Source: Proteromonas lacertae (lineage: Eukaryota). From it: 64,000 bases of DNA. Location of the stretch: the NCBI GenBank assembly GCA_002245135.1, contig NGBS01000322.1, positions 1 to 64,000 of the forward strand. Reading direction: 5' to 3'. Both the position numbers and the translations under genes were made by a program. The notes beneath the pieces were generated by a model. The model had not been told where the DNA came from. It saw only the letters and a list, made by a program, of their open reading frames with translations, and did not search any database. Position 1 is the stretch's first letter; each line of letters opens with the position of its first letter. Below are positions 1 through 64,000 of the stretch, in pieces.

Positions 1-863
1 CCAGTCGATTTAACTACTGAAACAATGAACCTTTGTATAAATACACATTCAATTTAATTTTCAATAGCGCATTTCATCATCGATTTAACGAATGACGATG
101 ATGAAGTGCCAAAGAAGAGAAGTTACGCTGTCATGACTACCAACGGTCGCACAAAACGTTACAAAACAAGAACGGTTACAAAAATGCGAACAATTGATGA
201 ACAAGATTTACCTGAAGAAGAAAGACCCGTCAGTAGATTATTAATTCAACTCATTAATTGTTTTATGATTGAATTATGACTCTAAATGCTTTTTTTGATA
301 CTTTAAAAAAAAAAAAAAAACATAAAAAAACTGTGCATGAGCACAGGCCCGTACTCGCCATACTTCAAATTTTAAAAAAGCTTGATTCACAAACTGCCAG
401 TTTAAAAAATTCAAAAATTCAAATTTTTAAAAATTCAAAAAATGAAACGGCTATTTTTATTTTAGCCTCGGGTCCAGCGTCAAGCCTCGTGGTCTAGCGT
501 CAAGCCATTTTGGGTCTGTAACCTTAATATATATTATTATTTACTTTAACACCTGAAAATAGTAGAATAAATTCTAGAAATGTTAGTGATAATGAAGATG
601 AAGAACCATTAGAAACAGAAATAGAAATTATTCCTATTAATAAACCTGAGATTGAAATTCAAAAACCATTCATAAATATTTAATTTTATATATAGTCTTT
701 TTTCGTATTTGATTTTTGAAAGTTATTTTTGTACCCCTTAAAAAATTACATAAAGAAAAACCGTTTTTTTTCATTCACACTTTTCTTACTCATTTTCAGT
801 ATTTTATTTTTTTCATTTTTTTTACTTTAATAGAAAATTAATTATTCAATCATTCAATCAAAA

Positions 864-2067
864 ATGCCAGCAGACAGAGTCAAACAACCAACCAATTCAG
901 AATTGTGCTCCCAGCTTCCATTAAAGGGACAGGCTTATGAGTTCTATCAGAAAGTAAGTCGTAACATCCAGCATTTAAAGACATTTTGCGACGAAATGTA
1001 TATTCAAAGTTTGGCTTATGATGACAGCAAAAAATCAAAGAAGAAGCAAAGTCCACCCACAATTCAACTATATCGAATTAGAGAAGTCAGCTACAGCAGT
1101 TTATTATTGCTTTTCCATGTAAGTTTGATAATCAGAAGTTAAATTCCCATCAAACATCTAGAGACATTAGATCAAAATGAGTATATGAAATTTATACTTT
1201 ATGACGATGAGATGAAGAGTATAGTAAAACCAAATGTAAAACAGATTAAACCTTTTATTCAACCTCAGTTAAAACAACAACAACCACAACAAGAACCACC
1301 ACCACCAACTGTACCTCAAAAACCTAAAAGAGTTTATAAAAGAAGAACTGATACTGTAAAGTAACCTAAAACAAAAGCAGTTATTGATAGTGATGATGAA
1401 TTAATTCATTTAAAGAAAAGAAAGATTGTTAAGGATTCTGATTTTGTTGATGAACCAATGGGTATAATTGTGAAAGATACTGAATCAAGAACATCTGCTG
1501 ATGATTTATTAAGTAGCCAAAGTCCTACCTTTACACCTCCAATGTCACCAAGGTCTGATACTACACTTCTTGATGTTACTGATATTGATACACTGGATGC
1601 TGAATTGAAGTATTTTAATGCTGAATTAGCTAAAAAAGATGAAAAAAAACAAAAAGAGATAGAAGAGAAAATTAAACATCAAGATGCAGAGAGAAAGAAA
1701 CAAGAAGATGAAGAAAAAAAGAAAAAACAAGAAGAAGAAGAAAGAGTTAGAAAAGTATAAGAAGAAGCAGAGAGAAAAAGAAAACCAAGAAGAAGCAGAA
1801 AAGAAAAGAAAACAAGAAGAAGCAGAAAAGAAAAGAAAACAAGAATTAGTTGTTATTAGAATGCTTCAAGAAGAAGAGAATATGAGACAACAAGAAGAGT
1901 TAAGAAAGAAATGGGTATTAGAACAAAAGAGACAAATGGAAGAAAAGATGAAAAAAGAAAACGATGAATTAGAAAAGAAAATGGAAGAAGAGTTTAATAA
2001 GAGAATTGAAGAAGAGAAAAGAAAGAAAGCTGAAGAGTTTGAGAAGATGATGAAGAACTATAAGTAA
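864..2067 (+). pseudogene. Disrupted low-complexity coiled-coil (K/E/Q-rich) protein of the AT-rich Maverick-like element
   Basis: One frame runs from ATG 864 through in-frame TAA at 1140, 1362 and 1758, then frameshifts (~1785) into the 1684..2067 ORF with EEAEKKRKQ repeats; convergent with the integrase. Confidence 0.55.
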
Positions 2068-2186
2068 TATATACTTTAAAATTGTCTGGTTTATATACTT
2101 GAAAAAGCACTTTGAATTCATTACTTTGATAAAAATTGGTGTTTGTTTAATATGTAAAAAAATAACATAAATAAAAAACATAAAAA

Positions 2187-3346
2187 TTATACGAAATCAT
2201 TAAATAGCGAATTTTTCTTATATACTCTACCATATTTACTTTTTCTGCCTTCTGGTACTGGTTGAATATCTGGTTCTATAGGTTGTGCTTCATTATTTAT
2301 ACTATGAATTTGTCTTAATCTAAACTTACCATTTGTTGTAATACTATTAACTGGTACTCTTTTAATTTCATGTGATTTGAATCTATATGAACCTATATCT
2401 CTAGGATTGAATTCTTTAGGTATTGTTCCATCCAAGTTCTTAACAGAATATGAAAACGGTCCAACTTTGTGTATTTGGTATACTTTATCAGTATAATAAG
2501 TATTTTTTGAAGTTTGTTATCTCTACGTTCCTTTATTCTTACAAAATCATCAGCTTTAAAATGAGTATCACTTTTACGCTTCTTTAAGTTTCTAGCATGG
2601 GATTCTTTATACAATCTATCTTGGACTTCAAAATCATTGAATACTTCATTTGGAGTTAGATTATTCAGCGCAGAATGTGGTTTTGCATTGTAATCATCTA
2701 CAACAGTATATACTATATTACATAATGATTCAATATTGCTAATTTTATCAAATTCTTCATCAGAAAATGTATTAATTTTTCTATAAAACATATCTTTAAT
2801 AGTTCTCACACATCGATCCAATATTTTCATTATATTATGTTCATTACGTCCTTTAAGTATAAATCGTATATGATTTTTATTAAACAAATCTAAAAATTTC
2901 TTACCATAGCTAATACCAGACTCTTCATCTGATAAAATACTTCCTACAAAACGAGCGTTTTCATCCTTAGGTTGCATACCCTGATAAAACCATTTTTCAA
3001 ACACTGGATACACATCATTTTCTGATTTAGATTTAACATAATATATCCAACACTTACGACTAACAACTTCTATAATTAACAAAAATGGAACTTTTGTATT
3101 GTTGAAAAACACCAAATCTATTTGATATGACCCAGGTAACTTTTCAATTTCATATTTAATTCTATTCCTTTTAGTTGCAGTGATTTGATAATCTGGTTTA
3201 GACTCTACAAGTTCACTACTAGCTTTTTTAATGTCAGATTTTTTAAAGTTATTCTCAAGTTTATTTACAGAGAAATTAATAAAGTCTTGTTTGTTTAAAT
3301 AACCATATGTTTTGTATAACTCATTTATTTTATCTTGTAGTGACAT
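2187..3346 (-). pseudogene. Retroviral-like (rve) integrase of a Polinton/Maverick-like element, frameshifted near the C-terminus
   Basis: Motifs GSYQIDLVF, IEVVSRKCW, ILSDEES, ILDRCVRTIK, YNAKPHSALNNLTPNEV; a frameshift at ~2505 joins the frame containing DKVYQIHKVGPFSY...FKSHEIKRV (ORF 2187..2435). Confidence 0.88.
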
Positions 3347-3384
3347 TCAAACAATATATATAAAAATATGAATGATATATATTT

Positions 3385-4470
3385 CAGGGTTGTATTTATC
3401 GGTTACCGACGGAGATAGGTCAAAACCTATAGGTTTTGCCTTGACAGTCGGTCGGTCAAGCCTTACAAGCCGTATATTATAAAATCTATTTTAATTCATT
3501 ATATACTAATTTTCCTTTCATAAAAACTATCTTATAATATATTTTAATACTTGATTCATATATTTTCAATTCAATTAAATAAATTCTAACTTTTTATAAA
3601 GAATTACAATTTAATACTCAACAATAATTAGGTATTTTATATAATTATGTTCTTATTTATTTCTACTAATCATCAGTTTCATTTGTAATCTATCACATGA
3701 TAAATTTGATTTGGATAAGTTACTTATTTGTCCAGCCTCGGAAAATATTCTTTTTGGCTCTGAAGATATTGCTAGACTGTTTAAACTGTTCTTGGCAAGT
3801 ATGTATACCCTAGGAAAATTGGACTTTAATGATAGCCAGATATTTCCAATGGTTTCAGAGGTGCTGTAATGAATATCATATTGCAAATATTCTTGTACTT
3901 CATTTGGCATAATTAATCTCTTTCTTTTTACTGCAAATGCATTCATCAAGGCTTTTTATCTTTAACATATTATACCAAAAGGTTTTGTAAAAGTTAAAAT
4001 TAAGATGTTTAAGCATATTTGCCTCTTTTAAGGCAATAACTTCACGAGCCGCTCCAATTGGTAAAACTATACTCCTAGAATATATAATGATAGATTATAT
4101 TAGATACATTTATGATAATTTTAAGAAATGATTAATGTCAAGCTAAAAGTTTGCCATTTTTTCTTTCAAATTTTTATAATCATTCTATACTTTATATTAC
4201 ATATATAACACAATAGAATAACTCATTGGTAAGGTTAGATTCAATTATGAAGAAAGAAAAAAGCGCATCGACCGACGGTTAATTCGGTATTTTATAGAAT
4301 GATGTATAGAGCTTGAATTCAATATGTACAGTTAGATAATATTATTAATATTACATGTTTAGGAGGAGGTCAGCTAATAGTTACTACAGCCTGGTGTCGG
4401 TCAGCATTTGTTTATTGACCTACGACCGATCGGTTTTCTCCGTCGGTCATGACCGATTTATACAACCCTG
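3385..4470. mobile_element. Non-autonomous hAT DNA transposon, complete copy (1086 bp)
   Basis: Terminal inverted repeats CAGGGTTGTAT at both ends; 8-bp target duplication ATATATTT at 3377-3384 and 4471-4478; subterminal ACCGAC/GTCGGT motifs; internal hAT dimerisation-domain remnant. Confidence 0.95.
3653..3949 (-). pseudogene. hAT transposase C-terminal dimerisation domain remnant
   Basis: FPRVYILAKNSLNSLAISSEPKRIFSEAG...SNLSCDRLQ resembles the hAT FPxLxxLAxxxLxxxxSSxxxERxFSxxG motif. Confidence 0.85.
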
Positions 4471-4508
4471 ATATATTTAAAGAATTAATGAAATAAAATA
4501 TAATTAAA

Positions 4509-5128
4509 TCATTCTTCTACCTCTCCCAAATCCTTATCACTTAAAGTGTTACCACCATTACCAAAGTTAATAGACTTAGCAGCACTAATAAAACCATTAC
4601 TAATTACTTTCTTAGCAGGGAATGGTCTACGAGTACTAATTAAATCACTATCTTCTATCTTAGTTCTCTTAATTCTGGGAGGTGAAACAAATTTGTTTTG
4701 ATTAGCTTGTTCTTTCTTAATTTTCTTCTCATTACTTCTTCTAATAGTTGTAGCTAAATCAGGATTTTCATCATAACCAACAATATCACTACAAACTCTA
4801 TGATTAACAAAATTTGATTATCTACACTAATCAAATATCCACGAATGATTTTTTCTATAATGTCATTCTCGTTTCTATCATAAATTTGTTTTAATACATA
4901 TTTCACTTCATCAGCTGAATATGTTTCAAAATCTCTTCCATTATTAATTACAACTTTATGATCCAAATCATGAACAAAAGTAATCAATACATATTGACTA
5001 GTTTTAGTAGGCTTAACTGTAATACTCTCAACAGTTCCTTTAATAATCCACTTGTTACATAACTTTGGATTCTTGTAGTAATCACTGAATTCTACATCTG
5101 TAGCTTCATAGGGTGTTTCGTTACTCAT
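4509..5128 (-). pseudogene. Maverick-associated hypothetical protein, frameshifted
   Basis: ATG 5128 (MSNETPYE...); coding-like sequence continues in another frame to TGA at 4509; divergent from PolB. Confidence 0.5.
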
Positions 5129-5215
5129 TTTTATATAAGGGAGAGATGAAAATAAAAAATGATTTAAAAATGTCAAGAAAAATGAAAATGAAAATTTCTT
5201 TTTATTTTTAAAGTT

Positions 5216-5243
5216 GACCAATCAAAGCATCCGACCAATCAAA
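5216..5243 (+). promoter_or_regulatory. Tandem CCAAT-box-like motifs (GACCAATCAAA x2) between divergent genes
   Basis: Two exact GACCAATCAAA copies between the 5128(-) gene and PolB(+). Confidence 0.4.
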
Positions 5244-5263
5244 TTTCATATTTCCATTTTTGA

Positions 5264-7541
5264 TTTATTTCACAAGATGAACCACCACCTCCACCTCCAC
5301 CACCAGAAGAAGCTCCAAAACGAAGATTAGCGCCATTATTTAGTACAGATGCTATTCAAAATAAAAAAAGATACAATAATGATATACCAATAATCAGTGA
5401 TACATTCTTTGGTGGATTAATGCCTTCTTCCTTACCAAAACCTAACCAAAATCAAAGATTTAATGATAGAATACGTGATGCTAGAGAAGTTGATAAATCA
5501 TCTCAAGGTGTTACCAGGAAATGGGTTTTCAATTATAACAATAGAAATTACAGTACACCACAACAATGTTATCATGATTTTGTTAATAATAGTGATATCA
5601 AAGATATATTACATGAACTAGCTGATACTATGAATATGATTAAATTCTTCTTTATTGTGCGTTCAATTTATATACCTGATGAGTCTACTGACAGTGATGA
5701 TGAAGTTTCTATATTTAGTCGTAGTAGACTATGTGAAATTACAAAAATGTCTACTGTAGGTGAAATACAAACTATACTGGAGAATATATTTACGCAAATA
5801 TCAGAAGATGATTCAAATCATCCTCAAAGTGGTCTTACTTTTGCTAGAGTAAATACTATAGAATTATATGTAACAAAATTTAAAGTGATACGTGGAAGTA
5901 GTTTTATTGCTTTACCTGCTAAACTTCAAGGTCTTAGATGTTTGACAAATGTAATAAATGAAGATAATGAATGCTTTAAGTGGAGTGTACTATGTTCATT
6001 ATATTCTAATAATCTACAATGTAATAAAGATAAACCTGAAAAATACAAAATGTATGAAAAGAAATATGATTGGAGTATGTTAACATTCCCTGTTGATGCT
6101 ACAGACAATGAATCTATTGATAAATTTGAAACAAAGAATCGACTAAATGTGAATATATTTTATATTGATATTGCTAAAGATAAAGAAGAAATATTCTTAC
6201 CCATTCATTTATCTAAACAAAAGAAATCTAAAAAATACAGTGTTGTAAATCTATTGCTAATAAAAAATGAAGATGGAAATTCACATTATGTAACAATAAA
6301 TACCTTACCTGCTCTATTTAGAAAAATGATAGATAAAAAGAATAATACTAATAATATATTTGTGTGTCCATATTGTCTCTTCTATACTTACGATGATGGA
6401 TCCTTTAATAGTCACCAAATATATGACTGTCAAGATAAAGAGAATGTATTAAGATTATTCCCTGATAAAGATGATAAAGAAAAATCATACTTAAAATTTA
6501 GATATTGGACTCACCTCCAAACATTCCAGTTGTTATGTATTATGATACTGAAACTTATTTTGTACCTTATGATAATGAATTGAATTTAAGTAGATATAAA
6601 TCTATGGAAGAAATAGATAATAATGATACTAGAATAGAATTATCAAAAACTGAGCAATCTATTATGGCTAGGCATAAGCTTTATTCCTACTGTATCTATG
6701 TAGATAGTAAAATACCAGATATAAATAGTTTTACTGTGATTAAATATAAACAAAATGAGGATCATAATATTGAAAATGATTTTGTATTGGATATATTAAA
6801 TATATACGATCAAATATGTACAGTTTACAATTATAGACTAGCTAATCCTAAACCTTTTGATGGAGATGAAATAGCTAAGGATATACATAATAAAAAGAAA
6901 AAATGTGACTTTTGTGGTAAACCATTTAATTCTATTGATCATGTAAAGGTACTTCACCATGATCATTTCACAGGTCATTATATTGCTTCAATTGGTAGTA
7001 ATGAGAATCTAAATATTGATATAAATAAATTAAAAGTACCAATAATAGGTCATAATGCTATGAAATATGACCAGCATTTCATAGTAAAGGAATTAGCCAA
7101 ATTTGCTGCAATAACTAATAGTCCACTCAATATTATACCTAATACAGATGAAAACTATAAGTGTATACAATACAAAAATTTGGTGTTTATTGATAGTTAT
7201 TTATTCTTAGCAGGTTCTTTAGCAAATTTAACTAATGATCTAAAAATTACAGCAGAATTAAATAATACTAAGAAAGAAAAATTCAAAACAATTTATGAGA
7301 ATTTTAAAGAATATAATGGACATTACCTAGATGATGAAATTATTGAAAAATACTTACTTCAAAAGAATTATTTTCCATATGAGCATATGACATCTATTGA
7401 AGCTTTTGAAGAAAATTTCAAAGAACTTACTATAGATGATTTTAAGTCTAAATTGAATGATAATGAAACTATTAAACCTGAAGAATTTGATTTTGCTATG
7501 GAAGTAAATCAAATATTTGGATTTGATAATATACGTGAATA
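5264..7541 (+). pseudogene. Protein-primed family B DNA polymerase, N-terminal half (terminal-protein region, vOTU-like domain, exonuclease with Endo VII-like insert)
   Basis: vOTU-like DNECFKWSV...HYVTI; ExoI MYYDTET; CDFC...HHDHFTG; ExoII GHNAMKYD; FPYEHM; 1-nt frameshift at ~6520; broken at 7541 by hAT sequence. Confidence 0.9.
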
Positions 7542-8957
7542 GTAACTCCCTTTCTTATTTGTATATACTTTTTCAATTTATTGAATATTATTGTTCTAAT
7601 CGTAACTGACGTATTTAGCTTATGAGCTATTGTATTACATTTATCTAAAATAGGTTTATATTTATTAAGCTCCAAAACTTTCTTGCAAACTAAATTAAGT
7701 GTGTGACTAATACAGCCACAAATAATCACAGGAGCATTGTTTATACTCTGGATTATCTTGCCTACACGCTTCATGGTGTAGTTGTTGTCGCTGCTAACTG
7801 CCACAATTTTATCAAAAGTAATACCATATTTTAATAACGTAGTCTCTATTAGTTTGACTATATTTTTGGCTGTTTCATTCTCATCAATAAATACTGATTC
7901 GAGAAAGTAAATATTAATTTGTTTCACAGCAATATTTATGATGGATCTATTATTTGTATTAGTCCATCCATCTATTATAATACACATTTTTTCATTGGGT
8001 TTAATGCATTCTTTTACTATCTTCTCACCTTCTTCTTTAATTATATCTTTAACAGACTTGATTGAACCAAGTTTAATGGAAGGGTTGATAGATTTGATTA
8101 AGTTTTTAAATGTTTTTGATTCAATCAACTTAAAACTACATGAATTCTCTATAATAAAATCAGCTAAATAACCGTTAATCTTTCTCTGATTGTATTTTGT
8201 TAGATCCAGTTTTTCTTGAACAATTTTACTTTTTTTGCAGCTAATAAATTATAATCTATATATATTATACTTTTTCACATGTCTTTTTAAGCAAGTGGCA
8301 TGACATACAACCATTTCTTTACATGTTTTACATTCAATTCTTTTCGACTTTTCAGTAGGTTTGGTTATGCTTACGTTTGTATTGAAGTAGTTATATACTT
8401 GATCATAAGGTCTTTTTACTGCAGACATTATAAAATGCAGCTTGAAAAATTCAAGTTTTTTTATAATTTTATCTTATTCTCTATAAACAGTCAATACGAT
8501 TTGATATTTTATATTAAAATTTATTTTATTAACATAACCCATGCAAATTAAAAAATATTTAAAAAATAGATAATTTATAATTAGCTATAATTAATGTATG
8601 TTATATTTGATGTATAATTATATATAATAACTAATTACTATTAATTGATGCATTTAAATCATATTCAGAGGTTATTCAGACCATATTATTTTGATCATTA
8701 GAAAACATATGATTATTGCATCATATAATTATATATATGTCCTTATTAACTATATTTCAGACTATTTATGCCATAATTATGAAAAATGAAACCAAAAAAT
8801 ATCGGGACAGAGAAAATATGCTCTACCGCTTACTCCTTACGGATTATACTGTCCTTGGACAAAATGGACAGGTTCGATTTCCGTACAGAGGAAGCGAGAG
8901 TGGAACGGGACAGGGGACGGGACAAAAGCAAAAAGGACGTCCCTCTGCCGACCCCAG
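7542..8957 (-). mobile_element. Truncated hAT transposon (second family): one end plus 5' part of transposase
   Basis: IIIDGWT, VSSDNN, CISHTLNL hAT core motifs (ORF 7496..8128); BED-finger-like CKTC near 8330 (ATG 8428); end near 8957 reading CTGGGGTCGGC on minus with subterminal GGAC repeats; other end missing. Confidence 0.85.
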
Positions 8958-8958
8958 A

Positions 8959-10853
8959 ATAATACTAAGAAAGTAAAATTCAAAACAATTTATGAGAATT
9001 TTAGTGATTTAGATGACATTATTATCGAAAAATACTTACTTCAAAAGAATTATTTTCCATATGAACATATGACATCTCTTGAAGCTTTTGAAGAAAATTT
9101 CAAAGATCTTACTATGGATGATTTTAAGTCTAAATTGAATGATAATGAAACTATTAAACCTGAAGAATTTGATTTTGCTATGGAAGTAAATCAAATATTT
9201 GGATTTGATAATATACGTGAATACAATTTATTTTACTTGAAAATTGATGTTTATATTCTTCAGTCTATATTTAATGATTTTAGAGATAATATATTTGATA
9301 CTTTTCACATAGATCCTTGTTGGTATATTTCATTACCAAGCTTATCACTTGATTTATTCTTACATGTATCTGATGTGGAACTTAAATTATTTTGTGAACC
9401 TGAATACTATGATTTTATATTGAATGGTTTATACGGAGGATTATCATATATTGGTAAGCGTAAGGAAGATGCAAATAACAAATTTATGAAAAATTATGAT
9501 GAAACTTTACCTAGTAAATTCTTATTATATCAAGACTACAATTCTTTATACCCTTCAGTTATGGCTTCTTGTAAAATGCCTTTAGATGACTTTGAATTTA
9601 TTGATCCAAATTCTATTACATTAGAAAGTATACTTGATTTGCCATATTATGAAGAAATGGATCAAGATAGATTGGAGAATAATGATTTTGGTTATATATT
9701 GGAAGTTGATATCGAATTACCTATAGAACTACAAGACAAGTTTAAAGAATACCCATTACTACCTGAAAGGAAGAAAATACCTAAAGAATGGTTATCTGAT
9801 ATACAAACTGAAAGAGCTGAAAATCTTGGTATTATACATAAAGAAAGAGGTACTTACCATGCTACTGAGAAATTAATAACTGATTTGCATCCTAAAGAAA
9901 AATATATAATACACTACCAAAATTTGAAGTTTGCAGTTGAACATGGCTATAAAGTGGGTAAAGTGTACAGAATAATGAGATTTACTGAAGGTCTATATAT
10001 GGGTAAATATATTAATACTATGGTACAAAAAAGAGTCCAAGCTAAAGAAAACAATCAAAATACTACTGCAGACTATATAAAGAAATTAATGAATAGTTTA
10101 TACGGTAAATTTATGAAACGTGTTGAAAAGAGAAGTAACATATCTTTAATTACTAATGAAGACCAAATGATTAATGCTGCAAGTGATCCATGGTTTAAAG
10201 ACTTTATCATTATTGAAGGTGATTTAAGAATTGCACATTTTCATAAGAAGCTATATGAAATTAATAAACCTATACAAATTGGAATGGTTATCTTAGCATT
10301 ATCTAAACTCAAAATGCAAAAATATTGGTATGATGTATTGGATAAAAAATATGGTTCTGATAAGCTAACACTATGTATGACTGATACTGATAGTTTACTT
10401 TTCTCAGTTGAAACTAATGATATTTTTAAAGACTTAGAGGATCCTATCTTTAATAATTGGATTGATGGAAGTAATTTGAAAAATCCCTATTTAGAAAATT
10501 ATAAGTTGGATATACATAGAGCTGTTCATCCAGGTACACTAAATCGATTAAAATTTGAAGAACAGGATAAGAATAATAAAAACCTATATATTATAACAAA
10601 GTTTATAGGATTAAAATCAAAGTGCTATATATACGAAAAGGAGAAAGTGAATGATGATTCTGATAATAATACTAATACTGACAATCGTTGTAAAGGTATT
10701 AATGTGAAAGTTTCTAGAAAAATAACTTATGATATATACAATGATTTTGTTGAAGGTGCTACAAAAAGTCAAAAATATGAAGTATGTCAAATCAAATCAA
10801 TACATCATAATGTTTATACAACAGTGCAAAACAAAACTGGCTTAACCTATTAC
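8959..10853 (+). pseudogene. Protein-primed family B DNA polymerase, C-terminal half, from a paralogous element copy
   Basis: ExoIII YLKIDV; motif A YQDYNSLYPSVM; motif B KKLMNSLYGK; motif C MTDTDSL; KSKCY; cut at KTGLTYY before the expected DDKR-type motif by GC-richer DNA. Confidence 0.93.
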
Positions 10854-10917
10854 CGAAGGAGTCTTCTTAAGGCACATTACTAGAGCAAGATCCATCGATA
10901 AGAACAACTACAATGAG

Positions 10918-12548
10918 ATGGAGCAGGAGTACTTACTTACCCGTCACTATCAACTCAAGATTATCTCCGAGAGAATGGATCTCTTCATTAACAGCACCTG
11001 TAAGCTCCAAGGAAGTGATCTTCTAAGACCAGCCTTAAGAAACATCCAAGAACGCCTTGAAGATATACAACACTTTGTGAAGGACTCCAAGATCAAGGAG
11101 GATAATACCAACTACTTCATCCTCACATCTAAGTTCATCGATAAGGTCATCACTTCCCTAAGACAACTTAGTAAAGCTGCTAATCACCTGGCTGTTGAAC
11201 TAAAGACTTATGAGAAGATGCTTCAACACGATCATCCGATGCTCTTCAATGACAAGACAATCTCCCTGGATGCATACCTTAAGGCAACTAACTACTTGAT
11301 CAACTACACCGATGAAGTTATTCAGATCTTGGATTCGGAGAAGCTGTATCTTCCTAAGAATCAAATGCTGAAGGTGTTTAAGAAGCTCTATCAATCTCAT
11401 GAGCATTACGTTCTTAAGGATTCTGCTTACTTCCTTAAGTGCAAGAGTCAATCCTGGAGCTACGTGAAAGTAGAGAATCGACCTAGTACAAGACCAGACT
11501 CCGAGAAGGTACTTGTCTTTGACGAGGACAACTTACTTCATGCACCCACAGCTGTTACTTACACACAAATGAAGTTAGTCAAGGAGATGATGGATAACGC
11601 ATCCCAACGCTACGTAGACTTCAACAAGGAGATGATCACCTGGTTGAAATATTACGGTATTGACTTCCAGGATCTTCCAGTTACTTCATTGAGTCTCAAC
11701 TTTAAGGATTCCATGTAGGAGTAAAAAGGCATCACTGGTAATGAGTCCATGGAGGAGGAGGACAATGATGATGGTAATATCGATGGTAAGCAGGAGGATT
11801 CATCTTGAGTAAGGAACTTATAAATCCGCAACCTCAACAATCTCATGAACGTCCCGACATCTTTAGCAGTGACAACGATACCGATAATGAAGATAATGAT
11901 AAGGCCAGTAAGGAAGTTAAAGTAACTCCCGTAAATGTCAATGAAGAGAATGTTCCTAAGCTAGTTGACGAATTGCTAGAGCAACCACCTCCACTACCTC
12001 CTAAGCCTGTAATTACCAAGACCGATGATAAACCTACCATTACGAAGAAGAAGAAGACTCCTAAGCAATCTACTGCTGGTAATCTTCCAAAGCCTTCATC
12101 AGCAAGATCAAATTCACGATCTAAGGAACCATCAAAGGAACCATCAAAGGAACCATCAAAGGAACCATCAAAGGAACCATCAAAGGAACCATCAAAGGAA
12201 CCATCAAAGGAACCATCAATGGAGCCTTCAAAGGAACCTTCAAAGGAACCTTTAACAATACCAGTAATCACCAGTGATGATCTTGAGAAGCAAACAGCAG
12301 CTTCCTATCTTGTTAAGAATAGCCATGAGGATGTCAAGGACTCTGATGATGATGATGATGATGCTGATGAACTTAACTTAGCTTTCACGGGACCAAAGTT
12401 ACCTTCAATGATAAGTCCAACTCCACAAGAGACTAACTCCTTGGAAGGCACCGAGATAAACAATACTTCACAGAACACCAGCTGTTTACCAGTCTTAGAA
12501 GAAGAACCGTATATGAACTCACCTATACCTGACTTTAACATGTTTTAA
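10918..12548 (+). pseudogene. Hypothetical protein of GC-richer element with SKEP repeat tail
   Basis: ORF 10918..11718 reads on past TAG 11716 and TAA 11722 through acidic sequence, then frameshifts (~11805) into ORF 11805..12548. Confidence 0.55.
12121..12251 (+). repeat. 12-bp coding tandem repeat (AAGGAACCATCA), ~11 units, encoding SKEP
   Basis: Directly visible perfect and degenerate units. Confidence 0.95.
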
Positions 12549-12761
12549 CTTAAGGCTTCTTTTGTTATTGAATATCATTCTTGTTGCTGTGGGGTTGTAC
12601 AGATACTGTTACATAAATCTTATCGGAACATCGTCTATTGATGATAGCCATCACACGATCGCCTGTGGGCTGTTGAATGATGGTTATCATCAGTCAGTGT
12701 TATCCTTGCTTGTGAATCTCCCGATAGAACAACTAACTACGATAACATTAAAGGACTTACT

Positions 12762-13121
12762 TTAAGTTTCTCATATACACCTTGCAGATCCTTCTGAGTC
12801 TAGCAGCTTCATTGACTTCGCCTTTACCTTTACGGGATGTTTTCTTCCTGTTGATCACGTTCTTAATCCAGTCCTTGACTTTCCATAAGCTACTTCTTCC
12901 TCCGATATTAACAACTCTAAGTCATCCTCAGAAGCAGAGCTTAAGCTTCTTGCACGATAACCATTCCTTCCTTTAGGCATCTTCAAGGAGTCCTTGAATT
13001 TACCTAGTACTTGTTGCTTGCGCTTCTGTAACTGGTCGTACTCATAATTGATCGGAGGCATCGTAGCGTAGATATTCCTGGGCAATGAGTAAGCTGGCAA
13101 TCTCCTTTGATACCTTGACAT
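12762..13121 (-). pseudogene. Small basic protein of GC-richer element, frameshifted
   Basis: ORF 12855..13121 with an alternative-frame continuation SSLWKVKDWIKNVINRKKTSRKGKGEVNEAARLRR. Confidence 0.4.
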
Positions 13122-13173
13122 TGAACTTCTTTTGTTTATCCCAACAATTGCAATTAGGAATCAACTCAATAGC

Positions 13174-13842
13174 TTACTTATCATCCTCATCTAACATACC
13201 CAGCTTCATGCACTTTACCGTGATATCCTTCACATCATCTATTCCCAAGGAGATGTTTATTGTGTTGTACTTATCTAGGTTCATCTTATCGGTAAAGTCA
13301 AAGGTCCATTGCCTTATGAAGATGCGGACGATTCTCTCTCCGGGATGTGCAAGGCCATAAATCTTCCTACGATCAGTCATGGGATTGTACTTCACTAGGA
13401 AGCAATTGTCCTTAAAGAGATATTCACCTGATCCTCTAAGCACATCCTCAGCTTCATGATCATCATCTCCGATAATTCTGAAGAGTCTCTTGAGTACCTC
13501 CCGATTACTATCCACGATCTTGAGCTTAGCGTAACATTGATGATACATTGGAAGGGTGATCTTCTTATCGTCTGGGTCAGGGATGAACTTAGCGATGCAA
13601 TCTATGATCACTGGTTTCTCGGGAGTGATGGTAAGTCTTCGATAGCTATGTCCTTGCTGATGATACTCTGAGTAGATGCTAGCCTGACCGTATAGCTCTG
13701 ATTCCTTTACAGTTGCCTCGTAAGTATAGATTCTCATTACCATCTTTGAAAGCCCTTTCATCATGAACTCATCCTTACGATCGTCTTCATAATTCTCGGT
13801 GATCTCCTTGATGAGATTGAAGTAGCTTCTGTTCTTATTCAT
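13174..13842 (-). CDS. Hypothetical protein, tandem paralog 1
   Basis: Intact ORF; clear similarity to 13910..14515 (YFNLI..TENY, IGD..H.AEDVLRG, WTF.F.D, GI.DV.DIT..C). Confidence 0.7.
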   Translation of the reverse strand: MNKNRSYFNLIKEITENYEDDRKDEFMMKGLSKMVMRIYTYEATVKESELYGQASIYSEYHQQGHSYRRLTITPEKPVIIDCIAKFIPDPDDKKITLPMYHQCYAKLKIVDSNREVLKRLFRIIGDDDHEAEDVLRGSGEYLFKDNCFLVKYNPMTDRRKIYGLAHPGERIVRIFIRQWTFDFTDKMNLDKYNTINISLGIDDVKDITVKCMKLGMLDEDDK

Positions 13843-13909
13843 CGATCAAGTATAGGAATAAGTTTATTGAACTGAATCAACCCCGAGATTACCATTCCTC
13901 TGAGAACTA

Positions 13910-14515
13910 TCACTCCTGGAGGATTGAATTCCATGATGGATAGATGAGATCATTACTTGGTATTTTTTTGAACTCCTTCCTTGCAGCTATGCATCTATCG
14001 GTGATGTCCTCCACATCGTTGATACCAACAACGACTTCTAAGGTGTGGTACTTGGAGTAGTCCTTTGAGTCAATAAAGTTAAAGGTCCATCTAGGGAGTC
14101 TTAAACGAAAGATCCTCTTACCAAGACTTGCTAGGTGTTGAAACTTACTAATTGTTTTAGCAGCCCGTAGCTGACATTGCAACTGTACATAATCAGTTCC
14201 TCGGGAATTGCTTACTATTATCGTTCCTCTTAGAACATCCTCAGCATTGTGTTTGTTATCTCCGATCACTTCGAAGAGCTTCCTTAAGGTCTGATGATTC
14301 CTTAGTCTTAGAATGCCTATATCCATAAAGCTTTTTATCATAGCATCCCCGTAAGTGTCAGAGTCTTCTACTCGTATCTTATAAGTGAAGAGCTTCTCAA
14401 TCTTCTCCTGTCTGGTTGTCTTCTTCGGGAAGGTCAATTCCTCCTTACGTTCCTGATCGTAGTTCTCGGTGACTTGACGGATCAGGTTGAAATAGTTCTC
14501 ATTCATTGACTTCAT
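13910..14515 (-). CDS. Hypothetical protein, tandem paralog 2
   Basis: Open ORF paralogous to 13174..13842. Confidence 0.7.
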   Translation of the reverse strand: MKSMNENYFNLIRQVTENYDQERKEELTFPKKTTRQEKIEKLFTYKIRVEDSDTYGDAMIKSFMDIGILRLRNHQTLRKLFEVIGDNKHNAEDVLRGTIIVSNSRGTDYVQLQCQLRAAKTISKFQHLASLGKRIFRLRLPRWTFNFIDSKDYSKYHTLEVVVGINDVEDITDRCIAARKEFKKIPSNDLIYPSWNSILQE

Positions 14516-14674
14516 CGGATGAGAATTATCGGACTGCCCTCAACTCACTTTTGTTAATTAAGTCTTGACGTTTCCCAGAATTGACATTTTTACTCACTCC
14601 TGGTAATCACGCAATTCCCGGTCATCTCCATGAAGATAAGGATTCCTCCGAAGAATGAACTTAGAGTAATTGCA

Positions 14675-15150
14675 ATGTTATTCTTACTCCCAATTACTCT
14701 TGTAATGATTGCTTATTGTAAATTCAATTTATTATCATCATATTTAACTGTAAATATATCTAATAATAGTGATAATGATAATATACAGCTTCATAGTCAG
14801 ATTAATATATCTACAATACCATCATATATAAAATCACAATATAAATCTCTTAAATTAAATCTTCATGAATATGATAATCCTTTGAATTACAGTAAAATAG
14901 AATATTTAAGTCGAAATGCATTTCTATACAGATTGTGTGAAGATACTTACATAAAGATAGATATTGATGAAGAATCAGATGCATGGTTGAGAAAACCAAT
15001 TGCCTATATAATTGGTGATTCTTATTGTATGCAATGGATGGGAGTGGTTAAGAAATATTGCAGTGAAAGAAATATCACTTTAATATATACACAAATATTA
15101 ATGAAAGATTTCTTAAAGAATAAAGCAAAAGAGTTTTTGAAGGATGTAAT
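14675..15150 (+). pseudogene. AT-rich host-like gene fragment (N-terminal TM anchor, IIGDS motif)
   Basis: Abrupt composition change on both sides; hydrophobic LFLLPITLVMIAY then YIIGDS, reminiscent of SGNH/GDSL-type block I. Confidence 0.35.
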
Positions 15151-15152
15151 CT

Positions 15153-15896
15153 TTGAAAGTAATAGCAACCCTTGGAATTCTTAAGCCTAAAGAATCACTT
15201 ACTTTAGTTCACCAGGAAGTGTTATCTCAAGAGTCTTCATCGCCATTATCAATTCGTTGTGGTTCAGATACTGGTTCAGATACTCCTTCAAGAACATCAT
15301 CGTCTCTGACTTTACCGAGTGATGATAAGGACTCCATCGTTTATCAAGAATGTTACCTCGAAGTTCCCTTTACAGCAGTACCAAAGGCTTTCATCAATCT
15401 AAGCATAGATGGGAACGTAAAGGGTTTTGTTTGTTGTGGCAGCTCCTTCTACATCGCTTTATTAGCTTCACTTCATCGCGAGGAGATCAAAGGTATTCAC
15501 AAGAACGCTCTTGCAAGATTCCTATGGTTCAAAGCGTTCTCGTACTACCTACGGCTAAGTGAATGCATCTCCAATCCCTTACTATGCGATAAGTCGATTA
15601 CCAAGATAGAGGAGGACAATCATCTATCCATTAACGTATTCAAGATGCTTCAGAAGCCAGATATTCACTTAGTCCCTTTACGTACTTCGAAGACACCTTC
15701 CAATGATTCCTATAAGCAGGTGAGCTTGCTTTACCTGGAAGAGAATTGTAAGCCTTCAACATCTCCTAGTACGGATACTCCCAATGATGAATCTCTTAGA
15801 GGCTCTACAATCATCCATTTCCATTACGTTACCATCGTTGATCCGTCTATGAGCTTATCAGCCCAAGACAAGAGAAGTAATAGAATCACCATGTAA
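15153..15896 (+). pseudogene. Diverged vOTU-like domain homologous to the pPolB N-terminal region (GC-richer family)
   Basis: SFYIALLASLH / SITKIEEDNHLSINVF / VPLRTSK / VSLLYL / HYVTI align with CFKWSVLCSLY / SIDKFETKNRLNVNIF / LPIHLSK / VNLLLI / HYVTI of ORF 5420. Confidence 0.7.
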
Positions 15897-15897
15897 G

Positions 15898-16465
15898 TTA
15901 GAAGAAGAAGTCTGGCCTTTGACGTCTATTGATCATGCGTGTGATAATCCTACTCCATTGATCTATCAACTCCGACAATTCGTTAAGGATCTTGCTTATT
16001 GAATCTAGTCTTTGTTGGGCGTAGTCAACGATATAGATATACCTTGTAGCTACCTTAGTGCTGCTTACCGTGGTGACTTCATTGTCTTGTTCACTCCTAG
16101 GCCTTGAAGGTTGTTGACATCTCCTTACTTCCTCTTGAGATAGTCTACTCCTTCCTACGTGTTCCTCCAATTCCTTCTTACGACCACGTCTCCTTACCGA
16201 GAAGATTGCTAGGTAATTGATCTCCTTATGAAGCTGCTGATCCATCTTCTTGAAATCAACCTTACCAAGGATCGGTAAGTTGCTAGTTACCTCCTCATCG
16301 TCGAAGTCTTCTAGGTATTGACTCATCATGGACTTATCGATATAAGCAAGTTCCTCAGCGATGGCACTTAGGACATAGTACAATTGACTTAGCTGAATTT
16401 TGTTAGTCTTCACCTTTCCTATAACTTCAAATGATCTCCTTGTCTTCTCAGTTGAGAACATTCCA
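15898..16465 (-). pseudogene. 3' fragment of a hypothetical gene of the GC-richer element, fused in frame to truncated PolB
   Basis: Codon usage and composition switch at ~16465; no PolB motifs after FRNNC. Confidence 0.55.
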
Positions 16466-19400
16466 TCACAGTTATTCCTAAAGTGATCGAATACACTAGA
16501 TAATGTAAGAACATCAATTGCTAAATAAAACATATTGTAATCCATCAAGTTTTTACATTTCAATAGAGTCCAGAGAGCTTGAGATGATTCATAATCATAA
16601 TCAGAAATACCTTCATTCTGTTTTAATTGAGACTTAAAATCTTCTTTTCTAGGTAATTTATCAGTAAGGTATAACTTTTGAATACTATCTACGTATTCGT
16701 AGGGGAAATGACCTTTCTGTAAACCCCACTTAGCTATAAAATCATCTACTGTCCAGTTTCTCTCTTTTAAACAATCATTTATCTCTTTTGTTTGTGTTAC
16801 ATATTGATAAACTGGTTTAAAGAGTACTTTATGATTAGCATGTGCATCAGCTTCGACTTTCAATGACTTTACTAATGAATCTAATGATGCTGGCATAAAT
16901 TGACAACTATCTATAAAGTGTAACTTCATGAACTTGATAAGTAAAAACTTATTATCAGTTTTTAACAATACAGATAGTTTTGAATGATATTTCTTCTTTC
17001 TTGGTGTTGGTTGTTGTTGTTGTTCAGTTGTTGTTGAATTAAGTTGCGAAACAATAATATTTCCCATCTCTTCTTCTAATCCAATATCTTCTGCTGTTCT
17101 TGGTGATATGTAATGATCTCTACTATGTAACATATAATACAACTCATTAAATGCTTCTTCATTTGCTGGATCATTTTCATCAACTATTTCAATTGCATTT
17201 GGTGGTATTTCTGGTAATGGCAAATCAGAATCAGTATCTTCTTCTGTTTCTGCATCTTCTTCATCATTATCAACTGTTTTTGCTACTTGTTCTTGTTTCT
17301 TTTCTTCTTCAATACCTCTATTGTATTCAGCTAATCTATCAGCAATTGGTTCAGGTTCAGGCTCAGGTTCAGGTATTGGTAATTGTATAATTTCATTATC
17401 TTCTTCTTCATCATCATCATCATCATTTGGAATAGGAATATTATTATCATTGTACCATTTTGCTTCCATTTCTTTATCCAACTTTGATAATCCACGTATT
17501 ATAAAGTTATTGTCATAGTTTTTACTGTTGTGTGCCAAACATGGTATAGGCATATGTTGTAAACTACAATGCCAATTACAGTTTGAATATAAGGTTGCAA
17601 TATACTTACCAGTAAAATGGTCATGGTGCCTTGTACGCCTTCTATTTCTGTCGTTTTCATTGAAGGGTGTATTGCACCACATACATTTATCGATATTTTT
17701 ATGAGCTGGAATATAAGTGCTTTCATCTAATGGTTTCAATTCACCACTTTTATAATCTTCATACTTCTTCAATACATAATCTTGAATCTCAACAAACTTC
17801 TTTACTAGTTGCATCTCCAAATCTTGTGGATCTTGCTGCAATTCCAGTTTTCCGAAGAATGTTTCTTCGCTGATGATTTCAGGGTACCTGGAACTTAAGT
17901 GAATGCACCAACTGCTGAGGATATGTTTTTTAAACGCTCCTTTGGCTCCAGGTATTACTTCAGAAGGATCTATTGGTACTTGTATAACTTCTGTATCCCA
18001 GTATAATACTACAGGAATCATTTGTTGGTATTTGAAATTATGAAACTTGATGAAAGTATCTGGAGGTGGAAATTGACGAATAATTCCTTTTTGTAATTGA
18101 CAATTCTCTTTCTGATGTTGAATTATCATATCAGCTGTTGATAAAGTACAGAAACAATACTGGCATCTGGTATAATAATTATGATACCTTTTACCAGAAG
18201 GTGATAGGAAGGCTTCTAACTTTGTTATTACCATATAATGATCTTTGTATATTAACAAGTTCACATGAGGCCAGTGTTTTCTTTTATCTATGTTGGTAAC
18301 GTATAAAGGTATTGGTTCATTCTGGTCTATTGTAAATATATTGATAGTAATATGATTCAGCTGTTCAAACTCATCAATTCTGTTGCTATCATTAATTGCA
18401 TCTACTGGAAACCTTAAACTACTTACATCCATTAAATCTACATACTGTTTGTATTTCATTGCTCTGTTACGGTGGTCTTTGAACTCTACATAGTGTAAAC
18501 CGGCTGCCACGCTAAATAAAAAGCACATATTCTTACATTCTTCACTATATCTTACTAAATTAATAACGCACTTTCTATTGTTGAGGCTTGCTGGTAACTT
18601 TATGTTGTCATCTTCTGTAGATGATCCAGCAGCCATTGAACTTTTCATCAGTATCATCTCTACTTTCTTAATATATCTGAACTTTAGTTCAGATCTTTCA
18701 GTGTTGAAAATTGAACCTAAATCTCGAATCATGGCATTGTTTAACTTTGAACCAATTGTACCTAACTCTTGAGAAGTTATGATTTCTGGCGCTGTTTCGA
18801 ATGTTTTGTAACAACTTACTTGTGCATTGGCTGGTTCATCGGATCCTATATAACCTACTCTGAATCTGAAATAAACTTTTATATAAGAAAATTTCTTCTC
18901 ATTTATGTAGTTACGTATGGTAACCATAAAATCACTTGATGCATTGCAGATTTGGGTAAACAAATCCTCAGGTTTCTTTCCATCTTCTTCATTTATAATC
19001 TTCTCGTAGGTACGTTCGTAGTCTCTACTACTTCTCTCTACAAGTTGTAACAAACTAACTCTTTCAGGATGTGACATTGTTTTCAACTGCCCTGGATGAT
19101 TATCAACAACATCCAGAGCAATCATTTCTTCCTGTAGCTGCCTTCTTCTTTCAACATCTGTAGTTGATTGAGGATGTATTTCAGGAATTGGTCCATCATT
19201 AATTGGTGAAAGTGTTGGTGGATCTTCAGGAGGAGGTGTATCTGGCAATAAATCATCTGGGATTTCTGATAATCGTTGTATTTTTGGAGGTGGAGGAGGT
19301 GGCTGATCAATTACAATTGAAGATGTTGTTCTTCTTCTTGGTGTTATGAAACTAGTTTCATTAGTACTTCTAGTAGTGTTTGATTGTTGTTGTTGTTGCT

Positions 19401-19641
19401 GCTGCTGCTGCTGAGGTTGTTGTAGATGTTGATTTAATGATCCTACATAATATGGTGGAGGATAGTAATAGGATGGTGGTGGTGGGATAGCTGGAGTAAA
19501 ATAAGGGTTCATCCAGGGATTAAAATAACTTTGTGGCAACATTGGAATCTGATTTGCTTGACTATTGCCTTGAATAGGCATAGAAGTACTTGGAGACTGG
19601 TAATACCACGGATTAAACCAAGGAGGATAGCTGGGATACAT
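16466..19641 (-). pseudogene. Second protein-primed PolB (N-terminal extension, vOTU-like, exonuclease), polymerase domain lost
   Basis: NMCFLFSV...HYMVI; LYWDTE; CMWC...HHDHFTG...CN; AHNSKNYD; KGHFPYEY; YLAIDV; ends at DHFRNNC with no motifs A/B/C. Confidence 0.9.
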
Positions 19642-19837
19642 TAGAACCTATAAAACGAGAAAGATATAAATATACCCAATAAAATAACTCCAAATGTATT
19701 AATATGATTTGCTAATTGAAATTCCTTGATAATCAAGGAGTTGTAATAATATAGTTAATTTTTTTTTCTTTGATTATCAAAGAAATAATTAACTTTACTT
19801 TTAATTTATTGTTTTTTTGATTTTTTACTATATTAAA

Positions 19838-20251
19838 ATGCGTCATTTTGTTTATCAGAGAGATATAACAATGGTTCAAGAAGAAATACCATTTTGGATC
19901 AAAGTTTTTAATAGCATTAGAGAATTAGCATTAAATGGATATACAGAAATTCATTTCTTATATTATTTAGAAGAGAGCATAGCTAATCTAGCAAAGTTAA
20001 AAGCTATACTAGACAAAGTCAAGCATTATTATACTAATCAGTATGCAACGAAAAAAAGATTGGAAATTATCACATATTTAGATAATATTAGAAAAGATGG
20101 TAATAGATTTAAGAAAGAATTAATTGAGAATAATCAATTATTTATTGATAACAAATTAGATTACGCAGTTAATGGATTACTATCTTTATTATGTGATGCT
20201 TTAGCAGCTAGAGTGAAAATGGATGCAGATATCAAAAAAAGAAGTAAGTAA
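19838..20251 (+). CDS. Hypothetical protein divergent from PolB
   Basis: Intact ORF from ATG 19838; no recognised motif. Confidence 0.45.
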   Translation: MRHFVYQRDITMVQEEIPFWIKVFNSIRELALNGYTEIHFLYYLEESIANLAKLKAILDKVKHYYTNQYATKKRLEIITYLDNIRKDGNRFKKELIENNQLFIDNKLDYAVNGLLSLLCDALAARVKMDADIKKRSK

Positions 20252-20378
20252 ATATGAATTTATCTAATTATGATTAAATAATTATATATTTTAAATACTA
20301 ATACAGAGATTAATTAAAATAAAAAGAAGACTGTGTGTTTTTAAGGGTTTATTTAAAATAACATAAAAAATCCATAAC

Positions 20379-20484
20379 CGATTCTTCTTACCCTTTCTTT
20401 TTTTCACTTCCTTACTTAGGGAAAGTGAAGTCGATCACTTTTCTCTAGGTAAATAAGTGAAAAAAGAAAGGGAAAGTAAAATCG
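20379..20484. repeat. ~105-bp imperfect palindrome
   Basis: CCCTTTCTTTTTTTCACTT pairs with AAGTGAAAAAAGAAAGGG; inner GAAAGTGA/TCACTTTT around loop AGTCGA. Confidence 0.85.
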
Positions 20485-20752
20485 ATTATGAAATCCGCAT
20501 TTCAAAAACTAAATGAGTAAAAGAAAAGGGAAAGTGAAAACAAGGGAAAGTGAAAACGAGTCTTAGGTGGTGTATATGGCCTTCCTAAGCTTTATATCAG
20601 TCTCTATAACATAATTGAACAAATGTTTACAACGGACGGCAGTTACACCGTCAGTTACACGTCAGTTATGTAACTGACATGTAACGGATTCATAACGACC
20701 GTTAAAACCGTTGTACAAATGAACGGTTATTGAATAAAATGAAAAATAAGAA

Positions 20753-20833
20753 AAATGAAACGAATATATGAATTTTAGCCTCGGGTCCAGCGTCAAGCCA
20801 TTTTGGGTCTGTAGCCCTTAATATATATTATTA
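20753..20833 (+). repeat. Direct repeat of 440-540 (TTTAGCCTCGGGTCCAGCGTCAAGCC...ATTTTGGGTCTGTA)
   Basis: Near-identical block at both loci; the first copy has one extra internal CAAGCCTCGTGGTCTAGCGT unit. Confidence 0.9.
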
Positions 20834-21087
20834 TAAGTAAATGGAATAGCAGAAACAATAGCAGTTTTACCTAAAGCTCTATTTATTACAGGTTCTGGTT
20901 CATTTAATATTTCAGCGATTTCTGCTGGACAATATCTATGATATAACCATACTACAATCTTTTTAACTTTATAAAAAATCCATAATAACATACATACAAA
21001 AAATATAAGACCTTCTTGCTTTAGACTTGTTAATGTATCATTCATATCTTTAAGCATAGTTGAATATTGTGTATTATTAAATGACAT
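20818..21087 (-). CDS. Small single-TM protein
   Basis: Intact 89-aa ORF; GLIFFVCMLLWIFY hydrophobic helix followed by KVKK; NNT and NDT sequons upstream. Confidence 0.55.
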   Translation of the reverse strand: MSFNNTQYSTMLKDMNDTLTSLKQEGLIFFVCMLLWIFYKVKKIVVWLYHRYCPAEIAEILNEPEPVINRALGKTAIVSAIPFTYNNIY

Positions 21088-21152
21088 TTTATGTGAAATT
21101 ATTTATATATAAAAAACGCATAGAAATATAAAAATGAATTTTAAACCCAAAG

Positions 21153-21545
21153 TTAATTAATTATACAAGTAGGTGATGTAGTTAGATCTACTGTAGCTAC
21201 CCCCGCGATAGAACTTGTAGATGTTTCTACTTTAGCAATCTCTACCTTTGGTCGACCCTCGGCAGTGGAACTATTCTCTACTTTACGCTTCTTATCTTCT
21301 CCGCTATTATCACTTCCTTTCTTTACTTCTTCATATCTTCTCTTCTTCTTATTTCTACACTCAGTACATGATTTATAGAATACACCTTCACTCTTATAAC
21401 CAAATTCATCATTAGCTTTCTTCTTACCACAAGTACTACATATCTAGCTACTTCACTTTCAATGATTGCATTGATTCTTTCAAATTCTTCATCTTCACGC
21501 TTATTTCTATCTTCTATATTAACATTCTCGATCCAAATTCTTTAC
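21153..21545 (-). pseudogene. CxxC...CxxC zinc-finger protein remnant
   Basis: Manual translation gives ICSTCGKKK...FYKSCTECRNKKKRR...VDLT; frameshift at ~21445. Confidence 0.55.
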
Positions 21546-22012
21546 ATTTGAATATAGTAGTAAATAGTTCAATATTATCAGGATATATAAATATAATAGG
21601 TAAAATAAAATATGAGATATATTTTTTTCAATTGCAAAGAAGAACACCGATATAGTGTGTTATATTTGAGCATTTGCTTATTGAATGATATTTTAGACTA
21701 ATAACAACAAAAAATCAACAACTTAAAACAAAAATTATAAGGATAAAAAAAGATTCATAAATTAGTTTTGGTAAGTGAAAAGCACAACGAAAGGCACAAA
21801 ACACGAAAGTGAAGTGCTTTTCCGAACCAAAGGTTATTGAGAGAAATTAATTTAAAGTAAAAAAGAAACTTAGAAAAATTCTCATGTATTGTCATGAAAT
21901 CAATCATCATCTCAACAACTACTAAAACAACAATTGTAATTATTAATTAATTATAATAATAACAGTTGTAGGCATTTTATGTCTAATAGTTGGTATAAAT
22001 CACATAATCATA

Positions 22013-25000
22013 TTATTTCGATATTTTTTTAATAACATAGTTTCTTAAATCTTCATATTCAACTTTTATTATTCTTTTTTTTAGAACTGCTTTATCATAT
22101 AATTGCTTTTTTTCATCATCAGTTAAATCGTTCTTTGTTAATTTTTGAAAAATATCTGGATATATTTTTGTTACTCTAGGTACTTTTTCAAGATCAACAT
22201 TTTCTTTTGGACTTATTATAAGGTAACCAAAATCTAAATTTAAATCAACTATAGTATAATCTTTACCTTCATCATATCCATGTTCATAAATCAAGTACAA
22301 ATTCTGTAGAATCATTGTCATTTCAGGTGCATATGAATGTTCTTTACTAACAGTAATTTGAATACCAAACGGTCCAATTAATGCATCAATATCAGGGAAA
22401 TTTTTATCATAACTGAAGTCAATAAAATGATATTTATTTTCATCATGATATTCTTTGAAAAGTAAAATTTCATTTTTTAACTGTTCATGATTATTTACAG
22501 GCTTTGCAATAACTGTATTATCAGAATAGAAACTACTATTTAATCTCTCAATTTCATTAACTATATCTGCTCTAAAATCATCAGATTTTTTCATTAAAAA
22601 TAATATTATTATCTCATATAAATTTCCAACAAAAGCTCCAATTCGATTTTCATATAATAAATTTATCATTTCGTTACATTCTACGAATGAACTAATATTT
22701 AACAGTTTATTACATGCAATGCTTCTTACTGTATCAGATATAAATCGAAGATTACCAGATTCAGTAACATCATTTTCATCTGTTTCATATATAAGTATAT
22801 TTTGATAAACTTCCTTTGATATAGATGATATATTTATGCCTTTTATCATATTCTCAATCATCACTTTGTTCACTTTATTTATTTCACGCGTACATTTATT
22901 TTGATCATCTTTATATTTTCCAATTATACCACCATAATATTCATAGTTATTGAGATATTCATCCAATTTCATTTTTAATCTTTTATCTATTTCAACATTT
23001 GATATTTTTTCTATTTCATCATATTTAATAATTTTTCTATTAGATTTGATTAGTGCTGGATGTTTCAATTTTACTACTTTTTCTACTTCTTCTATTGTAA
23101 ATGGGGGTATATACATCACCAAAGGGCATCTTTTGTTTTGAAAAGTCTTAAAATTTTTATCACAAGGATTAGCTAACACTATTATCATTTGTGCATCTGC
23201 AAAATCATCTTCTCCTATAGCAACTCCATCAGAAACAACAATATATGGATAATATGGATAATCTTTTTCATTCTTATAATAATTAGACTCACTATTATTG
23301 CATTTTCCATTTATATATTTGTAATGTATTCGAATATCTTTATTCTTTTCATGAATTTGGTTTATAATAATTTCCGCTAATTCAGATTTACCTATTTTTT
23401 CTTGGCCAAATATCAGAATATTTTTTTGATTTTTATCATTCATTGGATAAATAAAATCTATTATATTACCAAAACATTTTCTCATTAATAACAATTTTTT
23501 ACCATTGTCATATACATCAAATGTTTCTTCTATTGTTGTTCTTTGTTGCTCTTGTACTTCTGTTGTTAATGCTGCTGTAGCTGTTGCTATCGGTGGTATT
23601 GCTGGTGCTATTGGTAGTGGTGCTGTAGCTGTTGCAAGTTTAATCTTAAAGTTTGTATCATATTCATATACTCTGTATTGTTTTATTACACAATATGTAA
23701 ATTCACCACTTTCAATCTCACTGTATTCCTATTTTATTATAAATATTATACAGATTCATACTTTTATAGATTTTTCTATTCTATTTCTATCTCTATCAAA
23801 CAGGTCATCATCTAATAAGACTTTTATAAATATTCCATCCATTATCAAATCAAAGTAATTATTTTCATCCAATATGTAATAAACAAAATGTAATGCATTT
23901 GGAGGATAATGAACATAGACTGGGTTTTCATAGTTTAATTTGAAATTTAGATTACTGTTAATTGGAATGCTTATAGTATCTGTATACGTCAACTTCATCA
24001 TTTCGGTGCTTAATTGATATGCTATAATCTGTTTTAATGCCATTTTTTTTACATATATATCATCATCATCAATTGAATTATACTTATCTTTTAAACGTTC
24101 ATAATCATTAATATCTGTTGGTGGATAGAATTTAAAAACAATGTAATTTTCAACATCATCAGAAATGAATTTTAAATGATCTTTTGGTTTTAATATATAA
24201 TGATCTAATTCATCATTCCATTCTGATATAAAATCATATTTTAATATAATATTGGATAAGTCATTATTCTTCGAAGTTGTTTCTATACATATAATTATCT
24301 ACAAAGTTATTATAACCAGTTGTTCCTACTACACTGTCTATCAACTGCTTATAATATTTCCAGTAATTTCTACAGCTACCAAAGTTTTCTTTGTATAAAT
24401 AGTGATAATAAATCTGTCGCGGTATATTACCATATTTTCTACATATTCCTTCAAATTCCTTTAAACTAGTATAATTACTATTAATGCACTCTTTAAACCA
24501 TTCAATTATTTCTGTATCATTTAATGAATTAAAATATAATTCTATACATTTTTCATCATCATCAGTATAATAATCATTGTTTTGCTCATCAGGTGAACTG
24601 ATGGATATAATTATGTTACCAGAACCAAATTTAGCATTAAAAGTGTCAACTATTATTATCGAATCATTAATATCACGTTCTTCTATATCATCAATTTCTA
24701 TGAGATGACAATTTGTAAATAAATATATCTTCCTATCACCAGAAGCGTCATTCTTCTTCCCTTTTACTACGTAAATATCTTTAACAGTTTTATTCTCTCT
24801 TCTCCATACTTTATCATCTAAAATATAATAATTGAATCCAAACTTTCTCATTTCATCATAATCTAGCGGTAATGAACTTTTTGTTTCTGTATCTTCTTCA
24901 ATTTTTCTCATTTTTTCTGAAATTTTTGTACATGAACTATTCCATTTCCTTTTTTAATCCATCATATTTGCTTATCACTTCTTTTTTTTCATTTTTACAC

Positions 25001-26407
25001 TTTTTTGTTTTATTTTCATTGTTTTGTATTATAAAATTAAGACTATTTATCTTCATTAATTCTATTTACAATAGTTGATGATGCTACATATCCATTAATA
25101 ACTCTTTCCTTTGTAGGAATAGTTTTCTTAAAATCTTTCAACTTTTTTTCATCAATTACTGCATCTACATTGGCTATATCATTATTAGTTTCTTTTATTA
25201 TATTCATTATCTTATCTATTTTATCTAAACAATCTTTCATCATGGCTTCTGATGAAGTATATTCAAATTCTTCACCAAGTAGTGTGTATATACATTTTTT
25301 ACCATCTCTTTTATAATAATTTTTGGAAATTTTATTATTATCAATAACGTTTTTTAGATTTCTATAATAATCTTTAATATCTTCTTTATATTTATTAATC
25401 TTTTCTTTGTTCTCTTTTATATTTCTTTCAAGTATTGTTATTTCCTGATTCAGTGAATTTTCTTTTTTGTTTTTTTTAACATCTAATCTTTTCTTCAATT
25501 CTTCAATATTTTTTCTTTCAATATTTAACTCTTCTAAATGTAAAGATTTCTTTTTATCTTCAAATGCATTTGATAGATTTTTCTTTAAAAAGAATAGTAA
25601 AACATAAATAAACGATGTTTTACCTATACCTGGCTGACCAGTTACTACTATATATTCATATTTCGACATGCATTTACAAATATCACGAAATATTGTATAA
25701 TAACAATCCCTGATGTAAATTGTCTTCTTTGGGAATTGAAATACATTGATATCATCGCTAAATTGTAGATACATCTTTGTTTGATCTTTAATAGCTTTAC
25801 TATTCTTCTTAAGTTTATTATGATATACATCTGTTAAACTATTCACGATTCTTACAAAACTATCTTCTTCATTGGATTTTTTACTTTCTAGTTCTTTTCG
25901 TATATCATCATCCAAGAATTCAATACCATCATGTCTATCAAACAAAATGAATACAGGATAGATTGGATTTTCACATTGTATATCACTCAATTTACATAGA
26001 ACATCATCATCTTTCTTACCATCTTCTTTAATTGACATGTTTTTTTCTTCCAAATTGTATGTTATTTCATATATTGTACCTTCTTTCAATCCATCAATTG
26101 TAACTTCAAGTATTCCACCTTTATCATCCATCTGTGGTGTTACATCAGCTGATGTGTTCTTTATTTTCATCAACTTTATCATTTTATCACTACTTATCCT
26201 TGATAATGATTGAGAATATCCAACTCCTAATTTAGTTTTTACTTTCCAAATTTGGATTCTCATCATACACTTTTTAGCTTTAACTTGTTTTTCAAGTATA
26301 CCGATTTTTAATTCTTCGGATCTATTTCTAAACAGTACATCTTTTATTACTGCAGTTGAATGGCCATTTTTTCTTCTTTCTGGCAAACAGTCTAGAATAG
26401 AATTCAT
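22013..26407 (-). pseudogene. Crinkler/RHS-like protein: two P-loop NTPase modules plus C-terminal restriction-endonuclease-like domain, multiply frameshifted
   Basis: YIRDCY...VVTGQPGIGKT; YGNIPR; second module LMRKCF...FGQEKIGKS, YIPPFT, YYGGI; GNLYE, NFPDIDA, IQITVSKEH; ORF pieces joined by frameshifts. Confidence 0.72.
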
Positions 26408-27195
26408 TTGTCTATTGAATAAGAATTAATAATAATAAATACTGCATCTTAACTAATAAGTGAGATATAGATAATTGATTATTTGAATTAATGAAATCAT
26501 TCCAACAAATAACCAATGATTTGTGTAATTTTATTTGCATGTCGTTTTTATAGTGATGTAGAAAGAAATACGAGATTTTGATATACATAATTGATTTAGG
26601 TTATTATAAGTTTTCATATTGTAATGATATTTAAGTAAGCAATCGAATTGAGAGTGAATTAGTTAATTACTCTTGATTGATGGTAATTATATATGTAATT
26701 GCAGTTATTATTATAGATTAAAAATATAATTACTTTATAATCAGCTTAATTTTCGTTCTTAACGAAATATCGTTTGCTCTGTAATATAAGAAGAAAGAAT
26801 GATATTGAAAAGTAGTATTAATATTTACAACATAACTTCAAAGCATTTGTTTTTTATCATAATATAAAAGATTAGAATTATTTCACATTCACTAACTTAT
26901 ATGCAGCAACATCAAATCTGACTTTCTCCAACACTGTAATATTTATGTAAAATTTCTTACTAGAACTCCAATAGTATATTTCAAAGTGACATATCAAATT
27001 ACACATTTAATGATGAAGTAGAATCACATAAAGAAACAATTAGAACCACAGCATATATATAATTAATAATTAATATTCTACTGGATTATTATTTTCATCA
27101 GTTTCTACTACTTCAAAGTAATAATTATATATATCCTCATTAAAATCACTTTTAGGAATACCCAACTCTTCAAAATCAATATAATCTTCATCGAT

Positions 27196-27308
27196 TCCAT
27201 CTATAGAGCTCCCGTAAAGTTAACTCTTGATCTAGAAAGCGACGGACCCCTAGAACACTGTGACATGAGCCATAGTCCCATATATATATGGTGACTACGG
27301 GATTCCTT
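27196..27308 (+). repeat. Diverged relic of the outer ~110 bp of the GC-richer family TIR
   Basis: AGCTCCCGTAAAG...GACCCCTAGAACAC...AGTCCCAT...CTACGGGATTCCT matches the reverse complement of 34418-34541. Confidence 0.85.
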
Positions 27309-28042
27309 TGACGATAAACAAGTTCGGATAAATATGAAGATGATAGGTGAACTATATACAGAGAATGTGCCTGGATAAAACATACTCTGTAGGTATCTCC
27401 AGCCCGACATTGCCAAACGAATAGAACAAAGTACTTAGATTAGCCTAAAAGTTACTTACCATTGTCTTCAGCCTTCGTTATGGCCTTGTTGTTGTGTTGA
27501 CATTGTTTGAGTTAAATAGAGTAGGTGTTGACCTTGGTAGTATAGATGTTATTTACTCTTGCCTCTATCCCTTGAATGAATCCTCCTTGAAGTTGCTTAT
27601 GACTTATAATAATAATGTATAATAAAGAAATTATAGTAAAATAAATTCTATTTATAGCCAGAGAAATAGCACAGTGTTCTATTTCCCTATATTGTTTTTT
27701 CACCATTAGAAACATAATTAGGCAATAATAAATACATCAATCGATTTCTCTATTTATGCTGGGCTCATATATGCCCTTAGTTTGACTTTCTGATCATAAT
27801 CGAAATCTAATTTTCTTAAAAAAATTCAAAAAACAATGATAGATAGGATGGCCACCATACTGTGTTAATATGACAACATATGGTGACCAGCCTATGTAAT
27901 AAAAAAACAAAACAAAAAAAATGGAGTTCAAGCCAAATCACTTTTGAAACGAATCTATTTTTTATTAATCATTTTTGAAAATTATGAAAACAACACTCCC
28001 ACACAAACACAATCTATCATTTGAACCAATTAGGACCAGAGA

Positions 28043-28680
28043 TTAATAATCATTTTGGTACTCTGGCTCCTCATCATCATCATCTACTATATATTGTGAG
28101 AAGTTATCATCATCATCATCTTCCTCTGTAGTACTATCTTCTTGTTTTTGGTTTTTGGTTGAAATGTTTTTTTGATTTATTTTCTTTCTTTTGAATCTTG
28201 GAGTTTTAGATGTACTGCACTTTCTTTTTGTGGATACCACCTTTAACAACTTGTTGTTGTTGTTGTCATCATCATCATTATAATCATCATCATCCAGATT
28301 ATCAAACAACGATGCTATAGAGACTTTACTACTTACCATACTTTCAGCAGTACTTCTGTAAACTATATCTCCTTTCGAATTCTTGTTTTCTTCTTTTTCG
28401 CATTTTGCTAAATCGTTGTCACCGAAATGCATGATATACATACAAGTCAGTTCCACCATGTCCTCCATTGCATGGTCAAGCATACGATCATACTATTGAT
28501 TCAAAATTGAAATATATATTAATTGGATATACGATGCTTTTGTCCAGATCCTCTTTATACATGATATTACATAGCAGGACAGACATCAACACTCTGGACA
28601 TTTTTAATCTTTCATGTCGAACATCAATCTTTTCAATTTCTGTGAATCTTTTGTACCATGTAGTGAAACTCCTCAGGCAT
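28043..28680 (-). pseudogene. Acidic/basic low-complexity hypothetical gene fragment
   Basis: ORF 28043..28483 with broken upstream frame; poly-D tracts and KRKK. Confidence 0.35.
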
Positions 28681-28767
28681 CTTCAAGATGAATAAGCTAA
28701 AGCAACGCCACCTAAGGAACATACAATGTTTAATTAAGATAATCAAGATAAGGAAGTTCTACGATCT

Positions 28768-29737
28768 CTAGCTTACTAACATTCTACTAAGTATCGTTAT
28801 CTTAAGTTCATCGTTGTTGATGGGTTTAATCATGTAGTCCACATAGAGTTGCTTATCGAAGTTGATCCTATACTGAGCCTTGTGCATATCAATGTATAGG
28901 AAGCTATAAGGAGTATGCTCCGTGGCCGTATGATAGAACTCCTTGAAGAGTCTAAAGGGAGTTGCCAAGGTAAGGGACTTATGAAGTAATTGAAGGTTGC
29001 TGCATGATATGTTCTTGAAGGCTAAGCAATAGTCCAGCTGAAGTCTTTGACCAGGAGTAAGGTCTGTAATGTACTGACTACTGATAATCACCTTTGCCTT
29101 GCAATGCCTGTTCTGCTTTAGGAAGGTGATTAGCTGGGGATCTTTCAGGTCATTGCTAACATCATCGAATACAAAGATGTTTTCAGCGCAAGCGCTATTC
29201 TCTTTGTCGGGAGGTGGTAGATCGTGAAGTACATCCTCCAGGTTGTTGGTCTTGTCTTCCTCGTTCACGATTGAGTCAAAGGTGTAGTAGTCGATCTTGT
29301 TGTACTCCAACATCTCCATGATCTTATCGTAGAGCACATCCTTATGGATTGTACCAACAAAGAAGTAGACTCTTTGATTCTTACCCTTGATCAGTATATG
29401 TTGAAGAACATTGTTGATGATTGTTGTCTTACCAGAGTTCTTCTTTGCTAGGAGGAAGATGTTACAGAAGGGTTCATCGAAGTAGTCATAGCCGACAACA
29501 TCCTTCCCGTGACTGGAGGTCTTGACTTTCAAAGGCTTTACTTCTGCCTGGTTGATCTATCTTTAAATGGCCCTTGGATGATCTCGGTAACTTCTCTGGT
29601 AAGTAAGCATCACCATGTACTTCATCATCCCCATCCTCATCCTTGAAGCAATCATCTCCTGATCCTTTCAGTCTTCGCATCTTACTGAGATGAAGATCTC
29701 CAAAGGGTTGCTTTCTCTTATTAACCATAAGCATCAT
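28768..29737 (-). pseudogene. A32-like (FtsK/HerA) genome packaging ATPase, frameshift near N-terminus
   Basis: Walker A AKKNSGKT, Walker B IFVFDDV, NRHCKAKVIISSQ, RLQLD; upstream ORF from ATG 29737 joins by a frameshift at ~29560. Confidence 0.88.
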
Positions 29738-29782
29738 AAGAACTAAGTACACGATCAAGAACTTATCGATAAGGAACTTTAC

Positions 29783-31101
29783 TTATGCTATACAACGAAT
29801 GCCCGAGGTGGTAATCTCAGCTCTTCGTCCAGTGATAAAGTAGAATCGGTGATTCACAGACTTGTGTTCTAGCTCTGAGTTGTAGATCTCAAAGGTGATC
29901 TTTAAATCTCCGTCTAGTCTTCTCCCAGCAATGGTCTCAACATTACCAAGGTTGTCACTACCGAAGTTGAGTAGCTCAAAGAACTTCTCGGTAAAGGGCT
30001 TCTTGTTGAGTTGATCATACCAGCTTCCTCCAATGTACTTCTTAAGCAACTCGTAGCTATCGTAAGTCTCCATGTTCTGATAGTTGGGATTGTAGTTGAA
30101 GTCGTTGATCATCCACTTGAATCTTGCTTTGGAGTCTAAGGTAAGGATACGGTTCTTCATTGTATATGCCTGATAGACGATGGCTTTAATATAAGGACCA
30201 ATAGAGCTGTTGATTGTAAAGGAGTAGTTGAAGTAATCGCCGGTGCTGGTGATGGTGATGCTCTTGTCGTGATAGTCATTAAAGGGAATGGACTTCTCAA
30301 TGCAGGAGACGATAGACTTCTTGTTGCTGTTGAAGTCCTTGTTGTTAAGGCTCTGATGCAAATGTCCTTGATCTCACACTTTGCCTGAAGAGTAACATCC
30401 TCCTTGCTATATTCATACTTATCATCTTCGGTATCGAACTTCGCATCAGTAGCTGTACTCAATCTTCCGAAGTTGGTGATCTCTCCCCATCAGATGCTGA
30501 GAAGTAACTTCTCTCCGAAGAATAGATCAGTGGGATTTGCTAGGACAGTGTTATACATCTCATTGAAAGGAATCTTTACAAGGACTTCCAAGTAGCCGTC
30601 TTTCACTTGAGTATCCCAGAAGGTGTTGTTTACCTTGGAAGTGCATCCATCAGTTCCATTATCTACCGAGGTGAACTCCATACCAGATACCATCAAAGTA
30701 AGTGTGTGTCTATTGACGTGAGTTGTCTTCCTTTGAACTTGCTGCATAAGCCCTCTGTATTGTTCATAAGTGTCAGTTACATAAAGCAAGTTGATTCCAG
30801 CAGCATTGTGTACTCTCAAGGAGGAGATATTGAAGGTGTTGTATAGGAGGATCTTCTCAGCCTTCTTGTTATTGTCAGAATCCTTATAGCCGATGATTAG
30901 ACGATACTCTAAGTAACTCTTGCTAAGGTTAATGCAATTGTCGGTAGCTATCTCGAACATGACCTCTGCGGTTGATCCAGAAGTACCAGCATTGACCGAG
31001 GTGTTGCTCTGGGTAGGGTTGACTTTCACGGGTACGTAAAGTGAATCATAACTCTCGGAGTAAGCTCCTTGTTGAACACTTGCTGGGATGAATGTTGTCA
31101 T
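29783..31101 (-). pseudogene. Major capsid protein-like (putative double jelly-roll), paralog A
   Basis: FEI..DNCINLSKSYL N-terminal motif of Maverick MCP type; in-frame TGA 30490 and frameshift ~30350; C-terminal part strongly similar to 36857..38284; lies between protease and ATPase. Confidence 0.72.
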
Positions 31102-31200
31102 TGCCTTTGGGTAATCTCCTAAGTAAAATTGAACTAGGAAAAGACTTATTACTTAGATTAAGTTAAAGGTTCTCTTGAGCAGTGCCATTTGCTTCTCGCC

Positions 31201-32560
31201 CTAGATAGAGTTGAAGTTAGTTGCCTCCTTGATGGGCAGGTTCCTTCCGAGGATATTGAATAGGAAGTAGATTGCAAAGTAACCACAAGTGTCGGTGTTG
31301 ACCTTCTGGTTCTTGATTCGATTGATCTTGAGTTGATACTTATCCTCAGGATTACCTTTAAGGTGTTGTATCTGCTGGATGAACCACGAATAGTTCTTAG
31401 GGTTCTCTCCAAAGCTATCATAGTAGTAGATTTGCCTTCGATTATCATCCACGACTAAGGCAACCCAATGCCCGATCGCATTCTCAGCACTTGTAGTTGC
31501 AAGGGTATTGAGAATGCATCCCCATCTATTTGTTCCTAAGACTCGAAGGTCTTGCTTAAGTTGATCCCATAAGAAGACTCCAGCGAATTGTCCATTGAAG
31601 TCACTGTACTCTTCCTTGATCAGCCTCTCGATATCGAAGTTGCTTAAGGCATCATCATGGCTAGCAACTTTACCTTCAGCAAAGTACTCATACTTATCCT
31701 CATGCTCCTTATCATCATCATCATCGATGATATCCGAGAGTGGCATCTCCAACATCGAGTTGATTTTCAGCTGTCTAAATAAAGGGTCTGTATCTGCATA
31801 CACTACCGGTTGTTGTTCTTGCTCTTGTCTACTAGGTAATAGGATTGGACTTTGAACTGCTGACTGGGCAATTGGTATTGAAGGAACGTAGGAGTTCACC
31901 TGGTCCTCCATTATCGAATAGCTGCCTCCTTGAACTTTACCTAGACCTTTGAAGCCATTGAAGAGATTCCCGATGATTCCTCCCATACCATTACCTAGTC
32001 CTCCTCCTACATTGAGTTCAATGATCTCGTTAACCATTGCATCGTTAAGTGTTGTATCGGGACCTTTGTACTGAGTCTCTAGCCATCGGAAGAAGTCATC
32101 GTTAGGAGTGTTGTTGTAATTGTCATTGAGTTTATCAACAGCCTTATCAATCAACTGAACTACTGGGTGGTTCTCATCATAGCCAGCGGCCTTAGCAAAA
32201 GACTTAAACTGTTCCTTGTTGCCTTGAACGAACTTAAGGAACTCTCCAGCTAATGTCTGATGATCTGTTTGAAACAACCTTCCTATACCTGGGATGGAAC
32301 GTAGGAGACTTCCTACGATAGGGATCTGTCCTATTCTACTTCCGAAGGTTGAGATTAATCCAACCATTCCAAGGATGGCTCCGATGGCACCTCCTATCTT
32401 CATTCCACGGTCTGTTATTCCTGATTGATTCTGGGTAAGTGAGTTACTAGTATTCCCAAAGGTGTTGATCATCCTGGAGACATCTTGTTGTTTTACGTTT
32501 GTCTTTAAGCTTCTTGAGTATCTCAGGATGCTGCTTAAGCATTGCTTTGGTTCTAGCCAT
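31201..32560 (-). pseudogene. Adenain/Ulp1-like cysteine protease with long N-terminal extension
   Basis: CILNT...GHWVAL...YYYDSFG...NQKVNTDTCGYF (H, D, Q, C intact); ORF 31201..32472; probable true start ATG 32560 (MARTK) separated by a 1-nt frameshift. Confidence 0.88.
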
Positions 32561-32627
32561 TGAAATTCCCTTTAAGAAAATGCCTTATACAATCTCCTAG
32601 TATTTACTTTCCCGAGTGATTCTTACT

Positions 32628-33265
32628 ATGGAATATCTCTTGTCCGATAACATCAGTAGCCGATCCTTGTTGATCTCCAACCTCACTTGTCTAGTCGATA
32701 GTTACCAAGAGTGCACTGGAGCTTCATGGAACTTTACTTCCTTTGATTTTGTCACCATCCTTTCATCCGTACTACAAAACAAAACATCACTGTGAAGACT
32801 GATGGAAGCAGCAACAATAGTATGATCGATATGATTATCAACTATGGGATGACCGTCTTGTTAGCAATTGTCCTTACAGGTGTTGGCTATATCCTTAAGA
32901 AGCTAGGAGTGATCAAGAACATGTCCGACATCACTGAGATCAAGAACATGGTATTAACTTAACGAAGGCAAAGTACTGTCCTTGAGAGTGACTTAGAGGA
33001 TATCAAGAAGACTTTACTGGGTAATTCTGTAAGAAGTAGTGGTAACTCTCCTAGCAATGGAGCTCCGATGATGTTGCTAGGCTCTTCAACTTCAACCATT
33101 GACAGTACTACTTCTCCTATCATTCCAGAGACAATCCCTGAGGGAACTGATGTTGAGTCCCTTGAAATAAGCATCAGTGATAATGAGTCCGGCAAAGTAC
33201 TTCCCAAGAAGATTGATATCTCCGATGGAAACTTACTTGACCCCAGCAATAGCATAGAATTCTAG
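32628..33265 (+). pseudogene. Single-TM membrane protein
   Basis: ATG 32628; one frameshift (~32745); TM YGMTVLLAIVLTGVGYIL-KK; in-frame TAA 32960; continues into ORF 33068..33265. Confidence 0.55.
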
Positions 33266-33281
33266 CTTAAGTCCTTTAATT

Positions 33282-33966
33282 TTATCGTATATTGTATCTC
33301 TTGATGACCTTACGGTTCCTTGTTATACCAGCATCTTCATTTACCTTGAGGAGTTCATTTGGCTTATAGCACTTATCGGAGATGTCCTTGACCGGATTCA
33401 TGTTAACATCTCCGAGTATAAAGGAGTAGGTGTTCTTTGCGATGATCCGATAGATGACGTCGGAGTAGAATAAGGCCTTCTCTATCTTGCTTACTCGACC
33501 TTCCTTAGCTCTTACGAAGTACCAGTAGAAGTACTGCTGGTCATCTTCTTTGTAGAAGACTTCATTGGGAATGAACCAGGATAAGGATGCCTTCGGTTTA
33601 TTGTTGTACTGATCAACGACTTCATCGATAAGTAGGTTGAATTGTCTTACATTCAGAGCTCCTCGGGAGTGGAAGTCAACATCAGCTATTCTCTTGCAAA
33701 GCAATCTCTTGACCTCAGAGACTGAATGATCAAGGAAGCTCATTACATGATGCTCATCTACGTCCTTAACGATGTACTGTATCTGGTGTTGTATAAGCTC
33801 CTCTTGAAACAAGTTGCATAAGAAGGCTCCTTCCTTGTCTGTTAAGATCGTTGATACATTGCGGCTATGTCAAGACTATCCTCGTTGGAGTATTGATGAG
33901 TGTTGGGATTGTAGGTATGGATAGGCATCTTACTTTGACCTTGGAATTAACAAACTGGAATGCCAT
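33282..33966 (-). pseudogene. Diverged rve integrase of the GC-richer family, N-terminal part apparently deleted
   Basis: ILTDKEGAF, HHVMSFLDHSVSEVK, VVDQYNNKPKASLSWFIPNEVF, YSDVIYRI, YKPNELLKV align with the 2187..3346 integrase. Confidence 0.75.
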
Positions 33967-33981
33967 TCTTGGAGCTTCCTA

Positions 33982-34543
33982 AACGTAGAAACCCCGTAGT
34001 TTCTACGATCTAGCAGTCTCATTTTTCCCGGACAATTGTTGAGCATTGGAACACTTTACCTAGTTAAATTATAAGGTCATTGTAACTTACCTCTAGGAAG
34101 CTCCCGAGATTGCTAATCATTATCTTTAAGGGCCCTTGAGAAATCCACAACTAGCTAGAACCTCCCGGAGTTACCATTTGGTAACTTGTTAACAATTGTT
34201 AACTTGTTACCAATTGGTAACAAGTTAACAATTGTAAACTCCCTGTTCCACGATTGGTTTCCACGGTTCAATTAAAAGCCCTTACAAGGTCACCAGCGTA
34301 GCAAGGAGAGTCAAGAGCGTGATTAGAATCATCACCTCGAGGTAACCAACACTTCTAGATAGCTTCCAGGAGTAACCGTAGGGAAGAAGACCCTGTTGAG
34401 AAGTAGACCCTGTTAGGAGGAATCCCGTAGGAACCTTACGTAAATGGGACTCTGTGACATTGTCACAGAGTTCTAACGAGTGTTCTAGGGGTCTGTCCCC
34501 TTCTAGATTCAGAGTTGACCTTTACGGGAGCTTCATCGATGCA
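33982..34543 (-). repeat. Terminal inverted repeat of GC-richer element (~560 bp)
   Basis: 33982-34463 is a near-identical reverse complement of 39176-39605; outer part matches 27196-27308. Confidence 0.93.
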
Positions 34544-35044
34544 TAAAAATATTAAGTATAGTAAATACTCAAATACAAATAAACATAATCAACAATTATA
34601 ACAATGATTTGTTTTCAAATTATTTCACCACTCGACTCTTCTGTAATTTGAATCTCACATCAAATAATCTCATATCCTCTTTTATTCTCAAATTATATAT
34701 GTATGTTTTTATTATTACATTCTGTGTTATATATAATAACATTACTGTTGAAATAATCCAATGAGCAAATTTGTGAGAACTTTAACATCTTCAAATATTT
34801 TATTTTATTTATATTTAATGTTTTAAGTATTGTGCCATTTTATTTAGATTCTACAACTGAATCTACTTAATTAACAAATACTTTTGTACTAGCTGGCAAA
34901 AGTGAAATTAATTCATTTAGAAATTTAGTCGTTACATAATTCATTTTTCTCTCCTTTTTCATAGAATATACTATGAATGCGAAGTTTATCTTTCATTTTG
35001 TTATATATACACTGCAAAATAAACTACACTTATTTTTCATTTAT

Positions 35045-35722
35045 CTATAAAATTACAACCCAAAACAACAACTGCACGAGAAAAACGAAAAATTCGATAT
35101 ATAAAAATCGATATATACGGGTTTGACTGTAACTCATATAACATTCATCACGTGCGATATCATTAATGCTATCAAGAGATAGATTGCTATTACTATTACT
35201 TTCTCTATTATTTAGAGAATAAAGTGTATTATAATTACTATTTATTACTTTTGATGTGTTTTTAATAAGTGTCTTAGATGGGATTATCTTCTTGACTTGT
35301 TCATTTAGATTAATTATCTTCTTTAATTGTTGTTGAATGTTTTGTTGGTTTTCTATAATCCTTTTTTGACCCATAGTCCTCTTCTCTTTGTTATTATAAC
35401 TTCTAATGAATGATGATGATGAGAATGGAGGTAAATTGTTCTCATCTATTGCGAATTCTTTACTTAAGTCTCTAAACCATAAGCCTTTTTTAAGCCTTTC
35501 TTTTACATCGCATTGATACTCTGGATCAATGTATTGTAGTATATATCTAATTTCGTTGTATGTGAGTTCAGACTTCATACCAGAGATGTAATTATAAAGT
35601 TTAGTTCGAGTGGGAGATCTAATTTTACCATCATTTCTGAAACATCGCATTATTATATGCTTATCTAAGTTATTCAAACATAGATTAACCTTTTTAGATT
35701 GCTTAGAATTTTCTACGCTCAT
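35045..35722 (-). CDS. Hypothetical protein (AT-rich)
   Basis: Open ORF, divergent from the minor capsid gene; no recognised domain. Confidence 0.4.
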   Translation of the reverse strand: MSVENSKQSKKVNLCLNNLDKHIIMRCFRNDGKIRSPTRTKLYNYISGMKSELTYNEIRYILQYIDPEYQCDVKERLKKGLWFRDLSKEFAIDENNLPPFSSSSFIRSYNNKEKRTMGQKRIIENQQNIQQQLKKIINLNEQVKKIIPSKTLIKNTSKVINSNYNTLYSLNNRESNSNSNLSLDSINDIARDECYMSYSQTRIYRFLYIEFFVFLVQLLFWVVIL

Positions 35723-35830
35723 TGTATAAACAGAAATTAAAAATATTAAATTGTGCAAAAATACTTATAATATTAATAATGCTTATTTTGCTTATTTCTT
35801 CAATTTCAGTTACACACTTATAAAAAACAA

Positions 35831-36820
35831 ATGATTTTTTATGAATATCGTACTTATTACCTTAATTCTGATATGGTATCTTCTGCTAATCAGTTTTCTA
35901 CTAAGTATAAAAAAGTTTTGCATTCACCTGCATTCGATGAAGATTATTCTGACATTTCATTGAAAGACTTTGTTATTCCTAATAGTTTTCCTACTATACA
36001 AGAGGATACTAATGACACTTTCAGTATATCCATAGATTTACATGTTAATCCAAGTTATGAATCTTATAAATTTGATAGAGATGAATTATATAAAGGAGTT
36101 AAAATACCAGAAGGTTTTTATACTCAAGATCAAATACTTAAGATTATTAACAATGTATTCAAAGATATTACATTAAAAGATTTTATGCCTTATAATGAAG
36201 AAGTATTATCAGAGGATGATAAGAATATGCAAATGTTTATAGGTGATGTATTTGAAATAGATGATAAAGATGATTTTCAAACTAATCACTTACAAATAGT
36301 TGGTAAAACAACAGTCTTATATGATCCTGTTAGAAGTAGTGGTAAATATAGTTATCCAATATGTTGGATTAAAACTATTAAAATAGTTACTAAAGATTTA
36401 GCATATAAATATTTTGGTAAATCAACGAAAGGTTATTTTGATTGTTATAATCCAGAAGGTAATATTAAATTTGAATCAGGTATGATTAAAGATAATAAAG
36501 AAAGATATATTGAAAGACAATTACCATTAGTTCAATTACCTTTCAGACCTACTTTAATATGGGTTACTTCCATTACTATTAGAATGGATATAGTAAATAT
36601 AGATCAAGATAGCCATGTTTTAGATACTATTCCAATAAAAAATCCTGAATCAAGTTTAATCATTTATCAGAATTATGATATTTTTAATACTAGCAAATAG
36701 TTTAATAATACTTATAGTAATGGTCAGATCATTTTGCAGATTACACAGCAAAATGGTTATGAGTTGAATTTAGATAATATAGAGTTTTGTATGAGTATTG
36801 TTGTTTTTAAAAGAACTTAA
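35831..36820 (+). pseudogene. Minor capsid (penton-like) protein, AT-rich family
   Basis: IPNSFP...ND.F...IPEGFY motif; homologous to 43336..44298 through and beyond an in-frame TAG at 36698; directly upstream of MCP-like gene. Confidence 0.7.
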
Positions 36821-36856
36821 TTAATTTCTTTTTAATCTATTATTTCTTTGCTTAAT

Positions 36857-38284
36857 ATGTCTTTATCTATTCCTAAAGAACAAAAACATGGTGTAGAGAC
36901 ACCTGTTATGCTTCCTTTTTATCAGTATGTAAAATTAAGTCCAGTTGGTTCAGCAAGTGATTGGACTATAAATGGAGATACATATACTCAAGAAAAAAAG
37001 TTTGAATTAAGCGGAGATAACATTATTAACTTGTCTAAGTCTTACATTCAGTATGATCTTGTTATTAGAACTACGCCAATTAAAAGTAGTGTAACAGGAT
37101 GGACTGGTGATAAAACTAGTGATAAAGATAGTTATCCTAATTTTATTAAAGGATTAAAAGATGGTTTTGGTATTGCTTCATTCAGAATATGCAATCAGAC
37201 AGGTACAGATTTAGTTAGAGTTGATGATAGTTATGAACCATATCGTATATTTATGGATGAAATTGTTCGTAAGACACCAGATCAGTATTATCAAGCAAAT
37301 TATTATGATGGCATACAGTTAAAATGGAATAATAATGTAAAAGATAAAGTTGTTCAAGATGAAGCTGAGTTTGTAATACCATATAATAAAAATATTAAAA
37401 TAGCAGATTCTGACAATAGTCATTATACATATGATAATGAGCCAGAATTTAGATTACATGTTAAAATACCTTTAGGAAGATTTTATAATACATTTGCTGC
37501 AATGAAAAGCGATGTATTCTTTGCAGAACGTATGTATATATGTATTAAATTCCAAACTATTGATAAATTTGGTCCATTTAAATCTTATGCTCTTAAAGGT
37601 GCTTATAAAACAGCTGACGATACTTTAGATAATGCATGTACTTTTAGCACACCAGAAGTTGTTGAAAATAACATAAAAATAGAAAATATGAGATTTTATG
37701 CATATTATAATAAGGATAGTCAATTCAATAACAATACTAAAAACTATTGTTTATCTAAACCAATACAATTCAATGATTTTAGATGTCATCAAGTTTCTTA
37801 TAGTTCTCCTAATGGAATATTCAATTATAGTTTTACATTGAATAGTTCTAATGGACCATTTTAAAGATTTATTATTTATAGACCATGGGATGAAGACGAT
37901 AGTAAATGGTTACGTATACCAGAAAATGCACAATTTAGATGGATGATAAACGACTTTGTTCATTAACCAGATTATGCTTTAATGCAATATTATGATAGTT
38001 ATATGATGGTACAAGATTATTTTAAAGACTCTTGGTATGATGTTTTCAGACAAGATAAAAGTTTCAATGAGAAATTTTTTGAAATTTTAAACTTTGGTTC
38101 AAGAGATTTAGATAATATTAAGAATCAAGCAGGTAGACCTTTAGCTGCTGATTTAAAAATTACTTTTGGAATTAGTTGTCCTGGAGATCTAGCATTTATA
38201 ACACATAGAATATATCATAAATTTTATATTATTACAGGTAGATTATGTACTATTAATGGAAGTGGTATTGTTAGTGTTGTTTAA
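36857..38284 (+). pseudogene. Major capsid protein-like, AT-rich family
   Basis: FELSGDNIINLSKSYI; single frame with TAA at 37862 and 37964; similar to 29783..31101 and 44350..44865. Confidence 0.75.
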
Positions 38285-38286
38285 AT

Positions 38287-39163
38287 CAGGGTTGTATAAA
38301 TCGGTCATGACCGACGGAGAAAACCGATCGGTCGTAGGTCAATAAACAAATGCTGACCGACACCAGGCTGTAGTAACTATTAGCTGACCTCCTCCTAAAC
38401 ATGTGATATTAATAATATTATCTAACTGTACATATTGAATTCAAGCTCTATACATCATTCTATAAAATACCGAATTAACAGTCGGTCGATGCGCTTTTTT
38501 CTTTCTTCATAATTGAATCTAACCTTACCAATGAGTTATTCTATTGTGTTATATATGTAATATAAAGTACAGAATGATTATAAAAATTTGAAAGAAAAAA
38601 TGGCAAACTTTTAGCTTGACATTAATCATTTCTTAAAATTATCATAAATGTATCTAATATAATCTATCATTATATATTCTAGGAGTATAGTTTTACCAAT
38701 TGGAGCGGCTCGTGAAGTTATTGCCTTAAAAGAGGCAAATATGCTTAAACATCTTAATTTTAACTTTTACAAAACCTTTGGTATAATATGTTAAAGATAA
38801 AAAGCCTTGATGAATGCATTTGCAGTAAAAAGAAAGAGATTAATTATGCCAAATGAAGTACAAGAATATTTGCAATATGATATTCATTACAGCACCTCTG
38901 AAACCATTGGAAATATCTGGCTATCATTAAAGTCCAATTTTCCTAGGGTATACATACTTGCCAAGAACAGTTTAAACAGTCTAGCAATATCTTCAGAGCC
39001 AAAAAGAATATTTTCCGAGGCTGGACAAATAAGTAACTTATTCAAATCAAATTTATCATGTGATAGATTACAAATGAAACTGATGATTAGTAGAAATAAA
39101 TAAGAACATAATTATATAAAATACCTAATTATTGTTGAGTATTAAATTGTAATTCTTTATAAA
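38287..39163. mobile_element. Second, truncated copy of the non-autonomous hAT element (inverted relative to 3385..4470)
   Basis: Starts CAGGGTTGTATAAATCGG; near-identical reverse complement of ~3595-4470 including ORF 38807..39103; cut by the viral TIR. Confidence 0.95.
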
Positions 39164-39605
39164 TGGGACTATGGCACAATGTCACAGAGTCCCATTTACG
39201 TAAGGTTCCTACGGGATTCCTCCTAACAGGGTCTTCTTCCCTACGGTTACTCCTGGAAGCTATCTAGAAGCGTTGGTTACCTCGAGGTGATGATTCTAAT
39301 CACGCTCTTGACTCTCCTTGCTACGCTGGTGACCTTGTAAGGGCTTTTAATTGAACCGTGGAAACCAATCGTGGAACAGGGAGTTTACAATTGTTAAAAA
39401 GTTACCAAAATGGTAACTCCGGGAGGTTCTAGCTAGTTGTGGATTTCTCAAGGGCCCTTAAAGATAATGATTAGCAATCTCGGGAGCTTCCTAGAGGTAA
39501 GTTACAATAACCTTATAATTCACCTAGGTAAAGTGTTCCAATGCTCAACAATTGTCCGGGAAAAATGAGACTGCTAGATCGTAGAAACTACGGGGGTTCT
39601 ACGTT
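39160..39605 (+). repeat. Terminal inverted repeat of GC-richer element starting with an 11-bp-stem imperfect palindrome
   Basis: TAAATGGGACT...AGTCCCATTTA at 39160-39198; remainder matches 33982-34463 inverted. Confidence 0.93.
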
Positions 39606-39693
39606 CTGAAGAGCATGGAGGATGCTGAGAAGTCAACACTCCGAGAACTCCATAGTCGTACTTTTCTTGGAATCGCTGATAAGTAAAATTACC

Positions 39694-40308
39694 ATGGCTA
39701 GCAATATAGATTCTAGTAGTTTTGCGAAGCTTTCCAGGGATGAGTTAGAAGCATTGATCATCAAGGTCGAGAAGGAACAACAAGAGCTGAAAGAGCATAA
39801 GGAGAAGGCAAAGGGTAAGGCTTCGGAAGTAACTTCAAGGAAGCGTAAGTTCAATGATAAGTACTACATCCGATGCATCGATCAGGAGTCAGCTAAGGAA
39901 TGTCTCGCGCTTACCAAGGAGATGGAGGAGTACTTCAAAGAGATCACAGGCATGACTGATGAGGAAGCTTTCGTGATCAACAGCCAGGAGGAAATAATGA
40001 AGGCTGTGAAGATAAAGTCCATCGCTGATTACCTATTGAAGTCCTTGACCTTACAAGTACAATTCAAGGAGTCAGAGGATCGCAGCAAGACCTCATTCCC
40101 GATACTACCTTACAACTACGAGGTATTCTTAACTAAACGCAACCAAGGAAAAGCACTCAGCAAGAGGATGAAACTCAAGATGGAAGCAGCTGTTCATGAC
40201 AACTTACCAAGAGAAGACAACTCCCTTGATAGTAAACCCTCGGAAGAAGCAACAACCCAACAAGACAATTTATCAGAAGCAGAAGATGACTTTAACGAGG
40301 CCTTCTAA
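39694..40308 (+). CDS. Hypothetical coiled-coil protein
   Basis: Intact ORF (probable start MASN). Confidence 0.6.
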   Translation: MASNIDSSSFAKLSRDELEALIIKVEKEQQELKEHKEKAKGKASEVTSRKRKFNDKYYIRCIDQESAKECLALTKEMEEYFKEITGMTDEEAFVINSQEEIMKAVKIKSIADYLLKSLTLQVQFKESEDRSKTSFPILPYNYEVFLTKRNQGKALSKRMKLKMEAAVHDNLPREDNSLDSKPSEEATTQQDNLSEAEDDFNEAF

Positions 40309-40878
40309 TTAACAGTACTCCAGGACATAGAAGCAAGGATGAACTAACACCTTAAGTAATGTTTTCTCTTGGCTCTGTTGGACTGTTTGCTTAAAACACT
40401 TCATAAGACTGACAGAGGATAGCAGGCACTTGAAGTAATGATAGGAAGAGTCCTTAGAAGTCTCTTGCTCAATGTCCTCCATAGGTTGATCAGGACTGGT
40501 AAGTAGCTCCATCATGTTGAAGTCAAAGGAATCGTAGGAGAGTACCTGATGATCATACTCAATAACCTCAAGTAGATCCAAGGACATTGTAAGCACATCC
40601 TTCAAGGAGTTGATAAAGGACTGATGAAACATCCCTGGCCATTGCACCGGCCTTACATTATTCAACTCAACCTTGATGAAGCCATCGGAAGATGATCGAT
40701 CAAAGGAGTAAACACTCCCGTAAACAACAAAGCTAAAGAACATATTCAAGGTGTTCACGGTCTTCTCCTCCATACTGTTGATGAACTTACAAGGATAGTT
40801 ATCTCGGAGAAGTGTAGCAAGGTGATCATCGTCAGGTAAAGGACTAGAGGAAGTGTCGGGAGATTGATTGCAGCTCAT
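40309..40878 (-). CDS. Hypothetical protein
   Basis: Intact ORF whose stop abuts the convergent stop at 40308. Confidence 0.6.
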   Translation of the reverse strand: MSCNQSPDTSSSPLPDDDHLATLLRDNYPCKFINSMEEKTVNTLNMFFSFVVYGSVYSFDRSSSDGFIKVELNNVRPVQWPGMFHQSFINSLKDVLTMSLDLLEVIEYDHQVLSYDSFDFNMMELLTSPDQPMEDIEQETSKDSSYHYFKCLLSSVSLMKCFKQTVQQSQEKTLLKVLVHPCFYVLEYC

Positions 40879-40948
40879 TACAATGCACGATAAAAATCAA
40901 GGACTAGAGAAGCTCAATCAATAATTTCCCAAGATAAAACATAAGGAC

Positions 40949-41357
40949 ATGGACACCAAAGTTATAAGCAATATTGTAATCCCTTCAGCTCACTTGCAAC
41001 CCAAAGAAGAAGAAGAAGACAAGACCGAGGATAACCATGAAGGAGATATTCAAGAAGTCGAAGACCAAGGAACTGCACACACTTTAACACCATTGACAGA
41101 GTCACAATCAAGTGAATTATCCATGGAAGTCAAGACTGAAGAAGTTAAACAACCAGAGTTAGAAAGAGACCGAAGTAGTCATCACTTACACGATGAACAA
41201 GACCTAGATGCTGAGCTTATTGAAGACATGACTGATAAAGAGATTACTAGCTTAGAAAACACCTTGAGGAACTTATCGAGGTAGTGAAGGAGTCTAAAGA
41301 TGAAGACAAGGATAAGGATGATAACAACGAGATCCAGGAAGTAAAAGACTCTGAGTA
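40949..41357 (+). pseudogene. Acidic hypothetical protein, frameshifted
   Basis: ORF 40949..41284 continues in another frame as LEELIEVVKESKDEDKDKDD. Confidence 0.5.
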
Positions 41358-41448
41358 AAGTGCTCATAAGGAGGTACTCATAAGGAGGAACTAATAAGGA
41401 GGAACTCGCAAGGAGGTTCTTACAGTATCTCTTTTCTCAGGAGTAATC

Positions 41449-41992
41449 ATGAACAAGTTCAAGAGATTCAACTTAGCTGATAGACGAAGAGTACTTATTA
41501 AAGGCAATGGAGTAGCCAAGGATGATTACAATGACCTTCATGAAGCTTACTTACAATCACTAGCAAGAGAACGTCAAAGAGCTATCTCCTGAAGAAGGAA
41601 TCGAAGGATAGATGAACTCCTAGGAATGCTCAGAGACTACAACACGGAACATCCGATGATGGGTAAGGATGCATAACTCCAAGGAGCTTGCAATGTAGCT
41701 AATGACTATCTTTCTGCCTTGGAAAACAATGAGTTGATGAGTCAAAGGATGGCAAGATCGTTGATCCCCAAGAAGACCAAGAGAAAGAACAAGAGAGTTG
41801 CTTACAGGGAATAAGTATGTTAATGATAGCAAGTATGAATATGGAGAAGAGAAGTCAGAAGATGAAGCTCCCGAGGATGACTCAGGTAATGAAAATGACT
41901 CCTTAGACAACTACTGAGACTATGATGAAAAGTTCGACGAGGAACTTAACAGTGCTATGAAGAAGAAGAAAGCTCTTAAAGCGATAACATAA
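41449..41992 (+). pseudogene. Basic/acidic putative core protein (not in ORF track)
   Basis: MNKFKRFNLADRRRVLIKGNGV...; in-frame TGA 41590, TAA 41674, frameshift ~41810, TGA 41915. Confidence 0.55.
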
Positions 41993-42038
41993 GCATGTCT
42001 ATCCCCAGTAATTCTTTTCCCTTAAGTATAGTCTTGTT

Positions 42039-42233
42039 ATGACTAAGAAACTCAACAAGAAGCAAAAGGCAAAGCTCAAGGAGCTGATCATCAAGAGATT
42101 GAAGCAATGTAAAGCAACTCCTAGCAGTCACTACTCTGACCTTTACAAGAAGTACTACCAGGCAATCATTGATCATTACAAGGATGTCGATATCAATGTC
42201 CATGGCAATGAAATAGACTCCTCCGATCTCTAG
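42039..42233 (+). CDS. Small basic protein
   Basis: 64-aa K-rich ORF in a co-oriented gene run. Confidence 0.5.
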   Translation: MTKKLNKKQKAKLKELIIKRLKQCKATPSSHYSDLYKKYYQAIIDHYKDVDINVHGNEIDSSDL

Positions 42234-42259
42234 TAATCCATTTCTCTCTAGTAAAGACG

Positions 42260-43282
42260 ATGAGAAGCAAGGCAAGTAGCAAGAGTCCCAAGAAGGTAAA
42301 GACAAGTGATGATCCTCTGGTGATCATCAAGAAGCAATTGTTGGAGGAGTTCAATAAGAAGGTTGAAGGTATCACCGATGTTAAGAAGCTCTCAGCAATG
42401 ACCGTGAAGATGATGGAGAACAACACCAAGGCAATGGAAGGTAACAATCAGCAGATAGTATCGATGAACTAAACCTCCGGCAATATACAATCAGGTACTA
42501 TGGTAAACAACTCCCCAGCAAGAGAACTTTACAAGGCCAAAATGATTAACCAGTACTGTAAAGCCAACTACTATAACTACCGAGACTTTGTTGGTAACAT
42601 CAACACTCCAGCTTCAGGGAATATCTCAGCACTCTATCCCAATCAATCAACTTACTATCGTAATCCATCGGTAAGTCTTCCTAGTTTACAGCAGCAGGCT
42701 AAACAAAATCAATGGATGAGCAATCCCCATCTAGTCTATCAACAGAACACTGCCCAGATCAACAACGTTCTTAGCAACTTACAATCAATGATCGAGAAGT
42801 GCAAGTACGCAGCTCCTGATCAGAAACCATTGATCAGGACAAGCATAATCAGCTTCATCGAGAACTTAAGGAACGCTACCAACACCGGAGCTACGAACAG
42901 TGATGTTACCAGAGCAGTCTTCAATTATATCAACAACCATGAGATCAAAGGCCTCTTGAACTTCTCCGATGAGATGATCAAGACTTCCTTTGGACCGACA
43001 ATGTACCAGAGCTTCATGGACGTCACCAACAACACGATCGAAGCAGTCGGAACCACTGCAGACTTCGGAAGGAACTTATTTAACCTCAGAGATGCTTACA
43101 ATAAAGGAACCTTATGGAGCAACCCACAACAAGTGATTGGAAATGCTGCTGGGTTAGTTCAGAACCTTGGCAACTTTGGAACATCCCTGGACAATGGCTT
43201 TCAAGCAGTCAAGAGACTCTTAGGATATGGCAAAGTAGGAAGAAGAATCCCCTTATGGAAGCTTTACCGAAGACGTAGGTAA
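42260..43282 (+). pseudogene. N/Q-rich putative virion core protein with one in-frame TAA
   Basis: ORFs 42260..42472 and 42500..43282 are in the same frame separated only by TAA 42470; amphipathic G-rich C-terminus, LLGYG and terminal RRRR. Confidence 0.6.
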
Positions 43283-43335
43283 GAGACTTATGGTAAATCG
43301 TTATTCAGTCTTTCTCTAAGTTCATTTACTCGGAC

Positions 43336-44298
43336 ATGTCCAACCAAACAATAACGATCAGCATTAGCTCAGCTAGAAGAATTGCCCAGAAGAATAAGTA
43401 CGAATTGATCATTGCTATCCCCACCGATGTAAGGAAGGACAACTACAAGTACATTGCCTTGAAGTATGCTAGCATTCCCAACTCCTTCTATGTTGTCCAA
43501 GAAGGAGTCAATGACCAGATGACCTATGTCTTTCAGATCGCTATCCGTACTGCAGGAGATAAGTATGAACACGTAGAGTTCAACTACAACATGACAATCC
43601 CTCAAGGAGACTATAGTGGTGATGAGCTCCTTGCGATGTTCAATAGTCCCTTTGAGAAACTCACTCAAGGAGAAGTTATCAAAGTGATAAAGACCGTCCA
43701 TCCAGAGTTAGAAGCAAGTAGTACCGGAAGCAACCTCCTTATGTTCGATCCATCAACAGCCTTTGATAAGAAGAAGTGCACGTCCTCTGATCCTCATCAT
43801 ATCCACACAACTAATTTAACCTTTACAGGAGCTAATAATGTCATCGGCCTTAAAGCAAACAACATCGCTGGTAATGAGTATACAGGAGCCTTCATCAGCT
43901 CTATCAAGTTAAAGTCTCCAGGGATTGCTTATCGATTCCTCGGGATGGGAGATACTCAATATGTCCTAGCTGATCATCAACACACTTCATCCGGTCTATT
44001 GACTTACAAGTATCCAGAAGTAACATTGCCTGGAGAGCCTACGATCATCTGGGTAGACTCTGTAAGCATCAGGATGGACATGGTGAACCAAGATCAAGAC
44101 TCCAAGATCCTAGAAACTTTCCCTATCGTGGACTTTACCCAGCCTTACATTGCCTTCAACAACAACGATCTCATCTCCCGAGCAAAGCAATTAGGTAACT
44201 ACACGGAAGGTCAAGTAATCGTTAGCATTACCCAACAAGATGGCTTCCAGCTAGAGCTCAAGATGCATGACTACAACTTCGAGGTAGCCTTATTCTAA
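43336..44298 (+). CDS. Minor capsid (penton-like) protein, GC-richer family
   Basis: Intact; IPNSFYVVQEGVND...IPQGDY; PTIIWV.S..IRMD.VN.DQDS shared with 35831 gene. Confidence 0.72.
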   Translation: MSNQTITISISSARRIAQKNKYELIIAIPTDVRKDNYKYIALKYASIPNSFYVVQEGVNDQMTYVFQIAIRTAGDKYEHVEFNYNMTIPQGDYSGDELLAMFNSPFEKLTQGEVIKVIKTVHPELEASSTGSNLLMFDPSTAFDKKKCTSSDPHHIHTTNLTFTGANNVIGLKANNIAGNEYTGAFISSIKLKSPGIAYRFLGMGDTQYVLADHQHTSSGLLTYKYPEVTLPGEPTIIWVDSVSIRMDMVNQDQDSKILETFPIVDFTQPYIAFNNNDLISRAKQLGNYTEGQVIVSITQQDGFQLELKMHDYNFEVALF

Positions 44299-44349
44299 GT
44301 TCCTTTCCATTGAATCATTTCCTTTGTGTATTCTAAGGAGTTATTAGCA

Positions 44350-44865
44350 ATGTCAACTCAAGTGATCATCCCCGAGGAGCAACAACATGCTCCTATCATC
44401 CCAATTATGAACCCACTCTACCAGACGATAAAGCTTACTCCTACTCAATCTTATCCTAAGGTCGACTGCCCAGAGCAAGGCATGACTCCTGAGATCACCT
44501 TTGAACTCCCTGGTAATTACTGCAGCAACTTAAGCAAGAGTTACATCCAGTTTTACGTTGACTATTATGGTAGCAATGGAAAGACTATGGAACCTGATAT
44601 TAAGAATGCTGATAAGTCAGGGGATTGGAAGTTCTTTTACGATACTTACGTGTTATCCAACTCTTATAACTTAACCGAGATCAAGGTCTACAACTCCAAT
44701 GGAGTTCAGTTACTGTATGCAGATCATCAGTATGAGTTGTTCCGACAAATGATGGTTCAAGTGGCAAGGAAGAACATTGATAAGTATAATCAGAAGGTTT
44801 ACTTTGATGGCTGTTATGCTGAGGAAAGCATATACACTGAGGACTATGAAGTCAAGGAGTTTAAA
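44350..44865 (+). pseudogene. Major capsid protein-like, paralog B, 3' truncated
   Basis: FELPGNYCSNLSKSYIQF; similarity to the other two MCP-like genes stops at ~44860. Confidence 0.72.
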
Positions 44866-45086
44866 GTAGAAAAATTAAAGGACTAGCATTACCGACATCT
44901 CGTAAAGATCTTCCTTGTGTCAGTGATCTGGTGAATCGTTCCTCGGAGTTGTACTTGCCATTGAAGTGTATAAGTAACACTTACAAAGATGTTATTATCG
45001 GTGCTATCCATAGACGAAAGAACCCAATATCAAAAGTAAATGATAAACAGTAAAGCCTTAAGAAGAAGTTAAGTACTAGGAATTAA
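44865..45086 (+). pseudogene. Probable C-terminal tip of a diverged pPolB
   Basis: RKIKGLALPTSRKDLPCVSDLV...CISNTYKDV...KNPISKVNDKQ aligns with RCKGINVKVSRKITYDIYNDFV...QIKSIHHNV...KTGLTYY of ORF 9069. Confidence 0.5.
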
Positions 45087-45911
45087 GCCGATGTTGAAGT
45101 CATTGAAATAGCTGCTGGTTGCTCAGGGTTCTGAGGAGGCTCTTGAGGCTGTTGTTGTTGTTGTTGAACTCCTTGAGGTGCAACTACTTGAGCAGGAGTA
45201 GTAGGAGTATGAATAACTCCTTGAGGAAGCATCCCTTGAGGGAACTGAGGTTGTGGAGGCTGATAAGCATTCATGGAGATGTCCTTGATCTCATAATGAG
45301 TCCTTGATCACTAGCAAGAACATGAAGACTTTACCGACATTGCTATAGATGTTCTGTTTAAAGGCCAAGAGCTTCTTGTTGCCTCTCTTCCAGAGAGTTG
45401 CATTGAGAGTACCTGATCGAGGAGTTGAAACATAGGTGGTGTTGGTGATCTGAAGATGCTTAGGGAAGTTTGGATCTTGTTGAGTTGCCATGGCCACGTT
45501 GTATCGTAAGCTCTTGATAAACATCTCGGTGTTGTTGGAGTCAATGAAGAAGGACATCACCCTGGTAACATTCAACTGGAGGTAGTAGTTGGTATCATAC
45601 TCGGAGATCTTTTCAACCATGGCTTCAACGTAGAAGGGTACTTGATCTTGCTTAAGGAAGTAGTGTAAGTACTTACCACAGATACGGAGCTGGGGCTTCT
45701 CAGGTTGTAATTGTCGTTGTTGTTGGGCAGCTCCGGGAAATGCAAAGGAATTTGAAGGAGCAGATGGAGACATCATCATCACTGGCTGAGATATCACGGG
45801 TTGATTCACCATTGGCAACACTGAAGCTGGATTGAAAGAAGGAGCTGTCATAGGAGCAGGCATTGCTGGGTAAGGAACTTGTTGCATAGCTGGTTGATTG
45901 AAACAGTTCAT
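45083..45911 (-). pseudogene. P/Q/M-rich hypothetical protein, frameshifted
   Basis: ORF 45291..45986 (probable start ATG 45911) joins ORF 45083..45274 by a frameshift at ~45300. Confidence 0.6.
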
Positions 45912-46393
45912 AGGAAACGATAAGTAGTGAAAGATAAGATCGACCAAGAAATATATGACTGAAGTAAACCTAAGATGAACCTTCAAAGGGATCGTAGAAC
46001 CATCCTAGTCTTTACAATTGGTTTCCACGGTTCTGTAGATGAACTTTTCTTTGGAAGAGTTCTTCTAGTAGAATACTCCTTGAAGATCATCCTGTAAGAG
46101 TTCTTCTTTAATTAGATTATCCATATATGAAATTAGAACCTTTATTTACTATTATTATAAAATTCAATTCATAATCACCACTATTAATACATTCGATTAA
46201 CTCTGGAACAGCTTTATCAACCACTTTAGTACCAGTGTGAAGCTCTTTCATCATTTAAAAATAAAAAAAGAAATACTTGAGTTTTATGATATGTATAGGA
46301 GTTAAGCATATCCTCATCATGAGAATTCTTTTTAATTTTTAGATTTTCATTTTACATAAAACTAAAACAATATAAACAAAAGAATTAATATTT

Positions 46394-47258
46394 TTAGTGA
46401 TATAAAGAAATAATATAATTTGTGGGGTTTATACCAACTATTAGACATAGAATGCCAAGTATCAACACTATCAACACTGGAGTAAAAAATACTTCTGATC
46501 TTTCAATAAAAGGAATGTAAGAATAACCTAAAGTAGTTATTGCACAATAAACTACAACAGCTGTAGCATATAGCAGTACACTTAGAAATGTTGAGATTGA
46601 TTTATTTGTCAATAGAATAGGTAATAAAAAATACTATAAGTATATATATAAATTATATACTTGTAAAACGTATATAATGAGGAAATACGGAAAGAATGAA
46701 TTACAATGAACATCAAAAGCATAAAGCCATTCTACTCTTTGTTCAATACTGTGTGAATGATGAACTCTTAAATATGAATTTGCAATAAGCCAACAGATTG
46801 TACATATAATACAACCTACAAGAAGATAATGCCCAATAGAAAATAATATTGTGTAACTAATGATATATATTAATAAGTTTAATACATACATTATTCTATT
46901 TCGAAATGCAACTCCATATGCTAAAGAAGCAATCTATTAAATAAATATACAAATATATACAATTAAAAGGAACAGTTGAATTACTACAAATGCAGGATCA
47001 TCTCTTGCCCATTGATCTTTAGTTTCTACAATATAAAAGTGAAGAATAGTACGTTTTCTATAGGAAGTCATCTTAAAACTACAATAAAATATCACAAATG
47101 CAAATATACACAGTGCTTGGTTCATAGCATAGCTTTATCATCTGTGAAAAGGCATAATCATAATCCATCTGACTAACTTGACAAAATCTTCGTATATAAT
47201 ATCCAAATCCTCTATTATAGGAATATGCAGTGCTAACAGAAGTATTTAACGGAAGCAT
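46394..47258 (-). CDS. UNC50: UNC-50 family Golgi membrane protein, multi-exon
   Basis: Spliced YRKQTKDQWARDDPAF and VEWLYAFDVHCNSFFP; short GT-AG introns. Confidence 0.93.
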
Positions 47259-47324
47259 TCAGAGTAATTCAACAAACTATAAGAAAAAAAAGTTTGATGA
47301 GGTTTGAATTTCTTTTTTGAATGA

Positions 47325-49623
47325 ATGTTTAAAACAAGAACAAAGAAATCAGCTACAAAAATAAGAGCAAGAGAAAAAAATCATGATAGCAATGATGAAG
47401 AGGAAGACCATACAATTGTTATACCAAAAACAAAGAATCCTCAAAATCATAGAATGATGATATCTACAAAAACATCAATACAAAAATCAAATACATTAAG
47501 TTTTGATGATGATGTATAATGTATAATTAAATTAATTAGATTACACCTTCAACAAATATTAAGAAAGTAGAAAAGCATGATACATATATAGAGTATGTTC
47601 GTAAAGGCACATTTACAGAAAAGAAAACAAGTTATAATTCACAGAGATCATCATCAGGAGAATATAGTGAAGAAAAATTAAAAGAATTAGCTTCACAACA
47701 GAATAAAGGAAGATTATTAGAAGAAAAACAGCCAACAGAAGTAATGGAAATTGAAAGTGATGAGGAAGAAAAAGAGAGAGTTTATACTGTTGAGAATAAG
47801 AACGATATCGAACTTACAGAAGAAGAAGCTGAAGTGATTATTGTATTTCATTTTATTTATTGATTTATTATGTAAATAGAATGAATTAGAAAGACAAGAA
47901 GAAATCAATGAAAAATTAGAAAGACATAGTAAACACACTGATTCACAAATAGAAAGAGTAAAGAGAATGAAAGAATTGAATAAAAAAAAGAATATCATAA
48001 GAACGAATGATTTATTAAAAGATAGAAAAGAAGAAATAAGAGAAAAAATAGAAAGTATAATTTATTTTTTAATTAATAATAGAATATGGAAGTGATTCAA
48101 ATAGTAATTCAAGTGGAGAAAGTGACAGTGAAAATAGCAGTGAAGATGAGTTTAAGAAATTTGAAAGAGAACAAATATTAAGAGGAACTTCACTTGTTCC
48201 AAATGCAGAAATGATTTCAAAAGAAGAAATGCAACAGGAAGTAAATCAAGCTATAAAGAGTATAGTTTTTATTATTTATATTAATTTTGTAATAGGTAAA
48301 ATAAAAGAAATATCATTAGACAAAGTAATGGAAACAATGAGATTGGATATAGAAAACTGTAAAAAGCATTTAGATGAAGATAAAAAGCGTATAACCTATT
48401 TAAATGATGAAATAATCATTAAGAATAAAGAATTGGAAATATTAAAGAATGATTTCAAGGATTTAGATATAAGGAATGAGAATATAGAAAAGTTTAATAA
48501 ATATATAAGTCAATTATCGTCTTGTTTAACAAATAGATCAATAAAAATTAATGAAATATATGAAAGTTATAAAACAATGATACTAAATTATAGTAATGTA
48601 TTGAAATATAAGAAATTCTTTGATATTTATGATAAAATTGAGGAATATGGACTTGAAAATAGAAGTGGAATTAATAATGAATATTTTACCACTTTATTGA
48701 AAGATGTTGATAATAATTTGGGAGATTTTAACATTGAAAAAGATTATTTCTCTTCTAAAGCAATAAGAGATTTTAATAGACAATTAAATACTGATTTAAA
48801 TATGAAGTATAATATTATATTAAAAGAAAAAATGGAAAACTTAAAACAAAGTCATGATATAATGTTTAGTGATACTTTAGTCGAATATTGTAATTTACAG
48901 AAAATAATAAAAAGATTTAAAGACTTTTCAATACATTGTAGTGAAGATTATAAGAATGTTTATGGTTCTTTAGCTTTAGCTGAATATATAATGCCTTTAT
49001 TGACTAACGAAATGATATTTATAGATCCATGTAATCTATTTATGTTAAATCAATTTAATTTCAATATTTATCATGAAATTCCATTAGAAGAGATAACAGG
49101 TATATTAATTAAAGAATATATAAATGATGAAAATGAAAGAAAATTAATAATTCAATCAATATGTGAGAAATTATATATTCCTTATTTGAAATATCTTTTA
49201 CAGAATAATGTTATAGAGTTGTTGAACGTAAGTAAGAATAAAGGTATTTTGTTTAATATAAAATCAATATTGAGTAGTTTTGATGATAGTTCTATGAATG
49301 TTGTAATTGAGTTTAAGAATGTGTTGTTGGAATCTATAATTAGTAATGTGAATGATATTATTATCCCATGTGTTGAAATGAAAAATAAGAGTGATGAGAA
49401 ATTGAATGAAATTATTGATTTTATAAAGATACAAATGGATTATGGATTTGATTGCTTAAAACAGATTCAATCATATTCTTTAATACTTGAAAAGAACAAA
49501 TTAGAAGAGATATTTAAGATGTTAAAAGAAAAGATTGTTAATTCACTTCAATCTCTTGTGGATGTAACTGAAAATGATGAATATAAAAGAATAAAAGAAG
49601 AAGTAAAAAGCTATAATTTATAA
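47325..49623 (+). CDS. GCFC2/PAXBP1-like (GC-rich sequence DNA-binding factor family) protein, multi-exon
   Basis: LSFDDD, EYSEEKLKEL, FEREQILRG, coiled coil, DYKNVYGSLAL. Confidence 0.6.
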
Positions 49624-49735
49624 TTCTATTTTTTATTTCCCCTATGTTATTACATATATATTTATAAGAATTAATAGACAAATCTAAATGAAATAACTAA
49701 AAATAAAAAATCTAACTAATAATTATAATTAACAT

Positions 49736-50393
49736 TCATCGACGTCTCTGTGATAATACTTCTTCTGTAACAGTAGAAAACAGATATTCAAACAGTTCAT
49801 CAACTCCTTTACCTGATTTTGCAGATGTTTCAAAAAATCTAAACAAAATTAGTTTTAAAAAATACTTAAATCCATGTTTATCTGCCCATTTTTTGCCTTC
49901 AGCTGGAGGCACAGCTACTTTAGAATCTGACTTATTACCGCAAACACAAAATAACACATTATGACCTCCAAATTTCTCACATTCCTGAATCCATTTATCT
50001 AAATTGCGAAATGTCTCTGGATTAGTAGAATCATATACTAGAATTCCCTATGATATATATTAAGTAATTCATACTCCTTGTGAATCTTTATAAAATTCGT
50101 TTCTTACTTCAAAATACTCTGGTCTTCCTGACAAATCCCAAAAATTGACTTTAACTTGATGTCCCCCAATATAAACAGGTTTTACACCATAGTCTATACC
50201 AATTGTTGTAATATATCTTTCAACAAACTAAAAATTAATATTCTCAATATACTCTTTCTTCACAATATCTCTTAATAAGACAACTTTTGCCTACTAAAGT
50301 GTCACCTAAAGAAATAATCTTGATTCGAATAAATTCAGAAGCAAATGAACCACCTCTTGGTGATCCAGTATCACGAGGAATATAAGTAGCCAT
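49736..50393 (-). CDS. RJL: RJL-family small GTPase (DNAJC27/RBJ-like GTPase without J domain), multi-exon
   Basis: RIKIISLG...VGKSCLIKRYCEERF, TIGIDYGVK, NFWDLSG.PEYFEVRNEFYKD, GNKSD, ETSAK. Confidence 0.88.
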
Positions 50394-50483
50394 TATATAC
50401 AGCTCTAAAGATGTAACTGTTTTTAATTTTTCAAAAAACAATTAAAACGACTATATTTTTTGAATTTTTTTTTCTTTTGTTTT

Positions 50484-51282
50484 ATGGACATCTGTAAGGT
50501 TGTTTTAGTTGGAAATGGTTCTGTTGGGAAATCAAGTATATTACAAAGGTATATTTAATACTTATTATTTTAGACTGAGTGATGATGGATTTCAAAAAGT
50601 ATATAAGCAAACAGTTGGAATAGATTTTATTCAGAAGAATATAGATTTAAAAGGTTCATTATATTCACTACAAATATGGGATATTGGTGGACAAGTATAC
50701 ATTATTTTGTTTGTTTCTATTGCTGTTTAGAGTATAGGAAGCAAGATGCTAACTAGATATATATTCGGTGCACATGCCATATGTTTATGTTATGATATTA
50801 CAGATGAAAGGTCTTTTTCAGATCTTTCAGATTGGAAAGCAGCAGTAGATAAAACCTTCAAAGAGTGTATGAGATCAGATGTGCCAGGTCCTCCAATTAA
50901 AGAACCAAAGTTATTCTTACTTGGCAATAAAGCTGATATGGCTGGATATAGACAAGTTACAGAACAACAACATAACAAATTTATATCAAATGAACACTTA
51001 GCAAATGGATTTTATGTATCAGCGAAGAGTGGTGAAATGATTTCAACTGTTTTTCATCAAATTGCTGCTATTGTTTTTGATATACCTATTACAAAAGAAG
51101 AATTAGAATATACTCAAAAGGTTTTGACTGCTACTATTATTTGTGATGATAATACAGGTGATTTAACTGAAGAAGAAAAGAAGATATTAGAAGAAGATGA
51201 AAGAGCTGTTCAGGAGCAACAGAAACAGATTCAAGCAGAATTAGAAAAAGAAAACAAAAAGGCATGTTGTATAATCCAATAG
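50484..51282 (+). CDS. RAB28: Rab28-like GTPase, two short introns
   Basis: GNGSVGKS, YKQTVGIDF, WDIGGQSIGSKML..YIFGAHA, GNKAD, CCIIQ CaaX end; 25-nt intron 50549-50573. Confidence 0.88.
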
Positions 51283-51430
51283 TTTAGTGTTTCATAAATA
51301 TTTATTTCATATTTTCCCAGTGATTATTCTATATTTGTTTTTGATGATGATGAAAAAACAAAAAAAGAAGAAAAAAAGCTTGAGTATTTTCTCAAACACA
51401 ATTTGTATTAAGGATTTTTCTCTATTAACG

Positions 51431-52696
51431 ATGTCTACAGGAGGAATGCTAACTTTCAATACTCACTTTGCTCATGTTGAAGCATTGGTACATGGTTTAA
51501 GAGCAGGTTTTCTGTCTGATGTTGATTATAAGCATTTAGCTCAATGCGAAACAATGGAAGGTATTGTTAAATAAAATAAATTTCATAGATATAAAAATGA
51601 ATTTACAAGAAACCGATTATTATCCATATGTTGCTGATGAAGTATATTTTGTGATTATAATTGTTATTTAAATAGCAAACATTAAACCCAGCAATTATAA
51701 AAGAGAAATCACTCAAGAAATTAGTTGAGGAATTCACTTATTTAAGATCTCAAGCCTGTGATCCACTTGATAAGTTTATGGATTATATTACTTATGAATA
51801 CATGATAGATAATGTTGTGATGCTATTAAAAGCTACATTGAACAACACCCAAATTGATGTAAATGAATTAATTGAACATTGTCATCCATTAGGTTTATTT
51901 AAAGAATCTACCATGAGAAGTATTGTTGCATTTGATAATACTGCAAAAGGATTTAGTGATTTATACCAAACAGTGTTAATTGATACTCCTGTAGGTAAAT
52001 ACTTTGCTCAGTATCTCTACGATTATACTCACAATAAGAATTCCAAACAAACAATTGAAGTAAAAGCAGTGTTTGAAGAGACAAGCTTTACAATTATTGA
52101 AAGTTATATTATGAAGTTATATCTAGAAGATTTCCATCGTTTCTGTATGGATTTAGGTGGTGAAACAGCTGAAGTGATGTCTGAGTTATTGAAAGTCAGA
52201 GCTGACCAATTATCAATAAATATGACATTAGCTTCATTTAATACACCATTAGCAAGTTCTGCAATGAGAGAAACACGTAGATCATTATATCCATCGTTTG
52301 GATTTTTATATCCAGAAGGAATATCAGTTTTAGCGAATTGTGAAGATATTGATTCATTTTCTGATGTATTGAAGCCATTTAAACAGTATAGTGATATTTG
52401 GGAAAGATCAATGGGAGTATATAAATATATATAATTATATTTATTACATATAGAATGAAGGATTATCAATCGATGATTCATTTTATTTGAAAGAAGCAAG
52501 ATTATTAGAGAATGCATTTATGGGTCAAATGCAGTATGCTGTTTTCTATGCATTTGTAAAGTTAAAAGAACAGGAAATGAGAAATTTAGTTTGGATTAGT
52601 GAATGTATCCTTCAAAGACGTAAAGATAACATTGGAAAATACATTCCAATATTTAGTCGTAGTTCACCATGGAGAAATGGACAAATTGAGTATTAA
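51431..52696 (+). CDS. ATP6V0D: V-type ATPase V0 subunit d, multi-exon
   Basis: EALVHGLRAGFL...LAQCETMED, YMIDNV, CHPLG, VKLKEQEMRNLVWISECI. Confidence 0.96.
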
Positions 52697-52797
52697 ATGT
52701 TGTTATTTTTTATTTTATTATCTGTTTTTGTAAAATGTATGTGTTATTGTATTAATAAAACATTTTTTAAAAATGATTAAATATTTACATTAAATTA

Positions 52798-54089
52798 TTA
52801 TAATTGAAATATATCATCTAAAGTCATTTTTAGATTGTTGATAGGTGTTCTTTTATTCTTTTCATTATCATCGCTATACATTTTATTAACAATTACTTCA
52901 CTAGGCAAAACCATATCAGGTTTTACTCTTTTTGGAGTGGGTTTTATTATATTTATTGAATTTGATAATCTTTTAATTGAAGAAGTTTGTATTATTTCAT
53001 TTGGTAATGCAGTCATATGTATTGGTGAATCAGGTTCTGTAGGAGGTGAGTCTGGTAATGGTGAGATAATTGGAGTTGTATTATTATTGTTTTGTTTATT
53101 ATTCATTTCTATTTCATCTTCAAAATCATTTTTAAAATCATCATCATCTGCTTTTTCTTTTTCTTTATCTTGTAGTAATTTTTGGGATTGTGATAAATCA
53201 TTTACTGGTAAAGGTGTTGTATTAATATATCTTACTTCTTTTCTTTTTCTAATTATATTCTTCTTTTTATATAATGTTGTTTCTGTTATTGGTCGAGATG
53301 AATTACGAGGTTTATATAATGTCTTTGGTCTTGTTGGTGAATTATGTAATGATGATGATGATGATGGTTTTGGTGATACACTTTTACTATAAGATCTTAG
53401 TCTTTGTTTAATCTCTGGTGTTGGTTTTGATTCAATATCTGTTGTTATTGTTTTTTTATTTTTTGGAGTTTTTGTTTTTATTTTTATTTCTGTTGGATTT
53501 GTTGATATAGGTGATATTACTTGATTTTGTGGTGGTGGTGGTGGTGATAATTTTAATTCTGTTGTTAGTTTATCTCGTGATTTAGAAATGGATTTTCTTT
53601 TTCTTTTTGATGATCTTCTTGTTTTTGTTTTATTTTCTTTTTCTGAAGGTGTTTCTGTTGGTAATTGAGGTGGAGGTGATGATGTTTCCATTTGATTGAT
53701 TTTTGTATCATCTGGTATATGTTCTGGTTCTATTGCTTGAGACATAGAGAATAACTCATCAACATTGACATTTTCTTCACTATATTTCTCAACTGCTTCT
53801 TTACATCTATTGTGATAATTATAAATATGAATGCCATACAATTTACTGCAAATATCATCAACTGTTGAATTTATTATTTCTATACCATTCTTTGTATATT
53901 TTTCATACTTGTACATTGTATTACTAGGATTCGATGGTGGATCGATCGTACCATTATTCTTTTTCTTCCATGCTTTTAAAAATCTGTTATTATTATACAA
54001 TATTCCTTATACAAATTGTGTAACTCTATATCTAGTGTATTATAAAAATCATTTTTAGATTCTTCTGATAATTCATTCAGAAAATCCAT
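52798..54089 (-). CDS. Low-complexity S/T/P/K-rich hypothetical protein with short introns
   Basis: 400-aa open frame, probable start ATG 54089. Confidence 0.55.
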
Positions 54090-54165
54090 TCAAAATAAAT
54101 AAATAGCTCGAATTACTTCAAACTTATAAATCAACTCAAAATTTCATTTATTTGTTTTGCCATTA

Positions 54166-55565
54166 ATGAAAGGTTTTTGTCTGTTCACAATTGCACTACT
54201 AATTGCCTGTGCATGTGCCGATATGGATGGTAGAGCTGGAGGCAAATCAGTTTTGGTTATCATACAAGATTCCAACATGAAGACTACTTATTCCACATTT
54301 TTCTCTGATTTAATTGGTATTTTATTTTATAATGCATTTTAATGATTTTAGACCAAGGATATGCTTTAACTTATGCAAATGCTGATGATAAAAAAGTAAG
54401 TCTAATGAAATATGGTGAATATATATACGACCATGTGATTATTCTTGCTCCAAAATCTTCATGTATAATTCTATCAAATTAATGTAATTTCTAAATAGCA
54501 CCTGCAGGATTAAATTTACAAGACATACTCAAGATAATGGATGATGGTGTCAATGTTGTAGTTGGTATAAACTCAAATGCAGCAAACTTATACCGTCAAC
54601 TCTGTCAAGAAGTTGGTATTGAATTAAGTAACAAAGAAAGTGTAGTAATAGATCATTTCAACTACTTAAAACCAGGTAATGATCACACAAAGATCCTAAC
54701 TGATGTTTATCATCACAATAATAAAATTATATTAGGAGATAAACTTAAAGGTAATGTTTTATTCCATGGAATTGGTATGAAACTGTCCAATGATAATTAC
54801 TTAACTATTCCCATCTTAAGAGCCAAAAATACTGCTTATAGTGGTAAATTAGGTGATATAGTAGAAAAAAATCCACAAGTTGCTGGTTCTAATGTCGTAT
54901 TAGTAGCTGGAGTTCAAGCTAGAAACAATGCTAGATTAACAATTTATGGATCAATTGAAATGTTATCAAATACATTCTATTCAACTCCCAAAGTAATAAA
55001 TCAACAATTTACAAAGTCATTAGTTCAATGGACATTCCATCAACAAGGTGTTTTAAGAATGAGAGATATTCAACATCATAAATCAGATGGAAGTTTACCT
55101 GAAACTCAATTACACCGACCACCCAAATCAAATTTACCTGAAACTATGTATCCTGAGCCAGAAGTTGCCCCAGATTCATTAGTTTATAGAATTAAAGATG
55201 AAATTGTTTATTCTACTATTATTGAAGAATATAAAGATGGAAAATGGGTTCCTTATAAAGCTGATGATGTTCAATTAGAATTTGTTATGTTAAATCCATA
55301 TTTAAGACACAATTTAAATCATGATGATAAAGGCAATTATTCTACTGTTTTTACAGCTCCTGATGTGTATGGTATTTATAAATTCCATTTAATGTATCGA
55401 AGACAAGGTTATACAGTATTAGAATCAGATACACAAGTATCATTACGACCTTTTAGGCATAATGAGTATGAAAGATTTATTTTAACTGCTTATCCTTATT
55501 ATGTTAGTGTATTCACAATGATGGCTGGTTTCTTTGTATTTGGATTTGTTTATTTATATAATTAA
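54166..55565 (+). CDS. DDOST: Oligosaccharyltransferase 48-kDa subunit, multi-exon
   Basis: Signal peptide, KYGEYIYDH, QARNNAR, DDVQLEFVM, PDVYGIYKF, RHNEYERFI..AYPYY, C-terminal TM. Confidence 0.96.
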
Positions 55566-55702
55566 GAGATGAATTATTAATCCAAATATTTTTTTATTAG
55601 ATATAATTGTGTTAATTTAAGGGATAAACTATATTTTTTTAAAAAATAGAAAATTAATAATAATTATAATTCTGTTTCTATCATAAATGATTAATTTACT
55701 AA

Positions 55703-56690
55703 TTACTTCCATATGTAATTCGATAACGATATAGCAGCAACTTGTAACAAACAAAACGGATATTTATAATCCATTGTAAACTTCTGTGGACAAAATTTAC
55801 CATATTGTAAGCAAACCTCATCTTTAATTGACATTACGAAATTTTTACCACTTGCTACTCTCACTCTATCATCACTAAACCTCAATACAAGACTATTAAT
55901 ATCATTATTCCATTTCGGCATTACTGTTTTGGCTATAACAGAATTGGTTGTTTTTACTGTTGTTGGAGAGATAGCTTTTCTTAGTGGAGGTTCTGGTGTA
56001 GATTCTAGTGATGCATAAGCGGATGAAGAAGATATTGGTTTTCTGAGTGGAGTTTTGGGTGAAATTGTTGTGGATATTTCTTGAACACTCTTTGTTCTCG
56101 GACACCAACAGAATCTTTGATTATTTTCAATCTTTGGCAAAGTTACTTTCATTTGTCTTGCTTCTATGGCTGCTTGTGGGATGTGATAATCGTATTGTTC
56201 TATTTCACAGAGCTTCTGACGAAAAAGTGTTGGACAACTTGAACAGGAGTATAATTGTAAGTAATCATCGCATAATTCGCATTCTTTTGTGTATAATTCG
56301 TATTTGTGGGGTTCTACTTGTGTTAGTACCGCACAATAATTTCCTGTTTTATCCATATCTTTTGGCATGTTATAATATTGAGTAAAATAGAGAGATTTAT
56401 TAATTACTGTTGCCCCTAGTAAATACTGGTGTGTTTCTTCATCGTATATTCTGAATATCAATTGACCTTCATGAGACTTCCTAACAAAACAGTAACGCCA
56501 ATTTCCGATTGGTGTAGGTGGTCTACAATATAAACCTCATTATATACTTTAATATTTCCTTAGAAAGCACATCATAACAAGCTCCATGTTCAGCAGCCTC
56601 GATCTCATCTTCAAAGGGTAATTGTAGCTCTGCATCGTATTCATTGCTTTCACAGTATGAATGATTATTTAGTACATCAAAAAACTACAA
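55703..56690 (-). CDS. Tubby C-terminal domain protein (5' end uncertain)
   Basis: PKWNN...LVLRF...RVRVASGKNF, LQYGK, FTMDYKYPF.LLQ. Confidence 0.8.
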
Positions 56691-56938
56691 AAATATAAAA
56701 GAATAAGCATACAATAAACATAAATAAAAACGATTCAAAAAAAGAACAAAACAATCATCTCATATCTTCAAATAACGATGGAAGATCAACACATTTTATC
56801 AACAGATACGAAATAGTGGTTTAACAGTTAATGCAATAAATAATCTAATTAATTTCACTTGAATCTTCACATATAAAAACAAAAACAATAATAATAAAAG
56901 AAAGAAGGAAATACAAACTATTACTACAACTGAATGTA

Positions 56939-57512
56939 TTATATATTATCGATAACATCATCATCAATTTCTGGCAAATCATCACTACTACTATCTCCAG
57001 CACCATCATCTTCTCCAGCATTATCATCAAAAGCAAATAAATCATCATGTGCACCACTCTCTTCATTTTCAGCATTTAGTTTAGCTAATAATTATAAATG
57101 AAAATCTATATACTTGTTTCTGGTATTTCTCCCATTGACATAAGTGAACGAGCTTCATCAGGGTTATATTTAAAAATAACATCTGCACGATCATCTTGAA
57201 AATCTCTTAATCCCAATAGAATAACATCTCCTACACTAATCCATACCTTCTTTCGCATTTTACCTCTAATTTTACATAATCTCTTCTTACCATCGAAACA
57301 TGTTGCTTCAATTCTTCCATTACCCAGCATTTTTGAGACTTGCGCATATTCTATTGCATAAAATTCACTGAGTAAATACCTTGACCTGCTTCTTTAATTA
57401 CTAGTTCTCTTTTAACGGCTTCTGTATCATTCTTCCCTCTTCTTCGGTTTTTTCCTCCTTTACCTATAGAAAATTAGATCAGACAATAGAAAATACCTTT
57501 ATTCTTTGGCAT
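56939..57512 (-). CDS. EIF1A: Translation initiation factor eIF1A, multi-exon
   Basis: [40 protein letters not shown], acidic tail. Confidence 0.97.
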
Positions 57513-57786
57513 TTCTTAATATGCTAACTTCTTTAAGGTTAATTAAAAAATGTCAGCAGTATTAACTAATAATTTGATACTAAATAAGCCTCTCAAGCCT
57601 CGAGTCAAAATGTTCTTTTAATTATACATTTTTCTCATCCTTACAAACACTAAATAACGAATTTTTATTTATAATTATTTATAATAATAGAATAATATAT
57701 AGAAATAACACTTTCTTCATTAAATAAACAAAATGACAAATTTCTATACAGTATATATAAATATTTATAACTTTACACTGGTATTT

Positions 57787-58696
57787 TTACCAACCATAAA
57801 TAGAGCCAAATGCAGTTCTACCACTCAAACTGATTTGAGGTGCATTTTTATATTTAGACATTAACTGCTTTCCAATAGCAGATTGATATTTAATTTCATA
57901 AATAGGACCAGTCTTTGGTGCTTTACCTCTCACTTGACCAGCTTGAGGGATTGAATAAATAGGTAAAGTATCCATCTTTGATTCAACCTGTTTACCACAA
58001 GAACCAGGAATAGGATACTCACCAGGACCTAGTTGACCAGTAGAAGATTGCCATAATGGTGGTCTCTCTCCATTGCCAATTGTATATGTATGATCATCCA
58101 AAGTGGAAGGTAGTTTATACGAGTTTGGTCCTGGTCTTCTTTCTAAATCCTTTGGTGGTCTATACTTCTTCTGGAAGGTATAAGAAGGTGGAGTTGGTTG
58201 ATTAAATGTATCATCGTAAGGGTATTCACCTGGACCTGGTCTTTTTGCTGCATCTTTGTCAATTACTTCAGTTCCAAAAACTTCTCTTCCTGCCATTGAA
58301 GCTTTGGGTGCTGATCTATGTAAAGAGTTGAAGGTTGGCCCGATTGATTGTTCTGTTGGATATTCACCTGGTCCCTATATTTGATTAAGATAATTAACAA
58401 TTATTATTGATACTGGAGTATAACTTTGTGGTGGTAACTCATATCTTGGAGCTATTCCAAATGTCTGACACTCTTGGTTTGGGTAATTTGAAAAAACTTG
58501 TTTTCCAACTGCAGAATAGATATACTAAATATTATAATCGTTTATCTATATACTGAAGGCCCTGGTCCTGTATCTCTTTTACGAGGTTCCTTCTCCGTTT
58601 TGATGGGAGACTGTTTAAATATATAAGGGGATAAAATATGTATACAAACATAGTACTTGATTTACTTATTTTCATAGTACCAGATTTGGAAGCCAT
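57787..58696 (-). CDS. STPG/ODF3 (SHIPPO, PGPGxY repeat) flagellar protein, multi-exon
   Basis: Repeated PGPGEY/PGPNSY/LGPGEY followed by P.YT/YS motifs. Confidence 0.82.
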
Positions 58697-58898
58697 TACT
58701 CAATAGACAATTCTAATTTCACAAAAAAAGTAATGTGCCGTTACGAGCCAAGCCTTTAATAAAATCGTTACGAGCCAAGCATTTTAAAATTATCGTTATT
58801 ACTCTTTTAGCTTAATTTAAGAGTATTATAATTAATTATATATCCATTCTATACATTAGTCATTTTATAATAGAAATTTGCAATTAGAGTTTAAAACT

Positions 58899-61719
58899 AT
58901 GAAGTCAAATAACCCATATGATACATCCGAACCAGAAAATAATAGTGGAAAGCCAGATCCATCTACAGCTAAACCAACAACAGTGGAAGATAACAATAGT
59001 GATTGGTCATCAAGCGATGAAGGTGAACAAGGTGATCAAACCGTAGGAATAACCGATAATCAACTCAGATTGCTTTATTTAATATCATTATACACACATG
59101 GACAAAATCCAGATGAAAAAGATAGTTGGATTCGTAAACCAGCACTTATGGTAATTATTTATGAAGCAATATTAGCACAATTATTTGAATATGAATATGG
59201 ACCAGCTTCAGAGTTAGTAGAAGGTCACAGAGTTTTTTTCAATAAATCTCAAGAAGGATTATCAGATGTTGATTTCCTTCGTGAAGAGCAATACTTGAAT
59301 GGTCTAAAAATGGCTACTAAATCATACACACCTATTACATGCTATCAAGTCTCTCCCAAAGGTTTAGAAGCAATCGCAACTCTCAAAAAAGCAGATCGTG
59401 AACCTGTTCATGAATTTGTATATGCACCAGGCACAAGGGAATTATTGTACGTAGAGTGGGAGGAAGATTCATTTTGGCTAAAGACAATCAATGGATCTTA
59501 TAAGAAGAAATCCACTGTTACAGATATTGAAGAAGTGTCATACGTATCAAGTGCTTATATTCCACAATGTTTAAGACATGGTGGTAGACCTACATTAAGT
59601 AATGCACATAGAGCACATGAATCAGGAGTAGGAAATCACCATGATACTATTCATCGTGAATTAGATGAAGTAATCACCTTAAATTCTGTTAGTATAATCG
59701 TTGCTGAATATATACCATTTGGTGCAAATCAGATTGTACAAATGAATAGTAATTTAGGTTGTACAGAGAGAGTACAAGGTGGTTATTTCACCTCTGAAGT
59801 AGATACACATACTACAGGTACAAAATTAGAAATCCAACCTGGTTTGACCAGTATCGATATATTAGATTATTCATTAACCAAACATATCAATTTTGAAGCT
59901 GATATTCACTTACCTGTTGATAAAGGAATTACACAAATAGAGACATTAGGAGTGAGTATGAATGCATCAGGTGGATTATATTATGGTATGCAAATTGAAG
60001 CAATTATTGACAGAATTAAAGATAATATTTCAATTAATCATTTATCAAGATTATTAACAGGAGTTCATATTGATAGTAGTCAGATTTTAGACACTGTATT
60101 ATCATCTTGGCAAAGGAATTTAATGGATTTAATATTCGTAGGAGATTCTTCACACAGAAATAAAGTCAATTTAATTATAGCCAATGAAATTACACCACAT
60201 TTAACAGCTGAAGAATATATGGATAAAAGTCAATATGAGAATTGCCTTAAACAAGTTATTGGTGAAACTCGAGCTGCATTTGATATATCTGAACATGATA
60301 CGTTGATATTTGGTGAAAATGGATTCATGGTAGCAGGACCGAACTCGCGACATCATGAACCATTATTATGTGCATATTTACAATTCAATGCAATGGATAT
60401 ATTCGTGAGGAATTATTTCAATAGAATGTTTTTGCTATTAGATGATATGAATAAGACAAGGACTTTATTGAATAGCAATTCAACCAGTTTAAGTTCATTA
60501 GCAACAATTAACGAACAAATGTCATCTTTATATAAACAGATTATTATGATGGAAGAGATATTAGAATATATGGAAGAATCACTCGAAGTAATGTCAGTTC
60601 CAGCAGAACCACCAGCTCAAGCCGGTCGAGCTTTATATGAAAGATTGCAAATTAGTGATATGAAAAGTGAATTAAAAGTAAGAGTGAAAGATTTACATAA
60701 AACACTAGGTGGTGCAAGACATGAATTAGACGTATTACAACAAATGGCAAATACTATACGTCAAACTAAAGGATTTGAATTACAAGATGTTGTTAATTCA
60801 AATACACGAAATCTAATGGATTTAGAAGATAATAACAATAAGATCGTATTATCTTTGAAATTTTTGATTGGTCAAATTTCAGGCTTGTTTGTGTTTGCTT
60901 TATTAGATCATTTTATTGGGCCAAGTTGGACTTCATTAAATGGATATTTAGAATCATTAGATTTCCTAATAAGTGACACTCCTGTTTGGTTTATTATTAA
61001 TATTGTTATTTTTATTTTAGTAATGTTATTGCTATTATACTTATTAAGACATTATGAAAAGTCAATTGAAGGAACAGTTACATCTAACATCCGTATTATG
61101 GAGAAGTGTGATATGAATAAATTGAAGGAATATATCGCCAGTAAAGATACGAGAGATATAATCAGAGATTATGAAGGAAATGGAGGTACAGTAAGAGCAA
61201 GATGGTATGAGAATAATAAAGCCAATTGGGGAGGAACTAAACCACAAATTACATTGGAATATGATGAAACTAATGAGTTCTTAAGTCGGGCAAGTATTAC
61301 TTTTAGTTCACATCAAGCCAATAAGAAGAGTAAATTTACAGCTCAAGAGATTAAAGATAAATTGTTTGAAGAATTGGAGAATAAAGGTATTTGGAAAGAC
61401 AAGAATAAATCTACAGATAATAAAGATAATAAAGAAGAATCAGCTGCTGTTGCTGGAGGTAAAGATGATACTGGAAAAGCTGCTGCTGTTGTTGCTGGCA
61501 GTGGTAGTGGTGATAATAATAAACCAAAAGATGAGAAGAAAGATGGAAATAATAATGCAACTACACCAGGTAATGCAGATTCTAAACCAGCTCCAGAATT
61601 AGAAAAGAAACCATCAACAAGTGCAAAAGTTGCTCCAGAACCTGAGAATAAAGAAGATGGAGGAGAGAAGAAGAATGAAGAAGAGAAGAATAATGAGAAT
61701 AATAATGTTACTCCAGTAG

Positions 61720-61754
<35 letters not shown>

Positions 61755-61757
61755 TAA
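58899..61757 (+). CDS. Large intronless conserved-looking protein with helical stalk and two C-terminal TM helices
   Basis: 952-aa ORF from ATG 58899; hydrophobic segments FLIGQISGLFVFALL and VWFIINIVIFILVMLLLLYLL; poly-N tail. Confidence 0.75.
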
Positions 61758-61850
61758 TTTCATTTATTTTATCTTGTTGTTTAATGAAATTTATTTTCAC
61801 TCAAATACAAAACTCTATATTAAAATCACAATATAAAACTACTTTTAAAT

Positions 61851-64000
61851 CTATTCTAATGGTTTAAAATATTCTAAATATCTCTTCTTAGATTTATTTT
61901 TAGTAGTAATAAATCCAGTTTCAAATACATCAACTATTTCTTCACCTCCATTCATCATTTTACCTAAATAACAATTATCAATTGCTTTTCTATTATCATA
62001 ACTCAATTCCTTTAATTCTTCTTCATACACTTGTCTATAACTCATTACACTATCAACTGTTTCTATTTCATAAGTCCATTTACTGGCTTTTATATCATAC
62101 TCCTTTCCTACTATTATAACTACAGCTTCATCTGTTAGTGGGAAGTAATACTTTTTAATATCTCCAACTTCATATTTACTTTGAGGTTGTTTTTCCATCC
62201 TATTAAGAACATCCTTTACTGAATTTGCTTCTTCTTCATTTCTATTTTGAAGTATACTTAGAAATTCCTCAATTCCTTTAACATCACTATCATCTAGATG
62301 TAATAAACTCTCTATATCACTCTTCTGCTTTGCTTCTGTAGGATATATTATTGAAGTTTCTACTGTTTTACTATATAAAGATATATATTAATTATATTAT
62401 ATATATATACAAATCAGTATTCTTATCAAATTCTTTTGTTACATTATCTATCTCTTCTTCATATAGTTTAAGCATTTTAGATGGAAGATATACAAAACCA
62501 CGAAGTTTTAATAATCCTAATAACTTTGTACAAAATTCCTCATATTTTTCATTTGGCTCAATAATCTTATGTTGCAATTCATATATCTTTTTCTCGATAC
62601 TATTTCTCATTTTAGCTGCTTCATTTGCTTCTTTTTCTTGTAAATATACGACATCCATTTTATGTTTAATACTCTTCCATCTTCCTGATAGTAATGACAA
62701 TTCTTTTGTGATTTTTTCCCCATCAATTTCATTTATTTCATATTTCCATATTCCTTTCACCATTGCTCCATAATAAATACATCCATATGCTATTGATTCA
62801 TCCATATTTAATGTTCTTATCAATAAATGATGAATCTCATTTTCTAATCTATTCTGAAACAACGGAATTCTTAATGATCCACCAATAATTACTACATCAT
62901 AATAATTTTTTAAATCCTCTTTATTACCTACAGTTTTTATCAATAATTCTATTAATTTGTCAGGTAAATCTTTTATTATTTCATTCAATTTTTCCACTGA
63001 AAATTCTCCAGAATAATCTTCATCATCTTCTAATATCCCATCAACACTTATTTGAACAGCATCTGCACCAGCTGCTGATAATTTTTCTTTTATCTTTGAT
63101 ATCTCTATTCTTAATTTTATTATATCTTTTTCTGAAAATTTGTCTTTACCTTCTTCAGTTTTAATTTTTTCTTTAAAATAGTCAACTATTCTTTGATCAA
63201 TAATTGATCCACTTATATCACATCTACATTCTTTATTATTAATTGTACATTTACCTCTTTCATATACACAATTTACACAATAACAACAATAATAACCAAT
63301 ATCAATAATTACTATATTCTTCTTTCCATTAAAAGATGAATTATTTTCATATCCATACGCCACAGCAGCTGCTACATATTCTGGTATAACATGGACATCA
63401 TCTATTTTAGGTATTGTTTCTATATCATCAAATATTTTATCTTTCTCATTATCACGATGAAATGATCGCTGAGCTATTGTTTTCAATGAAGTGATTTGCT
63501 CTTGAGTGTAATATGGTGGATAAGATAAAACATAAGTGTAATCTTCATACTTTATTTCGTCAGGATTGGTATGCCTTTCTTTCATTATTGCTTTAGCTTC
63601 ATATAATAATGATGTATAAAAATCCTCTGGTGTGTAGGTTAATAATTTATTGTGATAGACAGAATAATATTCTTTATCTTTACCATTTCCTGTTCTTTTG
63701 TGATAATTAAACTGCTCTGGTTTGACTATGTCATTTTTATCACAATTTTTAAATGAATCTTTGACTAGCTGTATAGTTGTTTTGTAATCTCTTATGCACT
63801 ATACATAAATAAATATAATAGATGAATAAATACTGATTTTTGAGCTGTTTGACCGAATAAATACTTGATGTTCTCAAAAACCTGAATAGTACTACCAATA
63901 AAATATTATTTAATTCATATACGGTATTAATCTCAAATCTGTACTTGTTCTTAACACATCACCAATAAAATTACTGTTCTTTATGATACCTCGAGTCAAT
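61851..64000 (-). CDS. Hsp70/Hsp110-like protein, multi-exon, 5' end outside window
   Basis: PEYVAAAVAYG, VIIDIG, SGSIIDQRIVDYF, KIKEKLS, IGGSLRIP, TLNMDESIAYG. Confidence 0.85.

Follow-up and report, generated by a model that had tools for sequence, protein, structure and literature searches.

The GC-richer blocks that interrupt AT-rich DNA in the window (the whole 64,000-nucleotide stretch of Proteromonas lacertae DNA analysed here) are the broken remains of integrated Polinton-like viruses (PLVs) and probably come from one genome type, cut up by later insertions and rearrangements. That they come from a decayed virus of a group already catalogued from this genome (Bellas et al., 2023; PMC10120064) can be held with high confidence, and we judge it fairly probable that blocks 1, 2, 4 and 5 represent one genome type with two capsid genes. 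The case for one family rests on a shared repeat, a common codon model, a 19-nt motif, reading frames that stay in register across an insert, and gene content that does not overlap. The two-capsid layout and a stand-alone, predicted-inactive OTU-type gene, both of them likely, appear to be undescribed. Features are listed in Table 1.

Table 1. Features of the GC-richer blocks and of neighbouring DNA, in window positions
Feature	Positions	Strand	Remarks
Block 1, two-state GC segmentation	10837-14650		41.0% GC
Block 1, genes	10853..14675		Five orphan ORFs, one with a 12-nt tandem repeat
19-nt intergenic motif (blocks 1, 4, 5)	12739..12757; 33270-33288; 40887-40905	+; -; +	
AT-rich insert between blocks 1 and 2	14675..15160		25% GC
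OTU-fold ORF	15150..15896	+	Homologous to N-terminal vOTU domain of pPolB
Block 2, two-state GC segmentation	15165-16471		41.4% GC
Orphan GC-block gene, 3' part	15898..16471	-	In-frame fusion at 16471
Block 3	27190..27605	+	Putative terminus, diverged sister subfamily; lacks any 100-aa ORF
Block 4, two-state GC segmentation	28656-34542		41.8% GC
A32-type packaging ATPase	28768..29556	-	Frameshift near its start
Major capsid protein (MCP) 1	29783..31101	-	Internal deletion, premature stop, frameshift
Gly-rich protein with C-terminal Ulp1/adenain-type cysteine protease	31201..32472	-	
rve-like integrase homologue	33282..33869	-	N-terminally truncated
Terminal inverted repeat, block 4 copy	33982..34543	+	Outer end ~34543
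AT-family penton-like and MCP genes (comparator)	35831..38284	+	Between the two repeats
Block 5, two-state GC segmentation	39165-46094		41.9% GC
Second repeat copy, block 5	39168..39605	-	Without outer ~70 nt; imperfect fold-back at end
Block 5 orphans	39622..43282		Several with in-frame stops
Minor capsid protein (penton), likely	43336..44298	+	
MCP 2	44350..44886	+	N-terminal ~150 codons only
Right edge of block 5, with Gln/Pro-rich orphan	45083..46110	-	

Composition and extent of the blocks

The GC-richer blocks have 39–42% GC against 27% in the AT-rich genome (27.0% is the reported value for P. lacertae), and the stretches that separate them have 25–32% by two-state segmentation. Block 3 (27196–27605) was missed by this segmentation, yet has 39% GC. 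With each block left out of its own model, the GC-block codon model takes all 20 ORF segments of blocks 1, 2, 4 and 5 and none of 21 AT-family or host ORFs, and GC3s values are 0.31–0.59 in the former and 0.06–0.25 in the latter. The five GC-richer blocks described in the initial annotation are confirmed, block 3 by its own GC content and the others by segmentation and, for their common codon style, by the left-out codon test. The blocks overlap in nothing but the repeat and the two MCPs, and their summed length of 18.4 kb falls inside the usual size of such elements (15–30 kb). About 16 ORFs have no convincing family match, in agreement with the annotated "over a dozen" orphans; two weak PHROGs matches among 22 ORFs were discarded, and an excess of 12-mers common to the blocks was discounted as evidence, being mostly codon-style or low-complexity words. 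Besides the GC content reported for P. lacertae, the window's very small introns of GT-AG type and its genes of the Ras family and with SHIPPO repeats point to Proteromonas as the likely host.

The view that these elements have not yet ameliorated to host composition fits their GC content but supplies no date: composition gives no element age, because the hallmark genes are already interrupted by stops and frameshifts and because virus-intrinsic GC classes are known from Cafeteria virophages (PMC8547959).

Terminal repeats and the order of the pieces

The near-identical inverted repeat of ~0.45 kb, flanked by different genes in its two copies, is corroborated by alignment: 33982–34471 and 39168–39605 differ at 6 of 429 aligned columns (98.6% identical) and by indels of 36 and 17 nt. 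The block 4 copy is palindrome-rich, with a perfect 44-nt palindrome (34192–34235) and a folding z-score of -6.1 (0/100 shuffles equally stable). Both outer ends point into the AT-rich 4.6 kb spacer between the copies, so the repeats bound no single element at this locus, and no element with terminal inverted repeats enclosing GC-rich DNA was found there. The lack of a repeat-bounded copy and the outward-facing repeats count against one genome type.

Block 3 begins with a diverged repeat terminus; an alignment of 124 nt with the outer end of the repeat in block 4 shows 73% identity. A 17-nt internal repeat sequence has an exact copy at 46017, at the right edge of block 5, and a scan with this word yielded six candidate loci (L081–L086). 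That an 883-bp inverted repeat forms the two ends of an element of 35 kb is unlikely, because a hAT dimerisation domain is encoded within it.

Blocks 1 and 2 appear to have been a single piece, interrupted by the AT-rich insert, on either side of which the reading frames are in register. A near-identical 11-mer flanks the insert (10/11 matches; among 3000 random window pairs, 52 matched as well as this). Block 1 includes a paralogue pair (13174–13842 and 13910–14515, 30% identical); its ORFs gave no convincing family match, only a low-complexity PT repeat, and a search of the ESM Atlas with the paralogue returned nothing usable. All three matches to the 19-nt motif in the window lie inside GC blocks, and its core recurs at 44874–44884. 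The best match between block 1 and blocks 4/5 is 21/22, equalled by 1/200 Markov shuffles; the motif was picked after the data had been seen, and about 1 in 200 is the corrected figure.

In the one-genome-type reading, block 4 would be the right end and block 5 the left end of the genome, with blocks 1 and 2 as a single internal piece; block 3 would then be the tip of an element from a sister subfamily. By the known biology of the group, the genome would have been linear, ~20 kb long and tipped by palindromic terminal repeats, and would have been inserted by its rve integrase, probably into the flagellate Proteromonas as host; its ATPase would package the DNA, and its protease would mature the double jelly-roll capsid that receives it.

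A stricter version holds that blocks 1, 2, 4 and 5 are a single integrated copy in rotated order (internal, right end, left end), produced for example by end-to-end joining or tandem insertion and later split by AT-rich elements. The pieces are non-overlapping and sum to 18 kb, their order in the window is a rotation of left end, middle and right end, and the end blocks share one orientation. We nevertheless regard this as doubtful: the two repeats differ by six substitutions and two indels, no clear duplication was seen joining the right edge of block 5 to the left edge of block 1, and the genome has 285 MCP hits (see below), so neighbouring copies are to be expected. Polintons and Mavericks have a target-site duplication of 5–6 bp; among the blocks there is no element that has both ends in place.

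Hallmark genes

The annotated ATPase and protease both stood up. The ATPase has A32-type motifs and 43 homologues at E<=0.001, the best 57% identical and many carrying PF04665. The protease matches PF02902 above the cut-off (E 1e-5), has His-Asp-Gln-Cys motifs, and is matched in 23/80 metagenomic loci. An integrase homologue is present as annotated, but it is truncated and lacks the region of the first catalytic Asp; it aligns with the AT-family integrase at 29% identity over 180 columns (E 5e-14), and the latter reaches rve only below the Pfam cut-off.

The minor capsid gene keeps its grade of likely on position and profile matches. The candidate matches a profile built from 10 ORFs that immediately precede the MCPs of metagenomic loci (E 2e-6), and that profile in turn matches PBCV-1 P1v1 (E 0.005); its own structure model (pLDDT 34) is unusable. 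The ORF at 42500–43282 ends in a basic tail and may encode a core protein. The gene order protease, penton, MCP, ATPase, as in the metagenomic relatives L069, L078 and L053 among others, is matched in part by block 4 and in part by block 5.

Capsid lineage and the number of viruses

Two MCP-like genes are indeed present, one in each of blocks 4 and 5, but the lineage is not undescribed, as had been proposed. Table S3 of Bellas et al., 2023 (PMC10120064) gives as the representative P. lacertae MCP an intact 450-aa ORF with a Foldseek match to the PBCV-1 capsid at E 4.9e-9. MCP 1 is near-identical to it: compared by eye with the published entry, the first 131 residues are the same and only a handful of substitutions follow. 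An intron origin of the break in MCP 1 was rejected, given that a single frame of 450 codons is open in the published copy. According to Table S4 of the same study, the 285 MCP hits in the Proteromonas genome all belong to one cluster and stand in one iterative-search column, with zeros in the columns of named virus groups; Dataset S1 lists five loci of the cluster. Membership is set at >=25% identity to members, which places MCP 1 inside; MCP 2 shares 33% identity with MCP 1 and 34% with the MCP of the AT family. From its identity to the published, modelled protein, MCP 1 is predicted to have the double jelly-roll fold.

Our tree groups the AT-family capsid with those of the GC blocks in one clade (support 100/100). 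The claimed distinctness from the co-resident AT-rich family stands for composition, and with the capsids in one clade the difference lies at subfamily level.

The pairing of MCP 1 and MCP 2 as sisters has support of 81/69, and the alternatives (p-AU 0.36 and 0.31) are not rejected. This lack of firm support, together with their low identity, would suit two GC-richer viruses with one capsid gene each, of a block 4 type and a block 5 type. Their common terminal repeat would have been shared through recombination or common descent of ends, with blocks 1 and 2 coming from one of the two. Block 3 is evidence for more than one repeat subfamily, module exchange among co-resident subtypes has been described in Halocafeteria (10.64898/2026.07.28.741278), and one MCP each was seen in three metagenomic loci whose ORFs were surveyed, whereas blocks 4 and 5 each have their own, a point against one genome type. 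Two viruses are nonetheless unlikely, though better placed than the other alternatives: block 4 runs protease, MCP, ATPase without a penton gene while the sole penton lies in block 5, no gene besides the MCP is duplicated between these blocks, and PLVs with several distinct MCPs per genome are known (Trimcap group, PMC7805220).

The OTU-fold gene and the missing polymerase

The "PolB pieces" of the initial annotation shrink to an OTU-fold ORF homologous to the PolB N-terminus only, as no polymerase or exonuclease domain of PolB was matched in the five blocks. The long PolB ORF (15898–19647) extends into block 2 only by crossing a junction. Its match to PolB ends at the edge of the block; this part has a GC3s of 0.21 and is a truncated PolB from another family (33% GC), fused in frame at 16471 to the 3' part of the orphan gene. 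No replication gene was found in the pieces, which counts against the preferred explanation, and because the polymerase is absent from them the full Polinton core set once claimed is incomplete, although the pieces may fall short of the whole genome.

Among 494 window ORFs searched, the OTU-fold ORF was found by HMM at E 5.6e-7, and it matches the N-terminal domain of two PolBs in the window. It ends directly after the domain, head-on to a convergent ORF. In the alignment the His is kept and Ser stands where four PolB homologues have Cys; two Cys lie 3–4 residues upstream of the Ser column and could conceivably provide a shifted active site. A structural search with its model (pLDDT 62) returned OTU proteins in all of the top 20 rows (Z 5.1–7.1), the best with a middling Z of 7.1 (rmsd 4.0, 110 aligned), and Foldseek placed OTUD1 and OTUD3 on top at E 0.04, with none at E<=0.001. 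No protein reached E<=0.001 in an exhaustive HMMER search that used the OTU-like domain, a result that, the query being a single sequence, says nothing on whether the gene stands alone. The vOTU alignment gave nothing useful in a sequence search against solved structures, and no match came from the phage collection. Only lipid-transfer-type matches (<=0.90), judged to be chance, came from the ESM Atlas. Judged from the sequence, the ORF is likely a stand-alone OTU-type protease gene and is predicted to be inactive.

Taken together with the two capsids, these features could describe a polymerase-less, hairpin-ended PLV that keeps of its ancestral pPolB only a detached, catalytically dead vOTU domain and depends on a helper for DNA copying, a reading to which we give little credence. 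The helper would be the host, the AT-rich pPolB elements that reside alongside, or a giant virus from a different GC class.

It is improbable that assembly, by collapsing or mis-joining reads from many similar copies, accounts for part of the mosaic and of the broken frames. In favour of this, the region is rich in repeats, and Bellas et al. (PMC10120064) caution that assembly is often the source of stops in elements of this kind, and that these often vanish after correction. Against it, the breaks are of several kinds (substitution stops, palindrome-unit indels and deletions of tens of bases), nearby host ORFs of up to 952 codons are open, and a near-duplication flanks the block 1–2 insert.

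Comparison with known elements

The closest known system is the Proteromonas MCP cluster (PMC10120064), which has a capsid near-identical to MCP 1 and a reported PBCV-1-like capsid fold; the sections of that study drawn on here describe no GC split, second capsid, repeat structure or OTU-type ORF. With Polintons/Mavericks the blocks share a truncated rve-like integrase homologue adjoining the terminal repeat, an Ulp1/adenain protease, an A32 ATPase, a likely penton and an MCP, but the 18 kb of pieces lack the catalytic domains of pPolB and have a separate OTU-fold domain and two MCPs. The published clustering, as far as its tables cited here go, leaves the GC-block capsid outside the metazoan Maverick-Polinton group. 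The metagenomic PLVs (L001–L080) have ATPases ~29–38% identical and the same module order, with MCP-like ORFs matched in 15 loci, whereas a long branch sets their capsids apart from the clade of the window capsids. Protein scans of the viral contig collection with four queries (ATPase, MCP alignment, PolB, vOTU alignment) confirmed no relative.

Inactive vOTUs of adenovirids and bidnavirids remain fused to the polymerase, as stated in the part of the source cited (Krupovic et al., 2024; 10.1101/2024.03.18.585575); the window ORF shares the OTU fold and the His with the pPolB domain but is apparently separate and has Ser for Cys. Trimcap-group PLVs (PMC7805220), with more than one distinct MCP per genome, are comparable if blocks 4 and 5 belong to one genome type; they have three MCPs in a separate cluster, and the likeness is one of MCP number. 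Should two capsids, no polymerase and a stand-alone pseudo-OTU prove true, they would add a new step to the known splits and losses of pPolB domains and a candidate helper-dependent virus of an anaerobic gut protist.

Co-resident GC subtypes with matching codon use and many partial copies are also known from related stramenopile hosts, namely in the virophages of Cafeteria burkhardae (PMC8547959) and the PLVs and virophages of Halocafeteria seosinensis (10.64898/2026.07.28.741278). Those elements are GC-poorer than their hosts, whereas the Proteromonas GC blocks are ~15 points GC-richer, and the Halocafeteria PLV capsids cluster apart from the Proteromonas ones (10.64898/2026.07.28.741278). 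The overall importance is modest: what is published as one Proteromonas capsid cluster comprises at least two subfamilies ~15 GC points apart, a split that repeats the Cafeteria/Halocafeteria pattern with its sign reversed.

Composition and codon usage of the GC-richer blocks

Two-state segmentation of the window returned four long GC-richer blocks (41-42% GC against a background of ~27%). A codon model, built for each ORF segment from the other GC blocks, was preferred over AT-family and host models for all 20 ORF segments of blocks 1, 2, 4 and 5, and for 0 of the 21 other ORFs. The initial annotation, which described GC-richer blocks of common codon style within AT-rich DNA, was right for the most part. 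Its fifth block (block 3) stands in part: segmentation missed it, but it has 39% GC and its start is a diverged repeat end, matching the block 4 repeat at its outer tip (73% over 124 nt).

Coordinates of the GC-richer blocks and of their hallmark genes
Feature	Position	Basis or state
GC-richer block 1	10837-14650	two-state segmentation
GC-richer block 2	15165-16471	two-state segmentation
Block 3	27196-27605	initial annotation
GC-richer block 4	28656-34542	two-state segmentation
GC-richer block 5	39165-46094	two-state segmentation
ATPase (block 4)	28768-29556	43 homologues at E<=0.001, best 57% identical, many with PF04665
MCP 1 (capsid gene, block 4)	29783-31101	broken in three places
MCP 2 (capsid gene, block 5)	44350-44886	cut after ~150 codons

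Ends and arrangement of the blocks

Blocks 4 and 5 carry an inverted repeat (33982-34471 and 39168-39605) whose copies differ at 6 of 429 aligned columns and by two indels (36 and 17 nt). It is palindrome-rich (folding z -6.1), including one perfect 44-nt palindrome. GC-richer DNA runs inward from both repeats, while their outer ends face a 4.6 kb AT-rich spacer holding the penton-like and MCP genes of the co-resident AT-rich Polinton-like family (the AT family). Blocks 3 and 4 have a common, homologous end point, which appears to mark that side as the terminus. Because of this and of the spacer-facing outer ends, the two repeats would be a right end and a left end lying back to back; they are not the borders of one element here. 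At 39160-39200 the shortened repeat closes in an imperfect fold-back whose outer arm is similar to the block 3 repeat variant, possibly a template switch or the trace of a hairpin end. An internal 17-nt repeat word recurs without mismatch at the right edge of block 5 (46017-46033), oriented as in block 4; it may act as a promoter-type motif or be left over from another end.

A 490-nt AT-rich insert lies between blocks 1 and 2. Its flanks show a direct match at 10 of 11 positions, a level that 52 of 3000 randomly drawn window pairs attained, and the reading frames on its two sides are in register, so the blocks are probably one piece. A 19-nt motif, a pattern picked after the fact, is confined within the window to blocks 1, 4 and 5; the best match of block 1 to blocks 4/5 was equalled in 1 of 200 shuffles. 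The blocks, 18.4 kb in total, overlap one another only in the repeat and the MCP pair.

Virion and integration genes

The ATPase has a frameshift near its start. Block 4 also encodes a protease domain scoring above the Pfam C48 cut-off, and an integrase with 29% identity to that of the AT family, in which the first catalytic region is absent. The two capsid proteins are 33% identical. Position and profiles make a block 5 gene the likely penton (E 2e-6; E 0.005 to PBCV-1 P1v1, which we take to be a penton variant); its predicted-structure model was unusable. Searches for Pfam-type domains and PHROGs gave no convincing family match for ~16 further block ORFs. Three metagenomic loci with the ATPase family of block 4 (L069:1360-9280, L078:3916-10813 and L053:2052-7472) share the order large protease-bearing protein, penton-like, MCP, ATPase.

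Polymerase and the OTU-like ORF

The PolB pieces initially placed in the blocks fared less well: four PolB pieces from the window, used as queries, matched nothing of polymerase or exonuclease type in any of the five blocks. The resemblance of ORF 15898-19647 to a GC-block PolB is due solely to an in-frame fusion at 16471, which joins block 2 to a PolB from a different family (33% GC, GC3s 0.21). Encoded on the minus strand, this third PolB type shares 27-33% identity with its AT-family counterpart and carries long acidic and Pro-rich insertions. That the GC-richer subfamily lacks a polymerase altogether seems improbable.

What does survive is ORF 15150-15896, related to the PolB N-terminal domain (profile E 5.6e-7 among 494 ORFs searched; profile comparison E 1.1e-5). 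Its predicted model (pLDDT 62, built with five sequences) gave OTU domains in every one of the first 20 structural rows (best row: Z 7.1, rmsd 4.0, 110 residues), and the best viral rows include a MELD-virus PolB (E 0.013) and an adintovirus protein (E 0.068). As Foldseek returned no row at E 0.001 with this model and the Z values are middling, the case for the OTU fold depends on how consistent the rows are, together with sequence homology. The predicted domain corresponds to the vOTU domain of pPolBs, as far as its description could be consulted (Krupovic et al., 10.1101/2024.03.18.585575). In the alignment the His is retained and Ser occupies the Cys column; the ORF ends where the domain does, facing a convergent gene head-on, a layout that may be typical of the family or may stem from damage to this copy.

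Relation to the AT family and to published capsids

In a tree of 20 N-terminal capsid regions (150 columns, with 12 of the 15 MCP-like ORFs from metagenomes, the three below 380 aa being left out), both GC-block capsids, the AT-family capsid and five homologues from Logan formed one clade (100/100). Support was 98/95 for the AT type as a group and only 81/69 for the pair of GC-block capsids; an AU test on 19 rows, one long row removed, did not reject placing either GC-block capsid with the AT type (p-AU 0.36, 0.31). A quick tree of 43 ATPases, P0043 excluded, put the block 4 ATPase in a 17-row clade (support 100) of otherwise Logan-only proteins. The longest contigs of two of these equal those of AT-type capsids in size (4759 and 4779 nt), a hint that they belong to AT-type elements. 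Together the trees indicate that the GC-richer and AT-rich families are deep subfamilies of one host-associated group.

The lineage had been called undescribed; judged by its marker gene, that is incorrect. For Proteromonas lacertae, 285 MCP hits in a single cluster, an intact 450-aa ORF as modelled representative and five loci (Dataset S1) are reported in the parts consulted of Bellas et al. 2023 (PMC10120064). Compared by eye with the table sequence to near residue 400, MCP 1 reads identically over the first 131 residues and then differs by a handful of substitutions. For Proteromonas elements, the literature searched, in the parts available, describes neither GC classes nor two capsids nor an OTU-type ORF; the supplements of PMC10120064 may already show part of this anatomy. 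Within the same literature only the Halocafeteria preprint (10.64898/2026.07.28.741278) names both Proteromonas and PLVs (Polinton-like viruses) in its main text. The remaining interest is the anatomy of the subfamily, with its two capsids, no polymerase found, a putative detached pseudo-OTU gene and hairpin-rich ends. In the Trimcap group, single PLV genomes are known to encode several MCPs (PMC7805220, seen in part).

Proposed mechanism, decay and dating

With three hallmark genes disrupted or cut, and a truncated integrase, the virus pieces in the window are to all appearances dead. Polintons and PLVs have linear genomes with terminal repeats, insert by an rve integrase, package by an ATPase and mature a double jelly-roll capsid with a protease. 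By analogy, the GC-richer form would have been a linear ~20 kb genome with terminal repeats, inserted by its rve integrase and packageable by the ATPase into a double jelly-roll capsid matured by the protease. Around the pieces lie fragments of hAT elements and of the AT family, and the mosaic would be best accounted for by insertions and deletions that came later. Bellas et al. (PMC10120064, in the part consulted) caution that stop codons in elements of this sort frequently turn out to be assembly errors; the types of break seen here would argue against this. GC content does not date the insertion, since, in the portions seen of both reports, low- and mid-GC types with matching codon use occur side by side in Cafeteria (PMC8547959) and a GC offset from the host is usual in cryptophyte PLVs (PMC12220804).

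Host genes and other elements

On its host side the window contains tiny GT-AG introns together with genes for SHIPPO-repeat and Ras-family proteins, V-ATPase d and OST48, and we infer P. lacertae to be the host, whose genome is given as 27.0% GC in the part seen of PMC12129017. A host gene at 58899-61757 (+) encodes 952 aa in a single frame, with no Pfam match at E 0.05.

An 883-bp inverted repeat (3593-4475 and 38282-39163, 99.3% identical) codes for a hAT dimerisation domain; one copy forms an exact junction with the block 5 repeat, its other end abutting the AT-family MCP stop. The 5' part of a hAT transposase (DUF659; 7496-8958), with a 155-nt GC-rich tip bearing short repeats (8803-8957), lies between two overlapping PolB pieces that have 281 nt in common at 90% (7261-7541 and 8958-9223). 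A short repeated unit, perhaps the end of another mobile element, occurs in two AT-rich regions (429-540 and 20742-20834), each time beside small orphan ORFs. Two AT-rich P-loop NTPase-like ORFs at 22013-26425 (-), with weak ATPase_2 and nSTAND3 matches, may resemble Crinkler/RHS-type proteins. An inverted match of 50 nt (88%) links an NTPase-like ORF end (21971-22019) with a host membrane-protein exon (46407-46456).
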